In this document: piece after piece, positions 1-64,000 of the stretch
How the letters are laid out: each line of letters starts with the position of its first letter
How positions within the stretch are numbered: the stretch's first letter is position 1
Assembly (NCBI GenBank): GCA_964605705.1
Contig: CAZSDW010000010.1
Span: 28,879 to 92,878 of the forward strand
Direction: 5' to 3'
Source of the DNA: an uncultured bacterium
Lineage (GTDB): Bacteria > Fidelibacterota > UBA2242
DNA: 64,000 nt
The notes under the pieces: model-generated
Told to the model about the DNA's origin: nothing
Database searches by the model: none
The model's input: the letters and a program-made list of their open reading frames with translations, nothing else
Program-made: the position numbers and the translations under genes

Positions 1-13
1 TTTACTATAAAAA

Positions 14-62
14 CCGATCGGTGTAATCAGAAGCAATGACAGAAAAACTGACCACCGATCGG
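14..62 (-). terminator. possible intrinsic terminator hairpin downstream of DUF4177 gene
   Basis: 10-bp inverted arms CCGATCGGTG (14-23) / CACCGATCGG (53-62), followed on the minus strand by TTTTT; the loop is long (29 nt), so it is atypical. Confidence 0.3.
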
Positions 63-112
63 ACATAAAAATATAGAATAATTTAAGGATTTTCAAGAAT
101 TGTCTGCCGTAA

Positions 113-313
113 TCACTTGGTATCCAACTCTCTCTTGAGGACACCAACAAAATCCATTTGACCGGTCACATCATTGAAATCAATATTGATAATTTCCCAG
201 CCTTCCTGACCCAACTGATTGAAGTATCTCTCAGTTTCAATGAACTTCTTGCCTCTGAATATTCCACCAGCCACATGAGTAGAATCAACAACCTTGTATT
301 CCCATTTCTTCAA
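113..313 (-). CDS. DUF4177-like small protein (66 aa)
   Basis: KKWEYKVV...FNQLGQEGWEII pattern; TTG start at 313 preceded by AAGGAGG RBS (321-327); the track ORF to 394 is an upstream extension. Confidence 0.7.
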   Translation of the reverse strand: MKKWEYKVVDSTHVAGGIFRGKKFIETERYFNQLGQEGWEIINIDFNDVTGQMDFVGVLKRELDTK

Positions 314-442
314 AGCAGCTCCTCCTTCACACTTTTTATATATAAATAAATTACACTTTTTTCCTGCATTATGAAATATTTCCGAATTGTCCATTATATG
401 CTAAATTTACCCTGATATACAATTTGAAATGGGATCCGGAAT

Positions 443-928
443 ATGGCAAAAATTAAAATCTTCACGGTCGGTGGCACCATCGATAAAATCTATTTCGATC
501 AAAAAAGTACTTACCAGGTTGGTGATCCCGAAATTGTCGGCGTCCTGCGGGAAGCCAACGTCGATATTGATATTGAAACCGAACTGATCATGCAAAAAGA
601 CAGTCTGGATATGACGGATGAAGACCGGCAACTGGTTCTATCAAAAATCACCGCTGACCCCAATGTCCTGATTATCATTACCCACGGGACTGACACAATG
701 ATCGAGACAGCCCAAACATTATCCATTATCAAAGATAAAACCATCGTGCTGACCGGCTCCATGCAGCCCGCTCGCTTCAAAAACAGTGACGCTGCTTTTA
801 ATATCGGTTGCGCAATCGCTGCCGTTCAAACCCTGCCGTCCGGTGTCTATATTACCATGAACGGAAAGATATTTGATCCGATGAAAAGCCGTAAAAATGT
901 CGCACTGAACCGATTCGAAGAAATTTAG
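443..928 (+). CDS. asparaginase N-terminal domain protein (short L-asparaginase)
   Basis: TVGGTIDK and HGTDTM catalytic motifs, TGSMQP; 161 aa. Confidence 0.85.
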   Translation: MAKIKIFTVGGTIDKIYFDQKSTYQVGDPEIVGVLREANVDIDIETELIMQKDSLDMTDEDRQLVLSKITADPNVLIIITHGTDTMIETAQTLSIIKDKTIVLTGSMQPARFKNSDAAFNIGCAIAAVQTLPSGVYITMNGKIFDPMKSRKNVALNRFEEI

Positions 929-933
929 GTCCT

Positions 934-2640
934 TCAGTCGACAAACAGCGGGATAAAATCGAAAACCGAAATATCCACCAAGCCCTTATCGGTCAGCTTA
1001 AGCTCCGGGATAACCGGTAATGATAAAAACGATAAAGTCATAAACGGATTTTCCAGTTTACAGCCTAACTGTTGCGCTGTCCGGTTCAGTTCGTCCATTT
1101 TTTCTCGGACACCCTGCAGTGGCAGTTCACTCATCAGACCGGCAATCGGTAATGCCAATGATTGCCGGACTTTTCCATTTACCACAATGACCTGTCCACC
1201 GTTCATTTTTTCAATTTCATGAACCGCAACCAGCATGTCTTCATCGTTGGTACCGACAACCAGAAGATTATGAGAATCATGGGCGACCGTCGATGCGATG
1301 GCGCCGGATTTGATTCCCATCCCTTGCACAAAACCCTTCCCGATATTCCCGGTGGCTCGATGACGCTCAATAACCACCATTTTAAGAATATCGCGACTGA
1401 CATCACTGACAGCGTTATTGCCAATAATTAGTGCTTCAACAACAAGTTTCTTTGTCAGTAGCTGATTTGGAACGATTTCGATAACATTCAGCTGTTTCCC
1501 TTCAGCCGGAACGGACAAGTCTTCAAGCGTAAGCTCTTTTAGTCTGACTGTCGGCGGTAAGCCTGATTTTTTGACTTCCATTTGGTTGACCATTTTGCCA
1601 TTCTCGGCTACCATTCGACCATTTTTATAGACCTTTTGAATGCTGAATTCATCGAAATTATCAAATAAAATGATATCGGCGTCATATCCGGGAGCAATAG
1701 CGCCTTTGTTCAGCAGACCAAAATGCCGGGCGGTGTTCAGTGATGCCATCTGCAGTGCCATCAATGGATCGATACCCGAGGCGATTGCCTGCCTGACCAT
1801 GGAATTGATATGCCCGTAATCCATTAAAAAATCAGGGTGTCGGTCATCGGTGACAAAGCCACAATTCCGCGAATTCAATGGATTGACCAGCGGCAACAGA
1901 TCCTTCAGATTGCGCGCGGCGGAACCTTCCCTGATCATCAAGAACATTCCCTTCTGCAATTTTTCACGGGCTTCCTCGATTGCAGTACTTTCATGATCAG
2001 AGCTAATTCCAGCCACAATATAAGCAGAGAGATCCTTATCCCGTACCAGCGGTGCATGACCATCGACCAGTTTTACGCCCGCGACAGAGATTTTTTCCAG
2101 TACCTGTTTATCCCGGAACAGCACACCCGGAAAATTCATCATCTCGCCAATCCCCAGAATTCGCGGATGATTGATCCATTTACGCATATCATCGGCTGAT
2201 ATAACTGCACCGGCTGTCTCAAGATGAGTAGCCGGAACACAGGAAGGAATCATAAAAAACACGTTGAGCGGTAAATCCGCAGTCGCATCAAGCATAAATT
2301 GCAGACCGGCTGTACCCATAACATTGGCGATTTCATGAGGGTCGGCAACCACTGTTGTGGTACCCATTGGCACAACCGCCCGGGCAAATTCACCGGGGCT
2401 CAACATGGAACTTTCCAGATGGACATGCCCATCTATCAATCCCGGAGCCACAAAACACCCCTTTGCGTCAACCGTCAGCACAGCATTATAATCACCAAAA
2501 CCAACAATCTTTGTATCGTGAATTGCAATGTCGGACTCGGTTATTTCAGCAGATAAAAGATTTACCAAACGGACATTTTTAATTAACAAGTCAACCGGGA
2601 TTTCACCCCTTGCCGCCGAAATGATCGATTGATTTATCAT
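934..2640 (-). CDS. ade: adenine deaminase
   Basis: DGHVHLES, DPHEIAN, GEMMN, DGHAP, SDHE, REGS, TDDRH motifs and C-terminal HDSHN domain; start 2640 fits RBS spacing (track start 2649). Confidence 0.93.
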   Translation of the reverse strand: MINQSIISAARGEIPVDLLIKNVRLVNLLSAEITESDIAIHDTKIVGFGDYNAVLTVDAKGCFVAPGLIDGHVHLESSMLSPGEFARAVVPMGTTTVVADPHEIANVMGTAGLQFMLDATADLPLNVFFMIPSCVPATHLETAGAVISADDMRKWINHPRILGIGEMMNFPGVLFRDKQVLEKISVAGVKLVDGHAPLVRDKDLSAYIVAGISSDHESTAIEEAREKLQKGMFLMIREGSAARNLKDLLPLVNPLNSRNCGFVTDDRHPDFLMDYGHINSMVRQAIASGIDPLMALQMASLNTARHFGLLNKGAIAPGYDADIILFDNFDEFSIQKVYKNGRMVAENGKMVNQMEVKKSGLPPTVRLKELTLEDLSVPAEGKQLNVIEIVPNQLLTKKLVVEALIIGNNAVSDVSRDILKMVVIERHRATGNIGKGFVQGMGIKSGAIASTVAHDSHNLLVVGTNDEDMLVAVHEIEKMNGGQVIVVNGKVRQSLALPIAGLMSELPLQGVREKMDELNRTAQQLGCKLENPFMTLSFLSLPVIPELKLTDKGLVDISVFDFIPLFVD

Positions 2641-2673
2641 AGTTTCCATCCTTTCATACGTGCTTTAGAAGAC

Positions 2674-2699
2674 AAAAAATACCCCCACGGGAGGTATTT
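2674..2699 (-). terminator. intrinsic terminator after AbrB-AbrB-Doc operon
   Basis: minus strand AAATACCTCC-CGT-GGGGGTATTT-TTT: 10-bp stem (one G-U pair) and U tract, 42 bp after the stop at 2741. Confidence 0.6.
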
Positions 2700-2740
2700 A
2701 TGAATCAATATTGGTGTTACGCAAGTTTGAATTTAGGGTA

Positions 2741-3139
2741 TCATCGACAATTATTTGAAAACCACAGAGAAATATCGGAATTTCCCTGTTTCATCGTATC
2801 TAAAAGCGCAATGAAATCAGACAGTGATTCGACATCGTATTCCAGGCGATAGTATCCCAGCGACCAGATCAGCATCAGCAGAGCGACAGACCGGTTTTTA
2901 CTGATAAACGGTTCACCGTCGATCATATAGTAAACAAACCAGCCAAGTTGCGAATACAGGTCTTTACGATTGGAAAGTCGCTCACCCAGAAAACAGGTCA
3001 ACGAGCCACCACCGGGAAGTTCGACCACATTTTCAAGCGCGCTTAAATCCCGGACTCCGGTTTCGTCGTTAAATTTTTTTGCAAGCATCCAGTTTACATA
3101 ACAGAGTATTTTTATTTCTTTTTTCTGATCGTCAGTCAT
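2741..3139 (-). CDS. death-on-curing (Fic/Doc)-like protein with degenerate active site
   Basis: GVRDLSALENVVELP resembles the Doc GVRDxGLLESAxxRP motif; Fic motif HPFxDGNKR reads EPFISKNRS; ATG 3139 with GGGAGG RBS overlaps the upstream stop. Confidence 0.65.
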   Translation of the reverse strand: MTDDQKKEIKILCYVNWMLAKKFNDETGVRDLSALENVVELPGGGSLTCFLGERLSNRKDLYSQLGWFVYYMIDGEPFISKNRSVALLMLIWSLGYYRLEYDVESLSDFIALLDTMKQGNSDISLWFSNNCR

Positions 3140-3374
3140 CGATACCTCCCAAAATATCGACATGCAATAACATCTGTTCTTCAATACTCCGCAGATGTTC
3201 AATGTTATAATCATCAGGCAAGCTGACTTTGATCGTCTTCAAAGTAACTTCCTTCCGGTCGGAATTGACGCCCAGTTCGACTTCGGTGCCAAAATCCCAT
3301 TGCATCGCTTTCGTTACTTCTCTGGGCAGCAAGACTCCCCGACTGGATCCGACTCTAATAATTTTCCGTTTCAT
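3132..3374 (-). CDS. AbrB/MazE/SpoVT-family DNA-binding protein (copy 2)
   Basis: KIIRVGSSRGVLLPREVTKAMQWDFGTEVEL swapped-hairpin pattern; ATG 3374 with GAGGT RBS. Confidence 0.8.
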   Translation of the reverse strand: MKRKIIRVGSSRGVLLPREVTKAMQWDFGTEVELGVNSDRKEVTLKTIKVSLPDDYNIEHLRSIEEQMLLHVDILGGIDD

Positions 3375-3381
3375 AATTACC

Positions 3382-3636
3382 TCAATCGCTTCCGGTCGCA
3401 ACCAGATCAATTTTCGTCAACACCTCATTGTAATCATCCAGAAAACTGTCAAAATCCTCAATGTAAGTCTGCACTTTCTTGACATCTTCCCGCGGATTCC
3501 GGAGGACAACTTTTTCATTTTCTTCATCAAGAATCAGATCAATTTCATCACCAAAATCCCAATCCATCGTTTTAATCACATCCTTTGGTAATAAGATACA
3601 CAAGCTTGCGCCAACCCGTACAATCTTCCTTCTCAT
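3382..3636 (-). CDS. AbrB/MazE/SpoVT-family DNA-binding protein (copy 1)
   Basis: KIVRVGASLCILLPKDVIKTMDWDFGDEIDL pattern; acidic C-terminal tail. Confidence 0.8.
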   Translation of the reverse strand: MRRKIVRVGASLCILLPKDVIKTMDWDFGDEIDLILDEENEKVVLRNPREDVKKVQTYIEDFDSFLDDYNEVLTKIDLVATGSD

Positions 3637-3655
3637 CGCTAAGTTCCTTTTTGTC

Positions 3656-3688
3656 TATAACAACAATATCAAACTAATTGTTATTATA
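3656..3688. promoter_or_regulatory. 12-bp inverted repeat, candidate autoregulatory operator of the AbrB operon
   Basis: TATAACAACAAT (3656-3667) -N9- ATTGTTATTATA (3677-3688), one mismatch; the right arm reads TATAAT on the minus strand; 20 bp upstream of the start. Confidence 0.5.
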
Positions 3689-3927
3689 ATAAAAATCAAG
3701 ACTTCTTTAAGAAAAACTAACAAAATGTTAATCTTTCATACCCAAATATATAAATCTTAGATTAATATATCCCGAATAAGACATTTTATATTATGCGCTT
3801 TAATCGATATAATTTCTGATGTTTTCCTTTTCCTTCTATTTTTGGAAATCCGAAAGACAAACTCTGATTCAATAATATCAAATATTTCCTGCCAATAGTC
3901 TATTATTAAATAGATAAAATATATGTA

Positions 3928-5256
3928 TTATTTCTTACTGGAATACCGATCGTGCCAGATTTTTTCAAGCCGTTCCCGGATAAATTTTTCAGTCCCAAAA
4001 TTCGTCGGTTGATAAAAATTCACTGGCGTCATATTATCAGGAAAATACATCTGATCAACAAAAGCATCGGGGAAATCATGGGGATATCGATAATCCTTCC
4101 CGTAATCCATTGCCTTCATCAAATTCGTCGGCGCATTCCTGAGATGAAAGGGTACGACCGGCAATTCACCATCTCTGACTTCAGCCTGAGCCTTCCGAAG
4201 CGACAAATAGGACGCATTGCTCTTGGGAGAAGCAGCCAGATAGGTTGTCACCTGGGCAAGCACAATGGCAGCTTCGGGCATTCCGATCGAATGCACCGCC
4301 TGGAATCCGGAAGTCGCTACCGACAGCGCCAGCGGACTGGCATTACCGATATCCTCACTGGCAAGAACAATCAGCCGCCGGGCAATAAAGAGCGGATCTT
4401 CCCCATTCTCAACCATCAGAGCCAACCAGTAAACCGCCGCATCGGGATCGCTGCCCCGGACACTTTTAATAAATGCCGAAATGACATCATAATGATAATC
4501 ACCCTTTTTATCATACAATAAATTCCGCTGTTGTAACGCCTCTTTGATCAGTTCGAGCGTCAGATGCACCTTTCCCGATCGATCGGATTTAATCAGCTGC
4601 AAACTGATATCGATGGCATTCAGTAATTTACGGGCATCTCCGCTGACAGTCCGAATCAGAAAAACACGGGCATCTTCATCAAGGATAATCTGTTCCTTCC
4701 GGAGGAGAATATCATTTTTAAAGGTATATTCCAGAATCGCCTCGAGTTCGGAATCACTTAAAGAATTCAGCTTCAATACCCGACACCTCGAGAGCAGTGG
4801 TGCGATGACTTCAAAGGACGGATTTTCCGTTGTCGCACCCATTAGAGTCAGCGAACCATTCTCAACTGCATGCAGCAAGGCGTCCTGCTGGGCTTTATTA
4901 AACCGGTGAATTTCGTCAATAAACAGGATCGTTTTAATTCCTTCCCGCCGGTTCAAGTCTGCCTGGTTAATCACATTTCGCACATCCTTCACACCTGCCG
5001 ATACCGCACTAATCTGGAAAAAACGAGCCTCGACCTGTTTCGCAATGATCTTCGCCAGCGTCGTTTTCCCGGAACCCGGCGGACCCCATAAAATCAACGA
5101 AAATATCTGTTTGGCTTCCAGCGCTTTCTGAAGAATTTTACCCTCAGCCGTCAGATGTTCCTGACCGACAAAGTCCTGAATTGTCACCGGTCGCATACGC
5201 TCTGCTAACGGTGGTAACAGAGACGATTTTTTCGCTGTATTCCCAAATAATTCCAT
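3928..5256 (-). CDS. rarA: replication-associated recombination protein A (AAA+ ATPase, MgsA)
   Basis: GPPGSGKTT, DEIHRFNKAQQD, ATTENPSF, SEDIGNA, VPFHLRNA motifs. Confidence 0.95.
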   Translation of the reverse strand: MELFGNTAKKSSLLPPLAERMRPVTIQDFVGQEHLTAEGKILQKALEAKQIFSLILWGPPGSGKTTLAKIIAKQVEARFFQISAVSAGVKDVRNVINQADLNRREGIKTILFIDEIHRFNKAQQDALLHAVENGSLTLMGATTENPSFEVIAPLLSRCRVLKLNSLSDSELEAILEYTFKNDILLRKEQIILDEDARVFLIRTVSGDARKLLNAIDISLQLIKSDRSGKVHLTLELIKEALQQRNLLYDKKGDYHYDVISAFIKSVRGSDPDAAVYWLALMVENGEDPLFIARRLIVLASEDIGNASPLALSVATSGFQAVHSIGMPEAAIVLAQVTTYLAASPKSNASYLSLRKAQAEVRDGELPVVPFHLRNAPTNLMKAMDYGKDYRYPHDFPDAFVDQMYFPDNMTPVNFYQPTNFGTEKFIRERLEKIWHDRYSSKK

Positions 5257-5260
5257 AATA

Positions 5261-6652
5261 TCAATTCAGATCAAAACTTTCCAGATATTCGGGAATAGCC
5301 GTTTCCCAGTTAAAGGTATTCCGAATCCGTTCGCCCAATGCTCTGGACTGGGATATCTCGCCATGGACAATAAAAATCTTCCGGGGCGCTTCATTGAAAC
5401 TGGACAGCCAGGCTAAAATCTCATTGTAATCCGCATGGGCGGAAAAACCGCTGATTTGTTCAATATGAGCTCTGACCGGAATTTGCTGTCCATGAATTTT
5501 TACCGTGTCAGCACCCTCCAAAATCGTCCGTCCCCGGGTTCCCTCCGCCTGATAGCCGATAAACAGAACCGTATTATTGGGATTTTCCAGACGATTGAAC
5601 AGGTGATGCAGAATACGACCACCGGTTACCATTCCGCTAGCGGAGATGATAATTGCCCTGCCGGCAATATTGTTGATTCCTTTGGATTGATCCGGTGTCT
5701 GGGTAAAACGCAGATCCACAGTTTTCAGGATATCGATCCCTTTCAGTTCAGCAACTTTCGATTCAAGGTCATGATCCTGGGCATTTTTCATAAATATGTT
5801 TGTGGCATTGATCGCCATCGGACTGTCCACAAAAACCGGCATGACCGGAATCCGCTTTTCTTCTTCCAACTCCCGGATTGAAAAAAGCAATTCCTGGGTT
5901 CTGCCTACGGCAAATGAGGGAACGACCAGGACACCACCACGCTTGTAGCTCTCATTGATAATCCGTGCCAGATCGGTTTTCTTGTCGGTCTGTCCGTGCA
6001 GGCGATCGCCATAGGTGGATTCAAGTACAAGATAATCCGTACCAAATACCGTGTGGGGATCACGCAGAATTGGTTGTCCGGGGCGTCCCAGATCACCGGA
6101 AAACAGAATCCGGCGCTCGCCATCTTCCGTAGTAATACGAATATCCACAAACGCCGATCCGAGAATATGACCGGCGTCCCGGTAGCACAGTGTGACATTG
6201 GGAGAGAGTTGCTCCACTTTGCCATAGGGCAGCGCCTGAAACAATTCCAACGAATTTTGGGCATCTGTGATATTGTACAGGGGCATTGCCGGTGCATGCT
6301 TGGTAAACTGCTTTTTATTCGCATATTTCGCATCTTCTTCCTGTAAATGGGCAGAATCCGGAAGCATTATTGCGCTGAGGTCCATGGTCGCCGGTGTAGC
6401 ATACACCGTCCCCTTAAAGCCCATCTGAACCAGTTTCGGAAGATAACCCGTATGATCAATGTGGGCATGGGTCAGTATCACAGTATCAATGGATGTCGGA
6501 TCCACCGGGAAATCCGCCCAGTTGCGTAAACGCAGCTGTTTTAAGCCCTGAAACATTCCGCAATCAATGAGTAACTTTTTACCATCGGTTTCCAGCAAGT
6601 ATTTGGAACCTGTCACCGTGCCTGTCGCACCCAGAAAAGTAATTTTCGCCAT
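5261..6652 (-). CDS. MBL-fold metallo-hydrolase with beta-CASP/RNA-specificity domain (YSH1-like nuclease)
   Basis: GATGTVTGS, THAHIDH, AGHILGS, SGDLG, ESTYG, FAVGR, FSAHAD, VHGE motifs; ATG 6652 with GGAG RBS. Confidence 0.9.
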   Translation of the reverse strand: MAKITFLGATGTVTGSKYLLETDGKKLLIDCGMFQGLKQLRLRNWADFPVDPTSIDTVILTHAHIDHTGYLPKLVQMGFKGTVYATPATMDLSAIMLPDSAHLQEEDAKYANKKQFTKHAPAMPLYNITDAQNSLELFQALPYGKVEQLSPNVTLCYRDAGHILGSAFVDIRITTEDGERRILFSGDLGRPGQPILRDPHTVFGTDYLVLESTYGDRLHGQTDKKTDLARIINESYKRGGVLVVPSFAVGRTQELLFSIRELEEEKRIPVMPVFVDSPMAINATNIFMKNAQDHDLESKVAELKGIDILKTVDLRFTQTPDQSKGINNIAGRAIIISASGMVTGGRILHHLFNRLENPNNTVLFIGYQAEGTRGRTILEGADTVKIHGQQIPVRAHIEQISGFSAHADYNEILAWLSSFNEAPRKIFIVHGEISQSRALGERIRNTFNWETAIPEYLESFDLN

Positions 6653-6750
6653 GGTATCTCCCAACTTTAACTACGTTTTAATCCATTGATGAATTTTTTA
6701 TTGTAATGTTTGGACAAATGGTAAATCAACGGCTTTTTTCACGAACGTTA

Positions 6751-6765
6751 TGACTAATATAGTCA
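6751..6765. promoter_or_regulatory. perfect palindrome TGACTA-N3-TAGTCA, candidate Rrf2/IscR-type operator
   Basis: 6-3-6 palindrome about 100 bp upstream of the MBL gene; matches the GACTRwwwYAGTC core; overlaps a TTGACT hexamer on the minus strand. Confidence 0.4.
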
Positions 6766-6902
6766 AGTTCCGTTTGATTGTCACATAGAAAATCGCATTC
6801 CATTCGCTAATTTTTTGTTCCCAGATATGACCTGTGATCGATCAACTTGGCGCAAAAATCTCCGTACTCTCTGTGTCTCTTCCGTAAACCTCTGGGTTAA
6901 TA

Positions 6903-6935
6903 TAAAACAACAACAGCCGCCCAACCGGACGGCTG
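6903..6935 (-). terminator. intrinsic terminator of V-type ATPase operon
   Basis: minus strand CAGCCGTCC-GGTT-GGGCGGCTG then TTGTTGTTTT, 26 bp after the subunit K stop. Confidence 0.75.
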
Positions 6936-6960
6936 CTCATCACACTATTTTCCTGAACCA

Positions 6961-7383
6961 TCACAGCATCAACAGCAGGAAGACCATCACAAAGAGCGCG
7001 ACGGTTTCCACGATACCGAGTACCATAAAGTAATTCGCGGTACCCTTGCCGGTCTCAGCCAAGGCATCCGCCGCACGAGCCGCCACTTTTCCCTGATACA
7101 GAGCCGACATGCCCATAGCCAATCCGCCAAAAATACCCGCCGCCATCAGCATTAAGGGATCCTTGTCGCTGCCACTGATAAACAGCATCAGCAGAAAGCC
7201 ATAAATGGTTTGGGTCAACGGTGCACCGGAAAAAGCCACCAGCATGAAGGGTGCCGGTTTATTATTGGCAAAGCATTTTTTCCAGCCACCCACTGCTGCC
7301 TGCGAGGCAATTCCGGCTCCTAAAGCCGATCCCACTGCTGCCAGCCCTAATGCGGCAGCCGGTCCAATCATTCCGATATTCAT
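6961..7383 (-). CDS. ntpK: V-type ATP synthase subunit K (rotor proteolipid, 4 TM)
   Basis: hydrophobic 140 aa; PLTQTIYG, YQGKVAA, GIVETVALF; last gene of the operon. Confidence 0.9.
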   Translation of the reverse strand: MNIGMIGPAAALGLAAVGSALGAGIASQAAVGGWKKCFANNKPAPFMLVAFSGAPLTQTIYGFLLMLFISGSDKDPLMLMAAGIFGGLAMGMSALYQGKVAARAADALAETGKGTANYFMVLGIVETVALFVMVFLLLML

Positions 7384-9230
7384 AGGTTTTCCCCTTCTGT
7401 TATATTTTTTTCTTTTTCTTTAAACGGTTGATAATTATAACCGGTCCATTCCATACCCAGCTGACCGGAAAATTCCAGTACATTCAAGCGGATACCGTGT
7501 ACGATCACTGACAGCGCACCCATGACGATATTCAACGTATGCCCGATTATCAGTACCAGAATTCCCGCCGGAAGGGCAAATCCTTTCAGCATTGGTGCCG
7601 CAATCTGGTTGAAACTCGACGCAATCGCCACTGTTGCCATGCCCACTGCGAAGAGCCGGATATAGGATATGATATTGGAAAACGAACTGATCGCGCTTAA
7701 AAAAGTCGTAAAAGCACCACCCAAGCCCAGCACGACACCTTTCATGAAACTGACCCCCTTGTCCTGACTCATGAACAGGATAATCACCAGCAGGCTGATA
7801 CCGATCAGCGGCGCTGTAAACGCTGGAATAGCCATGCCCAAAACCAGATTCAGAACAACCAGGAATAAGCCTGCCATCAGTGAGAACCAACCCAGGTTGG
7901 CGACACTTTTCAGCTGCGGCAGGTTACTGATGAAATTCATAATATTCGCCAGACCCAGCTGAGTAATCGCAATCACGAAACAGATCAGCATTACTTTCTG
8001 CTGCGGATCGACAGTCAGATCCGGGAATATTTCCGGAAAGGTTGCCAGCTGTGGAATCGTCAATGCTTTGAAAAACGGTAGCGCTGCAATTTGCACCGCG
8101 CCAAACCAGTTGCCGGTGATCGTACCCCAGGCAATGGTCGTCATACTCAACACATAAAACAGCTTGATCGCCAAGGCTAATGGCTTTCCGCTCTTGACGG
8201 TTTTATAATGAGCAAAACCACAGACCAGGAGAAAAATCAGTCCATACCCCGCATCACCAATGATCATTGCCACAAAAACCGAAAAGAACATCAAAAAGTA
8301 TTTACTGATATCATATTCCCGGTAACCGGGCACTGTCCCCAGAAAATCAAAAACCGGCTTGATAATCGACGTCCATTTGCTCATTTTGAGCAATGTCGGT
8401 GGATTATCTTCCAGTGTTGGTTCTTCGCTGAGAATTCCCCAGCCCTCCTTTTCGGATGCCGTCAGCAGTTGGTCAACCTTTTCCTGCGGACAATAACCCT
8501 GCAGGTAAACGATTTCCTCACTGCTCTGCATACCGGACTTCACCTGGGCGAATTCCAGGCGCTTTTCCAGCTCCAGTTTGTACCCGAAAATCTGTTCAGC
8601 AGACGCCGCCAGTTTCTGCAGCTGCCTGTCAATTTCCGCCAAGCGGTTTTTTAAATCTTTGACAGCGTCTGAAACAGTGGAATAAAATTCGGATGGCAGG
8701 AATTCTTCCTTAACATCCAGTTTTATTTCTTCGGATTCCGCAACCAGCGCGATCCGAAACTGGTTTTTATCATCATGAAGAATTTCAGCGAAACTGCCTT
8801 CCGGCAAATCGTCAAGACTTTTTTTATCAATCGTGTACAGGCGGATAAATATCCCTTTGGCTTGCAATGCTTCAATATCATCAGCGGCGACTTTGCCCCA
8901 ACGCTCAAACCAGGCAAGGGTATTATTCTTTTCTTCAATCTGGGTGTCAATTCGCTGCTTTTCTGCCGACAATTCTAAAATCTTACCAACACGTTTCCGG
9001 TTCTGCTCGATATCGATTTTCACCCCAGCCCCGGGCGCAATATTCCGATCGATAATGACCAATGCTTTTTCACCGGCGTTCAGATCACTTTCCAGCTGGG
9101 AAACATCTTCCGAAACCGGTGCTATCAAATGCTGAATATGGACAAGTCCCAGTTTGCGCAATTCCTGTAAAGCACTATCCTGGTGCCGGGCGCTGATAAA
9201 CAGGGTCATCTTTTGCATCGGAACGATCAT
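7380..9230 (-). CDS. ntpI: V-type ATP synthase subunit I
   Basis: MIVPMQK start, PGYREYD, GDAGYG, SYIRLFAVG, HGIRLNVLEF motifs. Confidence 0.92.
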   Translation of the reverse strand: MIVPMQKMTLFISARHQDSALQELRKLGLVHIQHLIAPVSEDVSQLESDLNAGEKALVIIDRNIAPGAGVKIDIEQNRKRVGKILELSAEKQRIDTQIEEKNNTLAWFERWGKVAADDIEALQAKGIFIRLYTIDKKSLDDLPEGSFAEILHDDKNQFRIALVAESEEIKLDVKEEFLPSEFYSTVSDAVKDLKNRLAEIDRQLQKLAASAEQIFGYKLELEKRLEFAQVKSGMQSSEEIVYLQGYCPQEKVDQLLTASEKEGWGILSEEPTLEDNPPTLLKMSKWTSIIKPVFDFLGTVPGYREYDISKYFLMFFSVFVAMIIGDAGYGLIFLLVCGFAHYKTVKSGKPLALAIKLFYVLSMTTIAWGTITGNWFGAVQIAALPFFKALTIPQLATFPEIFPDLTVDPQQKVMLICFVIAITQLGLANIMNFISNLPQLKSVANLGWFSLMAGLFLVVLNLVLGMAIPAFTAPLIGISLLVIILFMSQDKGVSFMKGVVLGLGGAFTTFLSAISSFSNIISYIRLFAVGMATVAIASSFNQIAAPMLKGFALPAGILVLIIGHTLNIVMGALSVIVHGIRLNVLEFSGQLGMEWTGYNYQPFKEKEKNITEGENL

Positions 9231-9838
9231 GCCAGCGCCAGCTCCTTTTTCTTCTGGATTTTTGCCTTGGAAATTTTACCCCGCACAACTTCCGACGTCC
9301 GCTCATCACCGAGGTAAATCTGAATAATCCGGATATTTTCTCTCGACTCCGGAATCTTCACCTTTTCAAACAGGTTGATCCGTTGAATGGTTACCCGCAG
9401 CTCTTCACGCAGGACTTTCATCTGTTTTTCCAGAATCTGTATCCGGGCTTTCTGCTCGATCTCCTCTTTGCAGGCTGCAATCCCGCTGTCCACCCAGAGC
9501 GGCATTTGATAGAAATCGTATGCTTCGTCTTTAAAAATAACCTTATCGAAAATCTCGATATCGATCCCGGCGATATTGCCGCTGCTCGTAATGATTTCAT
9601 CAATGGAAAACAGTGACAGGATATCAATCTCTTCACCAAAGACAGCAACCCACTGAAACAGGGCTTTCTCAAAACGTTCGATATCGGCGCGGATTTTATC
9701 GACCTGCTGGGAGATGAGCCGGATCTCCGCTACCAGCTGGGTTTTCTTCAATTCCAACGTTGGCAGGTAGCGGATGTAGCGCTTCAGCGCCTCTTTCTGC
9801 TTTTTTAATTCGTTTTTGGTTAAACGAATTTTCGCCAT
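9227..9838 (-). CDS. ntpD: V-type ATP synthase subunit D
   Basis: LTKNELK...LPTLELKK, QRINLFEKVKIP. Confidence 0.92.
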   Translation of the reverse strand: MAKIRLTKNELKKQKEALKRYIRYLPTLELKKTQLVAEIRLISQQVDKIRADIERFEKALFQWVAVFGEEIDILSLFSIDEIITSSGNIAGIDIEIFDKVIFKDEAYDFYQMPLWVDSGIAACKEEIEQKARIQILEKQMKVLREELRVTIQRINLFEKVKIPESRENIRIIQIYLGDERTSEVVRGKISKAKIQKKKELALA

Positions 9839-11139
9839 TATTTGGCTCCTTCATGCCAGAATTTTTTCACGAGATCGGTTTTCATACGGGTCTCTTCCGG
9901 TGTAAAACATTCCGCCAGAATTTCCCAGCCCTTATCCAGGGCTTTTTCTAGAGCGATATTTACCGAAAGGTCCATCATATTGGCTTCGAAAAGTTTGCCG
10001 TATTTCAACAACTTGTTATCCCATTCGCTCATGCGAAATCCCATTGCCCGTTTTTCCTCGGTTTCATTATACTGGGCATAGAGCTGAATCAAGCCATCCA
10101 TAATCGCGCGGTGGTCGTCGCGGGTTTTATCATTGACCTGCTGTTTCAGACGGCTCAATGAACCAAAAGGCTCGATGCGACCGTTGCGCAAATAAAATTG
10201 CCCTTCAGTGATATAACCGGTGTTATCGGGAACCGGATGTGTGACATCATCGCCGGGCATGGTCGTCGCCGCCAGTATTGTTACTGATCCGGCGCTGTCA
10301 AAATCCACCGCTTTTTCATAACGGGCGGCTAACTGTGAATAGAGGTCGCCCGGATAACCACGATTGGAAGGCACCTGTTCCATGGTAATAGCAATCTCTT
10401 TCAGCGCATCGGCAAAGTTGGTCATGTCGGTCAGCAGCACCAGTACATTTTTGCCCTTCAGCGCAAAGCGTTCCGCCACGGCGAGACAGAGATCGGGCAC
10501 CATCAAACCTTCCACAATCGGGTCAGAGGCGGTGTGGATAAAGAAGATCGACCGGCTCAAGGCGCCGCCCTCTTCAAGGGTATTCTTGAAATACATATAC
10601 TGGTCGTACTTCAAGCCGATCCCACCCAGCACGATCATGTCCACTTCCGCCTGCAGTGCAATGCGTGCCAGCAATTCGTTGTAAGGTTCGCCGGATACCG
10701 AAAAAATCGGCAGTTTCTGCGAAACCACCAGCGAATTAAAAACGTCAATCATAGGAATATTCGTCCGAATCATATTACGCGGAATAATGCGTTTTGCCGG
10801 ATTCACGGAGGGTCCGGCGATCTCGATCATATTCTCGCTCAGCGATGGACCCTTATCCCGGGGAATGCCACTGCCGTTAAAAATTCGTCCGAGCATGTCA
10901 TCGGAAAAAGTCACCCGCATGGGATTTCCCAAAAAGCGGACTTCATCATTGGTGGCAATTCCCTGGCTGCCGGCAAAAACCTGCAGCGAGACGATATCCC
11001 TGTCCAGTTTAATAACCTGAGCGAGAGATTTTCCACGTGCGGTGCTGATTTCAGCCAGTTCCTCGTAGCTGATGCCTTCCGCTTTGACCGTGATAACATT
11101 CCCGGTCACACTTAAAATCTTATTATATACTTTTTGCAT
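9838..11139 (-). CDS. ntpB: V-type ATP synthase subunit B
   Basis: [39 protein letters not shown]; likely start 11139 (track 11157). Confidence 0.95.
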
Positions 11140-12865
11140 TGTCTGAGTTTTCCTCAATCAATTTGCTTATGTTTGCTTCCTGCTGCTTGAATTCGCTATC
11201 CTTCATATCGATATAATTCCAGTCGATAAACAACTGGCGCAGTTTATTAAAGAAACTCCGGGCAGTATCTTTATCCTCGAGATTGAACTTCCGCATCAGC
11301 ACATCGTACACAAAATTGAATACATAGGTCTGACGTTCCGGCGACGAGGCGCCATCGACGGAATCAAAGGAGTTCTGCTGAAGGTAAACATTATCGAGAA
11401 ATTCGGATTTCAGGTAAATGATAAAATCATCGATGGACGTGCCTTCTTCACCCACAACCAGCATCATCTGGTGCACATCATTACCCTTGCGGAGTATTTC
11501 CCGGGCAAATTCTATCGGTTTGCTGTCGATAAAACTACTGTATTTTGACCAGCTGTCCAGCGGGTGAATCGCCGGGTAACGCCGGGCATTGGAACGCTCA
11601 CGGGAAAGTCCGTGAAAGGCACCGACCACTTTCAGCGTCGATTGGGTAACCGGTTCTTCAAAGTTTCCGCCGGCAGGGCTGACCGTTCCACCGATTGTCA
11701 AACTGCCGTAACTGCCGTCATCGAATTCCACCAATCCAGCCCGTTCATAAAACTGAGCAATCCGGGATTCGAGATAGGCAGGAAAGGCTTCTTCGCCGGG
11801 AATCTCTTCCAGGCGACCGGACAGTTCACGCATCGCCTGCGCCCAGCGGGAAGTGGAATCAGCCAGCAGTAAGACATTCAAGCCCATCTGCCGATAATAT
11901 TCTCCCAGCGTTGCCGCCGTATATACCGAGGCTTCCCGCGCCGCCACCGGCATGGAACTGGTATTACAAATAATGATCGTCCGTTCCATCAGGGATTTTC
12001 CTGTCCGCGGATCGGTAATCTCCGGAAACTCGCGCAGTGTCTCAACCACTTCACCCGCCCGCTCTCCACAGGCAGCAATAATGACAATATCGGCTTCCGC
12101 AAAACGGCTGGTGACCTGCTGGAGCACGGTCTTGCCGGCACCAAACGGTCCGGGAATACAGTAAGTGCCACCCTTTGCCACCGGGAAAAAGGTGTCGATA
12201 ATGCGGGTCTGGGTCATCAGTGGTTCTTTGGGAACCAGCTTTTCACGAAAATATTCAATCGGAATTTTTACCGGCCATTCGAAATACATCTTCAGATCGT
12301 GTTGGTCACCTTTGCTGTTCTCGATCGTAGCGATCGTATCGGAGATTTTGTACTTGCCTTTTTCCACGATTTCGCTGACTTTGAAATCGCCCTGGAGATT
12401 AAAGGGTACGAAAATCATATGCTTGAAAATTCCCTCCGGAACCGTGCCCAGGACACTGACTCCCGTAACTGTGTCCCCCTTTTTAGCAACCGGCGTAAAT
12501 TCCCAATCTTTTTTAAAGTCGAGCGCATCCAGAATGACACCGCGCTTCAGGAAGAATCCGTGCCGCGCCGCCAATTCATTCAACGGGTTCTGCAAGCCGT
12601 CGTAAACCATGCCCAGGATTCCGGGGCCCAATTGCACAGAAAGCATCTCGCCGCTGAACTCGACCTCATCACCAACTTTCAAGCCCTTGGTAATTTCGAA
12701 AACCTGCATAAAGGCGGTATTTCCCTGAATCTTGATGACCTCCGATTTCAGCCGGTCTTCACCGGTAATTGCGTAGCCCACCTCGTTCTGTATGATGTTG
12801 CCTTCAAATTCAACGGAAATCATATTTCCATTGATACCTACAATCGTACCTTTACTTTTGTTCAT
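11123..12865 (-). CDS. ntpA: V-type ATP synthase subunit A
   Basis: Walker [37 protein letters not shown]; likely start 12865 (track 12913). Confidence 0.95.
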
Positions 12866-13358
12866 AAGCCAATTCTGTATATGTTTTAAATTTTTCCTTA
12901 CCGACTTCTGCATCGAACTTTTTCAACCGGTCCAGAATCTGAAGTCTCAGATAGTAGAGACATAAAAATTCGATATCGGCATAATGTCCGAACGCCAGTT
13001 CTTCAATCAGCTGCCAGCGCAGTCGCAGCAGCTTCTTCTCGACCTCCAGCGGATTCCCTTCCTTTAAAACAGAAAGGGGAAAGAGGCTGGGTTTATACTC
13101 CTGCCGTTTATTCCGGGCAATGCGGTACTGCTGCAGTTCACTGCGCAGCGCATGTTCATAAATTTTATATTCCCGCATGACCGGAGGATCGATCATTTCA
13201 GCCTGGGATTTATTAAGCGATGCTGCGCTGAGAATTTGCAGATCGGCATCACTCAACCATTTCCGCCCTTCTCTCAGGAATTCCTCAGTGGAAAACGAGG
13301 TCTCCTTGTCGAAGAACAGCAGAGGCAGTTGCGCCGCGAAGTAAACGTATTTTTCCAT
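12852..13358 (-). CDS. DUF2764-family V-ATPase-associated subunit (C-like)
   Basis: position between E and A; YVYFAAQLP N-terminus and YYLRLQIL C-terminal pattern. Confidence 0.75.
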   Translation of the reverse strand: MEKYVYFAAQLPLLFFDKETSFSTEEFLREGRKWLSDADLQILSAASLNKSQAEMIDPPVMREYKIYEHALRSELQQYRIARNKRQEYKPSLFPLSVLKEGNPLEVEKKLLRLRWQLIEELAFGHYADIEFLCLYYLRLQILDRLKKFDAEVGKEKFKTYTELAYEQK

Positions 13359-13954
13359 CAGGCTTTATCTAATATCTCTCTAATACCGGGATTGAGGAAT
13401 TCGCCCAGGAACTCGGCTATGCTTTCATCGGTGAAATCATAATAGACATCGTTGCCTTTCAGTCCCACCCGGAATCCTTTGGAGATACCTTTGTCCACCT
13501 TTATCGTCACGGTATCTTTCAACTGAGCGCGGCTTTCGGCTATCACCAGTTCTTGCAGTCGCTTTAAATCCTTTTCGGAAACCAGCAGCTCCAGCGCCTT
13601 GTCGTCGCCCCAGTTCGCCACCATTTTCAGGACCAGTTCCTGTATAAACTCCGGGGACATGCTGGCGCCGATTTTCTGTTTGAAAGCCGCATCAAAGAGC
13701 TTCAACAGTTTTTCTTTGGTGACCAGAACAGTATCGCGGGCAGCCTGTTTCAATGCTGCTTCAGCATTGGATTTCAGTTTCTCGGCTTCTTTTCCGGCGT
13801 CGGCGATGATTTGCGCGGCGTCGGCACTGGCTTTTTTCATGATACTGTCCGCCTCTTTCCGGGCGTTCTTTAAGATTTCATCGGCGGATTTCCTGGCTGC
13901 TTCAACACCGTCGGACTTTATCTTTTTAATTAAATGCTCGAGTTTTGACTCCAT
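13358..13954 (-). CDS. ntpE: V-type ATP synthase subunit E
   Basis: LIKKIKSDGVEAA coiled coil, ISKGFRV, YDFTDESIAEFL; AAGGAG RBS. Confidence 0.88.
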   Translation of the reverse strand: MESKLEHLIKKIKSDGVEAARKSADEILKNARKEADSIMKKASADAAQIIADAGKEAEKLKSNAEAALKQAARDTVLVTKEKLLKLFDAAFKQKIGASMSPEFIQELVLKMVANWGDDKALELLVSEKDLKRLQELVIAESRAQLKDTVTIKVDKGISKGFRVGLKGNDVYYDFTDESIAEFLGEFLNPGIREILDKA

Positions 13955-14480
13955 GCAAACTCTCCTTTATCAAAATGTCAGTCTAAACATAATATGTCTC
14001 TATAGCCCCCACGGCTAATGTCATTGATGAAATTTACTGCTCTGTAATATGCCTTCCGGATTAAAGCCGACCGGAAATATATTCTACCATATCGGCAGGA
14101 CGTTGCTTTACGATTTGAGTTCTGAATTATTTTCAATATCACGTCCAATTCTTAAAAAGCGGTTAAAATTACACTCTTTGCTCAGGATTGTCAAGGTTGT
14201 TCATTTAACACTTAGCGATGTTCGGCGCTAGTGGTAATACACCAAATCGGTTCTAAAATAATTCGCTTAAGCCAGTCGATGAGTTCCATATTAATATCAT
14301 TATCGGCAGTTCCAAGTATATCTATAACTAGCAATGGCAGAATTTGGATTAGACAAATATTTTTCTTGTCTCAACTTGCGGAATTATGAAGCAAATCATT
14401 TAAACTGGCTAAGCATATAGATTTGAAACGATGTTAATTTTTGCCCATCTTCCCCGATTTGTTATTGTTTATATCACCAC

Positions 14481-14499
14481 TGTCAGGTTAGACCTGACA
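14481..14499. promoter_or_regulatory. perfect palindrome TGTCAGGT-N3-ACCTGACA (AbiEi operator candidate 1)
   Basis: 8-3-8 perfect inverted repeat upstream of abiEi; degenerate second copy at 14568-14586. Confidence 0.6.
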
Positions 14500-14526
14500 A
14501 TTATACTACAAAAGATAATATTCTTC

Positions 14527-14555
14527 TTGTTTTTCAGAATAAAACAAATTATAAT
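14527..14555 (+). promoter_or_regulatory. sigma70-like promoter for abiEi-abiEii
   Basis: TTGTTT (14527-14532) -N17- TATAAT (14550-14555), lying between the two operator copies. Confidence 0.5.
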
Positions 14556-14567
14556 TCGTATTATTGC

Positions 14568-14586
14568 TGTCAGGTTTAAACAGACC
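14568..14586. promoter_or_regulatory. degenerate operator copy 2 TGTCAGGT-TTA-AACAGACC
   Basis: left half identical to copy 1, right half 5/8 match; ends 8 bp before the ATG. Confidence 0.45.
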
Positions 14587-14594
14587 TTATCACT

Positions 14595-15416
14595 ATGAAG
14601 CATAAATATATATCAAAACAATCCAATGAACTTCTGTCATACTTTAATGATCAGAAGATGGATTGTTTTAACTATGCCGAAGCTATCAAGGCTTTACCTC
14701 AATCAAGTAAAAGTGCCCTAAAAGAATTGCTCAGTGACATGACCAGAAGAGGACTTCTGATGCGATTGAAAAAAGGATTATATTTCATCATTCCTTACGA
14801 ACAAGACGCAGAATCCTTTATGCCTGATTGGCATCTGATAACTGAAAAATTAGTAGGGAATGCCAATCACTACATTGCTTACTACTCAGCCTTACAGGTT
14901 CACAACCTGATTACTCAGCCATCATTAAAAGAACAGATTGTAGTGCCAAAGCAAATTAGACCTTCGGTAATTAGGATTAAGGATGTTCAATTTCAGTTTA
15001 TTTACCATAATGAAAAACACTTTTTTGGTGCAAAAAAAACGTGGATAGATAGTTTTCATAAAGTTATTTGCTCTGACCTTGAAAAAACAATCATTGATTG
15101 TTTATTCAGACCTGATTATGCTGGCGGAATTGTTGAAATAGCACGAGCTATCTATCTTTCAAGAGATAAAATCCATTACGATAGACTTTTGGACTATACC
15201 TATAAATTCAATTCACAAGCTGTTATAAAACGGCTTGGATTTCTTTTAGAATTGTTACGAATTGATACTAACATTATTGATGAACTTCAAAAAGTTAAAA
15301 CCAAGTCATATGTGGCGTTGGATACGGAACTTCCAAAAGCAGGAAAAATGATAAATCGTTGGAGCATTCGGCAAAACTTAGAAACCAAAACCATAAAATC
15401 TGCGTTTTATACATGA
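14595..15416 (+). CDS. abiEi: type IV toxin-antitoxin AbiEi-family antitoxin / transcriptional regulator
   Basis: N-terminal wHTH (LSDMTRRGLLMRLKKGLY), YIAYYSAL, SDLEKTIIDC, YAGGIVE, KRLGFLLE; ATGA overlap with the next gene. Confidence 0.85.
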   Translation: MKHKYISKQSNELLSYFNDQKMDCFNYAEAIKALPQSSKSALKELLSDMTRRGLLMRLKKGLYFIIPYEQDAESFMPDWHLITEKLVGNANHYIAYYSALQVHNLITQPSLKEQIVVPKQIRPSVIRIKDVQFQFIYHNEKHFFGAKKTWIDSFHKVICSDLEKTIIDCLFRPDYAGGIVEIARAIYLSRDKIHYDRLLDYTYKFNSQAVIKRLGFLLELLRIDTNIIDELQKVKTKSYVALDTELPKAGKMINRWSIRQNLETKTIKSAFYT

Positions 15417-16226
15417 TCAAACCAGGTGAGATACAGCAAAAAGCCCGTGGTGCTGGTGTTCGCGACCAGCAGATAGAAAAGGACTATGTAATTTGCTGGA
15501 TTTTACAGGGAATTGCACAACATGAACAACTTTTTAAAATCATGGTATTCAAGGGTGGAACTGTTTTAAAGAAAGTGTATTTCGAAGACTATCGCTTTTC
15601 GGAAGACCTTGATTTCACTTTAATGGAAGATGAAATCCCCGACGAGCAGATTTTTCACTGTTTTGAAGAAGTTTTTGAATACATCAGAGAAGAGGCAAAT
15701 ATCCCGCTAGAAATAATAGACGACAATGAACATGAGGATGGTGGGATAAATTTCTATATAAGCTATGTTGGTCCATTAGGCGGTACCGGAGCCAATAAGC
15801 GGGTCAAAGTTGACATTTCAAGAAACGAGCAGCTTGAATTTAAAGTTGCCCTCCAATCTATTCTATTATCTTACTCTGATCAGAAGGAACACCAACTGCT
15901 ATGTCATTCATTAGAAGAAATTTTAGTTGAAAAAATGCGTTCGGTTATGCAGCGCATGCAGGCTCGTGACTTCTACGATAATCTGGTATTTACTGGAAGT
16001 GCAATGTGTTCCCATTGATTTTTATGTGCGTGAATTCAATAATAAATGTATGAGCAAAGGATTGAATGCTTCGGATTTTCTTCAAAAATTAGAACAACGA
16101 TTGCCACAATATGAAGGACGGTGGCATAGGTCACTGAGCGAACAAATTCAGAATTTACCAGACTTTAATCGAGTAGAAAGAGAAACCATGAGACATTTAC
16201 GGAAATTGATATTTGAACGTTCATAG
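15413..16226 (+). pseudogene. abiEii: AbiEii-family nucleotidyltransferase toxin, frameshifted
   Basis: IEKDY, FKGGTVLKK, RFSEDLDF, EK..., ARDFYD motifs; an extra A at 15980/15981 breaks RDFYD-IWYLLE; C-terminus continues in the 15927-16226 frame. Confidence 0.8.
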
Positions 16227-16320
16227 TTAAAAGGAAGACCTCCTCATAAATAGTCAAACTAGCCTAGCCAGGGCAATCGGATAAAATCCACATGAAAATA
16301 AACAGTACCAGGAATTTCGG

Positions 16321-17559
16321 ATGAAAGAACATCGCGTAGTAATTACGGGACTGGGCGCTGTATCTCCCGTCGGTATAGGCGTCAAGAATTTCTGGGAAGG
16401 ATTGACGACCGGGCGAAATGGGATCGGGAAAGTCACCTGTTTCGATGTAACGGATTTTCGGTCGAAACTTGCTGCAGAGGTAAAAGATTTTCAGGCTGAA
16501 GAATGGATTGACAAAAAATCGGCAAGTCGCATGGATCGATTCACACAGTTTGCCATTGCGGCATCCGCGATGGCAATTGAAGATGCGGGATTGGAACCAG
16601 GCACATTTGATAAAAACCGGGCAGGTGTTATCATCGGTTCGGGTATCGGGGGCATAGAGACAATTGAAGATGTCTTTACAACGCTAAGAGAAAAAGGTCC
16701 CAAAAGTATAAATCCCTTTACAGTATCCAAGCTGCTGATTAATATGGCAGCCTGTACGGTCTCTATAAAATACGGCTTGAAAGGTCCTCTTTCGGCGCCC
16801 TCGGTAGCCTGTTCAACGGGATCAAATGCCATCGGTGATGCTTTTCGGATTCTGCAGCGGGGTGATGCCGACATCATGTTTGCCGGTGGCGCTGAAGCCA
16901 GTATAAACCCATTGCCCTATGGCGCTTTTTGCGCCACGCGATCAATGACGCCAAATGATAATCCCGCCAATGCCTGCCGACCTTTCGATAAAAATCGCGA
17001 CGGTTTTGTCATGGGAGAAGGCGCCGGAATTGTTATTCTGGAAAATCTGAAGCATGCCCTGAAGCGCGATGCAAAAATTTATGCTGAAATCACCGGATAC
17101 GGCAATACCGCCGATGCCTATCACTATACCGCGCCGGAACCTGAAAGCGATGGCATGATCCGGGTGATGCAGGCGGCGCTGCAGGACGCCGGTATGGATG
17201 CTGAAGAAATCGGCTACATCAATGCCCACGGCACTTCAACCGTTCTGAATGATAAATGCGAATCTGCTGCGATCCAAAAAGTTTTTGGCAAACACGCCAA
17301 GACCCTGAAGGTAAGCTCCATAAAATCAATGATCGGTCATCTGCTTGCAGCCGCCGGTGCTGTGGAATTCGTGGCAACGGTGATGAGTCTGTTCAGCGAT
17401 ACAATCCCACCCACCATCAATTACAAGGAATGCGATCCCGACTGTCCGCTCGACTATGTAACCAAGGGTGCGGAATCCATCGATTTCAATGCAGCAATGA
17501 GTAATTCATTCGGATTCGGCGGTGGTAATGCTTGTTTGGTAGTAAAAAGATATCAATAA
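16321..17559 (+). CDS. fabF: beta-ketoacyl-ACP synthase II
   Basis: RVVITGLG, VACSTG (Cys), NAHGTST (His), IGHLL (His), SNSFGFGG. Confidence 0.93.
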   Translation: MKEHRVVITGLGAVSPVGIGVKNFWEGLTTGRNGIGKVTCFDVTDFRSKLAAEVKDFQAEEWIDKKSASRMDRFTQFAIAASAMAIEDAGLEPGTFDKNRAGVIIGSGIGGIETIEDVFTTLREKGPKSINPFTVSKLLINMAACTVSIKYGLKGPLSAPSVACSTGSNAIGDAFRILQRGDADIMFAGGAEASINPLPYGAFCATRSMTPNDNPANACRPFDKNRDGFVMGEGAGIVILENLKHALKRDAKIYAEITGYGNTADAYHYTAPEPESDGMIRVMQAALQDAGMDAEEIGYINAHGTSTVLNDKCESAAIQKVFGKHAKTLKVSSIKSMIGHLLAAAGAVEFVATVMSLFSDTIPPTINYKECDPDCPLDYVTKGAESIDFNAAMSNSFGFGGGNACLVVKRYQ

Positions 17560-17716
17560 TATTTCATCTCGTATCTTCGTTCTGCGTTGAGTCGAGTGCC
17601 ACTTCTGGGCATTGCCATCTGCATTCTTGATATGTGCCCTACAAAAATCGCGCATCGCCTTTATAAATGATTATTGAAGCCCCGGCATTGACAAATCATC
17701 TATAGAAAATGACCTG

Positions 17717-17844
17717 TCGCGCTTAAGCAGTAACTCATCGCAATAAAAAATGGTTCGTCGCGATCATTCGGTCGTCCATCGCACCAATGGAGTGATATAT
17801 CGCAGGAAAAAATCACCTATCGCAGTTATGCAGTGATATATCGC
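17717..17844. repeat. helically phased array of seven TCGC tetramers (degenerate 20-21 bp tandem repeat)
   Basis: TCGC at 17717, 17738, 17758, 17779, 17800, 17820, 17841 (spacing 21,20,21,21,20,21); AGTGATATATCGC repeated at 17791 and 17832. Confidence 0.75.
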
Positions 17845-17905
17845 CGGGCTGGAACAAATCTGTTGATTTTTTTATATATCAACCTGTATATTAAAACAGA
17901 TATGG

Positions 17906-18511
17906 TTGATATACCATTCCGGAGGCTTGCTCAATACAATTCTGTGGGGCAATTCGCCCGATGAAGTCTATTTTCATAGTGCAGGATATGATAAGAGTTG
18001 TGTGACATTTTCATACACCGATGTCATGGATAGTACGGATAGAATCATTACCAATAATAATGGCGATGTTTACTGGCATGAAGGTAACTTTAATGCAAAT
18101 CCTCTTTTCTGCAATCCGGATAGTGGTAGTTTCACCATTGCTGAAAATTCTCCCTGTATTGGAGCCGGAAAGAGTGGTGAAAATATTGGCGCATTATGTG
18201 TCGGGTGCGATGCCTCGCAAATAGAAAACAAGCAGATTACTCTACCTGACCAATTTATACTCTATCCCGCCTATCCCAACCCATTCAATCCCATCACAAC
18301 TATCTCATTCTATTTGCCGTATCAGGAAGTGATAAAATTATGGATCTACAATATTGACGGTCAGCTGGTTGAAACCCTTGTGAATCAACAAACCGAGTCG
18401 GGATATCATTCTGTTAAATGGAATGGAAATAAGTATAGTTCAGGTGTCTATTTTTTAAAAATGGTCGCTGGTGGATTTTCATCAGCTGTTAAATGTCTAT
18501 TATTGAAATAA
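17906..18511 (+). pseudogene. 5'-truncated secreted beta-helix-type protein with C-terminal YPNPFNP sorting (T9SS-type/FlgD Ig) domain
   Basis: NTILWGNSP...NANPLF...SPCIGAG then YPAYPNPFNPITTI...SSGVYFLK; no signal peptide, in-frame stop at 17864, weak TTG start. Confidence 0.6.
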
Positions 18512-18998
18512 TGCAGATAACGTTGGGTGATCATCCTGTCTATTGCCTTTAAGTGGGCTGCATGTATCTGCAATGAATTTTCATCACAAGTGACATTCCC
18601 GGGTATAGATAATTTCAGGCGGAGAAGCTTTTTCCATCAATATCCATCCTGATCAAAAAATAAAACCGGTACTATCCGGAACATTTTCACCGGTTCAGAT
18701 TATATTATGCAAGAAATAAAAGTTGTTACATAATCACATCTGCCTGGCAAGAAAAACATTCATGTTCCATCTTATTAGAACGGTATGATTGTGGAATTCA
18801 GGTACAATCTTGATTATACTGATTCGGCTGCCGCCCCGATTCAGTACAGCATCAGGAATAAAACCTACGATATCTGGACTGGTTACGTCTTTTAAAATAA
18901 TCCATATAATTTCTCCCGGATAAATCCGGGGGGCAGGTTCTTCATCGTGCGTCAAAATAGAACCTTGCAAGTTCCCTTGGAATCCAGCAGATTCGGAC

Positions 18999-20636
18999 AT
19001 GTTCACTATTTGCCTGATTCAACCACCTGTCGAAGATTTCTATGCAACCCCGATCCGGAATATTCCCCTGGGATTGCTGTCCATCGGCACTGTCCTGAAA
19101 GCCAAAAACAATGTCGGTCTACTGGATCTCCGGCAACAGAAACAGCGCCGGAAATCCATTCCGGAAGAATTAACCGATGTCACTATCTATTATCGGTTTG
19201 AGGACGCTTCACCCTTTTCACTCTATAAATCTTATTCACGATATGGAGCCAACTTCGACGATATCGCCCGTTTGATTCCCGCTGCTGCAGATGTTTTCCT
19301 GGTGTCTGCGCTTTTCAGCACCTATATCCATGAAGCCCTGGAAGTCATCCGGCTAATCCGGCAGAATAATAATCGGGCAACCATTATCGCCGGTGGTTCC
19401 GGGGCTATGTTCCATTCAGATGTGTTTTTTAATGCCGGAACCGATTTCATTATACAGGGCGAGGGTGAAGTTGCTGTCGCCCGTTTACTCGATGAGCTGG
19501 AAAAATCTCAGCCTGATTTTGCCGCTGTTCCCAATTTAGTCTGGCGAAATGGTCGCGATATGATTCGGAATCCGTTAGAGATAATCACTGATATTGATCG
19601 ATTACCTTTTCCCGACTACACAATTCCCGGAACACCGGAATATATATTCAACAGAAAACGCCACGCCATGATCATGGCAAGCCGGGGCTGCCCGCATCGC
19701 TGCCGGTTTTGCTCCGTTCAGCAGGTATTTGGAATAAAATACCGTTCGCGCTCTGTGGAAAATGTCTTAGCGGAACTGGATGATAAAATCGGACAGGGCT
19801 TCCGGTCTTTTGATTTCGAAGATGATCATTTTGGCGGCAGCCGTCGCTGGCTGAACAATTTATTGGATGGGATTATCGAAAGGTTTTCCGGCTATGATCT
19901 GTCCTTCCAGGCAATGAACGGCATCACCGCCAGTAATCTCGATGAAATGCTTCTTGGGAAAATGAAAAAAGCCGGTTTTAAGTCAATCAACCTGTCGCTG
20001 GTCACCCCTGATCAGACCCGTCAGGATGCCCTGCAACGCCCCTTTGACACAGCGCAATTCAGTAAAATTGTCCGTTCCGCCCATGAGATCGGTTTGAAAA
20101 TAACCGCCTATCTGATCATCGGTCTGCCCGGCGATACTGTAAATGATAATTTTAAGTCCATTCTGTTTCTGGCGGATTTGCCGGTACTTATCGGACCTTC
20201 CCTGTTTTACCTGGTCCCCGGAACGCCGATTTTTGACGAACTGAAGGAAAAAGATCAAATCCCCAAATCGCCGCGCTGCTACCGTTCCAGCTATTTTCCC
20301 TTTGAGCAACCGGATTTTTCACGATGCTCAGCGATGACCCTTTTTCGCATCTGCCGGATTCTCAACTTTATCAAAGCCGCCCGGGAATATGAGTATCATC
20401 CCACAGACTATTTCGTCAAGAATAATCACATTATTTTACCCGAAGCACTGAATGGCAGACAGTCCCAGATTACCCTTGGTTTTGCCCTGCTGGATATTCT
20501 GAAAAATACCGGTATCCTCTACGGCACAGCTAAAAAGACGAAGAGTCAATACCCACTGGTCGCGGAAAAAGTTGACGAGAAACTGTTCCGCCTTTTCCTC
20601 AGTTCCTGCTCAAAATATTTACAGCATCTATATTAG
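18999..20636 (+). CDS. B12-binding domain radical SAM protein
   Basis: N-terminal cobalamin-binding-like domain, SRGCPHRCRFC CxxxCxxC motif, FEDD, LIIGLPGD. Confidence 0.85.
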   Translation: MFTICLIQPPVEDFYATPIRNIPLGLLSIGTVLKAKNNVGLLDLRQQKQRRKSIPEELTDVTIYYRFEDASPFSLYKSYSRYGANFDDIARLIPAAADVFLVSALFSTYIHEALEVIRLIRQNNNRATIIAGGSGAMFHSDVFFNAGTDFIIQGEGEVAVARLLDELEKSQPDFAAVPNLVWRNGRDMIRNPLEIITDIDRLPFPDYTIPGTPEYIFNRKRHAMIMASRGCPHRCRFCSVQQVFGIKYRSRSVENVLAELDDKIGQGFRSFDFEDDHFGGSRRWLNNLLDGIIERFSGYDLSFQAMNGITASNLDEMLLGKMKKAGFKSINLSLVTPDQTRQDALQRPFDTAQFSKIVRSAHEIGLKITAYLIIGLPGDTVNDNFKSILFLADLPVLIGPSLFYLVPGTPIFDELKEKDQIPKSPRCYRSSYFPFEQPDFSRCSAMTLFRICRILNFIKAAREYEYHPTDYFVKNNHIILPEALNGRQSQITLGFALLDILKNTGILYGTAKKTKSQYPLVAEKVDEKLFRLFLSSCSKYLQHLY

Positions 20637-20641
20637 CGGAA

Positions 20642-22105
20642 TTATAATCCCATTTCCGTCATTGCCTGTTCAATCAGTTTATCACTGACTTTCTGGATCG
20701 CCCGGGTTCCGGCAGCTTCCTCGGAATTGCCGGCATTTTTATCCTCGATCATATAATTGCCGACTACGGTTTTCATCTGAATATTATAAACCTTGAGTGT
20801 CCCACGCGCCTTGGCAAAGTAAAAACCATCCTGGATTTTATTTGTCTGACCCGACGAAACAGTTCCGAGAATGACAAGATCTGCACCTGTATTACTCACC
20901 ATATTGGCGATTTTTTCCGCCTGGTCGGTCAAACCGTACTCGTTAAGTTGGCTAAAAGGATTGTTCTCAAGCACTTTAAAACCCACCGCGGTCATTTTTT
21001 CCAAAAGAGCATTCTCGAGATAAGAAATTTCCACCGCTTTACCGAGATTGCTCTCAATAATTTTCACCATGACTTTGTTATCCGGCAGCAGCGAAAAGGT
21101 ATATTGATTATTACTGATTTTCAACGCTTCGGGAAGCTGCACCGTCGCCCGGATATCGACATTTCCGGCAGAAACGAAATTTTTGATAAAACAGAAAGCA
21201 TTACCATCCTGGTCGGTTTTGGATTTTAATTCCATGGTAACCTTGCCCCGCAGTACGGTAAATTCCACATCGAGATCCGGCAGGGGATAGCGTTGTTCAC
21301 CATCCATCCAATAGACTGAAACGGTCAGAGGCTTAGCCAATGGCAGACCCATCTTAGCCGGTTGATCGGCACCGCTGCCAACAATCCGGATGCTAGCCGG
21401 AATCTGTTCCATGGTTGCCGCGATCTTCTCTTTAAAACTATTCAGCAGACCGAGTTCCTGAGGTGACAAGCCGGTAAATTTTGTCATCGGTAATATATTT
21501 GCCTGGACAGTATTCATCTGGTCCAGCGCCAAGGTAATTTGTCCCTGATGAGCCAGCTCCAGAGATTCTTCAAAACGGCTTTTACCGAGAGTAACTGTTT
21601 CATCGATCATTTCTTTCATAAACCGCTTATGATTCTCTTCGGAAAAGGGTACCGCCACAAACACCTGGTATTCAACCTGAGATTTGAAGCCGTCCTTAAT
21701 TTTCCACTCTTCGACAAAAACCTCCTGCGGTTTGACAGCAATTATATTCCGGGATACCACTTTAATTCGGGAACTGGTGAAGGCATCAACGGAGGTGACT
21801 TCCGAAGTTTTTTCGATGATCTGGTCAACATATTCGCTTTCAATAATGCCCCCCAGCGTTTCGATAATTTGCCGTTTGGCGTCCGCCAGGGCATCCGCGC
21901 GGGCATCGGTTTCATTGGAAAACCGATGGGAAATTCCGACGTAAATTCCCGGTTGGACTTTATCCACCCATTTGGGACGTGGTTCTTTTGTCACCCGTTT
22001 TTGCGCATACAGAATGTCACCGCTAGCTATAAGAAGCAGTAAAAAAGTCAGAATGTAACTCAAAAATCGTGTAAAATATTGCCTTGAGTCATCGCTAATT
22101 TTCAT
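20642..22105 (-). CDS. secreted hypothetical protein (LPP20-like N-terminus, Ig-like middle, CsgG/FlgT-like C-terminus)
   Basis: signal peptide; PKWV...ARADALADAKRQI; TDQDGNA; ADLVILGTVSS; domain names are pattern-level only. Confidence 0.55.
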   Translation of the reverse strand: MKISDDSRQYFTRFLSYILTFLLLLIASGDILYAQKRVTKEPRPKWVDKVQPGIYVGISHRFSNETDARADALADAKRQIIETLGGIIESEYVDQIIEKTSEVTSVDAFTSSRIKVVSRNIIAVKPQEVFVEEWKIKDGFKSQVEYQVFVAVPFSEENHKRFMKEMIDETVTLGKSRFEESLELAHQGQITLALDQMNTVQANILPMTKFTGLSPQELGLLNSFKEKIAATMEQIPASIRIVGSGADQPAKMGLPLAKPLTVSVYWMDGEQRYPLPDLDVEFTVLRGKVTMELKSKTDQDGNAFCFIKNFVSAGNVDIRATVQLPEALKISNNQYTFSLLPDNKVMVKIIESNLGKAVEISYLENALLEKMTAVGFKVLENNPFSQLNEYGLTDQAEKIANMVSNTGADLVILGTVSSGQTNKIQDGFYFAKARGTLKVYNIQMKTVVGNYMIEDKNAGNSEEAAGTRAIQKVSDKLIEQAMTEMGL

Positions 22106-22302
22106 TTTTACCCCGTCAACTTTTTAAAATTCAAATAAGAATAACCAGAAATTCCCATAATTTCAATCAAAAGATTTTCATTCCCCATGATTGTCCGTTT
22201 CATGTATCTCTGGAATTTAGTATATTCATGGCATATTATGCACAAGAAAGCGTTAAAAAACTACAAAACATTCATACTTCTGAAAGTGAGGGAAATCAAG
22301 GC

Positions 22303-23148
22303 ATGAAGGTTTTTAAGATTCTTTCAATTGCTATTATCTTTTTACTTTCAACATTGACAGTTGCTCAATTTGTCGATGTGTTCATCGAGATATCTGTCGA
22401 TCGAATGCCTGAAAAAGAGCGCAACGATCTCAAGACCCTCGAACAGATGATCCCGTTTTATTTTAAAAATTATGACTGGTTTGACAACAGCTACGGTATT
22501 GAAATCCCGATCAAGATCAGCATGTTCCCGGAAGCCGTCAATTCCAGCGGTTTTGAACGGATGTTTTCCTCTCAGATTTTTATTTCCACCGAATCCGGCG
22601 ATCAGCGCTTTTTCGAGAAAAGTTTCAAATTCGTCTATAATACCAATGATCCCCTGATGCACTCCGAACTGATTCAGCCCCTGACCGGTACTTTTGATTT
22701 CTATGGGTATATGCTCATTGCCGGCGAGCTGGATACTTATGATCCGCTGGGCGGAAACACCATGTACGACATCGCCCGGGAAATCGCCACCAGAGGACAG
22801 GTTTCCGAACGTCCGACAGGATGGAAGCAGCGTTTGCGCGAACTGGATGAAATTCTGCGCCTGCGAGACTACCGCCTGAGTAAATATTACTACTGGCAGA
22901 GTATCGACATGATCGATCAGGAAAAGCCGCAAGAGGTTTTGAACGCACTGAATAAAATGATCGAGCATCTTGGCAAGATGTTCGAGGTCAACGCCCGCGA
23001 AAGATACACCCATATTTTTCTGGATGTTCACGCCCGGGATATCGCTGAAATTATCCGGGATTTCGGAACCCCGGAAATGCTGGTAAAAATCATTGAACTG
23101 GATCCCGACAATGAAGCTATCTATAAAAAACTGGGCACATCCGGATAA
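22303..23148 (+). CDS. DUF4835-family protein (PorD-like, T9SS-associated)
   Basis: signal peptide MKVFKILSIAIIFLLSTLTVAQ; LTGTFDFYGYMLIAGELDTYDPLGG resembles the family core; start 22303 (track 22228). Confidence 0.65.
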   Translation: MKVFKILSIAIIFLLSTLTVAQFVDVFIEISVDRMPEKERNDLKTLEQMIPFYFKNYDWFDNSYGIEIPIKISMFPEAVNSSGFERMFSSQIFISTESGDQRFFEKSFKFVYNTNDPLMHSELIQPLTGTFDFYGYMLIAGELDTYDPLGGNTMYDIAREIATRGQVSERPTGWKQRLRELDEILRLRDYRLSKYYYWQSIDMIDQEKPQEVLNALNKMIEHLGKMFEVNARERYTHIFLDVHARDIAEIIRDFGTPEMLVKIIELDPDNEAIYKKLGTSG

Positions 23149-23155
23149 TCGGGTA

Positions 23156-24199
23156 TTATTTTAGTATATCGAGATAACGTTTTTTCTTCAATAAATAAAA
23201 TCCCAATGCAATCGAACCGTGGTACAACCGATCCATGATCTTGCGGTCAGGCACAATCCGCAGGGATTTGACTAACCGGCGTTTGCGAATGGCAAATCCC
23301 GGGTGAGCAAGTATCCAGAGGTGCGCTTTCAGAATCGCCAGCACTCTGCCCCAGTCCCACTTCAGCAGCGAATACGCCAGCGCCATAAGATCAAGCAGTA
23401 AGCGAATCGGGGCAAGATACAGCATCACGGGCAATTGATAATTGGCTAAAAGCGTCAGCAGACTATTACGATGATTGAGGTATTTTTTAAACGGTGATTC
23501 AGCACCCAGTGTGAAACCGGAGCGATGCCAGACAAGCGACTTTGGTTCAATGGCAATGTCATAGCCCATCAATTGAATTCGCCACTGCAAATCGATTTCT
23601 TCCATATGGGCAAAAAAGGTTTCATCCAGAAGCCCGGCTTTTTTTACAATCTCGGTCCGGGCTAAAAATGCCGTACCCGACGCCCAGAAGATGCGATCGG
23701 AAAATGAATCATACTGACCGAAATCTTTTTCGATAAATTCTGCCACCCGACCATGAGCAAAAGGAAATGCAAAAATATCCATCTCCCCGCCGCAAGCACC
23801 GGAATAATCGAAGTATTCACGGTTTTGATAAGACCGGATTTTCGGCTGGACGACTGCGATTTTCGGATCGCTTTCCAGCTTTTCCAGGAGCAATTCAATC
23901 CAGCCAGCCTGATGAATCGTATCATTGTTCAGAATCAAAATATAGGGAGTCCCGGCTGCCCGGATTCCGGCGTTGCAGCCACCGGCAAATCCCAGATTCT
24001 TTTCTAACTTCAGGATTTCGACTGCGGGGAATTCTGTCTCGACCAGCTTAATACTGGCGTCAGTCGAGGCATTATCTACCAGAATTGTATGAATGTTCAG
24101 GGTTGTCGATTTATACAGGGAAATGAGGCAATCCCGCAGGATATCCACCCCATTATAATGGGGAATAATAACGCTTATATCTGTATCGGGTCGATTCAA
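23156..24199 (-). CDS. glycosyltransferase family 2
   Basis: ISVIIPHYN, VDNASTD, NLGFAGGCN, LNND, EEIDL. Confidence 0.9.
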   Translation of the reverse strand: MNRPDTDISVIIPHYNGVDILRDCLISLYKSTTLNIHTILVDNASTDASIKLVETEFPAVEILKLEKNLGFAGGCNAGIRAAGTPYILILNNDTIHQAGWIELLLEKLESDPKIAVVQPKIRSYQNREYFDYSGACGGEMDIFAFPFAHGRVAEFIEKDFGQYDSFSDRIFWASGTAFLARTEIVKKAGLLDETFFAHMEEIDLQWRIQLMGYDIAIEPKSLVWHRSGFTLGAESPFKKYLNHRNSLLTLLANYQLPVMLYLAPIRLLLDLMALAYSLLKWDWGRVLAILKAHLWILAHPGFAIRKRRLVKSLRIVPDRKIMDRLYHGSIALGFYLLKKKRYLDILK

Positions 24200-24211
24200 T
24201 CAGCTCCGGAT

Positions 24212-27034
24212 TTAATTTATTTCCTGCGGAACGACGAGAGAATCGGCTGAAATCGCCGGAATCCGGGATTGATACTGATCGCGCATCATCACCGCATTTT
24301 TATCAGTCGGATGGACAATCAGCCAATTGTCCAGCAAGCGTGTCGCCGCTTCAAAATCATCGGACTCTTCATACAGCTTAACCATTAAACTGACCAGCTC
24401 AACATTAGACTGGTTGGTCGTATAAACCGGTTCGAGAATTGCGAGAGCAGATTGCACATCTTTCAGATACTGATAATAAATAGTCGCATACTTGATTTTC
24501 TTTTTATCGCTGATTCGCGGCTGGGACAGCAGCTTATCCAGGCGTTTCTTCAACTCTTCTGAACGTCCGCCCTCACTGTACAGCATCCCTAACTGAATAT
24601 AGGTGTCTTCATTCCCGATGGGAAGCAGATCCTCCGGCATATAGGCGTTCATGGAATCCAGAACCGCCAGCATGCCATCCGTCTGCCCGGAGTAAAATTT
24701 GTCCACAGCCACCTGGAAAAAGGCTGCCCGGTAATTGCCAATCAGTTTTGTAATGGTATCATTGAAATAGACTTTGGGATTATCGAGATTTCGATAGCGG
24801 TACAGATTTAAAAGATTGTCTTCGATTTTGGCAATATCCGTACGCTTCACCTCTTCCGGAAACACCTGAAAAGCCAAGCCCTGCATCTGCAGATATTTTT
24901 CCATCCCGAGACGATTGCCCGGAGAAACCGTGGTAGCAAAATAGATCGGCTTCTCCCAGTTGTTGGCTTCCAGAATCTGCAGAATCATAATATCCTGAAC
25001 CCGCAGACCCTGCCCCATAATCGTGGGTTTCAAATCCCATTCCATCTCTTCCAGATCACTCCCGGGAGGCGGTGAGATTTTGACCTTTTTGGCTTTCCAG
25101 GGAATCACGGTCAAACGATCGATGTCAGCATCACTCAGCCGACCGAGCGGTATTTTGGGCTCGTTATCGCGCAATTGTTTAATGTACCACTGCGTATTCA
25201 GCAGGCTCAGATTGACAACGCGCACATCCTTGCGGACGCCCTCAACCTCCTGCATATACCAGACCGGGAAGGTGTCATTATCTCCATTGGTAAAAATGAC
25301 GCCGTTCGGTTCGCAACTCTGCAGCAGATTCCAGGAATAATCCCAGGCAACGTAATTTCCCTTGCGATTATGCTCATGATAATTGGCAACCAGGACATTG
25401 ACCGGTAATACCAGTAACAATAATATTGTCACGGCATAGGTCAACGGTTTTCGCATTTTTTCATTTTTGAATTCAATCAAATGACTGATCAGGGCTGAGG
25501 CACCGATACCGATCCAGATGGCAAATGCAAAAAATGATCCCACATATGAGTAATCCCGCTCCCGGGGTTGCGGATCATCCTGATTCAGATAGAGGATGAT
25601 CATCAGCCCGGTAAAGATAAACAGCGCCAGCACGGAAAGCGCTTTATTTTTATCCTTGTTAAAATGAACCAGCAACCCATACAAACCCACCAGGAACGGA
25701 AACGGCAGGAAAAACTGAAACGGGTCCACATTGACATCCTTGCGTCCGATAAACTGCCAGTTGAAATAACGGATATACATCTGTTTGATCTGATAATTCC
25801 ATAAGTAATTCCAACCGCTTTTACCTTTCCAGCGATAATCAGCTTCCGGTTTCCAGACTTTTCGATTGAAAATGTCAGTAAATTCGCGACGCCCATACTG
25901 TTCACGTTCCAGATAGGCGACCGCCTGATGGGTCGTCTCGGGATCATTTTCATCGATAGCGGGATTTTGATTACTGCGGATAAATATCGTCGTGTAAGAT
26001 GAATAACCGACCATTATCAATATCAGCGACATCAGCGCCAATGATACAATATGATGTTTTTTACGAATTGCCCAAGCCGTAACACCAAAAACGATCAGTA
26101 CGACAATTCCTATCGCGGCGATTCCAAAACTATCCGCAATATTGGGAATACCCCGGATGACACCCCCATTGATTAACAGAAATATTGCGGAGGCAGTCGT
26201 AGCCATAAGAACCGTTTTACTATGCTCCCTGATACGATCACTCTGCGATTTCAGATACATGGGAATGTAAATCCCGACAAAGGATCCAAGCGTTAAAATT
26301 CCCTGCGCAGTAAAGGATTTTGTGATGAGTGCCCGCCAAAAAACAAATAAGATCGACACAACAGCTACACCGATGATGACATCGGCGACCAGCCAGCCAA
26401 TATTGGATATTTTGGTCCGTTTAAAATAGATGATCAGTGCGATGAAGAATATCGCCAGCAGATTCAGCAGGTGGATTCCCATTGCCAACCCCAGAATATA
26501 GGCAATCAGCAGCAGGTATTTCTCATGCCCCGGTTTATCGGCGCGCTGCTCCCAGAAAAGAATCAGCCAGACAACGATAGCCGTCAAGAACGTGGAATAG
26601 GCATAGACCTCGGCTTCAACGGCATTGAACCAGTGGCTGTCGGTAAAGGCAAACGTCATCGCTCCGATGAAAGCGCCGCCATACACTGCCATTTTATGCA
26701 ATACCGTCACCGGCTTGCCCCAACTTTTCAACAGCTGCACAATAATCAAAAACAGAAACATCACGGCAAAGGAGCTGGCTAACGGCGACATTAAATTCAC
26801 CCGATAGCCAATATCGCTGCCGATCGGCAACATCGCAAAGAAGCGCCCCAGCAACAAGTAAAGCGGACTCCCCGGCGGGTGCGGTACGCCCAGAATATAA
26901 GATGTAGCAATAAACTCACCGCAGTCCCAGAACGACACCGTCGGTGCCATCGTATCCATATAGACAATCCAGCTGAGAAAAAATGTCAGCAGCGCCAGAA
27001 TAACCTTTACTTTGTTGTTTTTCAGAATATCCAT
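24212..27034 (-). CDS. DUF2723 (TMEM260-like) multi-pass membrane protein, putative GT-C glycosyltransferase, TPR-like C-terminus
   Basis: FWDCGEF, GVPHPPGSPLY, EAEVY, GIHLLNL, RERDYS, FTNGDNDTFP motifs; many TM segments. Confidence 0.85.
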   Translation of the reverse strand: MDILKNNKVKVILALLTFFLSWIVYMDTMAPTVSFWDCGEFIATSYILGVPHPPGSPLYLLLGRFFAMLPIGSDIGYRVNLMSPLASSFAVMFLFLIIVQLLKSWGKPVTVLHKMAVYGGAFIGAMTFAFTDSHWFNAVEAEVYAYSTFLTAIVVWLILFWEQRADKPGHEKYLLLIAYILGLAMGIHLLNLLAIFFIALIIYFKRTKISNIGWLVADVIIGVAVVSILFVFWRALITKSFTAQGILTLGSFVGIYIPMYLKSQSDRIREHSKTVLMATTASAIFLLINGGVIRGIPNIADSFGIAAIGIVVLIVFGVTAWAIRKKHHIVSLALMSLILIMVGYSSYTTIFIRSNQNPAIDENDPETTHQAVAYLEREQYGRREFTDIFNRKVWKPEADYRWKGKSGWNYLWNYQIKQMYIRYFNWQFIGRKDVNVDPFQFFLPFPFLVGLYGLLVHFNKDKNKALSVLALFIFTGLMIILYLNQDDPQPRERDYSYVGSFFAFAIWIGIGASALISHLIEFKNEKMRKPLTYAVTILLLLVLPVNVLVANYHEHNRKGNYVAWDYSWNLLQSCEPNGVIFTNGDNDTFPVWYMQEVEGVRKDVRVVNLSLLNTQWYIKQLRDNEPKIPLGRLSDADIDRLTVIPWKAKKVKISPPPGSDLEEMEWDLKPTIMGQGLRVQDIMILQILEANNWEKPIYFATTVSPGNRLGMEKYLQMQGLAFQVFPEEVKRTDIAKIEDNLLNLYRYRNLDNPKVYFNDTITKLIGNYRAAFFQVAVDKFYSGQTDGMLAVLDSMNAYMPEDLLPIGNEDTYIQLGMLYSEGGRSEELKKRLDKLLSQPRISDKKKIKYATIYYQYLKDVQSALAILEPVYTTNQSNVELVSLMVKLYEESDDFEAATRLLDNWLIVHPTDKNAVMMRDQYQSRIPAISADSLVVPQEIN

Positions 27035-27055
27035 GATAATCCTTATGTAAAAATT

Positions 27056-27355
27056 TTATTCGTTTTCGGACTTATTATCGGGAGAATGCTGCAGCTTCAA
27101 ATTAACAAAACTCATTTTCAATTCGGTGAGCGCCGAACTCATAATCTGCTGCTCATTATCCGAGAGGTTTCCCTGGGTCTTCTTTTCGAGCATCTCCAGC
27201 ATATCAATCGTGAATTTGGCTTCATCCAGATTGACAGCCGTTTTACCGGTCACCGGATTTTCCCGTTTACCCATCTGAATCCAGGCATTTGAAACAAAGG
27301 ATTGCAACAGTCCCAGGAACAACATCTGTTCGGTTTCCAGTGGATTTTCAGCCAT
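27056..27355 (-). CDS. DUF1844-family protein
   Basis: AWIQMGKRENPVTGK...AKFTIDMLEMLEKKTQGNL; start 27355 or 27361. Confidence 0.8.
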   Translation of the reverse strand: MAENPLETEQMLFLGLLQSFVSNAWIQMGKRENPVTGKTAVNLDEAKFTIDMLEMLEKKTQGNLSDNEQQIMSSALTELKMSFVNLKLQHSPDNKSENE

Positions 27356-27363
27356 CAACACCT

Positions 27364-29478
27364 CTATAAAACATCAACAAAATTCATGTATTCGGAATAA
27401 TTACTGACCAGATGATTCCGTACTGCAATATAATCAGGTTTTCGCAAATGTGGATCATTTTTTATTAATGTAAATGCTTCCCGGCGCGCCATTTTCAATA
27501 ATTCTCGATCTGTCAATAAATCTGCTATTTTCATCTTCGGAAAACCATGCTGGCGTGTTCCGTAAAATTCACCGGGACCGCGTAATTTAAGGTCTTGCTC
27601 CGATATTTCAAAACCGTTCGTCGTTCCGTTAATTATCTTCAGACGCTTGTGGGAAGCCTCGGTACGTTTGCGTTCAACCAGCACACAGACACCGTCTTTG
27701 CTGCCGCGCCCGATGCGACCCCGCAACTGATGAATCTGGGTCAGTCCAAAACGTTCGGCATTTTCAATAATCATGATGGTTGAATTGTGATTATCCACGC
27801 CAACTTCAATAACCGTTGTACTCACCAGAATGTCCACGGTTCCATCATTGAATTGTTGCATGACGGCATCTTTTTCAGTTGTTTTCATGCCGCCGTGTAA
27901 CAATGCCAGGCGAAACTCCGGAAAGACTTTTTCGTTCAAATATTCAAATCCCTGGACAGCCGCCTGTAAGTCCATTTTTGCGGATTCATCGATCAGGGGA
28001 TAGACAACATACGCCTGATCGCCTTTCCCGACCTGCTTGCGGATATAATCATAGACTTTATCCAGCTGATCGACATTCACCGTCCGGGTGATGATTTTAC
28101 CCTTACGAGCCGGCAGCTCATCCAGCACTGAAACATCCATATCGCCATAGAGAGTCATGCTCATGGTCCGCGGAATAGGAGTTGCTGTCATTACCAGCGT
28201 ATCGGGATTCAAGCCCTTTTCAATCAGCTGGCTCCTTTGGACTACTCCAAAGCGATGCTGCTCATCGATAATCACCAGCGCCAGTTTGCGAAACGCCACA
28301 TTCTCCTGGATCAAGGCATGGGTTCCAACGATCAATTCCGCCGTACCGTTTTCAATTTCCGTCAGAATTTCAGTTCTCTCCGACTTCTTCTGACCGCCGA
28401 TCAGCAAACGCACGGTGATACCCGCGGGCTTTCCCAGTTTCTGCAGATTTCGAAAATGCTGCTCTGCCAGAATTTCGGTCGGCGCCATAACTGCCGCCTG
28501 GTAACCATTCCCGATCGCAATGCTGGCAGACATCAACGCCACCACGGTCTTTCCCGATCCCACATCTCCCTGCAGCAGACGGTTCATCACCAGATCGGAT
28601 TTCATATCAGCCCAGATTTCACGGGTCACCTTTTTCTGGGCAGCCGTTAGTTCAAACGGCAGTTTCTCATAAATTTGCTTTAAATGAGTGCCCGCTCCAT
28701 CGTAACGCAGGCTTTTTTTCATCTCTTTGATACCACGTCGTTTGACTGCCAGCAACAGCTGCATGTAAAACAGCTCTTCAAATTTGAAGCGCCGGACGGC
28801 ATTTCCCAGCTGCTCCGGAGAATCGGGAAAATGGATCTGGCGCAGCGCATTATTGATTTCAACAAATTTTAGAGATGACATAATTTCGGGAGTAAGGATT
28901 TCCGGCAGTTTCCAGCTCACCTGCTCGAATACTTTATGAAACAAACGCCGGAATCCCCGGCTGTCCAGCCCGACATTTTTTAATTCAGCAGTCGAAGGAT
29001 AAAGCGGAATAATCCGGGCAGTATTCAGGGTACCGTATTCACTGCTCTCCAGAATGTCATAATCGGGATGGGCAAACTGCATCCCACCATAATACTCCAC
29101 TTTGCCGCTCAGGGCGACATGCTCACCGGCTTTGAAAATTCGCTGCATGTACTTCGCACCGTTAAACCAGATACAGCGTATCTGCCCGCTTTTATCGCCG
29201 ACAAGCAGTTGAAAATAAGAGCGTTTGCGGGCACGAACGGTATTTGCCGATAACACCTTTCCAACAATGGTAGCCTCCATCCCGGCGCGCAGGCTGGCAA
29301 TCGGTGTTATTGTACTGCGGTCCAGGTAGCGGCGGGGAAAGTGATAGAGCAGATCCAGAAAGGTCCGAATCCCGGATTTCTCAAGCGCTTCAGCCCGTTT
29401 CGGACCGACCCCTTTAACATAAGTTATCGGTATATCACTTTGGAGTTTATATGCTCTTGCTGCTGGTTCCTGGCTCAA
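27364..29478 (-). CDS. recG: ATP-dependent DNA helicase RecG
   Basis: LLQGDVGSGKT, DEQHRFG, MTATPIPRT, STTVIEVGVD, HQLRGRIGRG, DLKLRGPGE. Confidence 0.96.
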   Translation of the reverse strand: MSQEPAARAYKLQSDIPITYVKGVGPKRAEALEKSGIRTFLDLLYHFPRRYLDRSTITPIASLRAGMEATIVGKVLSANTVRARKRSYFQLLVGDKSGQIRCIWFNGAKYMQRIFKAGEHVALSGKVEYYGGMQFAHPDYDILESSEYGTLNTARIIPLYPSTAELKNVGLDSRGFRRLFHKVFEQVSWKLPEILTPEIMSSLKFVEINNALRQIHFPDSPEQLGNAVRRFKFEELFYMQLLLAVKRRGIKEMKKSLRYDGAGTHLKQIYEKLPFELTAAQKKVTREIWADMKSDLVMNRLLQGDVGSGKTVVALMSASIAIGNGYQAAVMAPTEILAEQHFRNLQKLGKPAGITVRLLIGGQKKSERTEILTEIENGTAELIVGTHALIQENVAFRKLALVIIDEQHRFGVVQRSQLIEKGLNPDTLVMTATPIPRTMSMTLYGDMDVSVLDELPARKGKIITRTVNVDQLDKVYDYIRKQVGKGDQAYVVYPLIDESAKMDLQAAVQGFEYLNEKVFPEFRLALLHGGMKTTEKDAVMQQFNDGTVDILVSTTVIEVGVDNHNSTIMIIENAERFGLTQIHQLRGRIGRGSKDGVCVLVERKRTEASHKRLKIINGTTNGFEISEQDLKLRGPGEFYGTRQHGFPKMKIADLLTDRELLKMARREAFTLIKNDPHLRKPDYIAVRNHLVSNYSEYMNFVDVL

Positions 29479-29487
29479 TGCAAAAAA

Positions 29488-30867
29488 TTACCACTTGCGA
29501 TAAAACGTGTAGGTTATGGTTTCAGTTGTATCGGCTTTTACAGTAATCAGGAAGAACACCTGCCGGCTGCTTTTTGTTTTATAATCATGGCTGGATTTCT
29601 TGATTTCCCAATAGCCATAAATGGAATCGATCACCTCAACATCCACCGGGTTGTCATTACGATTGGTCAATCGAATCTCGACCGTTACCGTTTCGGAATT
29701 TTTAGAGCTGCGATCGCGTTCGATAACCGTATGCTTACCTTTGACATCAAAGGCATTGCCAATGGTCAGACGCAGGGTATCTTTTTTACTCGTATGTTCG
29801 ATCCGATCTTCCCCGATGAATTGGAGCGTCTCATCAATATCTTTTTTAAACAACCTGACAATACCTTTGGGCAGTGCCATTCCCATGTTGTTTTCTCTGG
29901 TATTTTCAATTCTAAAAATAACACTCAATGGATCTTCCCGCTCGGCGTTTGCTTCGTTTTCAAACAGATAGATTTTTTGCCCTTTGCCCCGAATTTCGTC
30001 AAACAGGCTGATCTGCTTATTTTCATTATTCTTGATAGTTACCGGATACCCGAGTTCATAGATATAATAATCCGACAGAGCCCGGCTTTCAACCGGTTGC
30101 TTCTCCATAACCGTCACAGCTTCCGCCATCATGGATCTGTCAGAAAACCTTCGCCTGTCTCTGGCGATGTTCACTTCACCGGCAACCAGTTTCAATTTCG
30201 CATCCCGGTAGCTCGCCCCGGATTTGTTGTCCAGTGAAATCCAGGAGTTCAGGTCGAATCCCCGCTCCTTTTGATCCAGCACCAGGACATATTCCGCATT
30301 CCAGGACATCCCGCCAGTCAGATAACTCAATTCGGCAACAGCTTTGCCCTTGAAGTCCGAATTGATCTGCCACTCCAGGGTCGGTTGGGTAATCAACCCG
30401 CCAGGCAGTGACGGAAACTCATAATCCAGGATGTTTTCTGTGCTCACAATTCTAATCCGGTCATCCGGCAACTGCACAACCAGGTTATTTTGATCGAAAC
30501 TTAACAGTGTACCGGCAATCGATTCCGCATTATCCAGGCGAAAAGAAAGTTGTTCCCCGGTGTATTTTTCGAAAATCTTATCAGTGCTGACCAAATCATA
30601 TAAAAAATTCTGCTCAATAATTTCGATTTTATCAGCCAGTTTTGGAAAATTCAATCTGACAGTTGCGGGATGGACCTGGGCGGAAATTCCCTCGACTTTC
30701 AGTGTATTCAGCCCCTTTTCGAGGGACAGATTTTTTTCCTGGTAAACCAATCCTAAATTGTCGTTATAGATTGTCACCTGCGTATTTTTCAAATCATTTG
30801 CCGATAGTCCACTCAAGAATAACGCAAACAGGATCAAAAGGATAATCGATTTGTAATCCTTCCGCAT
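29488..30867 (-). CDS. DUF4139 domain secreted protein
   Basis: signal peptide, VTIYNDNLGLV, YLTGGMSWNAEY, KLVAGEV, LPKGIVRLF, IGEDRIEHT. Confidence 0.8.
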   Translation of the reverse strand: MRKDYKSIILLILFALFLSGLSANDLKNTQVTIYNDNLGLVYQEKNLSLEKGLNTLKVEGISAQVHPATVRLNFPKLADKIEIIEQNFLYDLVSTDKIFEKYTGEQLSFRLDNAESIAGTLLSFDQNNLVVQLPDDRIRIVSTENILDYEFPSLPGGLITQPTLEWQINSDFKGKAVAELSYLTGGMSWNAEYVLVLDQKERGFDLNSWISLDNKSGASYRDAKLKLVAGEVNIARDRRRFSDRSMMAEAVTVMEKQPVESRALSDYYIYELGYPVTIKNNENKQISLFDEIRGKGQKIYLFENEANAEREDPLSVIFRIENTRENNMGMALPKGIVRLFKKDIDETLQFIGEDRIEHTSKKDTLRLTIGNAFDVKGKHTVIERDRSSKNSETVTVEIRLTNRNDNPVDVEVIDSIYGYWEIKKSSHDYKTKSSRQVFFLITVKADTTETITYTFYRKW

Positions 30868-30899
30868 GACGACTCCTGTAAAAATTGGGTTTATATTTT

Positions 30900-33560
30900 C
30901 TATTCGAGAGCTTTCAGATTCGTTTCCAGTTTAAAAAGCTGTCCCTGCAGCAGTTTTTCTTTGTCCTGCTCCTTGGAAACAACCTCCTGCGGTGCCCGCG
31001 CCAGAAAATTCGGATTGGAAAGCTTCCCCGTGACTGACTTTAACAACCCCTGTAAGCGATGAATCTCTTTTCCCAGACGCTGCTTTTCGGCGTCCACATC
31101 GATCAATCCTTCCAGTGGAATAAAAAACTCGGTGCCATGTACCACCACGGTTGATGCCGGATGTGGTTTTTCACCATCACCGGAAATTTGTATATCCGAG
31201 ATTTTTACCAGTTTCGTGACATATTCCGACAGTGCTTCATTTTTAATCAGCTGCAGGGGCAGTTGATCTGCACCGCCGCGAACAACCAGCTTCAGCCGGC
31301 AGGCAGGCGGGATGTTCATTTCGCTGCGGGCTGTCCGCAGGGCGATAATCATTTCCTGTACAACTTTGAATGTCTGTTCGGTATTTCCATCGCCGATATG
31401 GTATTTCAGTTTTGGCCAATTAGACACGACAATATCCGATTCTGACGGGGATTTCAGGTGCTGGTAAATCTCTTCCGTGATGAACGGGGCATAGGGGTGC
31501 AGAATTTTCAGGATATTTTTCAACACAAAAATTGCCACTGACAGGGCGGTCATTTTCACTTCTGCCGATTTTTTATAGAACCGGTCCTTAATCAGTTCAA
31601 TATACCAGTCACAATAATCACTCCAGACAAAATCATAAATCGTCCGGGCGACTTCATCGAAACGAAACCGTTTCAGATTTTTATCAACATTGGATACCGT
31701 CTTTTTCAGTTTTCCCAGAATCCATTGATCAGCCAGTGTCAGCTCTGTCTCTCCCGGATCAAAGTCCTGCTCCAGCACGGCGTCATCATCAATATTCATC
31801 AGAATAAAACGGGAAGCATTCCAGACCTTATTCATAAAATTGCGACCGACTTCCAGCCGCTCCTCGGAGAATAAAATGTCCTGTCCCTGGGGTGCAATTA
31901 ACATGATCCCGAATCGTAAGGCGTCCGCACCGTATTTTTCCACAAGATCCAACGGATCCGGCGAATTGCCGAGCGACTTGCTCATTTTACGCCCCTTGAT
32001 ATCGCGGATCAAACCGGTGTAGTAAACATCCGAAAAGGGAATATCACCCGTAAATTCCAGGCTCGCCATGATCATCCGGGCAACCCAGAAGAAAATAATA
32101 TCCGGTGCAGTGATCAGGGTACTGGTCGGAAAAAAGGCTTTTAAATCGCTTGTCTTTGCGGGCCAGCCCATTGTTGAAAAGGGCCAGAGCCAGGAACTGA
32201 ACCAGGTGTCCAGCACATCGGAATCCTGGTAAACCGTGCCACCACATTTCGGGCATTTTGGTGGATCTGCCGGAAGCGCATCGGTCCAGTCACAACTGTT
32301 ACAGTAAAATACCGGTATCCGGTGTCCCCACCACAACTGCCGGGAAATACACCAGTCACGGATATTGGTCATCCAGTGATCGTAGGTTTTTACCCAGCGC
32401 GGGGGATGAAATTTGATCTTGCCTTCATCGACGACTTTGATCGCCGGAGTAGCCAGCGGTTCCATTTTGACAAACCACTGATCCGAAAGATAGGGTTCAA
32501 TCATCACCCCTGCCCGTTCACTGTAGCCAACGCTATGCGTATAGTCTTCAACTTTTTCCAGTAATCCCAGTCGTTCCATTTCTGCCACAACCAGTTTGCG
32601 GGCATCGAACCGGTCTTTGCCTTCGACCAATGGTCCCGCGGCAGTATTCATCGTCGCATCGGGATTCATAATATTGATTTTCTCAAGCCCGTGTCGTTCG
32701 CCAATTTCAAAATCGTTGGGATCGTGAGCCGGCGTCACCTTGACCGCGCCGGTACCGAATTCCACGTCAACAAAGTCATCCGCTATAATCGGAATCTTCC
32801 GGTTCATAATTGGCAGAAGAACTGTTTTACCGACCAATTTCTCAAAGCGTTTATCCTTGGGATTGACCGCAACAGCGGTATCGCCGAGCATGGTTTCCGG
32901 ACGGGTTGTCGCGACGGTCAGATGCCCACTGCCATCTTCCAGTGGGTACTTGAAATACCACAGATGTCCCCGGGTTTCTTTGTGGATGACCTCTTCGTCG
33001 GAGAGGGCGGTCCGGGACACCGGACACCAATTGATAATCTTGCGTCCCCGGTAGATCAATCCTTTGCGATAGAGATGCACAAACACCTGACGTACCGCAT
33101 TGGACAGACCTTCATCCAGAGTAAAACGTTCGCGTTCCCAGTCACAGGAACAGCCGATTTTGCGCAGCTGGATCAGGATAATCGATTTGTGTTTATTTGC
33201 CCATTCCCAGACAATTTTCAAAAAATCCTCCCGCTCAAAATCATAGCGGGTTTTACCCTCTTTGCGGAGCTTCTTTTCCACGACATTCTGGGTAGCAATA
33301 CCGGCATGATCGGCGCCCGGCAGCCAGAGAACTTCATAGCCGCTCATCCGGGCGTGACGAATTAATATATCCTGGAGGGTATTATTTAAGACGTGTCCAA
33401 GGTGAAGTATCCCGGTTACATTCGGAGGCGGAATGACAATGACATAGGGCTTTTTAGCGGAGTGATTATCTGCATGAAAATAATGTTGATTGACCCAGTA
33501 TTCGTACCAGCGGGATTCGACATGTTTCGGATCATAAACTTTCTCTAACTGAACTGCCAA
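30900..33560 (-). CDS. valS: valine--tRNA ligase
   Basis: PPPNVTGILHLGH (HIGH-like), ATTRPETM, ISRQLWWGH, KMSKS, C-terminal coiled-coil arm; TTG start. Confidence 0.97.
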   Translation of the reverse strand: MAVQLEKVYDPKHVESRWYEYWVNQHYFHADNHSAKKPYVIVIPPPNVTGILHLGHVLNNTLQDILIRHARMSGYEVLWLPGADHAGIATQNVVEKKLRKEGKTRYDFEREDFLKIVWEWANKHKSIILIQLRKIGCSCDWERERFTLDEGLSNAVRQVFVHLYRKGLIYRGRKIINWCPVSRTALSDEEVIHKETRGHLWYFKYPLEDGSGHLTVATTRPETMLGDTAVAVNPKDKRFEKLVGKTVLLPIMNRKIPIIADDFVDVEFGTGAVKVTPAHDPNDFEIGERHGLEKINIMNPDATMNTAAGPLVEGKDRFDARKLVVAEMERLGLLEKVEDYTHSVGYSERAGVMIEPYLSDQWFVKMEPLATPAIKVVDEGKIKFHPPRWVKTYDHWMTNIRDWCISRQLWWGHRIPVFYCNSCDWTDALPADPPKCPKCGGTVYQDSDVLDTWFSSWLWPFSTMGWPAKTSDLKAFFPTSTLITAPDIIFFWVARMIMASLEFTGDIPFSDVYYTGLIRDIKGRKMSKSLGNSPDPLDLVEKYGADALRFGIMLIAPQGQDILFSEERLEVGRNFMNKVWNASRFILMNIDDDAVLEQDFDPGETELTLADQWILGKLKKTVSNVDKNLKRFRFDEVARTIYDFVWSDYCDWYIELIKDRFYKKSAEVKMTALSVAIFVLKNILKILHPYAPFITEEIYQHLKSPSESDIVVSNWPKLKYHIGDGNTEQTFKVVQEMIIALRTARSEMNIPPACRLKLVVRGGADQLPLQLIKNEALSEYVTKLVKISDIQISGDGEKPHPASTVVVHGTEFFIPLEGLIDVDAEKQRLGKEIHRLQGLLKSVTGKLSNPNFLARAPQEVVSKEQDKEKLLQGQLFKLETNLKALE

Positions 33561-33571
33561 GCTGCACCTTT

Positions 33572-34102
33572 CTAAGATTCTAAAATAAGACTGAACGCGG
33601 TTGTGAGTTTCAGGACATTCAGGTTTGCCTGCTTCAAGCGTCGGCTGAGAACCCGGGCAATATTCTGCATAACGTGATGACCGATGACAGGATATTTATC
33701 ACAAATACTGAAAAAATCGTTCTTGTCAACTCGGGCGATTTTGCAGATTGAGACAGCCTTCACCGTAGCACTGCGTTTATCGTCATCGCTGAAAAGGCTC
33801 ATTTCACCAAAAAAGGGACGAATATCACTGGACAATAAAATCAGACTTTTTTCACGGGTGTCTGAGGGCGAAGCATTGGTTTTCAAGGTCAATGCCTGTG
33901 AAATCTCCACCCTGCCATCCAACAGAATCAGAATGGAATTCCCCTTGTCGCCTTCCTGCAGAATGGTATCCCCTTTATTGAATTCAACGGGAACGATTAC
34001 CTTACAAAATTTATCGATCTGATCCTCACTTAACCCGGAAAAGATTTCATAATCTTTCAGGATTTGGGGATTATATTCACAAATTTCATTTTTCTTCTTC
34101 AT
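33572..34102 (-). CDS. stand-alone cyclic nucleotide-binding domain protein (no HTH)
   Basis: GDTILQEGDKG, FFGEMSLFSDDDKRSATV phosphate-binding cassette; ends after the C-helix. Confidence 0.85.
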   Translation of the reverse strand: MKKKNEICEYNPQILKDYEIFSGLSEDQIDKFCKVIVPVEFNKGDTILQEGDKGNSILILLDGRVEISQALTLKTNASPSDTREKSLILLSSDIRPFFGEMSLFSDDDKRSATVKAVSICKIARVDKNDFFSICDKYPVIGHHVMQNIARVLSRRLKQANLNVLKLTTAFSLILES

Positions 34103-35244
34103 TATATCAGCACCACCGCTTTATCGTTATCCTGAATCAGGTATTCATCGTCAGGATTTAAATTGATAATGGTTTTACTCTCCTCGCCAAGAGAGCGCCC
34201 CGCCTCTTTTAATTTCCTTTCAATAAAGGCATCCAGGTGGCTGGAATCGGAGGAGAGAAAGTCGGTCACACCGATGGACTCCACCTCCGCAACAACGCCC
34301 AGAACAATCATCTTATGCTGGGTTTTAAAGTGCTCGGACAGTTCCCTGAAGCTCTTGCCCTGCAATTTGGATGGAATAGCAACCGTGGCGATTCGGTGGG
34401 CACTTTTGGCACTGAACAGATTCAGCGCCACATCCGATATTCCCGGTTCGATGACATCGCCCGCCAGGAGAAAATCGATAAACTGGTCGCTGACAAAAAC
34501 CTCATCGGCTTTTGCCCGCTTGACATGAACCTCGTTTTCGGAATTCATGATAAAGGCAACAACCTTTTTCTTGGGATAGGTGGATTTTATATTCAGGGTT
34601 GCCAGCAGCGTTTTTTCATCCGCCACCAGAGGATCGTGCTCAATCAGATTCGGTAAAAGGATAATGGTCTTTGCCTCCTGAATATTTGCCCGTTCCAGGG
34701 GAGCATTCCGTGTATAATCACCGCGGATAAATTTGACGCCGTTTTTACGAAACCGATCCAGAACACTGTTGATTTCATCTTCCGGCAGTTCATTGACCAG
34801 AACAACTTTTGGCACTTTAGGTTTAGAAAGTGCAAAAAGGGTGTCAATAATAGGTTCGGCTTTATTGTTCCAGCCACAAATAATAATATGATCTAAAACT
34901 TTTATGGATTCCAATCCCTGGTCCTCCCTGATTTTACGAGCTACAAATATTGATGAAATTGTCGCTGTGATTAAGGATACGATCGCCACACCGGAGATCA
35001 TCACAAATATACCAACCAGGCGCCCGCCGATTGTAATCGGTGAAATATCACCATAACCGACCGTAAATACCGTTACCAGCGCCCACCAGACCGAATCCCA
35101 CAAGCCCCGGTATTCCTCGGGATTCTGCTGTTCTTCAAAAAATAAAACCAGCACTGAGGCAACGATTGTCAGTACTGCCAGCGCCAGGAAAATTCTGAAA
35201 ATTGACTTGCTGAAAATCGACTTTAAAGTTTCAATGAATCCCAA
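34102..35244 (-). CDS. 2-TM potassium channel with RCK/TrkA-N domain
   Basis: WWALVTVFTVGYGD selectivity filter, HIIICGW, GDYT, RCK C-terminus; 1-nt overlap with the downstream gene. Confidence 0.9.
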   Translation of the reverse strand: MGFIETLKSIFSKSIFRIFLALAVLTIVASVLVLFFEEQQNPEEYRGLWDSVWWALVTVFTVGYGDISPITIGGRLVGIFVMISGVAIVSLITATISSIFVARKIREDQGLESIKVLDHIIICGWNNKAEPIIDTLFALSKPKVPKVVLVNELPEDEINSVLDRFRKNGVKFIRGDYTRNAPLERANIQEAKTIILLPNLIEHDPLVADEKTLLATLNIKSTYPKKKVVAFIMNSENEVHVKRAKADEVFVSDQFIDFLLAGDVIEPGISDVALNLFSAKSAHRIATVAIPSKLQGKSFRELSEHFKTQHKMIVLGVVAEVESIGVTDFLSSDSSHLDAFIERKLKEAGRSLGEESKTIINLNPDDEYLIQDNDKAVVLI

Positions 35245-35498
35245 ATTTAGCTATTACCCTCCAGCCATCATTTTTACCAGGAAAGATTTTACTTAAAATG
35301 CGGTTGAAAGTCAACTACGGTGTGAGGTATTTAAAAGGGGAGCCGTATCGAGATCATAACAATCTCTTGGCAGGAGACACTGAAAAAAACTTTATAACAT
35401 CATATTTCAGTTATACGGAATTATTAAAAGCGGTCTATCTGGCAAGTTAAAGCCCTTGAAAGCTGACCGGGGCAGACAGATTCTCCCGCAACAGATTT

Positions 35499-36362
35499 TT
35501 AACAGTACCGGTAATTTTTCTCGATGGCGTCTTTTGCAATTTTCAGAATCTCTTCATCAGTCAACTGACAGAGTTCTTCGGCTTTCAAGACCGGGTGAAT
35601 AACGATTTCCAGATGCGTCCGGGGATCGATGACAAATCTGTTTTTCGGTTTCAAGGTGTAAAATCCATTTAAGGTAATCGGCAGAACATCCAATCTGGCT
35701 GCCCGCAAAATGCGGATAAATCCCTTTCGAAAAGGACCCAGCTGACCGTTTAATGTCCGGCTGCCTTCGGGAAAAATACAGATGGTCATATTCTCTTCGG
35801 CTTTTCTGATTGCCTGTTCAATCGATTCCCGGGAGCGCTTGGGTTGCCCCGGTTCGATCGCAATATAGTGATTCATTTTCAGAAGTCGTCCAAAACCGAT
35901 AATCCTGGTCAGATATTCCCTGCCAATCCACGATATCTGTGGAACAACATTCATAATTGCCGGAATATCATAAATGCTGGTGTGATTGGCAATAATCAGA
36001 TGTTTTCTCTTGCGATTGATCTGTTCCAGTCCCCGGATTTTGATCCGCTTACCCGTGAACAGAAATATCCCTTTTGCCCAGATAATATGTCCCAGGCGTA
36101 CGACTGAATTAAATCGTAAATAACTGAATAAAATCCCGATAATGACAACAATTCCCGTAAAGCTGTATTGCATGCCATATACCAGCAACGTGTAAAGTAC
36201 TAAGAGAGAATGCATCAGATTCGTTTTATTTAACTTTGGAAACATGGAATAGATACTAAGAATAACTGGTAAAAATTTCAACAGATATTTTTGTCTGATA
36301 CTGCTTATGTCTAAATCTCCACAAAATAACAGACAATAAAATATAATGAGTTGAAAGTTCAT
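35499..36362 (-). CDS. plsC: 1-acyl-sn-glycerol-3-phosphate acyltransferase
   Basis: IANHTSIYD (HxxxxD), FPEGSRT, LPITL; true start uncertain (possibly 36245 or 36215). Confidence 0.85.
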   Translation of the reverse strand: MNFQLIIFYCLLFCGDLDISSIRQKYLLKFLPVILSIYSMFPKLNKTNLMHSLLVLYTLLVYGMQYSFTGIVVIIGILFSYLRFNSVVRLGHIIWAKGIFLFTGKRIKIRGLEQINRKRKHLIIANHTSIYDIPAIMNVVPQISWIGREYLTRIIGFGRLLKMNHYIAIEPGQPKRSRESIEQAIRKAEENMTICIFPEGSRTLNGQLGPFRKGFIRILRAARLDVLPITLNGFYTLKPKNRFVIDPRTHLEIVIHPVLKAEELCQLTDEEILKIAKDAIEKNYRYC

Positions 36363-36657
36363 CCACCGGAATTCACGAAAAAATTAATCCACCATCATCA
36401 ACCTATGAAATCAATGCCACTGGTATTGTGAACACACCGGGCGCCGGTTCCGCATTTTCCGAATTTATTGCATCCTCTCCGGGAGTCGGTTTAACAATAT
36501 CCTTCCATCATAATATTTTTGTCTGAGGATTAAAGTTCGGGAAAAGCTGCCTTTGTCTGGATAATGTAGCTATACCTAATTATAAAAAATTTTTGCAGCC
36601 TAAAACGTATCGACGGAACTGTTCTGCCAACCACAGATACTACGGTGGACTTTTAAT

Positions 36658-36735
36658 TGGAGTATTGGAGTGATGGAGCGATGGCGGGCTGTTTTTAACA
36701 ACAGTTATCCAATATTCCAACACTCCATTACTCCA
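36658..36735. repeat. inverted octamer-repeat hairpin (TGGAGTAT/TGGAGTGA units vs CCAACACT/CCATTACT units)
   Basis: three TGGAGYRW-type units + TGG (36658-36684) mirrored by CCAATATT-CCAACACT-CCATTACT-CCA (36709-36735). Confidence 0.7.
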
Positions 36736-36745
36736 TTCTCACATT

Positions 36746-37720
36746 TTACCAGTACGCAAACGGCATTATAAAGAAACTCCACCCCTGCACCCTGTCGGCA
36801 GTGAATTGTCCTAATTCCGAATCATATTTTCGCCGGTTTTCATAGACACAACCGAAACTGGCGCCAATCATCCATTTCCAGAAGGGAATCGCTTTTCCAT
36901 ACACCATTCTCAAGCGGGAGATGCCCCGCTCACCATTGGAGACCGGATATTGAATCTGGAATTCAGCAACACTATTCTGCCACAGAGTCCAGTCATAAGC
37001 CGCCCGATTCAGGCGGTCGCGGGTAAAAGAAAACAGCGCCGTATTCGAAATTTCCGGCATCCCATAATTCCGGTAACCAAGCAGAATATTCCAGCCATGG
37101 GAAAAACTGCCCTGGCTGCCACCGCCTTTTAATTTCCATTCAATCCGATACCAGTTCGCCCGGAACAGGTTATTATTGAAAATCTCATACAAGCCGCCGG
37201 TCAGTACCAATCCGCTGGCGCCATCCGCCGCCATTACGAGTTCTTCCTGGTCATTCATGGTCATAAATGCAGCAATCTGTCCGGCGAACAGACTGACCGA
37301 CCAGGGTTCCTGGTTCCCGCCACTGATACTCCTGATCAGGTTATAGTCCTTGAAAACCGTAAATTCATCATAAAATTTTTTGTGCGAACTTTCAGTCCAG
37401 GAAGATATAGCCGTTGTGGGATACAAGGTAAATTCGATCAAACCATATTCCGGTCTGTACGAACGAAGCAGCAGGTCTTTATAAAGTTTGAATTCATTAT
37501 CCAGGTAGATATAAACTTGCTGATCTTTTTTTATCTGATAAAACAGATTGGTATAACTGTGATAAGGACCCAGTGTCAGAGAGGTACCCAAATCCCTGTC
37601 AAACACGGTCCAGTGCTTATTCCATTGACCCAAACCGGGATTGTTAAATAAAAAAATAATCAGAACGGTTGCAAAAATATGGAACAGTTTTTTTATATTA
37701 TGGAACAACGCAAGATTCAT
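36746..37720 (-). CDS. secreted, probably outer-membrane beta-barrel hypothetical protein (324 aa)
   Basis: signal peptide after the Met at 37720; aromatic-rich alternating strands; ends FFIMPFAYW with a terminal aromatic; the track extension to 38173 overlaps the patatin gene. Confidence 0.6.
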   Translation of the reverse strand: MNLALFHNIKKLFHIFATVLIIFLFNNPGLGQWNKHWTVFDRDLGTSLTLGPYHSYTNLFYQIKKDQQVYIYLDNEFKLYKDLLLRSYRPEYGLIEFTLYPTTAISSWTESSHKKFYDEFTVFKDYNLIRSISGGNQEPWSVSLFAGQIAAFMTMNDQEELVMAADGASGLVLTGGLYEIFNNNLFRANWYRIEWKLKGGGSQGSFSHGWNILLGYRNYGMPEISNTALFSFTRDRLNRAAYDWTLWQNSVAEFQIQYPVSNGERGISRLRMVYGKAIPFWKWMIGASFGCVYENRRKYDSELGQFTADRVQGWSFFIMPFAYW

Positions 37721-37802
37721 GACACTATAAATTACAAATAAGTGTGCTTTTTCAAAATCCCAATATTTGAAATCAATCCAAAAAGATACCCGTGGGGGAC
37801 AA

Positions 37803-38705
37803 ATGAAAAAATCCTTCGGTAAAGTGGCTTTGGCGCTCAGCGGTGGCGGAGCACTTGGACTCGCCCATATCGGCGCCTTAAAAGCATTGAAAGAAAATGG
37901 AATCCGACCTTCTATCATTTCCGGCACCAGCGCCGGCTCTATTATTGGCGCAATGGTTGCCCGCGGTTTACCTATCGATGAAATTGAAGATATTGCCCTG
38001 TCAATCGATCTCAAAAAGACCTTACAGCTGTTATCGCCCTCCATTCCCCGAGGCGGCTTGATGGATCCGAAGAATTTTGTCACGTTTATGGAAAATATCG
38101 TTGGCAGGGATACGCTTATCGAGGATTTAGCGATTTCCTTTATTGCCGTAACCGTTGACTTTCGGAATGGCAATATTCTCTACCTGAACAAAGGACGGCT
38201 GGTTGACGCCATCCGCGCCAGTATATCCATCCCCGGCGTATTCAAACCTCTCGCCGCCAACGGATCACTGCTGGTCGATGGTGGTCTGCGTGAGAACCTG
38301 CCGCTCCGTGCATTGAAAAAATATCCGCATGACACGTTGATGGGAATCAATGTTTTGAAAACGCCACAGTTAAAATTCGAGGGACTTTTTACCGGAATCG
38401 ATGTCCAGAAAAATCCGCTACACGCCGAAGGAGATTCCTTCCTCGAACGAATTAGCTCCGCCATCCAGATTGCAAAAACCAACCGCCTGAACCATCTGCC
38501 CCGCTTAACTTATATCGGTTATCAGTCGATCCTGATTTTACTGACAGAGTTATCCAACAAGGAAATCCAGCTGACCAATCCCGATCTTGTCCTGCATCTC
38601 AACCTGTCAAAATTACAAATCTGGGAATTTTGGCGGGCAGCGGAAGCGATTGAAATCGGATACAACGAATCTAAAAAACAACTGCATGAATTTCTGAGCA
38701 ACTGA
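37803..38705 (+). CDS. patatin-like phospholipase
   Basis: LSGGGALG, GTSAG (catalytic Ser), ASISIPGVF, DGG; ATG 37803 with GGGGA RBS. Confidence 0.9.
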   Translation: MKKSFGKVALALSGGGALGLAHIGALKALKENGIRPSIISGTSAGSIIGAMVARGLPIDEIEDIALSIDLKKTLQLLSPSIPRGGLMDPKNFVTFMENIVGRDTLIEDLAISFIAVTVDFRNGNILYLNKGRLVDAIRASISIPGVFKPLAANGSLLVDGGLRENLPLRALKKYPHDTLMGINVLKTPQLKFEGLFTGIDVQKNPLHAEGDSFLERISSAIQIAKTNRLNHLPRLTYIGYQSILILLTELSNKEIQLTNPDLVLHLNLSKLQIWEFWRAAEAIEIGYNESKKQLHEFLSN

Positions 38706-38982
38706 CCACTTGACTGTTTAATTCATAAACCACTCCAGCAGGAGCCCCGCCGGGTCGGAGATTCTTCTGGAGGAGACTCTCCTTTCGAAAGAGCAGGGCG
38801 ACATATAGGTTGCACCTGTAATTAATTGTTGTTAAAATAATGTCAGAAAGTAGTATGCTGGGACAATTGCTTCAATGTCACGATAAAAAAACTCTCTGTA
38901 ATCCTGTTACTTATATATCGTCAGCCAACCGGATCAGCGGACGGCTTGCCGGCAGACTTATCCAAAATGAATTGAAGGAACA

Positions 38983-39597
38983 ATGACAAAAGACATTTAT
39001 AGAGAATTTTTTAACACGATGGCTAACCTGGTTTCGTTCAATGAAATCGTTTATTCCGGAATTCAAGCCGTCGATTACCGTATTCTCAAGGTCAATCCGG
39101 CTTTTGAAAACTGTCTCGGGATTCCCGGAGCAAAAATCGTCAACAAGCTGGCTTCAGATATATATCAAGAAACGCCGCCCCGGGATATCGAAATCTACGC
39201 GGAAATTTCCCGATCCGGCGTACCACGTCACTTTAAAACATACCTCAAGCGGATTGATAAACACTTTATTATATCAGCCACTTCTCCGGAAAAAGGGAAG
39301 TTCATTGCCGTATTTTCGGATATCAGTCAATATGCCCAAACCTGCGTTGAACAGGAAGAAATGATTAATGCATTACAGGCGAAGCTCAAGAAAACCCGCA
39401 CACTCAGTGGTCTCATTCCGATCTGCTCAAACTGTAAAAAAATCAGGGAAAAACAGGGCAGCTGGACCCAGGTTGAGTCATTTATCAGCCGCTACAGTGA
39501 TGTGCGCTTTACCCATGGTATTTGCCCGGACTGTATGAAGTTGCTCTATCCCGGATTTATCATTGAAGAACAGAATGAAGAGGAGGAGCAACATTGA
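38983..39597 (+). CDS. PAS domain protein with C-terminal CxxC...CxxC domain
   Basis: DYRILKVNPAFE PAS; tail LIPICSNCKKIR...W...THGICPDC; no kinase, cyclase or HTH. Confidence 0.8.
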   Translation: MTKDIYREFFNTMANLVSFNEIVYSGIQAVDYRILKVNPAFENCLGIPGAKIVNKLASDIYQETPPRDIEIYAEISRSGVPRHFKTYLKRIDKHFIISATSPEKGKFIAVFSDISQYAQTCVEQEEMINALQAKLKKTRTLSGLIPICSNCKKIREKQGSWTQVESFISRYSDVRFTHGICPDCMKLLYPGFIIEEQNEEEEQH

Positions 39598-39683
39598 AAT
39601 CCACAATAGCGAAAGAAACGCCTGTAATTGAAAAACTCTACCCGGAGTTTTTAAAAAAGAAAAATGAAAAAGCATCATAATCA

Positions 39684-42600
39684 ATGAGTAAATCTATGAG
39701 CAAATCATCTGCAAAATTACCGAATGGAATTAGCAATGAACAACTGCGACTGATTGTCGAAAACGCCAATGAGGCGATTTTTGTCCTTCAGAACAACAGC
39801 CTGGTTTATTCTAATTCAAAAGCCGTTGAAATTATCGGCTATCCGGTAGAAAAGATCAGGAATACACCCTTTACCGAATTCATCCATCCCGATGACAGAT
39901 CAATGGTTATGGATAATTATAAAAAACGTCTTTCCGGAAAAAATATCCAAAATATTTACAGCTTTCGTTTAATCAACAGCGCAGAGAAAGTCGTCTGGAC
40001 ACAGGTAAATTCGGTGCTGATTCAATGGAACGGAAAAGCAGCCGTCCTGGTTTTTGCAACGGATATCACCGCCTTGAAAGCCACAGAAGAATCGGTGAAA
40101 ATCAGTGAAGAGCGCTATTACGATCTTTTGGGCACTATTCCCGATGGTGTCTTTGTAATCAATATCAAAGGGATCGTCACCCAATGTAACCGGCGATTTG
40201 AAGAACTCGTTGGCTATGACCGCAGTGAAATTATCGGGAAACATATCACAGACCTGCCCACGGTGAAAAAACAAGACCTGCCCCAATATCTCAAACTCAT
40301 CGGCTCAATCTTCCGGGGACACAAAGAAAAAACTACCGAATTCAAATGGATTCATAAAAACGGCACCGAACGACTGGGGGAAGCCCGGTATAAGATTCGC
40401 AAAGAGCCGGGCAAAGTTCCGGAATTATTCATTATTTTCCATGATATTACCTTGCAGAAACTGGCTGACAAAGCCCTCAAGGAGAGTGAGGAAAAATACA
40501 AAAAGATCGTCGAAATCGCCCACGATGCCATCGTCATTCATACGGATGGTAAAATCGTTTATGCGAATCCGGCAACTGTCAGATTAAGTGGCGCGAATAG
40601 TATCAACGACCTGATTGGAAAACCGGTCATTGATTTCGTGCACCCGGATTACAGAGCGGTGACAATTCAAAGAATTCAGAAGCTGGAAAAGGGCGAAAAT
40701 ATTGCACCTGTTTTTAAAGAGGTTTTTCTTCATTTTGATGGCAGCCCTCTACCGGTCGAAGTGTCGGGATCTCGGACTACCTTTAATGGTAAACCTTCCA
40801 TTCAACTATTCATCCGGGATATCCGGGATCATCTAAAGCAACAGGAAGCCCTGGTCGAAAGCGAACGTAAATGGCGGGAACTCTTCGAAAATATGCTCGA
40901 CGGGTGGTTTTCCAACGATATCAATGGAAAATACCTGGAATACAACCAGGCATTTCTGGATATGCTGGGATATCCGGCTGAAGAACTGCGGCAAAAAACT
41001 CACCGGGAAATTACCCCGGAAAAATGGCACGGCTTTGAAGACGAGATCGTCAATAAAATCCTGAAACAAAAAGGTTTTACCGGGATTTATGAAAAAGAGT
41101 ATCTCCATAAAGACGGCAGGATCATTCCGGTTGAAATATCGATTCACCAGATCAAAGATGACAATGGAAAACCGATCGGTACCTGGGGAATTGCCCATAA
41201 TATTATCGAGAAAAAAGCATCTCAGGACGCCCTGGCAATCCGGGAATTTCTGAATCAGATTACCCTGAAAAACATATCCGATGCCATTTTTATCACAAAT
41301 GACCGGGGCAAATTTACCTTTATCTGCACCGACCCGGAGTCACTCTTCGGATATTCCAAGAGCGAGTTGCTGAAAATGGGCAATGTCTCAAAATTGTTCG
41401 AGATTGGTAAAATTGACACAACCCTGCTAAAAACCCGGGGCGAAATCCAGAATATTGATTATGCTATTACCGACAAATCGGGAACCAAGAAGGTCATTCT
41501 GGTCAATATCAAAAATGTCGCCATCGGTGACGGAACGCGACTCTTTACCTGTCGTGAAATTACCGATCGAAAAAAAGCCGAAATAGCGCTCCGGCGCAGT
41601 GAAAATCGATACCGGGTTTTATTCGATACCGCTCCGGCGGGAATTATTACCGTTGATCCTGAAGGCAAAATCCGGGAAGTCAACCAGGAGATGCTGAAGT
41701 TTCTCGGCTCTCCCTCGGCAGAACAGACCAAAGCAATCAATATGTTCACATTTCCACCGCTGGTCGAGGCTGGTATTTCCAGGTCCCTGCAGGAATGCCT
41801 GGAAACCGGCAACAGTTTCGTCTGTGAACATCCCTATCAATCAAAATGGGGCAAAAGTGTCGTCCTGCATTATCACCTGGCTGCGATCAAAGATGACAAC
41901 GGAGCAAATATCGGCGTTCAGGCAATTGCCCTGGATTATACCAAATATCGCCAGGCGGAAGATGAGTTGCGAAAAAGCGAGGAGTTCCTGTCCACAATTT
42001 TTAATTACAGTAATATTGGTGTTTACCTGATAAAAGTGACCGCGGATGGGAATTATATTTATGAAGGGATCAATCCGATTCAAGAAAAACTGCTGGCTAT
42101 TTCGAATGATTTTGTCAAGGGAAAACGCCCGGAAGACCTCGTATCTCTACTCGGCAAAGAAGCCGTTGATTCGTTGCTCGCTATCTTTGATGAATGTGTG
42201 CAGAAAAAAGAGTCACTGGAGTCAGAATCCTTTGTCCCGGAAGGTCCCGCGAAAGGCTGGTGGTTTAACCAGTTGAGACCCATCATGGATGATCAAAACC
42301 GGGTGATTCGCCTGATTGGCAATGGAATGAAAACAACCGAATTGAAAGAAGCCCAAAGCGCCCTGCGGGCAAGCGAAGCCCGTTTTTCAACATTCACAAA
42401 CCATATTCCGGCGGCGGTATTTATCAAAGACCAAGAGTGCAAAACTCTCTATCTGAACCGGTACATGCAGCGCCTGTTCAACGCAGATGACAGCTGGCTT
42501 GGAAAAACCTTCGCAGACATGATTCCCGGTGAAATTGGCAGACAAATACTCGATGATGACCGGCAAGCCCTGCGGACTGGTTTTATCGAGAAAGAAAAAA

Positions 42601-45185
42601 CGATCATCGATCCGACCGGCAAGAAACGCATTTTATATTCCCAGAAATTCAGAATCGAGCAACCGGACGGTCCGCCTATCCTGGGTGGGATCGCCTGGGA
42701 TATTACCCGCCTGAAGGATACGGAATCCGCCCTGCAGGAGAGTCAGTCACGGTTTTTAGCCTTCATGGACCATATTCCGGGAGGCGTCTTTATAAAAGAC
42801 CACGCGAGTAAATTCGTCTATCTGAACAAATACATGCACGACAACTTCAGTACCGATGATCGCTGGATCGGAAAATCGACGGATAAACTGTTCCCCGAAG
42901 AAACCAGCAAACGGATGATTCGTGAAGATCAAGCCGCTTTGGAAAAAGGCATGCTCGTGATTGAGGAGCCGGTCGAAGACAGATTCGGAAATGACCATAT
43001 ATATCAAACCTACAAATTCAGAATCGATCAGGATGGCGGGAAACCATTGCTGGGCGGGATTACGATGGATATTACCGAGCGCAAAAAAGCAGCGGAAGCC
43101 ATCCGTGAAAACGAACGTTTTCTCCAAAATACCTTCGATGCAATCCAGGATGGTATCTCGGTGCTGGATCGGGATTTGACGATCATTAAAACCAATCAGT
43201 GGATGAGTGAACAGTATGCTCACAACAAACCGTTAGTGGGCAAAAAATGCTACCAGGCTTACCAGCAGCGTGATTCAATCTGCCCCTGGTGTCCCAGCGT
43301 GAAAGCCCTTCAAACCGGAGCAACACATACCCAAGAGGTTCCCTATCCCAACGAGGAAAATCCCACAGGCTGGATCGATCTGTCCGCATTTCCGCTGAAG
43401 AATGCACAGGGCGAAGTGACCGGCGTCATCGAATACGTCAAAGATATCAGCAAACGCAAAAAAGCCGAAGAAGCCCTGCGCAAAAGTGAAGCCCAGTATC
43501 GGGAACTTATCGACGGGATGATCGAAACCGTCTGGATCATCGACTTTGACGGAAATTTGCTGGATGTCAACCACAGTGCCACTGAAGTACTGGGCTATAC
43601 CCAAAAAGAGCTGTTGGACATTGGGTTGTACGGTATCGATTCCTCACTCAAGAAAGAAGCTATCCGAGCACTTGCCGGAGCAATGCCCAAGGATGAAACC
43701 CAGATGTTTGAAACATCCCATCGGAAAAAAGACGGCACGATCTTCCCCGTAGAAGTCTATTCCAGCCTGGTAACCTATCATGGAAAACCGGCTATTCTGA
43801 GCATCGCCCGCGACATCACCGATCGTAAAAGGGCTGAAAAACAGCTGCAAGAAAGTGAAGAGAAACATCGTCTTATCAATCAAAATATTCCGGTACTTGT
43901 TTATGCCGCCCTTCCCGATGAAAAATCAACCAATATCTTTTTATCGGGGCAAGCTCAGGAACTGACGGGTTACAACAGTGAAGAGTTGCTTAATGACAAC
44001 TCCATCTGGGAAAAAATGATTCACCCCGATGATGTTGAAAAGGTTTTGAAAGCGATAAGCGCTCACCGAAAGGCTAAATCGATTCTCAATATCGAATATC
44101 GGATCATAACAAAATCCGGTAAGCAAAAGTGGATTCATGACAAAGCCAAACCGCTGCTGGATGAAAACGAAACCATTATCCTAATTCAAGGATTCATGGA
44201 AGACATCACCGAGCGCAAGCAGGCGGAAGAGGCGCTGAAAAATCAGGAACATTTTATTTCTGCCGTCGCGGATACCAATCCGGCGCTGATCTATGTCTAT
44301 GATATGGAATCCAACAGCAATGTTTACAGCAATACGGGGATTGAAAAATTGCTGGGATATTCCGCTCCTGAAATACAGGCAATGGGCAGTGATATGTTTC
44401 CCCGGCTGATCCACCCTGATGATCTTCCTGGTGTCATTAAATTCCAAAAGGAAATCCTGGCAGCCAAAGATGAAGACGTTCTGGAAATCGAATACCGGAT
44501 GAGGCACCGCAATGGAAAATGGGTCACTCTGCACAGCTATGAAAGGGTATTTCTGAGAAATCCCAATGGTTCTGTGAAACAAAAGGTTGGCGTTGCTCTC
44601 GATGTCACCGAGCGCAAACAAACCGAAGAGGAACTTCACAGTTCCCGATATATGCTGCAGACCGTGTTGAATACATTGCCCACCGGTGTTTTCTGGAAAG
44701 ACACCAAGCTGAATTACCTGGGTGCCAACCGCGCCTGGCTTGAAACAGTCGGAGTTGAATCAGTGAAAGATATAATCGGAAAAAGCGATTATGACCTGCC
44801 ATGGGAAAAGTCTGAGGCGGATTCATTCCGGGCTGACGATACCAAAATTATAGAATCTGGCTTCCCACGCTATAACATCATCGAGCCCTATTCGCGTGCC
44901 GATGGAACCCACGCTTGGGCAAAGACCAATAAAGCCCTCCTGCGAAGCAATGACGGTCAAATCATCGGAGTGCTCGGTACCTATGAGGACATCACAACCC
45001 AAAAGCAGGCGGAAGACCAACTTCATCAGAAAATAACCGAACTGGAGCGCTTCAACAAGGTCATGGTGGGACGTGAAAACCGCATGATCGAACTGAAGCA
45101 GGAAATCAACGAACTCTGTGATAAACTGGGAATTCCTCATAAATATCAGGCATCGAATGATATAAATAACATGAATTCGACATAA
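39684..45185 (+). CDS. giant multi-PAS protein (14 PAS/PAC repeats, 1833 aa), no catalytic output, GRENRMIELK tail
   Basis: 14 repeated PAS starts, most closed by DIT-type PAC ends; ends ELERFNKVMVGRENRMIELKQEINELCDKLG. Confidence 0.88.
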   Translation: MSKSMSKSSAKLPNGISNEQLRLIVENANEAIFVLQNNSLVYSNSKAVEIIGYPVEKIRNTPFTEFIHPDDRSMVMDNYKKRLSGKNIQNIYSFRLINSAEKVVWTQVNSVLIQWNGKAAVLVFATDITALKATEESVKISEERYYDLLGTIPDGVFVINIKGIVTQCNRRFEELVGYDRSEIIGKHITDLPTVKKQDLPQYLKLIGSIFRGHKEKTTEFKWIHKNGTERLGEARYKIRKEPGKVPELFIIFHDITLQKLADKALKESEEKYKKIVEIAHDAIVIHTDGKIVYANPATVRLSGANSINDLIGKPVIDFVHPDYRAVTIQRIQKLEKGENIAPVFKEVFLHFDGSPLPVEVSGSRTTFNGKPSIQLFIRDIRDHLKQQEALVESERKWRELFENMLDGWFSNDINGKYLEYNQAFLDMLGYPAEELRQKTHREITPEKWHGFEDEIVNKILKQKGFTGIYEKEYLHKDGRIIPVEISIHQIKDDNGKPIGTWGIAHNIIEKKASQDALAIREFLNQITLKNISDAIFITNDRGKFTFICTDPESLFGYSKSELLKMGNVSKLFEIGKIDTTLLKTRGEIQNIDYAITDKSGTKKVILVNIKNVAIGDGTRLFTCREITDRKKAEIALRRSENRYRVLFDTAPAGIITVDPEGKIREVNQEMLKFLGSPSAEQTKAINMFTFPPLVEAGISRSLQECLETGNSFVCEHPYQSKWGKSVVLHYHLAAIKDDNGANIGVQAIALDYTKYRQAEDELRKSEEFLSTIFNYSNIGVYLIKVTADGNYIYEGINPIQEKLLAISNDFVKGKRPEDLVSLLGKEAVDSLLAIFDECVQKKESLESESFVPEGPAKGWWFNQLRPIMDDQNRVIRLIGNGMKTTELKEAQSALRASEARFSTFTNHIPAAVFIKDQECKTLYLNRYMQRLFNADDSWLGKTFADMIPGEIGRQILDDDRQALRTGFIEKEKTIIDPTGKKRILYSQKFRIEQPDGPPILGGIAWDITRLKDTESALQESQSRFLAFMDHIPGGVFIKDHASKFVYLNKYMHDNFSTDDRWIGKSTDKLFPEETSKRMIREDQAALEKGMLVIEEPVEDRFGNDHIYQTYKFRIDQDGGKPLLGGITMDITERKKAAEAIRENERFLQNTFDAIQDGISVLDRDLTIIKTNQWMSEQYAHNKPLVGKKCYQAYQQRDSICPWCPSVKALQTGATHTQEVPYPNEENPTGWIDLSAFPLKNAQGEVTGVIEYVKDISKRKKAEEALRKSEAQYRELIDGMIETVWIIDFDGNLLDVNHSATEVLGYTQKELLDIGLYGIDSSLKKEAIRALAGAMPKDETQMFETSHRKKDGTIFPVEVYSSLVTYHGKPAILSIARDITDRKRAEKQLQESEEKHRLINQNIPVLVYAALPDEKSTNIFLSGQAQELTGYNSEELLNDNSIWEKMIHPDDVEKVLKAISAHRKAKSILNIEYRIITKSGKQKWIHDKAKPLLDENETIILIQGFMEDITERKQAEEALKNQEHFISAVADTNPALIYVYDMESNSNVYSNTGIEKLLGYSAPEIQAMGSDMFPRLIHPDDLPGVIKFQKEILAAKDEDVLEIEYRMRHRNGKWVTLHSYERVFLRNPNGSVKQKVGVALDVTERKQTEEELHSSRYMLQTVLNTLPTGVFWKDTKLNYLGANRAWLETVGVESVKDIIGKSDYDLPWEKSEADSFRADDTKIIESGFPRYNIIEPYSRADGTHAWAKTNKALLRSNDGQIIGVLGTYEDITTQKQAEDQLHQKITELERFNKVMVGRENRMIELKQEINELCDKLGIPHKYQASNDINNMNST

Positions 45186-45253
45186 GAGATGAATGTTTAT
45201 ATTTTGAAAAATAAACCGTTAAAACGGTTATTATTATGAGGTTTAAATTAACT

Positions 45254-45352
45254 CCCGAATTTCTCAGCAGGGACTCCTGTAGGAGAATTCGGGGGATGCA
45301 CCTAATTTTTACTAAGAATTCAACTGTTTCAACAGTTTCCATAGGTGATTTC
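45254..45352 (-). repeat. 99-bp structured repeat, copy 1 (inverted relative to 52800-52898)
   Basis: reverse complement matches 52800-52898 at 95/99 positions; internal CCCGAATT/AATTCGGG hairpin and AACTGTT-N2-AACAGTT palindrome. Confidence 0.9.
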
Positions 45353-45417
45353 ATTATCTTTCTCTTTCATCGAACTCACGTTAAATAAACAATCCAATTG
45401 AAAATAGAGGATAAGCA

Positions 45418-48348
45418 ATGACGGCAAATTCCAAACCAGCCAGATCTAAGATCAATGCGACCAAGCCCTTTTTTGTCGTCGGAATCGGCGCATCTGCCGG
45501 TGGCCTGGAAGCACTGGGTAACTTTTTTACCAAAGTAAGCCCGAAACCGGGCACCGCGTTCGTCATTATTCAGCATCTCAGCCCGAGCTATAAAAGCAGC
45601 ATGGCGTCTCTCCTGACCAGATATACCGATCTGCCTGTCGCTGAAATCATCGACAGTATGCCGGTGAAATCCAATCATATTTACCTGAATCCTTCGGATA
45701 AAAACGTCGCCCTGTTTAGCCGGGTATTTCAGCTGAGCGACCCGGCACCCAAAGCCGGGATCAACCTGCCGATCGATCATTTTTTCCGCTCCCTGGCGGA
45801 TGACTGTCAGGAACAGGCAGTCGGCATTATTTTGTCCGGTACGGCGTCCGATGGTTCAGCCGGCATCAAAGCCATTAAGGAGCACGGCGGCATGGTGATG
45901 GTTCAACAGCCTGACAACGCCCAATACCCCGGCATGCCCCAGAGCGCCATCAATACCGGTCTGGTGGATGTCATTCTGCCAGTCGAGGAATTGCCTGCCA
46001 GCCTGCTAAAATACGTCCGGCATCCGTTATTAAAAAAACGTAGCACCGACGCTGATCAACAAAGTATTTTTCAGGACAATATCCGGAAAATCTTTCACTT
46101 CATCCGCAGCAAAACGGGACACGATTTCAGCCAGTATAAACAAAACACGATCCGGCGGCGGGTCGAACGGCGGATGGCGATTCACCAGATTGCCGAATTG
46201 CCGGATTATATCCGGTATCTCGAAAAAACTCCTTTGGAAGCCGAAACCCTGTTCCGGGAACTGCTGATTGGCGTGACCGGGTTTTTCCGTGATCCGGAAG
46301 CCTTCGATATCCTGAAAGAGACTATCCTGCCGAAATTTCTGGAAACGAAATTACCGGACGCAACTCTGCGTATCTGGATCGTCGGCTGCTCCACCGGCGA
46401 GGAAGCCTACTCCCTGGGAATCCTCCTCTCTGAAGTAATGAATGCTCTGAAAAAACAGTTCAACTTTCAGATTTTCGCCAGTGATATCGATCCACGGGCG
46501 ATCGAAACAGCACGCCTGGGTGTTTACCCGGAAAGCATTGTTTCCGATGTCAGCGAAGAACGCTTAAGACATTATTTCAGCAAAGTCGATCATCATTTCC
46601 GGATTAAAAAATCCATTCGCGACATGGTGGTTTTTGCCGATCACAACCTGATCAAAGACCCGCCCTTTTCCAGGCTGGATCTGCTGGTCTGCCGGAATCT
46701 GCTCATCTATTTGGACGGCGCTCTCCAAAAGAAGATATTCCCCATATTTCACTTTACCCTGAATCCCGACGGAATTCTCTTTCTGGGATCGTCGGAAAGT
46801 ATTGGAGTCCACACCGATCTATTCAAGCCCCTGAATCCCAAATGGAAAATCTTTCAAAAGAAGCTCAACCTGGATGGAAAAGCCAAAGAATTATACGACT
46901 ATCAACCGAAAAACAACAAGTCAATAAAAATGAATGGTCCCAACAAAAAATCACCGAGTATTGCCGATGTCATCCATAAAACCGAACGCCTGATTTTTGA
47001 TACGTTTGCCCCGGCAGCCGTCATTATCAATGAAAAATCGGAGATTCTGCATTTCATCGGTTCTACCGACAAATTCCTGGCGCCGCCCGTCGGGCAAGCC
47101 TCTTTTAATCTGCTGAATATGGCGCGGGAAAATTTAAAGTATCAGTTGTCGGTACTAATCACCAAAGCGCTGCAACAGAAAACCATCACATCCGCCAGTG
47201 GTATTCGCTTCGCATCGGATAATGTCAACCGGGTTGCTGATATCACAGTGCGGCCCCTTTCCGAGGACAATCTGCCCGAAGGATTGATGCTGGTGATTTT
47301 CGAAGATATGACTGCCACCGGTAAGCCAAAAGCTGCGGTAAGTGTTTCATCCGGCACAAACCCCCGTAACAGGAATGTTGCGCAACTCGAAAAGGAACTG
47401 CAATCCACCCGGGAATACCTCCAGAGCACCATTGAGGAAATGGAAACTTCCAATGAGGAACTGCGCTCCGCCAATGAAGAATTACAATCGGTTAATGAAG
47501 AGCTGCAAAGCGCCAATGAAGAACTGGAAACTTCCAAAGAGGAACTCCATTCCACCAATGAGGAGCTCAGCACCGTCAACGCGGAACTGCAGATGAAAGT
47601 GGCAGAATTGAGCCAGTCCAACGACGACATGAACAACCTGCTGGCGGCTAGCCAGATCGGGACCGTCTTCCTGGACAATAATCTCTGCATCAAACGCTTT
47701 ACGCCCGCCATGCAGAATACGATCAACCTGATCACTTCCGATATCGGCAGACCCATTGATCATATCACGACCCAGTTTCAGGATTTGAAAATCAGTGACT
47801 ATGTCCGGGAAGTCCTCAATACGCTGCACCAGAAAGAGTGTGAAATCCAGACCCGCGAAGGGCATTGGTACAACATGCGGATTCTGCCCTACCGCACCAC
47901 AGAAAATGTCATCGACGGCGTGGTGATCACCTTTTTCGATATTCAATCCGTCAGACAGACCCGAAAATTACGCCGCCTGGCAACCATCCTGCAGGATTCC
48001 GATGATGCGATTCTGGCATTTGACCTTACCGGAAATATCATTGCCTGGAACCGGGGCGCCGAAAAGATGTACGGCTATAGTGAGCCAGAAGCCCTCCGGA
48101 TGAAAATATATGCAATCACCCGAAAAAAAGACCACGCTGAATTCGACCGCTTGATTCAAACCATAAAAGCCGGGAAACCGGTTGAGCCCTATAATGCAAT
48201 ACGGATCAGCAAAACCGGACAGAAACTGGATGTCCTGGTCACGGCTACGACACTCCGCGATGATCAGGGAGTCCCGGTAGAAGTGGCTATCACCGAGCGA
48301 AATCTTTACTGGCTCCCGACCGAAAAAGCAAAGAAAGCATCCTCATGA
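45418..48348 (+). CDS. CheB methylesterase-CheR methyltransferase fusion with coiled coil and PAS domains
   Basis: CheB GASAGG/QHL/GTASDG triad; CheR GVTGFFRD, GCSTGEEAYS, CRNLLIY; NEEL heptads; two C-terminal PAS; no kinase. Confidence 0.92.
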   Translation: MTANSKPARSKINATKPFFVVGIGASAGGLEALGNFFTKVSPKPGTAFVIIQHLSPSYKSSMASLLTRYTDLPVAEIIDSMPVKSNHIYLNPSDKNVALFSRVFQLSDPAPKAGINLPIDHFFRSLADDCQEQAVGIILSGTASDGSAGIKAIKEHGGMVMVQQPDNAQYPGMPQSAINTGLVDVILPVEELPASLLKYVRHPLLKKRSTDADQQSIFQDNIRKIFHFIRSKTGHDFSQYKQNTIRRRVERRMAIHQIAELPDYIRYLEKTPLEAETLFRELLIGVTGFFRDPEAFDILKETILPKFLETKLPDATLRIWIVGCSTGEEAYSLGILLSEVMNALKKQFNFQIFASDIDPRAIETARLGVYPESIVSDVSEERLRHYFSKVDHHFRIKKSIRDMVVFADHNLIKDPPFSRLDLLVCRNLLIYLDGALQKKIFPIFHFTLNPDGILFLGSSESIGVHTDLFKPLNPKWKIFQKKLNLDGKAKELYDYQPKNNKSIKMNGPNKKSPSIADVIHKTERLIFDTFAPAAVIINEKSEILHFIGSTDKFLAPPVGQASFNLLNMARENLKYQLSVLITKALQQKTITSASGIRFASDNVNRVADITVRPLSEDNLPEGLMLVIFEDMTATGKPKAAVSVSSGTNPRNRNVAQLEKELQSTREYLQSTIEEMETSNEELRSANEELQSVNEELQSANEELETSKEELHSTNEELSTVNAELQMKVAELSQSNDDMNNLLAASQIGTVFLDNNLCIKRFTPAMQNTINLITSDIGRPIDHITTQFQDLKISDYVREVLNTLHQKECEIQTREGHWYNMRILPYRTTENVIDGVVITFFDIQSVRQTRKLRRLATILQDSDDAILAFDLTGNIIAWNRGAEKMYGYSEPEALRMKIYAITRKKDHAEFDRLIQTIKAGKPVEPYNAIRISKTGQKLDVLVTATTLRDDQGVPVEVAITERNLYWLPTEKAKKASS

Positions 48349-51300
48349 AAAACAAATCCAATCCTTCATCAGATAAAACCAATCTGCGTCAACAGGCGGA
48401 AAAAAAATTAGGCGGAAAAACCGATCAGGTACAGGATTTCGCGAAGATGAGCCCTGACGAGATTGCCCGGACGGTTCATGAACTCCGGGTTCACCAGATC
48501 GAGATGGAGATGCAGAATGAACAGCTGCGCCAGACCCAGATGGAGCTGGAACAGACCCGGGATAAATACAGCGATCTCTATGATTTCGCACCCGTGGGGT
48601 ATTGTACCCTTTCCGAGAAAGGCACAATCACGGAATGCAACCTGACCCTCTGTTCGCTCCTGAACATCGACCGCAGTTCCCTGGTTGGAAAACATTTTTC
48701 AGCTTTTATCCACCCGGAAGATCACGATAATTATTACCGATTTTGGAATCACCTGCAAAAGGAAAATTCCGCACAACAATCCCAGTTTCGTATGCAGCAA
48801 AAAAACGGAAACCGTTTTTTTACTGACTTACATGCCATGGTCATTCCGGAATCGGAAACAGAAAAACGGCATATGCGTCTGGCGGTGACCAATATTTCTT
48901 CCCAAAGAGCCGCCGATGACGCACTGCACCAGGAACGGGATCTGCTGAAAGATATCACCGATACCAGTCCCGTGGGGATAACCGTTGTCGATACCGTCGG
49001 TCAGATCACCTTTGCCAATGCTGAAGCCGAGAAGATCCTCGGTCTGGAAAAGGAATCCATCACCAGCCGGAGGTATAACGATCCGCTCTGGAAAATCACC
49101 GATTACAGCGGTAATCCCTTTCCCAACGAACAACTGCCTTTTGCAGTCGTTAAAAAAACCCTCAAGCCCACTTACAATATTCAACACGCCATCCAGTGGC
49201 TCGATGGACAGCGCACCCTGCTCAGTATCAACGCCATGCCCCGGTTTGATGAATCGGGACATTTTCAGGGCATGGTTGCCGCGATTCAGGATGTCACCGA
49301 GAAGATCAGGACTGAACGGGCGTTAAATCGGGAAATGGAACTGGCTCAGCATTACCTGAATATCGCCGGAACCCTTTTTGTCGCGATCGATAAAAACCAG
49401 ATTGTCACCATGATAAATCCCAAAGCCTGTGAAATCCTGGGCTATCCCGAAAATGAAATTATCGGTAAAAACTGGTTTGACCATTTTGTGCCCAAAGGCA
49501 ACCGGAAAGACGTCAAAAAAGTCTTTGATAAAATCATTGCCGGGCAATTGACGCCGGTCGAATTCTATGAAAACCCGGTGCTGACTAAATCCGGCAAAGA
49601 ACGCCTGATTACGTGGCATAATTCACTGCTTTATGATGATAATGGTTCCATCGGCGGAATCCTGAGCTCCGGCGAAGATATCACCCGGCACTACGAATCC
49701 CAGGAAAAACTGCTGGAACAGTTTCAGTTCCAGCAAACCCTGATCAACACGATTCCAAGCCCGGTTTTCTATAAAGATAACCAGGGGAAATATACCGGCT
49801 GCAATAAAGCTTTCAGCAATTTTATCGGATTACCCCAGGAAAAGATTCTGGGCAAAACAGCCTATGACATTGTCCCCGGGGAATTCGCCGATTTTTATCA
49901 CAAAAAAGATTTGGAACTCATTGAGCATCCCGGAATCCAGCATTACGAATGGAAAGTCAAATCCGCCGACGGCAACATTAGAAATGCCATTTTCGATAAA
50001 GCCACATTATACGGAGCCAACAAACAGCCCGCTGGTATGATCGGAATCATTTCCGATATCACCGAATTGAAGCAAGCGGAACAGGAAATCCGGGAAAGCC
50101 ATAGTGCCACCCTGAATATTCTTGAGGATTTTAACCGGGAATTTAATATAAGAAAAAGAACGGAAGCTGCCTTAAAAAAAAGCGACGAACGTTTCAATCT
50201 TGCCATGCAGGCAACGTCGGATGGTATCTGGGACTGGAACCTGATCAGCAACGCCATATACTATTCCCCCGGTTGGAAAAGCATGCTGGGATACGCCGAC
50301 GATGAAATCAAAAATGAATTTTCCGAATGGGAACGCCTGACTGACCCGGAAGATTTGGAAAAAACCTGGCAAATGCTGGATGAGCACATCAGCGGTAAGC
50401 GTGACCGTTTTGAGATTGAGTTTAAAATGCGCCATAAAGACGGTCACTGGGTGGACATTTTATCCCGCGCCAACGCGGTGTTCGATCAAAATGGCAAAGC
50501 CATCCGTCTGATCGGTACCCATGTGGATATCTCCGAGCGTAAAAATCTGGAACAGCAGATTCGGGACGCTTATAATTTCAACCAGTTGATTATTGACACC
50601 TCGCCGGTGGGTGTCTGGATCTATGATGAAACCGGTCAAACCATTATGATCAATCCGGCTGGCGTTGCGCTGAGCGGCGGCGATTATGATCTGCTGATCC
50701 GCATGAACTGGCGTAAACTGGAGTCATGGAAAAAGACAGGGCTGTTCGATGCCGCCGAAGAAGTACTGAAAACCGGCAAAATGGTCAAAAAGGAAATCCA
50801 TGCCGTCAATACAGTCAACACAGAAGTCTGGTATGAAGCGTTGCTGCTCTCGGTCCAATTCAAGGGGAAGAAGCATCTGCTGATGATGACCTATGATGTC
50901 AAAGAGCAGAGAATTGCCGGAAGAGCCTTGCGGGAGAGCGAGGAACGCTTCCGGCAGCTGTTTGACAACATGCAAAACGGCGTAGCGATTTATACGCCTG
51001 TTGATGATGGCAAAGAATTTATCTTTAAAGACATTAATAAAGCCGGTGAAAAACTCAGCCAGGTCAAAAAGGAAGCTATCGTCGGCAAAAAGCTATTGGA
51101 TATATTCCCCGGTGCCGCTGCGTACGGCTTGATCGATGCTTTTCATCAAACTGTCAAGACTGGTAAACCCGCGCATGTTGACCTCAAAATGTACCAGGAT
51201 CAACGAATGTCTCAATGGGTGGAAAACACGGTTTATGCCTTGCCATCCGGCGAGGTCGTTGCTATCTATGAAGATACCAGCGAACGCCATAGATATCTGG

Positions 51301-52724
51301 ATGCTTTACGGGAAAATGAGGCGAAATTCCGGGAGATTTTCGAATTTGCCGGCGAGGGAATCATCTATGTAAGCCCGCAAGGGCAGATTCTGGAAGTGAA
51401 CCAGTCGCTCCTGAAAATCGTAAACCTGGATTACAAGGAAGTGGTCGGACTGAACGTCACGAAGCTGGCAAAAAAACTGCTGAGATTACAGGACAGCAAA
51501 TGGATCCTGCCACTGGTCACTAAAGCGCTGAGCGGCAAGAAAATCAAAAACTTTGAAATCGAATTCAGGAACCGGATTCTGGAAATCGGCGCTTCCTACA
51601 ATAAAAAATCCGGTTGCACCACCGGGATACTCCGGGATATTACCGAGCGGAGGCAGATGGAAAATCAAATCCGGAAAAGTGAAAAACAGTACCACCATCT
51701 GTTCGACAGCATGCTGGACGCTTTTGCCCTGCATGAAATGATTTACGACAATAACGGTAAACCGGTGGATTACCGGTTCATCACCGTCAACTCCGCCTTT
51801 GAGAAATCGACCGGACTCAAAAAAGAACAACTGATTGGAAAAACTGTCCTGGAAATCATGCCCGGCACCGAGTCATATTGGATTAGAATCTACGGAGAGG
51901 TCGTTCGTACCGGAAATCCGAAACAGTTTGAAAATTATTCACGGGAATTAAACCGGTATTATGAAGGCGTTGCCTACTCGCCGGAGTCGGGTAAATTCGC
52001 CACCATTTTCCAGGATGTAACGGAGCGGATATTGGCGACAAAAAAACTCCGTGTCAGCGAAGAACGCCTCCGGGCACTGGCAACCCATTTACAGAATATT
52101 CGCGAGGATGAACGCAAAGCCATTGCCCGGGAAATCCATGATGAAATCGCCCAGATTATGACTGCCCTGAAAATCGATCTGTCAATCCTGGGTTCCAATT
52201 TATCCGATAGCTACCCGGAAATATCCGCTCAATACGGACCCGATATCCAGCTGATGAAAGACCTGATTGATACGACTATCAAAAAGATTCGGGACATGAT
52301 TCAGCGCCTGCGCCCCGAGGCTCTGGATTCCATGGGATTGATTGAAGCAATGCGCTGGTCTATGAATGAAATGACCCGGGACAGCCAACTCACCGGACAC
52401 TTCAGAAGTTATCTCAAGCAACTGGATCTGGCTGGCGATCAGGCACTGGCATTTTATCGTATTTTTCAGGAAGCTGTTACCAATACAATCCGGCATGCTG
52501 CCGCCGCAAATATCCATGCCTCGCTCAGTAAAAGGAACCGGCAGTTGATTTTAAAGATCAATGATGACGGAATTGGGCTTGATCTTGAGAAAATAAACAA
52601 ACGTGACAGCTATGGCTTGACCGGAATGCGCGAACGGGCGCTATCTCTCAACGGAACGCTCAGGATTGAGAGCCAACCAGGGAAAGGCACTACAATAATT
52701 CTAACGGTTCCGCTCAACGAATAG
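48345..52724 (+). CDS. multi-PAS (9) sensor histidine kinase, HisKA_3/NarX type
   Basis: N-terminal HELRVHQIEMEMQNEQL coil; AREIHDEIAQ H-box; NTIRHA, DDGIG, GLTGMRER; ATGA-coupled to cheBR; internal ATLNILED. Confidence 0.92.
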   Translation: MKNKSNPSSDKTNLRQQAEKKLGGKTDQVQDFAKMSPDEIARTVHELRVHQIEMEMQNEQLRQTQMELEQTRDKYSDLYDFAPVGYCTLSEKGTITECNLTLCSLLNIDRSSLVGKHFSAFIHPEDHDNYYRFWNHLQKENSAQQSQFRMQQKNGNRFFTDLHAMVIPESETEKRHMRLAVTNISSQRAADDALHQERDLLKDITDTSPVGITVVDTVGQITFANAEAEKILGLEKESITSRRYNDPLWKITDYSGNPFPNEQLPFAVVKKTLKPTYNIQHAIQWLDGQRTLLSINAMPRFDESGHFQGMVAAIQDVTEKIRTERALNREMELAQHYLNIAGTLFVAIDKNQIVTMINPKACEILGYPENEIIGKNWFDHFVPKGNRKDVKKVFDKIIAGQLTPVEFYENPVLTKSGKERLITWHNSLLYDDNGSIGGILSSGEDITRHYESQEKLLEQFQFQQTLINTIPSPVFYKDNQGKYTGCNKAFSNFIGLPQEKILGKTAYDIVPGEFADFYHKKDLELIEHPGIQHYEWKVKSADGNIRNAIFDKATLYGANKQPAGMIGIISDITELKQAEQEIRESHSATLNILEDFNREFNIRKRTEAALKKSDERFNLAMQATSDGIWDWNLISNAIYYSPGWKSMLGYADDEIKNEFSEWERLTDPEDLEKTWQMLDEHISGKRDRFEIEFKMRHKDGHWVDILSRANAVFDQNGKAIRLIGTHVDISERKNLEQQIRDAYNFNQLIIDTSPVGVWIYDETGQTIMINPAGVALSGGDYDLLIRMNWRKLESWKKTGLFDAAEEVLKTGKMVKKEIHAVNTVNTEVWYEALLLSVQFKGKKHLLMMTYDVKEQRIAGRALRESEERFRQLFDNMQNGVAIYTPVDDGKEFIFKDINKAGEKLSQVKKEAIVGKKLLDIFPGAAAYGLIDAFHQTVKTGKPAHVDLKMYQDQRMSQWVENTVYALPSGEVVAIYEDTSERHRYLDALRENEAKFREIFEFAGEGIIYVSPQGQILEVNQSLLKIVNLDYKEVVGLNVTKLAKKLLRLQDSKWILPLVTKALSGKKIKNFEIEFRNRILEIGASYNKKSGCTTGILRDITERRQMENQIRKSEKQYHHLFDSMLDAFALHEMIYDNNGKPVDYRFITVNSAFEKSTGLKKEQLIGKTVLEIMPGTESYWIRIYGEVVRTGNPKQFENYSRELNRYYEGVAYSPESGKFATIFQDVTERILATKKLRVSEERLRALATHLQNIREDERKAIAREIHDEIAQIMTALKIDLSILGSNLSDSYPEISAQYGPDIQLMKDLIDTTIKKIRDMIQRLRPEALDSMGLIEAMRWSMNEMTRDSQLTGHFRSYLKQLDLAGDQALAFYRIFQEAVTNTIRHAAAANIHASLSKRNRQLILKINDDGIGLDLEKINKRDSYGLTGMRERALSLNGTLRIESQPGKGTTIILTVPLNE

Positions 52725-52799
52725 CGCTCGGAAATAAGAATTGGGAATTTACCCGGTGTTTATTAAAATAACGTGAGTTCGATCTAAAACAATGCTAAG

Positions 52800-52898
52800 G
52801 AAATTACCAATGGAAACTGTTAAAACAGTTGAATTCTTAGTAAAAATTAGGTGCATCCCCCGAATTCTCCTACAGGAGTCCCTGCTGGGAAATTCGGG
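52800..52898 (+). repeat. 99-bp structured repeat, copy 2
   Basis: 95/99 identity to the reverse complement of 45254-45352; CCCCCGAATT/AATTCGGGGG 10-bp hairpin (52857-52900). Confidence 0.9.
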
Positions 52899-53030
52899 GG
52901 CTATCCCAAAATATCCAAACTCAGGAAACCGTTTCAACGGTTTTTTATCTATCCGGAGAGACAGTGATTGGTTAAATCGAACTCACATTAAAATACCTTA
53001 TAATCAGCAAACCAGGCAAGGAATTGCAGT

Positions 53031-53666
53031 ATGATTACCATATTAATTGCCGATGATCACAGCCTGATCCGGGAAGGATTCAAAAAAATTCTCAGCCGCG
53101 AGACGGATATCAGCGTTATCGGAGAAGCTCAAAATGCCAGTGAGGTAATGGACTTCTTGCAGAACAAGCATTGTGATATTCTTGTGCTGGATATAACCAT
53201 GCCCGGGAAAAGCGGACTGGATATATTGGCGGATATCAAGATTCAGTATCCCGATATCAACGTTCTGGTCCTCAGTATGCATGCCGAAGAGTACTATGCC
53301 CTGCGAGCCTTAAAAGCCGGCGCAAAAGGGTATCTGACCAAGGAAAGCGCACCGGACGAGCTGCTCAAAGCCATCCGAAAAATCGATTCCGGACGGATGT
53401 ACCTCAGCCAGGATGTGGCGGAGCAGCTGGCTTACAACCTGGGTGATAAAACCGATAAACTGCCCCATGAAAATCTTTCCAATCGTGAATTCCAGGTCCT
53501 GAATCTCATCGCGAATGGACGATCGATTTTAGATATCAGCAATGAACTCTCGATCAGCGCCAGCACCGTCAGCACCTACCGTCAGCGGATCATGGAAAAA
53601 CTAAACCTTCACAGTACTGCCGATATCATTCTGTATGCCGTCAATAATCATCTGCTGGATGATTAA
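53031..53666 (+). CDS. NarL/UvrY-family response regulator (REC + LuxR HTH)
   Basis: ADDH, LDITMPG, YLTK, LSNREFQVL...STYRQRIMEKL. Confidence 0.93.
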   Translation: MITILIADDHSLIREGFKKILSRETDISVIGEAQNASEVMDFLQNKHCDILVLDITMPGKSGLDILADIKIQYPDINVLVLSMHAEEYYALRALKAGAKGYLTKESAPDELLKAIRKIDSGRMYLSQDVAEQLAYNLGDKTDKLPHENLSNREFQVLNLIANGRSILDISNELSISASTVSTYRQRIMEKLNLHSTADIILYAVNNHLLDD

Positions 53667-53828
53667 TGGACAAAGTTATGATAAAATCGCTTCAGTCGTG
53701 GGCGTTGTGGGGATTCAGCTACAGGCGTGTAGCCAAATGGCGACAGAAAAATTACAATATTTACGACAGAATTACCTATAAATCTTTCATATACTGCTAA
53801 TGGTCCGGGCATTCGGGGGCAACCAATC

Positions 53829-54185
53829 ATGCAAGTGTTTATAGTTGACGACTCAGAAATATTACGCAATAGTCTGAAACGGCTGCTTAAATCCGTTGAA
53901 AAATGCCGGATTTGCGGCGAAGCCGCCCGTGTATCCGAGGCTGTCCCGGCAATCCTCGAATCAAAACCCGACGTTGTGATCCTCGACGTGCAACTCGCCG
54001 ATGGTCTGGGTTTTGACGTTTTCGACGAAGTTAGCAAGTCCGGCTTCAGACCCGTCTATCTCACTCTGACGAATTACCCAACTCCCTACTATAAAAAATT
54101 GTGTAAAGACCGGCAAATTCCCTACTTTTTTGACAAGACCACGGATTTCAATAAGGTCGTCAGCACCTTAAAATCCTTCAATTAA
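53829..54185 (+). CDS. single-domain response regulator
   Basis: IVDDS, ILDVQL (phospho-Asp), LT, FDK. Confidence 0.85.
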   Translation: MQVFIVDDSEILRNSLKRLLKSVEKCRICGEAARVSEAVPAILESKPDVVILDVQLADGLGFDVFDEVSKSGFRPVYLTLTNYPTPYYKKLCKDRQIPYFFDKTTDFNKVVSTLKSFN

Positions 54186-54441
54186 ACCGAAATTACAGCA
54201 GCTTCGTTTACAGAATACCAGCCTTCCATAAAATCTTCCGGTAGTCATTAGTGACGTCTGTAGATCAATCACTACGGGAACATCGCCAATAATCGACACA
54301 AAAATCGTTAGTTCTACTATAGTACGATACCTGCAGGGCTAATAGTTTATCGCTGCAATATGATTGGGATTTGAAATGAATAAAAACAACCAACAATCCG
54401 ACAGACTTATCAGTAAAGGCAAAAGGCAAAGGGAAACAGCT

Positions 54442-54813
54442 ATGAAGATTCTCATCGTTGACGACTCAAAAATCATTTATGATCGTCTTCAAAAACTCGT
54501 TGTGCGTCAACTTGATAAAAATGACAGTATCACTAACTTGGCGGAACTCGACAATCTCCTGATGGATGTTTACCATATGTCGCCCGATGTCCTGATTTTG
54601 AACACCTATTCCCTGCGGGGCACCCTGATCGAATCAATCCGGGCTATTAAAACCATTAAGCCTCTGACAAAAATCATTTCTCTGACTGAGTTTTATGATG
54701 AAACCTTTGAGACACTCCTGAAAAATGCCGGTTCGGATTTCTTTATTGACATTTCCTCCGGGATTGAAAGTGTCCCGGACATTCTAAACAGTTTTAAAAA
54801 TCAGTCCAATTGA
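54442..54813 (+). CDS. atypical (pseudo-)receiver domain protein
   Basis: MKILIVDDS start, but ILNTY replaces ILD and FIDI replaces FxxK; start 54442 (track 54364). Confidence 0.7.
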   Translation: MKILIVDDSKIIYDRLQKLVVRQLDKNDSITNLAELDNLLMDVYHMSPDVLILNTYSLRGTLIESIRAIKTIKPLTKIISLTEFYDETFETLLKNAGSDFFIDISSGIESVPDILNSFKNQSN

Positions 54814-55009
54814 AATGTCAATCGAACACGACATATTTAAATTAAGCGAAATATCTTTCACTTTTTCAAGGTCGCATGTACACATTTATTAGAAAAATGG
54901 TTCAGATACAAATGTTGAGAGACGGCTTTTTATTTTTAATTGGCTGATCTCCTTACGATCGGCTTGTTTTAATATTTGTCAGGCTAAAAATGGTTAAAAC
55001 GGGGGGTCT

Positions 55010-58000
55010 ATGTCGCGATCTTCTCAATCTCAAAGCGGTGAATCAAAGCAACTATCCGAAAAACTGAAAGTCAGTGAAGAGCGCTTTCAAAAACTCTATA
55101 TGACAATGACCGAGGGGCTTTGTCTGCATGAAATGATTTACGATGAGCAGGGGCAGGCAGTGAACTACAGAATCCTCGATGTCAATCCGGCTTACGAACA
55201 GATCATCGGTGTTCAGCGGGATACCATCGTTGGCAAAACCGCGACCGAAGCCTACGGTACCGATACAGCGCCCTATCTTGAAGGATATGCCAAAGTAGCC
55301 AAAACCGGTAAATCCTTCAGTTTCGAAACCTACTTTCCCCCCATGGAAAAACATTTTCGGATCAATGTTTTCCGTCCGCAGAAAAACCAGTTCGCCACTG
55401 TTTTCGAAGATGTCACCGAAAGAAAACACAGTGAGGAACAGATCGCCATTTTCAAACAGTTTGCCGAAGCCTCAAACCAGGGATTCGGAATGGCAGATTT
55501 GAATGGAACTACTCTGTATGTCAATCCGGCACTATGCGAGATGCTTGCAATCAGTCCCGATGAAATTCTTGGCAAATCATTCGCGCCTTTCTACACCGAG
55601 GCTGACCAGCAGAAAATCCAGGACGTCGTTATTCCCGCAATCCTCAAAACCGGCAAATGGGAAGGGGAATTGCAGTTCAAATCAAAAAATGGACGGAATG
55701 TTATTACATCGGAAAGTTATTTTCTGATCAAAGACGAAAATGGCAATCCCCGCTTTATCGCCGATGTAATTTCCGACGTGACCGCTAAAAAAGAAAAAGA
55801 GCTGAGACAGTTTCAAATAGCTGCCCTGGAAAAACAGGCTGCCATTATCGATGCCATTACGGACGCCGTCGTTGTTCTGGATATGAATGGCGTTCATCAA
55901 TCGGTGAATCCTTCTTTTCTTAAATTAACCCAATGCAGTAAAAAAAGAACTGATCGGCTCCAATATTGCTGAATTATTACCAAAAATAATTGCCGCTGAC
56001 GATCTTCAAAATATTCTGACGAATTTAAAAGGAATGACGTCAGGAAAAGACCCTTCCCCGCTTACCTTTACATTCATCCGAAAAGACGGCAGTCAAATTC
56101 CTGTCTCCCTGAAAATCAATTATCTGCTCGACAAGAATGGAAACCCGCAAAATATTATCGGCAGTTTTCATGATATCAGCGATATCCTGCAGGTGGAAAG
56201 AGAACTGGACCAGATGTTCAATCTGGGAACCCCGGTATGTCTGATCGGCAAGGATTATCAAATGCTGCGGGTGAATGACAACTTCTGTTCCTATTTTGGC
56301 ATGAAACGGGAAGATGTCGTCGGTAAAATCTGTTATGAAATCTGGCAGGAAACGGTTTGTAATACTCCCGATTGCATGCTGCAACAAATTTTATCCGGTA
56401 AAGACCGTGACAATTATGATGTTACCGAAAAAATGTTGCCGGATGGCAGAGTCATATCCTGCCGGGTGCAGGCATTCGCTTATAAAGATATCAACGGTAA
56501 TGTCATCGGTGTCGTCGAAAGTTTTCAGGATATAACAGACCTTAAAAACACTGAAAAAGTTCTGCTTGTAAACGAGGCAAAATTCCGGAGTGTTTTCGAA
56601 AACTCGCCATTGGGTAAATCAATGACCGGTATCGACGGCAGCCTGAATATGAATAAACGGTTCTGTGAAATCCTGGGATACAGTGACGAAGAATTGCGAA
56701 AAAAAGCATGGCAAGAGATTACCTATCCCGATGATATTCAGGAAAGTACGGATATCATTCAGTCATTAATTGACGGAAAAAGAACCCACGCCCACTATGA
56801 AAAACGATATCTCCATAAAAACGGTCAAATCGTATGGACGGATATCAACACAACCCTCCAGCGGGATAAAAACGGAAAGCCGCTCTATTTCATTACAACT
56901 GTTGCAGACATTACCAATCGTAAAAAAGACGATATCGAATTATATAATTCCCGCCAGATGCTGCGCCTGGTTCTGGACAACATTCCCCAGCGGGTTTTCT
57001 GGAAGGATATCAACTTAAATTATCTTGGCTGCAACCAGGCGTTTGCCCAGGACGCTCATTTAGACAGTCCCGATGGCATCATCGGAAAAGATGATTATCA
57101 ATTATCCTGGAAGGATACCGCGGAACTGTACCGTTCCGACGATCAGGAAGTGATCCGCACCAATACTCCCAAAATTGGCTTCGAAGAACCCCAGAGCCTG
57201 CCCGAAGGCGGTCAGCTCTGGCTGCGCACCAACAAAATTCCGCTTCAGGATATGAACGGTAAAGTCATTGGTGTGCTGGGAACGTATGAAGATATCACTC
57301 TTCAGCGTGAAGCCGAAGAAAAAATCCGGCTCAGCGAACAGAAATTCCGGACACTGTTTGAAGCGGAACCCGATGCCATTATGACTGCCGATCCGGCAAC
57401 CGGCTTATTATTGGAAGTGAACAAAGCCGCCACCCGGCTTTTCGGGCGTCCGGCAGAAAAGCTGGTCGGATTACATCAAACCGAGCTGCATCCACCGGAA
57501 ATGCGCGACAATATAATCAAAAAATTCAGGGAAATCACAATCGAAGGCTCCACTAAGCCACATGAAATTCTGGTCCAGAATGCGGACGGAAAAATCATTC
57601 CGGCAGAAGTGGTCGGCTCGGTTGCCGAACTGGGCGGTAAACCCGTCGCCATCGGCATTTTCCGGGATATTACTGATCGTAAAAAAACAGAGCAAGAAAT
57701 CCTTCGGGAAAAGAAAATCACGGATTCAACTATTGATGCTGTTCCGGGAATCTTTTATCAGATTTCACCGGAAGGACGCTTTGTTCGCTGGAACAATCAA
57801 TTCGAAAGTATCAGTCAATACTCCAGTGAAGAAATTGGCAAAATGCATCCCCTGGATCTCTTTAATGAACCGGAAAAGGAAAAAGTCGGATCAGCCATTC
57901 AAAAAGTGTTTACCGATGGATATGCCGACGTGGAAGCAGATTTCATCGCCAAAGACGGAACCGCGACGCCGCACCTGTTCACCGGCAAACTTTTTATAAT

Positions 58001-58223
58001 TGAAAATGAACCTTACCTGATCGGCATGGGCATGGATATCAGCGATCTCAAACGGATCGAGACCAACCTGCGCAAAAGCAACGCTGAACTGGAAGCCTTT
58101 AATAAAATGGCGGTTGGCAGGGAAAAACGGATGATCGAATTGAAACGAATGATTAATGAACTGTCAGAGAAATTGGGTGAAAATCCACCTTATGACATGA
58201 CCTTTTCGGAAGAAATGCTTTGA
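55010..58223 (+). pseudogene. multi-PAS (8) protein with GREKRMIELK tail, split by +1 frameshift in an A7 run
   Basis: deleting one A at 55940-55946 gives SKKELIGSNIAELLP... in frame with ORF 56034-58223 (about 1070 aa); no kinase domain. Confidence 0.8.
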
Positions 58224-59617
58224 AAATACCGGGAGATCATCTATTCATGAACTACCACATTAAAGACATAATCGATCTCGACAAGATGCAAGCACTTTTG
58301 CAGAAATTCACAGACGCTACCGGAACCAGCTCGGCATTAATCGATCTCGAAGGTAATATACTAGCCACATCAAAGTGGCAAGATATCTGCGCTCAATTTC
58401 ACAGAGTTCATCCCGAAATGAAAAAAAGATGTATTGAGTCCGATGTGACTCTGGCTAATCAGATCAGTCAAGGTCAAAAATATAACGTTTATCATTGTCT
58501 GAACGGCATGGTGGACGCCGCTGTTCCCCTCTATATTGATCAAAAGCACGTAGCTAATTTATTTATCGGTCAGTTTTTATCGGAAGAACCCGACATCAGA
58601 TTCTTCCGCAAGCAATCAAAAGACTTTGGATTTAATACAGAAGATTATCTGACGGCACTTTCGAAAGTACCGGTCATACTAGATGACGAAGTCAAATACA
58701 GAATGGAATTTTTAGCAGACCTGGCATCTTTCTTTGGAGAAGCCGGATTGACTAAACTGAACCTGCAAAAACTGATGGCTGAACAGGAACACCGGATTGA
58801 AGAGCGTACCCGGGACCTGAAAGACGCCCAGGTTGCCACGCTGAATATGATGCAGGACGCCGAAGAAGCCCGCCATGACGCCGAAAAAGCCAATGAAAAT
58901 TTGAAAATATTGATGGCGGAGCTGAAACGCTCCAATGAAGAACTGGAACAGTTCGCCTATGTCGCTTCCCATGACCTGCAGGAACCGTTGCGGATGGTTT
59001 CCAGCTATACCCAACTCATTGAACGGCGTTACAAGGATAAACTTGACCAGGACGGGCATGATTTTATCGAATTTGCCGTCGATGGCGCCAACCGCATGCA
59101 ACGGCTGATCAATGACCTGCTGACCTTCAGCCGGGTGACGACACGCGGGAAAGAATTCAATTTTACTGATTTGAATTCTGTGCTGGGTCAGGCAATCGCC
59201 AATCTGCAACAGCGCATTGATGAGACCCATGCCGTAATAATCAATGATGAGCTGCCCAATCTGCCAATCGACGAAGGACAAATTACCCGCCTGTTTCAGA
59301 ACTTACTGGACAATGCTACCAAATTTCACGGCAAGGAAGCTCCCCGGCTTCACATTACCGCCAAAGAACAGGAAAAGGATTGGCTGTTCTGTTTCCGGGA
59401 TAATGGCATCGGCATTGATCCGGGATACAAGGATCGTATTTTTATTATTTTTCAACGGCTGCATGCCAAAAGTGATTTCCCCGGAACCGGCATCGGTCTG
59501 GCGCTCTGCAAGCGCATTGTCGAACGCCACGGTGGTAAAATCTGGGTGGAATCGGAACCGGGCAAGGGCGCGGCATTTTGTTTCACAATACCCAAAAGGG
59601 AGAATATAGGAGAATGA
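58220..59617 (+). CDS. PocR-domain sensor histidine kinase (Cph1-like HisKA/HATPase)
   Basis: PocR pattern [10 protein letters not shown]...RCIESD...HCLNGMVD; ATLNMMQD coil; [13 protein letters not shown]-box; DNGIG, GTGIGL; start TTG 58220 or ATG 58247. Confidence 0.9.
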
Positions 59618-59622
59618 GTGAT

Positions 59623-60057
59623 ATGTTTGCACATTTGATTGAGATTTTATTAGTCGAAGACAATCCGGGTGACGCCCGGCTGGCGAAGGAAGCCCTGAGA
59701 GAAAGCAAGATTAAAAACAACCTGCACAGCGTCGGTGATGGTGTGGAAGCCATGGCATTTCTGCGAAAAGAGGACAAGTATAAAGATATGCCGACGCCGG
59801 ACCTGCTGCTGCTGGACCTGAATCTGCCCCGAAAGGATGGTCGCGAAGTGCTGGCGGAAATCAAAGAGGATAAGGACTTAAAACGGATTCCCGTAGTTAT
59901 CCTGACCGTTTCCAAAGCCGAAGAAGATATTCTGAAAACTTATGATCTCCATGCGAATTGTTATATTACCAAGCCCCTGGATCTGGACCAGTTTATGAAA
60001 GTGGTAAAAAGCATCGAAGATTTCTGGCTGAGTATCGTCAAACTGCCGCCTAAATAA
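59623..60057 (+). CDS. Rcp1-like single-domain response regulator 1
   Basis: [40 protein letters not shown]; start 59614 or 59623. Confidence 0.92.
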
Positions 60058-60070
60058 AAAGGAATTAATC

Positions 60071-60496
60071 ATGATCACCAGTGAGGAAATCAACATTCTT
60101 TTAATTGAAGATAATGACGGCGATATTCGGCTGATCAGAGAAGCCTTGGGCGAACTTGACCTGTCCCTGACACTGACGGTATCGAAAGACGGCGATGCCG
60201 CCTCCGAAAAATTACACTCCGGCAAACAACTCGATTTTATTATCCTCGATCTGAACATCCCCGGCAAAAACGGGCGCGAGATGTTAGAAGAAATCAAGGC
60301 TGATTCCAATCTGAAGTATATCCCCGTCGTAATACTCAGTTCATCGGATTCTGAAGACGATATCTTCCACGCATATCAGGCTCATGCCAATTGTTTTATT
60401 CAAAAGTCAATCAGCCTGGAACTCTTTACAAACACCATTCAAACTATGGCAAATTTCTGGTTTAAAATTGTGAAACTTCCTACAAAAATTATTTAG
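60071..60496 (+). CDS. Rcp1-like single-domain response regulator 2
   Basis: LLIEDNDGDIRL, LDLNIPGKNGREML, FIQKS, FWFKIVKLP. Confidence 0.9.
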   Translation: MITSEEINILLIEDNDGDIRLIREALGELDLSLTLTVSKDGDAASEKLHSGKQLDFIILDLNIPGKNGREMLEEIKADSNLKYIPVVILSSSDSEDDIFHAYQAHANCFIQKSISLELFTNTIQTMANFWFKIVKLPTKII

Positions 60497-60500
60497 CAAA

Positions 60501-63500
60501 ATGAATTCAAAAACAAAAATATTGCTGATTGAGGATAATCCCGGTGATACCCGTTTAGTCAGGGAATATCTTTTTGAAGGCGATGTAGCGCTTTATGATT
60601 TCAACCATGCCGAGAGTTTACAATCAGGATTGACTTTACTGAACAACAAAAAAGTTGATGTCATCCTGCTGGATTTATCCCTGCCGGACAGCAGCGGCAT
60701 CGACACCTATCGGAATCTCCAGGAGAAAGCTGGCGGCGTACCTACCATTATTCTCACCGGAAATGATGACGATGAATTAGCCCGCCAGGCGGTTCATCTG
60801 GGCGCCCAGGATTACCTGGTCAAAAACAGAATCGACGGGACAATTCTCAACCGGGTCATCACCTATGCGATTGAACGAAATTATCTGAATGCAGAATTTA
60901 AAAAAGTCAACCGCACATTAAAAGTACTGAGCAAAGTCAACCGTACAGTCATTCGTAGTGATAATGAATTCCAATTGATCAAACAAATCTGTGACGCCAC
61001 TGTGAATCTGGGTAATTACCCATTGGTCTGGGTCGGTTACCTGAATCGGGATAACGGAAAAATCACCAATGTCGGGCACTCGGGCACCCGCACAGATTTT
61101 GATGATATTATTAAAATTGCATGCAACAATTCCAACATGGTAGAATGCCCGATCTGCCAAACAATCGAAAAAAATTCGGTGCTTGTAATTCAGGATATTC
61201 AAGACAGCGATCTGGGTCAATTAAAACAAAAGACGGAAAAACTGGGGCTGAAATCATTAATCATATTTCCCCTGAAAATCAACCGCGAACTGAATGCCGC
61301 TATCAGTATCTATTCCGATGAAATTGACGGATTCAATCCCAATGAAATCGACCTGCTGACCGAGCTGGCGGGCGATCTGGCTTACGGTATCCGCTCCATC
61401 CGGACCAACCAGGAAAAGATCCAGGCTCAGAAAGCACTGATCGAAAATGAACGTAAATTCCGGCTTCTGGCGGAAAACTCAATCGACGTTGTCTGGCAGA
61501 TGGATTCGCGGCTCCGGTTCACGTATGCCAGCCCTTCTATTTATGAGATGTCTGGTTTTACGCCCGAAGAATGGATCGGAACCAGGCTATCACAACATGC
61601 GACCTGGAAAGAATATTTTCAGATGGCACGCAAGGCGATCAAGGCATTTAAAAATTATAAAACATTCAAGCACATTACATTTGAAGCCCGCATGCTGCGC
61701 AAAGACGGTACGGAATTCCCGGTCGAAATATCCAGCAAACTCATATTTAACAACAACGGTTTTCCGATTGGTTTGCAGGGAACAACCCGGGACATCACAG
61801 ACCGAAAAATCGCCGAGGAAAAAATCAAGTTAAACCAGGAGCGACTGGAAAGCCTGCTGCGAATCAACCAGTTTGAATCGGAAAACACTCAGGAACTGCT
61901 GGATTATGCGCTTGAGGAAGCCCTGAAACTGACGGAAAGCAAAATCGGTTATATTTATCATTACTCCGAAAAAGACCAGCAGTTTACCCTGAATACCTGG
62001 TCCGCTGGGGTGATGACAGCCTGTTCTATTAAGAATCCACCGACGGTTTATCATCTGGAAAAAACCGGTGTCTGGGGTGAGACCGTCCGGCAGCGGAAGC
62101 CCATCATTTTAAATGATTTCCAGGCGCCCCACCCCCTGAAAAAGGGAACTCCCGAAGGTCATGCAAAATTATATAATTTTATGACCATTCCGGTCATTCA
62201 GGACAAACAGGTCATTGCAGTCATCGGAGTTGCCAACAAGCCAATCGATTATGATGACGACGATGTGATGCAATTGACCCTGCTGATGGATTCCGTCTGG
62301 AAAATGGTCATCCGCAAAGCGTCCGAGAAAGCCCTTCAGGACAGTGAAAAGCGCTACAGAAGTTATATCGATAATGCGCCGGATGGAATTTTCATTGCCA
62401 ATCAAAATGGCGAATATCTTGAAGTAAACCACGCCGCCTGTAAAACAACCGGATATACGGAAGCCGAATTATTGACCCAATCCATCACCGACCAGATACC
62501 ACCGGACTTTCGGGAAGAAGCGACCGAGTTATTGAAAAATCTGGTTGCGGAAGGCAGTACAACTATTGAAATCCCATTCCTGAAAAAAAACGGATCACAA
62601 GGGTACTGGATTGTTGAAATTGTCAAACTGTCGGATAACCGGTTTCTGGGATTGACCAAAGATATAACGGCTCAAAAACTCGCTGAAGATAAACAGGAAA
62701 ATCTTCAGAAGCAGCTCTCCCAATCCCAGAAAATGGAAGCCGTCGGTCAGCTGGCGGGGGGCGTCGCTCACGACTTTAACAACCTGCTGACGATTATTTC
62801 CGGCAATGCTGATCTGATGCTAATGAATTGTCCCAAGGAGGATAATTTTATCTCAAACCTGGAACAGATCAAAAAAGCCTCAGAAAGGGCAGCGGCGCTG
62901 ACCCGGCAGCTGCTGGCTTTCAGCCGCAAGCAGATTATTCAACCGAAAATTACCGACCTCAATATCCTGGTTTCGAACATGAAAAAAATGCTGCAACGGC
63001 TGATCGGAGAGGATATGAACCTGGTGACCCGGCTGTCAGATAACCTCCCCACGATGAAGGCAGACGAGGGACAGATTGAACAAACCCTGATGAACCTGGT
63101 TGTGAATGCCCGGGATGCCATGCCGGATGGTGGCAAAATACATGTTCAAACCGATTTGAGATTTGTCGAAAAGCCCGACAGCAGGTTCATGCCAGATGCG
63201 GAACCCGGCGAGTACCTGCACCTGTCAGTGACTGACACGGGCACAGGAATAGCCCCGAATTACATGGAACATATTTTTGAACCGTTTTTTACGACGAAAG
63301 AATCGGGAAAGGGTACCGGTTTGGGACTGGCGGTTATCTATGGCATTATCAAACAGCACAACGGCTGGATCGATGTGGAAAGTGAACCGGGTGCCGGAAG
63401 CACATTTCATGTTTATCTGCCTGTCTGCAAGGAAGCAACCGAAGCGATAACGCCGGAAAAGAGCCAAACCCGGACAACTGCAAATCGCAGCGCGAAAATT

Positions 63501-63854
63501 CTCATTCTGGAAGATGATACCGCCGTGCGTGAACTGACCAAAGCCATGCTTGCAAATCACGGCTTTACGATTATTGATTCCGGTTCCTGCACTGAGGCAC
63601 ATAAAATATTCCTGAAAGAACACGAATCCATTGATCTGGTGATCAGTGATGTTGTTCTTCCCGATGGTTCCGGCTTGAATTTCATTAATACCCTGTCAAA
63701 TATCAAACCCGACGTAAAAATCCTGATGACCAGCGGTTATCTTGACGACAAATCACAGTTCAAAGATATCACTGACAAGGGGTATCACTTCATCCAGAAA
63801 CCTTATATCTATGATAATTTTATTCAATTGGTCAGTCGATTAGTTGAAACGTAA
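60501..63854 (+). CDS. hybrid sensor kinase REC-GAF-PAS-GAF-PAS-HisKA-HATPase-REC
   Basis: N-terminal LDLSLPDS REC; two GAF-like segments; AHDFNNLL H-box; NARDAM, DTGTG, FFTTK, GTGLGL; C-terminal SDVVLP REC. Confidence 0.92.
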   Translation: MNSKTKILLIEDNPGDTRLVREYLFEGDVALYDFNHAESLQSGLTLLNNKKVDVILLDLSLPDSSGIDTYRNLQEKAGGVPTIILTGNDDDELARQAVHLGAQDYLVKNRIDGTILNRVITYAIERNYLNAEFKKVNRTLKVLSKVNRTVIRSDNEFQLIKQICDATVNLGNYPLVWVGYLNRDNGKITNVGHSGTRTDFDDIIKIACNNSNMVECPICQTIEKNSVLVIQDIQDSDLGQLKQKTEKLGLKSLIIFPLKINRELNAAISIYSDEIDGFNPNEIDLLTELAGDLAYGIRSIRTNQEKIQAQKALIENERKFRLLAENSIDVVWQMDSRLRFTYASPSIYEMSGFTPEEWIGTRLSQHATWKEYFQMARKAIKAFKNYKTFKHITFEARMLRKDGTEFPVEISSKLIFNNNGFPIGLQGTTRDITDRKIAEEKIKLNQERLESLLRINQFESENTQELLDYALEEALKLTESKIGYIYHYSEKDQQFTLNTWSAGVMTACSIKNPPTVYHLEKTGVWGETVRQRKPIILNDFQAPHPLKKGTPEGHAKLYNFMTIPVIQDKQVIAVIGVANKPIDYDDDDVMQLTLLMDSVWKMVIRKASEKALQDSEKRYRSYIDNAPDGIFIANQNGEYLEVNHAACKTTGYTEAELLTQSITDQIPPDFREEATELLKNLVAEGSTTIEIPFLKKNGSQGYWIVEIVKLSDNRFLGLTKDITAQKLAEDKQENLQKQLSQSQKMEAVGQLAGGVAHDFNNLLTIISGNADLMLMNCPKEDNFISNLEQIKKASERAAALTRQLLAFSRKQIIQPKITDLNILVSNMKKMLQRLIGEDMNLVTRLSDNLPTMKADEGQIEQTLMNLVVNARDAMPDGGKIHVQTDLRFVEKPDSRFMPDAEPGEYLHLSVTDTGTGIAPNYMEHIFEPFFTTKESGKGTGLGLAVIYGIIKQHNGWIDVESEPGAGSTFHVYLPVCKEATEAITPEKSQTRTTANRSAKILILEDDTAVRELTKAMLANHGFTIIDSGSCTEAHKIFLKEHESIDLVISDVVLPDGSGLNFINTLSNIKPDVKILMTSGYLDDKSQFKDITDKGYHFIQKPYIYDNFIQLVSRLVET

Positions 63855-63901
63855 TCCGCCAGATCATATTCTATCACGTTCAATTTGAGGGGATTGATTT
63901 T

Positions 63902-64000
63902 ATGAAAAATATACTGCTGATCGAAGATAATTTGGGCGATGTCCGGCTGACTACGGAATTACTGAGAGAAGCTGCCCCTCAGGATTTTTCTATCAGTACT
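63902..64000 (+). CDS. response regulator receiver domain, partial (runs off window)
   Basis: MKNILLIEDNLGDVRLTTELL...; ATG at 63902 after GAGGG. Confidence 0.75.
   Translation, partial: MKNILLIEDNLGDVRLTTELLREAAPQDFSIST

Follow-up and report, generated by a model that had tools for sequence, protein, structure and literature searches.

The iterons of theta plasmids (R6K, RK2, pSC101 and F) are several direct repeats with a spacing of ~21-22 bp, located on one face of the helix. Partition centromeres also consist of repeats: sopC of F has 43-bp repeats, parC of pSK41 has 20-bp repeats and parH of TP228 has tetramer boxes, in which the 4-bp box alone is conserved. These centromere repeats, spaced at whole helical turns, nucleate a protein filament. 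In type III toxin-antitoxin (TA) loci (ToxIN, CptIN, TenpIN, AbiQ/antiQ), direct repeats of ~35-45 nt are found just upstream of a gene for a protein of ~200 aa, on the same strand. These repeats are system-specific, and the loci often lie among defence genes. VNTR and MIRU minisatellites are intergenic tandem repeats of 40-100 bp that are oriented with the flanking genes, vary in copy number and break assemblies; the MIRUs are dispersed at tens of loci, without a fixed helical period.

Bacterial tandem repeats with a constant size of 20-21 nt, and related ones of 40-41 and also of 52 nt, all variable in sequence, have been surveyed by Subirana and Messeguer (PMC8161180). In the passages of the survey cited here, the repeats are described as non-coding and species-specific in sequence, with a short characteristic motif in each and an unexplained function. 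As explanations, the authors put forward either polymerisation of a protein along the DNA or an RNA transcribed from the repeats. For the 52-nt class, transcription is described in a second paper (PMC8625621). The surveyed genomes (Bacillus, Paenibacillus, Cyanobacteria and others) each hold many interspersed families, for which these passages report no linked gene family.

Here, we analysed a chain of phased TCGC tetramers in a window of 64,000 nucleotides from an uncultured bacterium of the Fidelibacterota (contig CAZSDW010000010.1). The chain is very probably a homologous orphan copy of a type of phased array that in other genomes precedes a gene of the PQLLE family. The fuller reading, in which this degenerate copy marks a rearrangement scar and is a probable relic, is the one that we favour on balance. 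The initial annotation had stated that no standard feature class explains the chain. This is nearly right; the array does fit the published but unexplained constant-size class, as outlined in the cited passages, in repeat length, non-coding nature, species-specific sequence and possession of a short motif (PMC8161180). The same passages take in repeats of at least four units returned by a standard repeat finder, and Tandem Repeats Finder, which detects the canonical relatives of the array, gave no call in the window even with a score as low as 30, as the repeats here have decayed too far. PQLLE arrays differ from the class, as far as these passages describe it, in being rare (one to three per genome), tied to a gene, and made of two alternating half-units with one core. 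They apparently form a widespread class that is unpublished as a gene-linked module, and they may act at the DNA level or at the RNA level.

The phased TCGC chain

Seven TCGC tetramers start at positions 17717, 17738, 17758, 17779, 17800, 17820 and 17841, with steps of 21-20-21-21-20-21 bp, and another in-phase TCGC is present at 17655, as the initial annotation had reported. The sub-motifs that it had pointed out were all found: AAAAAAT in units u2 and u5, AGTGATATA in u4 and u6, and TTA.GCAGT in u1 and u6. An extra TCGC at 17648 was absent from it. Between 17656 and 17953 the seven are the sole TCGC, and the region has one GCGA. Other 4-mers in the window chain at most four times at 20/21 bp. 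In the 3.56-Mb genome, the array is the only chain of at least four for TCGC or GCGA, and the sole chain of at least six for any 4-mer at spacings of 20/21, 21/22, 31/32 or 41/42 bp. Chance as the source of the phasing is excluded, since the longest chains in 200 Markov-1 simulations of the window had 2-4 members, and ~2e-11 chains of seven are expected analytically. The mixed 20/21 spacing indeed keeps no reading frame: there are stops in all six frames across the array, and units of 41 bp cannot hold one.

Searches for known RNA features were negative. The region had no match to Rfam 15 covariance models at E <= 1, four related loci had none at the gathering score, and ARAGORN found no tRNA or tmRNA. 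On both strands, the minimum free energy (MFE) of the folded array was no better than that of shuffles (z = -0.5 and -0.2), and the array of a relative, G009, gave no structure signal either (z = +0.6 and +2.6). Scans for sigma-70 promoters and terminators gave only weak matches at chance level, with no evident sigma-70 promoter upstream of the array.

Half-units of the array

The array is a decayed tandem repeat of ~215 bp (17646-17861) with ~10 half-units, eight of which keep TCGC. The repeat unit has 41 bp and is composed of half-unit A (21 nt, consensus TCGCrGTmATTyrGTCGTCyr) and half-unit B (20 nt, consensus TCGCAnnnAAAAATGGyTyG), with the TCGC core common to both. At a second locus of the same genome, on contig C2, half-unit A is TCGCGGTCATTCAGTCGTCCA (21 nt) and half-unit B is TCGCATTGAAAAATGGTTCG (20 nt), each starting with TCGC. 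The half-units follow each other in the order A-B-A-A-B-A, and therefore a 21-21 step and a "62-bp super-period" appear. The super-period noticed earlier is explained by this order; the idea of a free-standing tetramer array is replaced, as the tetramers are the cores of half-units.

The seven tetramers had been delimited correctly, but the full length of the array, with its upstream reach to ~17646, had gone unreported. A canonical (B+A)x3 concatemer aligns upstream to this position with a score of 35.5, compared with 20.1 +/- 4.7 for shuffles, a score that 2 of 500 shuffles reached. The extension adds three degenerate half-units, two of them without the TCGC core; downstream of u7, the concatemer alignment gave no extension. 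Units u1 and u6 have 14 of 21 positions in common (hand count from the printed sequences), and a 29-nt direct repeat with 83% identity and 41-bp spacing links u4 and u6.

Table 1 Features of the array and its neighbours in the window.
Feature	Position	Strand	Description
Beta-ketoacyl-ACP synthase (FabF/B-type) gene	16321..17559	+	Upstream neighbour, intact, outside the element; Pfam ketoacyl-synt N- and C-terminal domains
Degenerate 5' part	17646..17716	+	~Three half-units, from the concatemer alignment; includes TCGC at 17648
5' half-unit, B-like	17655		TCGC kept
5' half-unit, A-like	~17676		Core lost
5' half-unit, B-like	~17696		Core TCAT
u1, diverged A (A')	17717..17737	+	TCGCGCTTAAGCAGTAACTCA; 9/17 non-core matches to A consensus
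u2, canonical B (20 nt)	17738..17757	+	TCGCAATAAAAAATGGTTCG; 13/13 matches to B consensus
u3, canonical A (21 nt)	17758..17778	+	TCGCGATCATTCGGTCGTCCA; 16/17 matches to A consensus
u4, diverged A (A')	17779..17799	+	10/17 matches to A; makes the A-A adjacency and the 21-21 step
u5, diverged B (20 nt)	17800..17819	+	A-tract kept; 9/13 matches to B
u6, diverged A (A')	17820..17840	+	12/17 matches to A
u7, last half-unit	17841..17861	+	TCGC core alone recognisable; 4/17 matches to A, 2/13 to B
Junction segment, A+T-rich	17862..17926	.	Array to breakpoint; no homolog found
3' fragment of T9SS-sorted beta-helix protein gene	17927..18511 (ORF called 17906-18511)	+	Por_Secre_tail domain

The four diverged units (u1, u4, u5 and u6) retain all 16 of their core positions, compared with 40 of their 64 non-core positions. 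This retention of the core, together with that in u7, could mean that the copy is still under selection; against this, TCGC is gone from two of the three units upstream. TCGC may survive best because it is the sole segment common to A and B, and hence it would be the most constrained segment, or the most often homogenised one, in live arrays.

Related arrays

The intergenic region, used as a query against the genome, matched a second locus, C2:128125-128330 (E 1e-8), which is 88-90% identical to u2+u3. It is a clean 41-bp tandem repeat, broken by a 100-N scaffold gap, and this orphan array sits between intact genes. The centre of the window array, u2-u3, is ~90% identical to the C2 copy, which may reflect conversion between the arrays, and the edges would represent an older, diverged sub-family. 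The flanks 17560-17645 and 17862-17926 had no match in the genome search, and BLAST found no homology between the flanks 17560-17716 and 17862-17930 and those of canonical arrays.

In an unbiased scan for TCGC at 21-20-21 spacing, which took in 30 genomes of the family, 42 of the order and 401 of the phylum, the same two genomes had arrays at each rank: the window genome and G009, a MAG of Ca. Neomarinimicrobiota from the Black Sea (array contig JADHWC010000089.1). The reversed control pattern gave one match. A/B units are also found in the MAG JAHIOG010000601.1 and in the metagenome contigs L014, L015 and L023; contigs L013 and L016 are the window locus and the C2 locus, respectively, from other samples. 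The C2 array of L016 comprises ~2 units, compared with ~5 elsewhere. The order A-B-A-A-B-A corresponds to the first six units of the arrays in G009 and L015. Neither the inter-tetramer segments, for which phage and plasmid relatives had been envisaged, nor the A/B array sequences as a whole had viral, phage or plasmid matches. The periodicity scan of the genome and its relatives that the initial annotation had called for left the chain as the only one of its kind in the genome, and the array in G009 lies upstream of a PQLLE gene.

Link to the PQLLE gene

Downstream of the array in G009, L015 and L023 come a conserved A+T-rich leader, a strong ribosome-binding site (RBS) and a gene for a protein of 218 aa, all in the same orientation. 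A fourth locus, L010, has the same leader and RBS after the array, and then the contig ends. In G009, the protein encoded past the array belongs to PQLLE_fam (NCBIfam NF052641), with a full-length match (E 6e-77) of 258 bits against a cut-off of 80. PQLLE had no Pfam, PHROG or PADLOC match. In the literature, neither the term PQLLE in a protein-family sense nor a link between arrays and PQLLE was found.

At least 223 homologs of PQLLE, labelled KSB1, Bacteroidetes, Calditrichaceae and Chloroflexi, were found, mostly on contigs of 1-3 kb. Arrays from other phyla were compared at three PQLLE loci with DNA, L018, L019 and L020. All three have an upstream array with 7-12 cores at 20-21 bp, and each core is different. 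In L018 (KSB1), AACCGC occurs 8-12 times with variable spacers at a spacing of exactly 21. In L019 (Bacteroidetes), CCGAC (seven copies) and AAAAT (eight copies) have a spacing of 21, in a 42-bp unit repeated 4.6 times. In L020 (Calditrichaceae), TCTACC occurs 9-12 times at a spacing of 20/21, in a 41-bp unit repeated 4.8 times. Phased arrays recur upstream of this one protein family in at least four phyla.

Within the order of the window genome, PQLLE is above the cut-off in 4 of 42 genomes, compared with 0 of 14 control genomes, and each of the five full-length loci above the cut-off has an upstream periodicity of 21/42 bp. One genome, G008, has three PQLLE paralogs with three different cores. 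Many distant paralogs below the threshold also have upstream arrays of exactly 21 bp (TCAT x13, AAAG x11, GGGA x8, TTTC x7 and AAGC x7); the background is one such chain in the 3.56 Mb of the window genome. Cores differ even between PQLLE proteins that are ~66% identical. The called genes of the related loci include no parA/parB or parM/parR, and the loci are chromosomal.

The window array has at least six cores at 20-21 bp, is non-coding, and has units homologous to those of the arrays that precede PQLLE genes. It is not directly upstream of a PQLLE gene in the same orientation, and because neither a PQLLE gene nor a remnant of one adjoins it, we classify it as an orphan copy and not as a complete module.

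The PQLLE protein

PQLLE is an acidic, all-helical protein of 218 aa with an internal duplication. The model obtained with AlphaFold and 44 homologs (pLDDT 93) is composed of two homologous halves, each with two short helices and one helix of 56 residues. The fold had no PDB or BFVD match at E <= 0.001, and the sequence had no PDB match. The family has a median pI of 5.06 and a net charge of -6, and its members are 50-65% identical across phyla. Fold, PDB, Pfam, PADLOC and pI gave no support for PQLLE as a nucleic-acid binder or a toxin, and at the related loci there is no conserved neighbour gene able to supply a binder.

Locus context

The junction segment downstream of the array contains a perfect inverted repeat with arms of 10 bp (17875-17884 / 17904-17913) and, at 17863-17892, a weak sigma-70-like match. 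It covers the 65 bp between the end of the array and the breakpoint of the T9SS gene. The ortholog of this gene in the genome G005 is an open frame of 664 aa with an N-terminal segment that resembles a signal peptide. The window ORF aligns with 70% amino acid identity to residues 470-664 of the ortholog, its last ~195 residues, and at the DNA level the identity is 74.7% over 585 bp, from 17927. The fragment lacks ~470 N-terminal residues, signal peptide included, and judging by this alignment it is a probable pseudogene.

The chain had also been suggested to be a scar left when the adjacent gene was truncated. The 5' truncation of the downstream gene, with homology only from 17927, is borne out, but the array is no by-product of it, as it has homologs elsewhere; as far as the sequence can tell, the array is a pre-existing element rather than a product of the truncation. 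We propose that the leader and the PQLLE gene were lost through a deletion or rearrangement, or that such an event separated the array from both. The same event would have taken the 5' two-thirds of the T9SS gene and left the array behind. From this locus context, the window copy is probably a relic.

The contig of the window, C10, has no PQLLE match. In the same genome, a PQLLE gene is cut at the start of contig C8, and residues 143-218 are covered. The closest fetched homolog (P0003) is 89% identical to this fragment and comes from another organism, whose contigs stop before any array. The orphan copies may derive from a PQLLE-linked array of TCGC type that belongs to the window genome and is not in the assembly.

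The neighbours of the array (Pfam, eight nearest ORFs, 12852-22105) are fabF, AbiE, the T9SS fragment and a radical SAM gene; rep, par and recombinase genes are not among these eight. In the AbiEi/AbiEii pair of this neighbourhood, the toxin ORF spans only the first ~70% of the profile.

Comparison with described repeat systems

Iterons resemble PQLLE arrays in their direct-repeat geometry on the same helix face. They differ in that the window array is chromosomal, without a rep gene, DnaA box cluster, plasmid context or plasmid matches, and in that the core of a PQLLE array has just 4-6 bp and its linked gene encodes a helical protein that does not look DNA-binding. Partition centromeres share the tandem repeats at whole helical turns; however, there is no parA, parB, parR or parG near the PQLLE arrays, which are chromosomal and found in two or three copies per genome at unrelated loci. 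Iteron, centromere and transposon-end readings are ruled out by gene context. A cooperative protein-binding scaffold, as first suggested for the chain, is still a live mechanism for the class; the analogies to iterons, partition sites and recombination enhancers fail on gene context.

The layout of type III TA loci, with repeats upstream and on the same strand, is like that of PQLLE loci. However, PQLLE is all-helical, acidic and highly conserved, unlike the ToxN-type RNases, and the PQLLE repeats show a sub-period of 21 nt and form no defined hairpin unit in MFE folding. Furthermore, the window array has no partner gene. The VNTR and MIRU minisatellites, unlike PQLLE arrays, lack a link to a single gene family across phyla. 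The features of a CRISPR array are not found: both half-units are conserved, the period is 20-21 nt, and there are no mobile-element matches.

DNA or RNA level

Several observations point to the DNA level. Every lineage keeps the period of two helical turns despite the turnover in sequence, A-tracts are phased, and no RNA structure is predicted. Moreover, the lengths of the published repeats cited above (20-21, 40-41 and 52 nt) are all near-integer helical turns in our own interpretation. Other observations point to RNA. The orientation of the array relative to the PQLLE gene is constant, and in L018 and L043 the arrays stop ~30 nt before the start codon, too close for a promoter to fit between array and gene. 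In a metatranscriptome from groundwater, the contigs that match the 8-kb G009 contig span its array and PQLLE coding sequence (535-1650) and no other part of it. The RNA support for the array is a single 151-nt contig of low depth, which comes from a relative. This contig also takes in an extended -10 box that precedes the G009 array, and for this reason the box remains a putative promoter element. Coverage of a G008 paralog in a second RNA data set is sparse and does not include the array.

For the class as a whole, a DNA-level platform has, in our estimate, a chance just short of even, an RNA leader or partner is a serious though lesser possibility, and the absence of any function is not very probable. 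We lean slightly towards live arrays being phased platforms at the DNA level that are also partly transcribed. Such an array would offer a row of short identical sites, two helical turns apart and often with phased A-tracts, a proposal made with low confidence. At the PQLLE promoter or leader, or a short way upstream of it, this row would bend the DNA or load a repeating factor. Loading or bending would control PQLLE expression, and the array would be at least partly transcribed too. Several points weigh against this proposal: PQLLE is acidic and lacks a known nucleic-acid-binding fold, no conserved neighbour gene could supply a binder, and paralog-specific cores speak against a shared host factor.

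Alternative explanations

The window copy might be a working DNA scaffold on which a protein polymerises at TCGC cores every two turns, serving as a decoy or titration site, as a nucleoid-structuring site in line with the proposal of Subirana and Messeguer, or to drive the promoter-like segment 17863-17892. We consider this unlikely. It agrees with the period of 20.5-21 bp, equal to two turns of B-DNA and kept across phyla despite sequence change, with the phased A-tracts, and with the better retention of TCGC in the diverged units; the second orphan copy on C2, between intact genes, and the invariance of the array across samples are also consistent with it, and a protein polymerising on 20-21-nt repeats is one of the proposals in the cited passages of the survey (PMC8161180). 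However, there is no candidate binder, as the neighbours are not conserved and PQLLE is acidic and has no DNA-binding fold. The cores vary among paralogs of one genome, which argues against a shared host factor that reads them. The sole downstream gene is the truncated fragment without signal peptide, two upstream units have lost the core, and such arrays are present in just 2 of the 401 phylum genomes.

A bolder proposal, which we regard as rather unlikely, is that the PQLLE gene and its array form a self-contained cross-phylum module, in which each core is read by the product of its own gene and the orphans are live extra copies that titrate or buffer the interaction, not dead relics. The mode of reading, with the core recognised as two-turn DNA or as unstructured leader RNA and one half of the protein for each half-unit, is equally doubtful. 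If the proposal were true, PQLLE would be the first cognate protein for the enigmatic constant-size 20-21-nt bacterial repeats.

A role of the arrays as RNA is distinctly unlikely. In this reading, the transcribed repeats, in a leader or as an RNA of their own, would partner PQLLE in the manner of type III TA systems or a protein sponge, and the orphans would supply RNA in trans. Four to five tandem repeats of 41-42 nt lie on the same strand directly upstream of a gene for a protein of ~218 aa, an architecture shared by ToxIN-type loci. In addition, cores are paralog-specific, neighbours are often defence or TA genes (SIR2_2, UvrD/PDDEXK, Phd/ParE; AbiE in the window), the G009 array is covered by a contig of an RNA run, arrays abut the RBS in two loci, and one half of the protein could match one half-unit. 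Against an RNA role, folding predicts no stable or conserved structure for the window or G009 arrays, PQLLE is unrelated to ToxN, AbiQ, CptN and TenpN by PADLOC and Pfam, and it is acidic. Its cross-phylum identity is unusual for a toxin, and the window array has no evident upstream promoter.

That the whole class is a neutral, slippage-prone minisatellite, in which TCGC is homogenised most often because it is in both the 21- and the 41-bp registers, is very unlikely. Turnover is fast, with cores that differ between paralogs and between PQLLE proteins of ~66% identity, arrays break assemblies, the unit number varies (~2 on C2 and ~5 elsewhere), and neither a binder nor an RNA structure was found. 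Neutral drift, however, does not predict a 20-21-bp period and a position upstream of one family in at least four phyla when the sequence itself has turned over completely, and elsewhere in these genomes there are almost no arrays of this kind.

The remaining readings can be dismissed: a decayed coding repeat of seven residues, suggested by 21 nt being seven codons and by a 67-aa ORF called near the array position in L019 (exact 42-bp period), is refuted by the stops in all six frames and by the 41-bp units, and a CRISPR-like or guide-RNA mini-array, one of the initial suggestions, does not agree with canonical inter-core segments that are two conserved alternating half-units and not diverse spacers, with the lack of phage, plasmid or viral matches, or with a period too short for repeat plus spacer.

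Decay and variation of the arrays

The locus ties one set of fixed-size 20-21-nt repeats to the PQLLE family in Marinisomatota, KSB1, Bacteroidetes and Calditrichaceae, with paralog-specific cores, and one small gene with one array of ~200 bp offers an experimental handle. The arrays break short-read assemblies: C2 has a scaffold gap, one PQLLE gene is truncated where its contig begins, and another contig starts within an array. Therefore, the PQLLE-array module is probably under-counted in MAGs. Arrays within one genome still share near-identical units. The orphan copy in the window represents a natural decay experiment, in which the 4-6-nt core and the 20/21 phase outlast the rest of the unit. 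In the salt-marsh runs that cover the locus, the only SNPs are two, at 17610 and 17638, both located upstream of the array, which is itself invariant and gives no indication of continuing decay.

Arrays ahead of PQLLE genes

In two loci that carry a TCGC array, L010 and L014, a second tandem family with a 42-nt unit lies directly downstream of the array, on the minus strand in both. Within this family, TCGGAA/TCGGAAC is phased at 21 nt. Since the family directly follows the TCGC array, two distinct phased arrays stand in series ahead of the same leader and ribosome-binding site (RBS), the second of them with GGA motifs. In L014, a 33-nt unit (TAGGGTAAACCnCGTTAGATGTTCACTATCTAA) occurs as two tandem copies on the minus strand, immediately 5' of the TCGC array, and farther upstream than these copies there is a conserved segment, CAATCCAGGGTTCAAGAAGCCCGGATTTCAGCGACTAAA, which is common to L010 and L014.

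The related genome G008 has three paralogs of PQLLE, the helical protein of family NF052641, at L026 (contig C18), L036 (C1) and L043 (C2), with identities of 33-47% to PQLLE of G009. Each paralog has a separate 42/21-bp array, the core of which differs from one to the next, and in L043 about 30 nt separate the end of the array from the start codon. The motif GGGGCAGTGT(T/C) is common to L025, L026 and L036, where it is found about 40-80 nt 5' of the PQLLE start codon. It is placed between the array and the RBS in G023 and G008 loci that have differing arrays, and could be a promoter or leader element. The L025 and L026 copies have CTTACA(A/T)(T/A) ahead of them. In the Calditrichaceae locus, L020, a repeated heptamer is located straight after the PQLLE stop codon.

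Features and their coordinates.
Feature	Locus	Position	Strand	Description
Second tandem family	L010	about 170-325	minus	42-nt unit x4
Heptamer repeat	L020	1397-1435		GGAAGTA x ~5
Orphan A/B repeat copy	G000, C2	128125-128330	minus	second in G000
Same locus, gap-free	L016	385-480		~2 units
PQLLE gene	G000, C8 (L027)	1-228		cut at residue 143
46-nt repeat	G000, C92 (L051)	about 1100-1300		~3.5 copies; autocorrelation 0.80
Inverted repeat	window	17875-17913		perfect, 10 bp; 19-nt loop
AbiEii toxin ORF	window	15359-16226		region of the 219-aa ORF

Related features of the window genome

The second orphan A/B repeat copy in the window genome, G000, lies next to an intact esterase-like gene on one side and a nadC-like gene on the other. 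Its copy number is uncertain or variable, because the copy contains a 100-N scaffold gap in the MAG, while the gap-free assembly of the locus has only about two units. The PQLLE gene of G000 is cut by the contig start, and its 5' half, together with any array, is absent from the assembly. G000 also has a distant PQLLE-like ORF, L051, which is preceded by a repeat with a period of 46 nt rather than 21/42 nt; GTCATTGCGAAG-type inverted segments are found inside this repeat.

Neighbourhood of the window array

The inverted repeat (TATATCAACC / GGTTGATATA) is located within the junction segment, with the array on one side and the truncated gene on the other, and overlaps the TTG at which the truncated-gene ORF nominally begins. 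The PADLOC profile match of the AbiEii toxin ORF covers only positions 1-183 of 260, and this ORF overlaps, in a different frame, a 99-aa ORF without a Pfam match. A frameshift or a truncation of the toxin ORF is possible and would be consistent with decay of an accessory region.

Follow-up and report, generated by a model that had tools for sequence, protein, structure and literature searches.

A putative two-part connector linking detached PAS sensor arrays to histidine kinases, present twice in one bacterial locus

Several systems are known in which a histidine kinase is controlled in trans by a separate protein, including RetS, which acts on GacS through DHp heteromerisation, Sda and KipI, which act on KinA, and LuxP, which acts on LuxQ. 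A comparable layout occurs in polyketide and non-ribosomal peptide synthases, whose docking domains match a C-terminal helical module with a module of the next-encoded protein. Within a single chain, two domains can be joined by the S-helix, a parallel coiled coil defined by an ERT signature, which leaves the sensor domain in heptad register (Anantharaman, Balaji and Aravind 2006, PMC1592074). Division of labor between polypeptides is seen in split histidine kinases, e.g., Hik36-Hik43, where the DHp and the catalytic domain are located on separate proteins (PMC7656254, PMC3591291). In turn, the C-terminal pentapeptide of chemoreceptors (NWETF type) serves as a tether for CheR and CheB (PMC7390727).

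Here, we analyzed a 64-kb stretch of bacterial DNA (hereafter, the window), which carries two copies of a protein tail and of a helical segment designated the ALN box. Neither is described in Pfam, NCBIfam, PDB or the searched literature, and the pair is apparently new. We propose, with a probability of roughly 0.55, that tail and box constitute a widespread two-part connector in which the tail docks on the box. If so, detachable sensors would plug into kinases encoded just downstream.

The back-translated tail pattern GR-E-x-R-M-I-E-L-K matched the window only at 45069–45098 (GRENRMIELK) and 58116–58145 (GREKRMIELK), and the ATLN pattern only at 50106–50129 (ATLNILED) and 58835–58858 (ATLNMMQD), in agreement with the positions given by an earlier, sequence-only reading. 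Dinucleotide-preserving shuffles of the sequence yielded 0 matches to the tail pattern, and for the ATLN pattern 0 are expected by chance. When all window ORFs of at least 50 aa were searched with profiles, tail hits were confined to two PAS arrays and ALN-box hits to two kinases. The hybrid kinase encoded at 60501–63854 possesses neither, which upholds the previous observation that both motifs are absent from the other proteins of the island, this third kinase included. Over 69 residues, the tails are 45% identical, with 30 invariant columns.

The first donor protein (39684–45185, forward strand, like all genes below; 1833 aa) comprises about 12 PAS domains and a terminal tail. Only PAS families were recognized in it by Pfam, with no HisKA, HATPase or output domain. 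Its tail (residues 1758–1832, 44955–45179; profile E = 5.8e-31) terminates with LGIPHKY, the profile match ending 1 residue from the C-terminus, and belongs to the class found in Bacteroidota and Ignavibacteriota. The corresponding acceptor, kinase A (48345–52724; 1459 aa), is composed of four PAS domains, the ALN box, four further PAS domains, HisKA_3 and HATPase (Pfam). The box (residues 574–607, 50064–50165; profile E = 4.4e-10) is part of the helix between two PAS domains and is covered by no Pfam domain. This kinase had been presented as the next one downstream of the array and it does carry the ATLN motif, but a gene for a 976-aa CheB-CheR-coiled coil-PAS_10-PAS fusion (45418–48348; Pfam CheB_methylest 7e-54, CheR 8e-56, PAS_10 7e-31) intervenes, its stop overlapping the kinase start. 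The fusion has no tail of its own, while CheB-CheR-PAS fusions in other loci bear a tail at their own end; the order tail gene, CheB-CheR gene, ALN gene recurs in locus L002. Further downstream, a REC-GerE response regulator of the NarL/LuxR type (53031–53666; Response_reg 6e-30, GerE 3.5e-18) is the likely partner of kinase A, judging from what is generally known of HisKA_3 kinases.

In the second pair, a frameshift at an A7 stretch (55940–55946) breaks the donor gene (55010–58223), and the same stretch recurs in contigs of four independent runs. The upstream part of the gene (55010–55972) encodes two PAS domains and the first half of a third, and the 729-aa downstream ORF (56034–58223) opens mid-PAS with a second half, followed by about five PAS domains and the tail. 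No HisKA or HATPase was detected by Pfam in this ORF, only PAS domains. Both arrays are thus kinase-less, as previously noted, although what had been taken for array B is merely the downstream portion of a longer, frameshifted gene. Its tail (residues 655–727, 57996–58214; E = 5.8e-37), of the class that accompanies PocR kinases, ends in [11 protein letters not shown], with the profile match stopping 2 residues before the C-terminus. Kinase B (58247–59617; 456 aa) consists of PocR (6e-49), the ALN box, HisKA and HATPase_c. Public gene calls place its start at ATG 58247, with GGGAGA 9 nt upstream, leaving a 23-nt spacer after the donor stop codon; the formerly suggested TTGA overlap of the two genes would require an unlikely TTG start at 58220 (465 aa) and was abandoned. 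That the kinases belong to different families was confirmed, since A (PAS/HisKA_3/HATPase) has HisKA_3 and B (PocR/HisKA/HATPase) has PocR and HisKA. ALN box B (58793–58894) is part of the helix between PocR and DHp, and its Asn lies 42 residues (6 heptads) N-terminal to the phospho-histidine. Directly 3' of kinase B, a REC-only protein (59623–60057, start taken from a public call in L161; Response_reg 9e-21) is possibly its phosphoryl acceptor.

Outside the window, the tail profile retrieved 19,702 representative proteins (protein clusters) at E ≤ 1e-3 and 5,359 at E ≤ 1e-10, from around 20 phyla, archaea included. The tail, a helix some 55 residues long, closes sensor proteins that lack an output domain and has the consensus L-x3-N-x-E-L-E-R-F-N-R-x-A-V-G-R-E-L-R-M-I-E-L-K-x-E-[IV]-N-x-L-x3-L-G-x-P-P-[RK]-Y. 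Among the 146 best hits, 143 have no more than 30 residues between tail and C-terminus. In 134 distinct tails, R1, E2 and K9 are invariant, and N-5, N13 and Y25 are conserved in >89%; the PAS DIT motif is separated from G0 by 25 or 32 residues in 131/156 cases. Donors are not PAS arrays only, as first supposed, but include, e.g., CheB-CheR-PAS-tail fusions.

The ALN box (consensus R-x-A-A-L-N-[LMI]-M-[EQ]-D-A-x2-A-R) lies within the coiled-coil signalling helix of the next-encoded protein, usually a histidine kinase. In 22 of 29 cases, a whole number of heptads separates its Asn from the phospho-histidine. The ATLN motif belongs to a coiled coil as originally recognized, but to a rigid one in heptad register with the kinase His, and is not a free docking peptide. 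At position +3, 121 of 134 sequences have E, 7 have Q and 3 have D, with small residues on either side. The box is the sole feature common to acceptors, whose other domains vary (PocR, PAS, GAF, REC, HAMP, DUF4118, sigma-54 activators, HisKA or HisKA_3); HATPase_c is present in 45/57 and HisKA in 35/57.

Tail and box genes are tightly linked. In 80 species genomes picked solely for the presence of a tail, and with an ALN profile derived from tail-selected loci, an ALN gene was found within 3.5 kb downstream of the tail gene in 50/73 cases (29 of them adjacent) and within the same distance upstream in 3/67. An overlap of exactly 4 nt is seen in around 10 adjacent pairs. The box occurs in 39/61 kinases located directly downstream of a tail vs. 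3/40 of the other kinases of these loci (Fisher p = 7e-9), which shows that it is not a generic S-helix linker of most kinases. For the reverse test, we used independent metagenome loci chosen only for the box, with an independent pattern limited to the AALNxMED[AS] class, and found a tail gene within 3.5 kb upstream of the box gene in 21/28 cases and downstream in 0/27. The motifs are thus not distributed independently in either direction; independent distribution, like a generic S-helix linker, had been named in advance by the sequence-only reading as a result that would speak against its proposal. Pairing in cis is not obligatory, since some 30% of tail genes lack a box gene within 3.5 kb and a neighboring tail gene is missing for some 25% of box genes. 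Partners may also be separated by another gene, as by CheB-CheR in pair A or by a MEDS-domain gene in Bacteroidota.

We found at least 12 natural fusions in which the tail is followed by a flexible linker and then the box, either directly after roughly 20–45 linker residues (P0076, P0009, P0006) or with PocR between linker and box (P0010, P0012, P0016, P0036, P0041, P0045, P0057, L052, L076). A prediction of the P0076 structure without alignment was of low confidence (mean pLDDT 41). Other proteins, designated relays, bear both box and tail (L010, L070, L102, L111), and some are composed only of REC, box and tail. One kinase (L103) possesses six tandem boxes at 21-residue spacing, and in L024 up to four tandem tail genes precede one box gene. 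The fusions, relays and kinases with up to six boxes are consistent with a modular plug-and-socket layer, and together with the genomic linkage they lend partial support to the initial idea of plug-in sensors, several gene details of which had to be corrected. Residue chemistry appears complementary, as judged from the sequences: at invariant positions, basic or polar residues predominate in the tail and the box has N, E and D, and the core positions are bulky in the tail (F, M, M, L, I, L) and Ala or Ser in the box, which has a second hydrophobic stripe (L-1, M2, V6). Two tail/box classes lie side by side in the window and likewise in operons of Bacteroidota, with ATIERE[FL]R[IM]xELR as tail and AMLYMVEDLN as box; such class correlations are confounded by phylogeny.

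Docking of the tail on the ALN helix is most likely the best explanation for what is directly observed, i.e., the motifs, their place within proteins, the gene-order linkage, the fusions and the heptad register. In a donor dimer, the paired tails would form a coiled coil, which would pack against the dimeric signalling helix of the acceptor at the ALN box and create an inter-protein four-helix bundle. Signal-dependent movements of the PAS stalk would then be passed through this bundle to the DHp domain of the kinase; physical contact, bundle geometry and a possible influence on kinase activity are what we infer. Array A would feed the HisKA_3 kinase and array B the PocR kinase. For acceptors with PocR, the binding site of the tail could be this domain rather than the box.

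It seems rather unlikely that the tail is a mere homodimerising terminal coiled coil, an S-helix-like stalk standing where DHp would begin, and the box one lineage's linker variant, both co-inherited in a cassette without contact. Donors would in that case act via PAS-PAS contacts, via another surface, or not on the neighboring kinase. In line with this, G0 of the tail stands as far from the PAS DIT motif, and in the same heptad phase, as the HisKA phospho-histidine, F-6 corresponds to the conserved Phe preceding the H-box, and the tail Arg occupies a core 'd' position, as in the S-helix (PMC1592074). Mutual information, computed on an underpowered set of only 98 tail/box gene pairs, revealed no register-specific signal, and an appreciable minority of tails and boxes lack a neighboring partner. 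However, the surface residues N-5, G0, E2, R4, E7, K9, E11, N13 and Y25 are nearly invariant from Bacteroidota to Methanosarcinales, which disfavors a purely structural coiled coil. The linkage, moreover, is strict in polarity and spans acceptors with only the box in common, flexible-linker fusions recur in several architectures, and cassette inheritance leaves tandem boxes and REC/box/tail-only proteins unexplained.

The motifs could also be linked in function without mutual contact, if a third component handled both, most concretely CheR/CheB-type enzymes that are fused to donors or encoded next to them, with the tail as a tether like the chemoreceptor pentapeptide and the box E/Q as methyl-accepting residues; this would mean methylation-based adaptation for soluble kinases. 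CheR is encoded in 26/161 loci, at least nine donors are CheB-CheR-PAS-tail fusions (L012, L016, L028, L048, L055, L091, L099, L117, L142), a stand-alone CheR gene lies directly 3' of the tail gene in L010, L024, L070 and L073, and in the window a CheB-CheR-PAS gene separates donor A from kinase A. The E/Q/D at box position +3 with its small neighbors and the aromatic-bearing peptide beyond a Gly-Pro break at the tail end fit as well. We nevertheless consider this improbable: about 84% of loci have no CheR nearby, plain PAS arrays make up most donors, and fusions unite tail and box without CheR. In addition, the chemoreceptor methylation consensus is [ASTG]2-x2-[EQ]2-x2-[ASTG]2, whereas the box has L-N or L-M at required positions and an invariant Asp after E/Q. 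Very improbable, in our view, is that the gene pairs arose recently by fission of long multi-PAS kinases or are decaying pieces of them, the motifs marking a preferred break point. Fused forms do exist and donor B is broken by a frameshift, yet the fused form is rare, as 143/146 best tail hits are terminal, and the box, found at positions 26 to 1152 and often hundreds of residues from the acceptor start, comes after unrelated domains and so does not sit at a break point. The low-complexity linker after the tail in fusions points to joining of two genes rather than to an ancestral unsplit form, and the split layout is kept in one-genome-per-species representatives of many phyla.

Docking of tail on box thus remains our preferred reading, and it resembles several described systems in part. 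As in the S-helix, tail and box are coiled coils in heptad register, with the tail Arg in the core, and the box is often placed about 19 residues past an ERT signature (E-21, R-20, T-19; roughly a third to half of 134 boxes). In contrast to the S-helix, the tail is terminal (143/146) and has G-R-E at the equivalent position along with its own invariant residues, and the ALN box is an extra conserved segment, present in just 3/40 unrelated kinases of the same loci. The proposed product of tail and box recalls DHp and HAMP as a four-helix bundle on the kinase signalling axis. The tail begins where DHp helix 1 begins, with the same Phe and in the same phase as the His, and the box Asn is whole heptads from the His (22/29). 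Yet a single chain supplies both helices of DHp and HAMP, and here, as proposed, two proteins would do so; the tail has no His, second helix or ATPase domain, and Pfam HAMP matched neither tail nor box.

The NWETF-type pentapeptide is likewise C-terminal, past a flexible break, contains aromatic residues and is associated with CheR/CheB genes. The tail, however, is a 55-residue conserved helix plus a peptide, most of its loci lack CheR, and its carriers are not chemoreceptors. As in split kinases, two co-encoded polypeptides divide the kinase function, but here the kinase is complete (HATPase_c 45/57, HisKA 35/57) and it is the sensor array, not the catalytic domain, that is detached. Polyketide and non-ribosomal peptide synthase docking domains offer a parallel in that gene order mirrors interaction order and classes could allow orthogonal pairing. 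The setting is unrelated, though, and the likeness drawn here is one of layout; the box socket is usually internal, within a signalling coiled coil, and its proposed role is allosteric control instead of substrate hand-over. With RetS, Sda, KipI and LuxP, the connector would share modulation of a kinase by a separate protein through contact with its helical core. Those, however, are individual, family-specific interfaces, whereas tail and box represent one sequence-defined pair spread over around 20 phyla and many architectures, to which relay proteins and multi-socket kinases are added.

The back-translated pattern G-R-E-x-R-M-I-E-L-K, from the C-terminal helix motif (tail) of sensor proteins without a kinase, has just two matches in the window, at 45069-45098 and 58116-58145, as has A-T-L-N-[IM]-[LM]-[EQ]-D, from a motif on the signalling helix of kinases (ALN box), at 50106-50129 and 58835-58858; neither pattern was found in dinucleotide-preserving shuffles of the window. 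These searches confirm the motif positions of the sequence-only reading, which had proposed that tail and box dock. Its statement that neither motif was seen in the other proteins of the island was borne out by profile searches over all ORFs of at least 50 aa, where tail matches are confined to two PAS arrays and box matches to two kinases. Below, tail proteins are called donors and box proteins acceptors, and residues are numbered from the tail Gly (G0) and the box Asn (N0). According to Pfam, donor A (39684-45185, 1833 aa) and the ORF of donor B (56034-58223, 729 aa) encode PAS domains alone, acceptor A (48345-52724) PAS domains ahead of HisKA_3 and HATPase, and the ORF of acceptor B (58220-59617) PocR, HisKA and HATPase; the ORF at 60501-63854 encodes a hybrid kinase. 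With E-values of 5.8e-31 and 5.8e-37, the tail profile matches donors A and B up to 1 and 2 residues before the C-terminus, and the two tails are 45% identical over the 69 residues compared. Acceptor B is a PocR sensor kinase by its matches to PocR (PF10114, 6.2e-49), HisKA (3.9e-12) and HATPase_c (2.2e-26).

In both pairs the box gene lies on the same strand within 3.5 kb downstream of the tail gene, at a gap of 3159 nt in pair A and of -4 or +23 nt in pair B. The kinase of pair A is thus found downstream of its tail gene as originally described, but the gene directly after the tail is instead a CheB-CheR-coiled coil-PAS fusion (45418-48348; CheB_methylest 7.2e-54, CheR 8.4e-56, CheR_N 2.5e-16), the stop codon of which is overlapped by the kinase gene. 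A weak hairpin with a T-rich stretch at 45214-45229, just after the donor A stop codon, could separate donor A transcriptionally from the CheB-CheR gene; the promoter and terminator scan of the window was overall not above background. Besides a REC-GerE regulator, the island encodes four REC-only proteins at scattered positions (53829-54185, 54364-54813, 59623-60057 and 60071-60496), which suggests a branched phosphorelay.

As for pair B, the TTGA overlap reported earlier for its two genes depends on TTG 58220, a start without a matching public gene call. Two assemblies list a 456-aa PocR kinase that starts at ATG 58247, and a Shine-Dalgarno-like GGGAGA at 58232-58237 lies 9 nt before this ATG. 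Since both the public starts and GGGAGA point to ATG 58247, the spacer of pair B is 23 nt and the overlap is unlikely; TTG 58220 is probably not the real start codon. The donor reading frame is also split. One PAS domain is divided between two ORFs, its first half closing ORF 55010-55972 and its second opening ORF 56034-58223, and removing one A from the A7 run at 55940-55946 joins both frames (...LTQCSKK/ELIGSN...). The same A7 run is found in contigs from four independent salt-marsh runs, which shows the frameshift to be real in this population. Its AAA-AAA-AGA context could permit a +1 slip; a real disruption is equally possible.

Beyond the window, the tail profile yields 19,702 matches at E <= 1e-3 and 5,359 at E <= 1e-10 among 1.84 billion representative proteins. 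In 143 of the 146 core-bearing matches listed (median length 599 aa), the tail core is located within 30 residues of the protein end, and the proteins end about 15-45 residues past the core motif. A scan of one genome per species gave 80 loci, distributed over Bacteroidota, Ignavibacteriota, Verrucomicrobiota, Kiritimatiellota, Lentisphaerota, Planctomycetota, Acidobacteriota, Nitrospirota, Chloroflexota, Alpha-, Beta- and Gammaproteobacteria, Campylobacterota, Spirochaetota, Cloacimonadota, Omnitrophota, Gemmatimonadota, Patescibacteria and Methanosarcinales. No Pfam or NCBIfam model covers the tail or the box, and a PDB sequence search with both profiles returned nothing below E = 0.2 (best tail match, E = 0.5). 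A word-indexed homologue search retrieved only four fragment matches for the tail and none for a segment of the natural tail-box fusion P0076. The literature searched for the motif strings, CheB-CheR fusions, stand-alone PAS proteins and split kinases holds no description of the pair, the strings matching unrelated papers only.

R1, E2 and K9 show no variation among 134 distinct tails, and L-9, F-6, N-5, V-1, G0, R4, M5, I6, E7, L8, E11, I/V12, N13, L15, G20 and Y25 are strongly conserved. The heptad core comprises L-16, L-9, F-6, M-2, R1, M5, L8, I12, L15 and L19, which places the invariant Arg at 'd'. In a two-stranded coil, many invariant residues would face outward, suggestive of a surface conserved for binding rather than of a purely structural coil. 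A bZIP-like DNA-binding role was rejected, as the spacing of N, A and R is wrong and acidic residues lie within the motif.

A strict expression detected the box in 43 ORFs across the 80 tail-selected loci, many of these ORFs beginning at the tail gene's stop codon, and a profile detected it in about 70 ORFs. In 134 distinct boxes, the core consists of A-3 (100%), A/T-2, L-1, N0 (98%), L/M1, M2, E/Q3 and D4 (100%). It is preceded by L-16, A-13, N-12, L-9, S/A-6 and R-5 and followed by A5, a hydrophobic residue at position 6, A8, R9, A12, E13, A15 and L19. In a third to a half of these boxes, E-R-T occurs about 19 residues upstream (-21 to -19). Small residues occupy the a/d core of the box, and a second hydrophobic stripe (L-1, M2, V6) is exposed together with the invariant N, E and D.

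Both motifs keep a strict register with their neighboring domains. Counted from the Thr of the PAS D-I-T motif, tail G0 follows after 25 residues in 107 of 156 cases and after 32 in another 24; in HisKA kinases encoded in these loci, the spacing between D-I-T and the phospho-histidine has its peak at 32 residues, i.e., in the same phase. Where the DHp directly follows the box, box Asn and phospho-histidine are separated by 28, 35 (11 cases), 42 (5 cases, including the window PocR kinase), 49, 70, 91 or 112 residues; overall, the spacing is a multiple of seven in 22 of 29 cases. Based on these spacings, tail G0, box N0 and the histidine share one heptad position, and both motifs belong to rigid signalling helices rather than being floppy peptides. 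An hhalign comparison of the tail with HisKA segments anchored on the H-box aligned no more than the upstream helix and Phe-6, which matched the pre-H-box helix (45% probability). The tail may thus be called a degenerate DHp in a positional sense, as a putative equivalent of DHp helix 1, and we claim no homology.

Tails and boxes fall into matching classes. VGRENRMIELK...L-P-K-K-Y tails, including that of window pair A, accompany N-A-[ST]-L-N-L-[IV]-E-D-L boxes; VGRELRMIELK...P-P-R-Y-P-L-[DE]-F tails accompany R-A-A-L-N-L-M-E-D-A boxes; and AVGREKRMIELK...P-P-Y-D-L-S-F tails accompany A-T-L-N-M-M-Q-D-A boxes with PocR, as in window pair B and loci L060 and L061. Bacteroidota operons combine two classes. 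In L008, a class I tail gene is followed by a MEDS gene and by genes with the organizations box I-PAS-tail II, SBP-TM-PAS-tail II and SBP-PAS-box II-HisKA-HATPase, where tail II reads A-T-I-E-R-E-[FL]-R-[IM]-x-E-L-R and box II A-M-L-Y-M-V-E-D-L-N. Two classes per operon or genome would fit orthogonal pairing, the class correlations being confounded by lineage. APC-corrected mutual information over only 98 tail/box pairs, an underpowered sample, gave no clear signal, and the top pairs have no consistent register. The MEDS gene of L008 (10194-10844; Pfam E = 2e-32), positioned between tail and box genes, has equivalents of 215-236 aa in L005, L006, L009, L015, L019, L037 and L040. MEDS and PocR have been described together as hydrocarbon-sensing domains, and both occur in tail/box loci.

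The gene order around the two motifs is strongly polarized. In the tail-selected loci, 73 tail genes are followed by 3.5 kb or more of sequence, and 50 of them have a same-strand box gene within 3.5 kb downstream (adjacent in 29). In the opposite direction, a box gene was detected upstream of the tail gene in only 3 of 67 cases. Of 61 kinase-like ORFs located no more than 3.5 kb downstream of a tail, 39 have the box, compared with 3 of 40 at other places in these loci (odds ratio 22, p = 7e-9). The reverse test was conducted on metagenome loci picked by AALNxMED[AS] only, in a scan with eight class II boxes, and covers that class alone; there, a strong terminal tail gene lies within 3.5 kb upstream of 21 of the 28 distinct box genes that have enough upstream sequence (adjacent in 8), and none of 27 has a tail gene downstream. 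As the tail family represents roughly one in 10^5 protein clusters, the linkage corresponds to an enrichment of several orders of magnitude. Two objections foreseen in the sequence-only reading are hereby excluded: the linkage in both directions contradicts an independent distribution of the motifs, and the background rate of 3/40 contradicts a generic S-helix present in most kinases. The pair is also present in a cultivable genus: Aeromonas caviae KAM479 (L163, NZ_AP026896.1, 2573478-2585603) encodes a 729-aa tail protein whose gene overlaps by 4 nt with that of a 1323-aa box protein. Azohydromonas lata, Cupriavidus numazuensis and Tangfeifania diversioriginum are further cultivable carriers. 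The 4.9-Mb A. caviae replicon, filed as a plasmid (18 features in the PLSDB gene table), was the only match of the plasmid search.

The 57 complete acceptors contain HATPase_c (45), HisKA (35), REC (26), GAF (23), HisKA_3 (9), HAMP (4) and PocR (3) domains and include two sigma-54 activators; the box, positioned anywhere from residue 26 to 1152, is the sole element common to all of them. Donors include PAS arrays, REC-PAS proteins, membrane proteins with solute-binding or CHASE domains, and CheB-CheR-PAS fusions, a type that often ends in a tail (L012, L016, L028, L048, L055, L091, L099, L117 and L142). Up to four tandem tail genes precede one box gene (L024 and L025). Some proteins carry both motifs, as REC-box-PAS-tail (L010, L070), PAS-box-tail (L102, L108) or, with no further parts, REC-coiled coil-box-coiled coil-tail (L111, L123). 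The kinase L103:247-1461 begins with six tandem boxes at an exact spacing of 21 residues (three heptads), immediately ahead of its DHp, and the protein L054:2738-3991 has two; by their sequence, both look like multi-socket acceptors.

Natural fusions unite donor and acceptor in one chain, and the tail precedes the box in every one, just as in the gene order. P0076, P0009 and P0006 consist of tail, a low-complexity linker of about 20-45 residues and box, while P0010, P0012, P0016, P0036, P0041, P0045, P0057, L052 and L076 show a tail-linker-PocR-box organization with the box form A-[AS]-[LM]-[NS]-[LV]-A-E-D-A-x2-A-R, i.e., the single-chain version of window pair B. A single-chain structure prediction of P0076, computed without an alignment, has a mean pLDDT of 41 and is readable only as a helix-loop-helix layout. 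P0017, P0071 and P0085 (PAS-tail-linker-TM-CHASE-TM-coiled coil-tail, no box) appear to be two donors fused, each with its own tail.

We consider it highly probable that tail and box are functionally linked in some way, and assign direct docking a probability of about 0.55. According to this model, the terminal coiled coil of the donor would pack onto that part of the acceptor's signalling helix which holds the box and form a four-helix bundle between the two proteins, through which movements of the PAS stalk would reach the DHp. Direct contact is favored by the box being the only element shared by all acceptors, by the polarity of the linkage together with fusions tethered flexibly, and by complementarity: the tail invariants are basic or polar and those of the box acidic, and a bulky tail core is matched by a small box core with its second hydrophobic stripe. 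The pairs could alternatively be regarded as products of gene fission, but internal tails are almost never seen and the box usually lies deep inside the acceptor, so we reject this origin. Likewise, co-inheritance of a sensory cassette whose tail and box never touch would explain neither the fusions and multi-box kinases nor why surface residues hardly vary from phylum to phylum.

A third party such as CheR/CheB could also connect tail and box. CheR is encoded in 26 of 161 loci, an enrichment; stand-alone CheR genes often come directly after a tail gene (L010:1975-2847, L024:8415-9236, L070:10179-11036 and L073:10199-11023), and E and Q replace each other at box position +3; yet most loci lack CheR and the box departs from the methylation consensus of chemoreceptors. 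That consensus, located on a coiled coil, reads [ASTG][ASTG]-x-x-[EQ][EQ]-x-x-[ASTG][ASTG], and we rejected the box (A-A-L-N-L-M-[EQ]-D-A) as a site of this type because neither its spacing nor its invariant Asp agrees with it. A putative methylation or deamidation at the box is supported only by the CheR enrichment, and box-bearing kinases are candidate substrates of the CheB-CheR-PAS fusion enzymes. Compared with docking itself, we advance more tentatively the idea of a general, class-coded plug-and-socket system, in which sensor-only, relay, CheB-CheR-PAS-tail and multi-socket proteins would be wired by four-helix bundles formed in trans and orthogonal classes would keep the chains apart within one cell.

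Genome censuses contain very many 'PAS domain S-box proteins' without an output domain. For about 20,000 such protein clusters, the tail provides a candidate output and a candidate partner, namely the box kinase encoded next. Should docking be confirmed, it would explain how one kinase integrates many detachable sensors, suggest a role for CheB-CheR-PAS fusion proteins, and offer compact modules (about 55 and 35 residues), heptad-registered with PAS stalks and DHp, for rewiring two-component systems. If it is not, two conserved unannotated modules and a gene-order rule would still improve annotation. A true plug-and-socket system would, by analogy, add a layer of modularity comparable to that of polyketide synthase docking domains, reusable to attach new sensors to kinases.

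Among known systems, HAMP domains comprise two amphipathic helices and a connector in one chain, unlike tail and box, and the Pfam HAMP model (PF00672) gave no match on the window tail and box regions, occurring elsewhere in the 4 of 57 acceptors. The tail also differs from HisKA/DHp domains: its position in the phase of the H-box His is Gly in 109, Asp in 19 and Asn in 4 of 134 tails, and the protein ends shortly after the tail core, leaving no second helix or ATP-binding domain. In split histidine kinases, DHp and catalytic domain reside on separate chains, whereas both window acceptors hold HisKA or HisKA_3 and HATPase_c on one. The closest described element is the S-helix, defined by ERT at positions c, d and e of its central heptad and located between two signalling domains of one polypeptide (PMC1592074). 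The tail has G0-R1-E2 with R at 'd', so that Arg alone is shared, and is terminal in 143 of the 146 matches listed; the box does lie between domains and often downstream of an ERT, but has none itself, and is an extension downstream of such helices. The pair resembles polyketide synthase docking domains by analogy and trans-acting accessory regulators of kinases in function. It could belong with the trans-acting sensors of histidine kinases and, if docking is confirmed, could constitute a new general connector system.

Follow-up and report, generated by a model that had tools for sequence, protein, structure and literature searches.

Why should two signalling genes, and these two only, be enclosed by a pair of long inverted repeats? 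In the 64,000 nt stretch of DNA analysed here (the window), positions 45254–45352 match the reverse complement of 52800–52898 over 99 nt with exactly four mismatches (45264, 45330, 45343 and 45347), the longest stretch without a mismatch being 65 nt. The match can be extended to 45249–45392 and 52760–52903 (144 nt, 88%), and is far above chance because all other inverted pairs of the 10 kb region are 34 nt or shorter. The genes between the repeats are a CheB-CheR-PAS fusion and a PAS/HisKA_3/HATPase kinase only, with a PAS array 5′ of the bracket and a REC-GerE (NarL-type) regulator 3′ of it. The original prediction offered three readings of this layout: an invertible segment, a MITE/REPIN-bounded composite element that delivered the cassette, or a duplicated regulatory module. 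Its repeat coordinates, mismatches and enclosed genes were confirmed, but the true units proved to be longer (213 and 218 bp), each with its own termini and target-site duplications. The repeat arms are very probably two independent insertions of a low-copy, IS982-derived MITE into the spacers of one operon.

All four genes are on the + strand. The PAS-array gene (39684–45185, 1,833 aa) is followed by the CheB-CheR-PAS fusion gene, cheBR (45418–48348, 976 aa; Pfam CheB_methylest, CheR_N, CheR and PAS), then by the PAS-array histidine kinase gene (48345–52724, 1,459 aa; HisKA_3 and HATPase_c), which overlaps cheBR by 4 nt, and the NarL/LuxR-type response regulator gene (53031–53666; REC and GerE), whose product probably partners the HisKA_3 kinase. 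The spacers on either side of the overlapping pair are 232 and 306 nt long and are MITE sequence almost throughout.

MITE copy a is a non-coding element of 213 bp between the PAS-array gene and cheBR (45169–45381, + strand). Its terminal inverted repeats are ACATGAATTCGACATAAG and CTTTCATCGAACTCACGT, and a 6 bp direct repeat, TAAATA, flanks it (45163–45168 and 45382–45387). The last five codons of the PAS-array gene and its stop codon (45183–45185) lie within its left terminus. Copy b, also non-coding, is 218 bp long and is inverted relative to copy a, between the kinase and NarL-type regulator genes (52771–52988, − strand); its + strand termini are ACGTGAGTTCGATCTAAA and GTTAAATCGAACTCACAT, and a perfect 7 bp direct repeat, TAAAATA on the + strand, flanks it on the inner (52764–52770) and outer (52989–52995) sides. 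The terminal inverted repeats common to both are ACGTGAGTTCGAYRTAAG, and the arms of the repeat pair are the cores of two complete MITEs of about 215 bp. The ORFs overlapping them are all short and have no family matches. The target-site duplications that the original prediction had suggested searching for are thus present at each copy.

The termini of five copies in the genome (a, b and those on contigs C62, C52 and C2) match both ends of a 1,044 bp insertion sequence in a genome of the same bacterial family (G016:C161). A 7 bp duplication, TAAATTA, flanks this IS, and its transposase belongs to the IS982 family (Pfam DDE_Tnp_1_3), scoring 153 and 57 bits against NF033520 as two ORF pieces and 270.6 bits when read through one TAG. 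IS982-family elements are about 1 kb long and have inverted repeats with 5′-AC ends and direct repeats of variable length (PMC7335449). Duplication registers of 2 bp (TA), 3 bp and 5 bp were considered first, and the 6–7 bp register was settled by the IS982 5′-AC rule together with the 7/7 duplication at the IS itself. With this register the duplication matches at 6/6 positions in copy a (TAAATA) and at 7/7 in each of copy b, the copies on C62, C52 and G008:C26, and the IS of G016, and is degraded at older copies. A degraded copy of the cognate IS was found in another relative (G012:C222), and the relatives carry it only in forms with stop codons or truncations. Intact IS982 copies in G005, G023 and G012:C105 were rejected as the cognate IS, their termini differing from those of the MITE. 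The 96%-complete assembly itself gave no IS982 transposase, either as an NF033520 match or by tblastn. Metagenome bins often lose IS copies. Mobilisation is therefore either historical or dependent on an element missing from the bins.

The genome holds 7–8 copies of the MITE on 6–7 contigs: two on C10, one each on C62, C71, C52, C2 and C69, and a decayed copy on C57. Their neighbours are unrelated genes, among them those for a secreted protein, a TrkA-like protein, IscU/NifS, pyruvate:ferredoxin oxidoreductase and transketolase. The same termini also bound elements of 182–392 bp in the genomes of six relatives, spread over five genera of the family, and elements in relatives (L129, L130, L136, L137 and L140) combine these termini with unrelated cargo. 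According to the original prediction, many scattered copies, with neither inversion nor cassette polymorphism, would make the bracketing coincidental; this is essentially what was found, the 7–8 copies being scattered and no inversion or polymorphism being seen. By simulation, any pair of copies falls within 7.4 kb in 8–10% of cases and an inverted pair in 4–5%, making the arrangement mildly unusual for 7–8 copies.

The full-length identity of copy a is 90% with the C62 copy but only 78% with copy b. By these alignments, copies a and b belong to different subtypes, and copy a is not a local duplicate of copy b. The core (the central ~90 nt) differs between a and b at only two positions and is closer than the arms: informative sites in the core favour a pairing of copies a and b by 4:1, and those in the arms pair copy a with the C62 copy by 36:6 (Fisher p = 0.005). 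Gene conversion between the copies could account for this likeness, as could a core that is merely conserved; we make no claim of conversion on a core basis of only 4 versus 1 informative sites.

The operon appears to be older than the insertions. Removal in silico of copy a and one duplication gives an ORF that stops 16 nt before the cheBR ATG (the native PAS-array stop), and removal of copy b leaves an 81 nt spacer. A distant relative (L071) has overlapping PAS-CheBR, kinase and NarL genes, and the NarL gene, outside the bracket here, is part of a conserved unit in L071, L091 and L104. Since the NarL homologue overlaps the kinase gene in L071, the bracketed cheBR and kinase pair is not a natural unit, and the ancestral unit includes the NarL gene. 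The relatives compared belong to other genera, the genus being represented in the collection by this genome alone.

Each of the three original readings has to be set against this evidence. In an on/off switch, site-specific or RecA-dependent recombination over the 65 nt core would reverse the cheBR–kinase segment with respect to the promoter of the operon. Inverted repeats 7.4 kb apart with an identical run of this length are in principle sufficient for homologous recombination, and the cores of a and b, being slightly more alike than the arms predict, are compatible with exchange. However, one crossover would have exchanged the inner flanks between the copies, and each copy keeps a matching target duplication of its own; the MITEs therefore inserted into the segment in its present orientation, and there has been no net inversion. 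The four genes are also co-directional, and the cheBR and kinase genes overlap. As in the original prediction, no transposase or recombinase was found nearby, the flanking ORFs scanned encoding PAS, REC or unknown proteins. No serine recombinase (PF00239), and so no serine invertase, is present in the genome, and its five tyrosine recombinase matches (PF00589) are all on other contigs. Several independent salt-marsh samples contain both MITE copies, and a JGI metagenome contig (L120), which is independent of the assembly, spans copy b in the same orientation as the window. Of five contigs with an exact match to the NarL protein, L120 alone spans copy b, and it was also the sole match for a small ORF within that copy. 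An exact look-up of the CheBR protein found no contig, and a metagenome contig scan with the NarL upstream flank gave one, which starts within copy b. The locus is found in nineteen salt-marsh runs, as Logan contigs that break inside the 65 nt identical core. No strand-changing joints were seen in four runs, a weak test given where the contigs break, and a rare inversion in the population may be compatible with these contigs. Two apparent joints (52782>52976 and 45339>52967) are other family members matching on the termini, not empty sites or inversions. An invertible segment is thus unsupported and extremely improbable. The same flanks bear on composite transposition, in which the two MITEs would be the ends of a 7.8 kb unit that delivered cheBR and the kinase gene to the locus. 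Inverted terminal elements do look like a composite layout, and the CheB-CheR fusion is rare in the family (one of 29 other genomes), with its closest relatives in Desulfobacterales MAGs at 53% identity. Against this, the outer flanks (ATAAATA and TAAAATA) agree at only 5/7 positions, whereas each copy's own flanks are perfect, a native intercistronic spacer of 16 nt separated the PAS array from cheBR before the insertion, the conserved unit extends to the NarL gene beyond the bracket, GC content is continuous over both MITE boundaries, and the two copies are of different subtypes. The per-copy duplications being intact, composite transposition is excluded, and delivery of the cassette in this way is almost certainly wrong. 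What stands of this part of the original prediction is the MITE/REPIN boundary: each arm is a MITE, with IS982-type termini, target duplications and internal hairpins that resemble the REP-like ones beside Y1 transposase genes; its delivery role is contradicted by the duplications, the native junction, the GC continuity and the L071 overlap.

The interiors of the copies carry hairpins. In copy a, hairpin 1 is a 7-2-7 palindrome (AACCGTT-AA-AACGGTT, 45214–45229; RNA fold −6.1 kcal/mol), the GC hairpin (45254–45293) has an outer stem of CCCGAATT and AATTCGGG around a 24 nt insert (−18.4 kcal/mol, z = −4.1), and hairpin 3 is a second palindrome (AACTGTT-TC-AACAGTT, 45322–45337). In copy b, hairpin 3 (AACTGTT-AA-AACAGTT, 52815–52830) and the GC hairpin (52859–52898; −20 kcal/mol) are followed by hairpin 1 (52927–52942; −9.2 kcal/mol, z = −3.3), after which TTTTTTATC on the + strand gives a terminator-like arrangement. 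The original prediction had one GC hairpin and one 7-2-7 palindrome in each copy; both are present, but copy a has palindromes at both 45214 and 45322, and copy b likewise has a pair (52815 and 52927). The MITE cargo is a hairpin triplet (7-2-7, GC hairpin, second 7-2-7) that is not derived from a transposase gene. Genome-wide, the hairpin-1 palindrome type occurs only in the MITE copies and at one solo site, and a short form of the GC hairpin, CCCGAATTAATTCGGG, occurs in the copies on C52, C2 and C69. Rfam covariance models at gathering score gave no matches in the whole window, and the repeat, searched at E up to 10, gave only a chance snoRNA match of 13 bits; an sRNA or riboswitch reading was dropped, the Rfam searches having given no credible match.

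Such hairpins invite a functional reading, in which the triplets act as intercistronic mRNA stabilisers or attenuators (REP/BIME-like), or the 7-2-7 palindromes act as NarL-type operators. A single transcription unit contains both copies, the folding of each is strong (−53.8 and −67.9 kcal/mol, with z = −4.0 and −5.3), copy b has a hairpin and U-run on its sense strand before the NarL gene, and both insertions are apparently fixed in several samples. NarL-type proteins classically bind 7-2-7 inverted heptamers, and by analogy the regulator might bind those at this locus. However, the same palindromes are found in every MITE copy, next to unrelated genes, and promoter-like and terminator-like matches in the region are no commoner than in shuffles. 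The four palindromes near the NarL gene are MITE-internal hairpins rather than operators placed for the regulator. There is no need of the original idea of a duplicated regulatory module, the same module also standing beside unrelated genes elsewhere in the genome, and exaptation of the triplets is unlikely. The hairpins also raise the question of whether the MITE is a REPIN-type unit of about 200 bp moved by a Y1 (RAYT-like) transposase, its gene flanked by the same hairpin types, rather than by an IS982 enzyme. A search for RAYTs did find Y1 genes on other contigs (C57 and C90); these, and orthologues in the five relatives examined, have 7-2-7 and 9-2-9 hairpin arrays on both sides, matching the MITE interior in type, order and spacing (25–29 nt). 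The gene at C57:14924–15376 is flanked by AACTGCT-NN-AGCAGTT, AACCGCT-AA-AGCGGTT and CACCCGAAT-CA-ATTTGGGTG, the orthologues with the same pattern are in G029, G003, G025, G022 and G012, and C57:15460–15650 aligns with a MITE copy at a score of 67 (shuffles, 30 ± 5). Y1/HUH transposition does not, however, make the 6–7 bp duplications seen here with IS982-type 5′-AC ends, and the same termini enclose unrelated cargo in relatives. For a REPIN population the copies are very few, the most frequent hairpin stems of the genome reaching at most 11, and the Y1 proteins score 30.6 bits against the REP-associated model NF047646 (cut-off 80) and 69.9 against the IS200/IS605 model NF033573 (cut-off 55). 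The RAYT idea is therefore borne out as to MITE-like hairpins beside Y1 genes, but not as to the REP-associated model, and Y1-driven movement of these units is very unlikely. The likeness of the MITE hairpins to the Y1-flanking arrays is a modest curiosity in its own right.

The preferred reading, two independent MITE insertions, would run as follows. A tight operon of the PAS array, CheB-CheR, HisKA_3 kinase and NarL regulator already existed when an IS982-type DDE transposase, acting in trans, we infer, recognised the 18 bp termini that start with 5′-AC. Copies a and b would have entered in opposite orientations, each at an AT-rich TA(N2–3)TA target in a short intercistronic spacer, with repair of the staggered cut giving the 6–7 bp duplications. 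The C-terminus of the PAS-array protein would probably have changed from KQSN to NMNST, with a stop codon now supplied by the MITE. Each insertion would add about 220 nt of strongly folding RNA between cistrons, and the sense strand of copy b would carry a weak hairpin and U-run immediately ahead of the NarL gene. In E. coli, intercistronic REP elements partly uncouple operon expression, and by analogy the insertions may partly uncouple expression of the operon's three parts. On this reading, the bracketing of cheBR and the kinase gene is a by-product of insertions in neighbouring spacers and marks no mobile or invertible unit. It is possible, though rather doubtful, that the MITE is a chimera of IS982 DDE transposon ends and a REP-like hairpin cluster of the kind found beside the family's RAYT-like Y1 genes. 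If so, IS982 transposition would spread RAYT-type hairpin modules into operon spacers, the modules could be Y1 substrates or host intercistronic RNA elements, and the near-identical cores of a and b could reflect exchange between copies.

For the PAS/CheBR/HisKA_3/NarL system, the result means that the four genes are best treated as one ancestral operon, and for annotation that the C-terminal residues and stop codon of the PAS-array gene are probably MITE-derived. It also documents an IS982-type MITE family and Y1-flanking hairpin arrays in a poorly studied uncultured lineage. Asking which flank matches which is a simple test of inversion and composite transposition that needs only sequence.

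Among known systems, the invertible switches (Hin, Gin, Fim and the Bacteroides invertons) share with this locus a DNA segment between inverted repeats, but they have short (14–40 bp) recombinase-specific repeats, an adjacent recombinase gene, and an internal promoter or alternative gene ends, none of which occurs here. The Correia elements of Neisseria (CREE, ~100–150 bp) are likewise MITEs with terminal inverted repeats and TA-containing duplications at intergenic or intercistronic sites. CREE are abundant and can alter transcript processing, and promoters, IHF sites and RNase III sites are documented in them. These are CREE features, and both their sequence and their parental IS family are unrelated to those of the present elements. 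REP/BIME sequences and REPINs with RAYTs (E. coli and Pseudomonas) resemble the MITE interior as short perfect hairpins, GC-rich and AT-flanked, in intergenic or intercistronic spacers; they too flank low-copy Y1 genes on both sides and may stabilise or attenuate operon mRNA. The present elements differ from them in having IS-type termini and target duplications, single-digit copies rather than hundreds, and Y1 proteins below the REP-associated cut-off. With the IS982 family they share 5′-AC termini, an autonomous relative of about 1 kb (G016:C161) and a 7 bp duplication, as in IS1187 of Bacteroides fragilis, a member from the FCB group (PMC7335449), whereas the elements of the window encode nothing and have only the ~18 bp termini in common with such ISs. 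An IS982-derived MITE has already been described in the Cardinium endosymbiont cOegib (PMC9769881), and it is likewise short (~240 bp), non-coding, transposase-free and multicopy, and its inverted repeats differ very little from those of an IS982-family IS. Compared with it, the MITE described here has a very low copy number (7–8), no parental IS in the assembly, a cargo of three perfect hairpins that is not IS-derived, and an uncultured salt-marsh bacterium as its host. The elements bracketing cheBR and the kinase gene are thus IS982-type MITE relics of a known kind: ordinary transposon litter rather than a gene switch or a delivery vehicle.

The spacers on either side of the cheBR and kinase genes carry a 99-nt inverted repeat, as the original prediction stated; positions 45254-45352 match the reverse complement of 52800-52898 with 4/99 mismatches (at 45264, 45330, 45343 and 45347), and the pair contains an identical run of 65 nt. 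Similarity reaches 144 nt at 88% (45249-45392 / 52760-52903), and the surrounding 10 kb contain no further inverted pair longer than 34 nt. The positions of the four + strand genes place the repeats in spacers of 232 nt and 306 nt: the PAS array gene (39684-45185, 1,833 aa), the CheB-CheR-PAS fusion gene, cheBR (45418-48348, 976 aa), the PAS/HisKA_3/HATPase kinase gene (48345-52724, 1,459 aa), which overlaps cheBR by 4 nt, and the REC-GerE (NarL-type) regulator gene (53031-53666, 211 aa). The coiled-coil linker of the CheB-CheR gene includes two tandem 84-nt units with 71% identity (47413-47580).

Alignment of both spacers with the other genomic copies defined a mobile unit that exceeds 99 nt, ends in inverted repeats of its own and lies between direct repeats. 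Copy a of this MITE (45169-45381, 213 bp, + strand) has the termini ACATGAATTCGACATAAG ... CTTTCATCGAACTCACGT (+ strand) and is flanked by TAAATA at 45163-45168 and 45382-45387. Copy b (52771-52988, 218 bp, - strand) has the termini ACGTGAGTTCGATCTAAA ... GTTAAATCGAACTCACAT (+ strand) and is flanked by TAAAATA at 52764-52770 and 52989-52995, so that each copy has its own target-site duplication (6/6 and 7/7 matches, respectively). The genome to which the window belongs (3.56 Mb, 120 contigs, 43% GC; the window is C10:28879-92878) was searched for further copies, and these were found scattered on other contigs: C62:5169-5385 (duplication TATTTTA, 7/7), C52:2030-2221 (TAAACTA, 7/7), C2:58907-59098, a 5'-truncated copy on C71, a diverged copy on C69 and a decayed copy on C57. 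Their neighbours are unrelated and include genes for a secreted protein, a TrkA-like protein, IscU/NifS, pyruvate:ferredoxin oxidoreductase and transketolase. Rfam gave no matches for the element.

Copy b thus did not arise by local duplication of copy a: the full-length identity of copy a is 90% to the C62 copy but only 78% to copy b, the arms of which are of a different subtype. Copies a and b differ at 2 positions in the central ~90 nt (45254-45345 and 52807-52898), in contrast to a similarity of only about 50-70% between their arms. At informative sites, copy a groups with copy b by 4:1 in the core and with the C62 copy by 36:6 in the arms (p = 0.005). The similar core could reflect gene conversion between nearby copies, or merely a conserved core.

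The termini and duplications bear out one part of the original prediction, that the repeats are MITE arms, and speak against its proposals that they form an orientation switch or a vehicle that delivered the enclosed cassette. Composite transposition would be expected to leave matching outer flanks and gives no cause for the inner and outer flanks of each copy to match, and after a single crossover between them the two copies would carry each other's inner flank. The pair's outer flanks, ATAAATA and TAAAATA, agree at just 5/7 positions. Because the flanks of each copy match and these outer ones do not, the copies inserted separately and still stand in the arrangement that those insertions produced. 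Composite delivery is also contradicted by the operon junctions, by the GC content, which shows no break at either MITE boundary, and by the NarL gene lying outside the bracket. When copy a and one duplication are removed in silico, the PAS array ORF ends in SNDINKQSN and a stop codon, 16 nt before the cheBR ATG, which is preceded by AGAGGA. The present protein ends in SNDINNMNST; its final five codons (NMNST) and TAA stop (45183-45185) fall within the left terminus of copy a (45169-45185). Removal of copy b leaves an 81-nt spacer 5' of the NarL gene. Both reconstructed empty sites are native operon junctions. When 7-8 copies were distributed randomly over the assembly, 8-10% of simulations produced a pair within 7.6 kb and 4-5% an inverted one; the closeness of the inverted pair is mildly unusual, yet unremarkable for a feature picked after the fact.

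No support was found for an invertible segment. As the original prediction observed, no recombinase is found near the repeats; the genome has no resolvase/invertase (PF00239), and its five tyrosine recombinase matches are all on other contigs. The flank pattern is that of the copies as inserted. An identical NarL protein with an adjoining copy b occurs on five contigs from different salt-marsh samples, and one of these, the JGI contig L120, runs through copy b as far as the kinase gene with the orientation seen in the window. Logan contigs from four runs extend from each flank into both copies and, because they stop inside the 65-nt identical core, reveal that several samples carry both insertions but give no information on the orientation of the segment. 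Rare RecA-type inversion of the cheBR-kinase segment is conceivable but finds no support, and it would disrupt the translationally coupled operon.

Gene order in relatives shows that the conserved unit includes NarL. In L071, a locus of a distant relative (CAWCAY010000006.1, 6773-15973), the PAS array and CheB-CheR form a single 2,049-aa ORF, followed by a HisKA_3 kinase gene and then a NarL-type gene, each overlapping, which suggests that the window's four genes constitute an ancient module whose members can fuse or separate. At two further loci (L091, L104), cheBR is directly followed by kinase and NarL genes. The CheB-CheR-PAS fusion occurs in only 1/29 other genomes of the family (G010, 46% identity), and its best relatives are from Desulfobacterales MAGs (53%). 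Horizontal transfer may have brought in the operon as a whole, in an event unconnected with the MITEs.

Inserts a and b are both predicted to form strongly folded RNA, at -53.8 kcal/mol (z = -4.0) and -67.9 kcal/mol (z = -5.3), respectively. The sense-strand end of copy b (GGAAACCGTTTCAACGGTTTTTTATC, -9.2 kcal/mol), about 90 nt 5' of the NarL start, is predicted to resemble a weak terminator; the U-run is missing from copy a, which is inserted the other way round. Scans of the region for promoters and terminators gave no excess over shuffle expectation. REP elements between E. coli cistrons offer an analogy, by which the inserts may shift expression levels among the three parts of the operon.

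The 13-nt terminus was searched in 30 genomes of the same bacterial family, giving inverted pairs 182-392 bp apart in six related genomes of five genera, and pairs about 1 kb apart in two genomes. A 1,044-bp IS (G016:C161:4835-5880) carries the 18-bp MITE termini at both ends, lies between the perfect 7-bp repeats of its duplication (TAAATTA) and codes for a transposase of the IS982 family (NF033520, 153 + 57 bits for two ORF pieces, or 270.6 bits when read through one in-frame TAG; Pfam match DDE_Tnp_1_3). A degraded copy is present at G012:C222. The window's genome has no IS982 transposase, so its MITE copies are either relics or reliant on an unbinned IS.

Between the termini, the MITE interior is a hairpin triplet, no part of which is IS-derived: AACCGTT-NN-AACGGTT, a spacer of about 25 nt, a GC hairpin in a long (CCCCCGAATT...AATTCGGGGG, 20-24 nt insert) or short (CCCGAATTAATTCGGG) form, a spacer of about 27 nt, and AACTGTT-NN-AACAGTT. 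Across the window's genome, one solo site is the only place outside the MITE copies where the 7-2-7 palindromes occur. The same IS982 termini enclose unrelated interiors in relatives G008, G011 and G029 (L129, L130, L136, L137 and L140; 187-392 bp), indicating that one pair of ends has captured several cargos; L130 and L137 are inverted versions of each other.

The hairpin types and 25-29 nt spacing of the interior also occur on both sides of low-copy Y1 transposase genes, at C57:14924-15376 (hairpin region C57:14780-15700) and C90:3300-4400 in the window's genome, and at all five orthologous loci examined: L148 (G029:C213), L149 (G003:C34), L151 (G025:C494), L152 (G022:C57) and L161 (G012:C166). 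These arrays contain perfect 7-2-7 (AACCGNT-NN-ANCGGTT) and 9-2-9 (CACCCGAWT-NN-AWTCGGGTG and similar) palindromes. At the second Y1 gene, a hairpin block (CCACCCAATAAATTGGGTGG, CCGACTGAAGTCGG) is repeated downstream, and just upstream the block contains a run of N (C90:3406-3504, masked or unassembled). Genes of this IS200/IS605 type are found in 19/30 family genomes (1-3 per genome), and their proteins match NF033573 (IS200/IS605) at 69.9 bits and score under the cut-off of the REP-associated model.

The Y1 genes have an arrangement comparable to that of RAYT/REP systems, with hairpins that match the MITE cargo. Since the same hairpins flank the Y1 genes, and C57:15460-15650 aligns with a MITE copy, the cargo plausibly represents a cluster of REP type from a RAYT-like system. 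The termini and duplications, which are the signature of how the unit itself moves, are those of IS982. The element conforms to the IS982 family as defined in the literature (PMC7335449), and IS1187, a family member from the FCB group, has a 7-bp direct repeat (PMC7335449). The element, found in an uncultured bacterium of salt marshes, is a MITE derived from IS982 and of a kind already known, e.g., the IS982-derived MITE of about 240 bp in Cardinium (PMC9769881).
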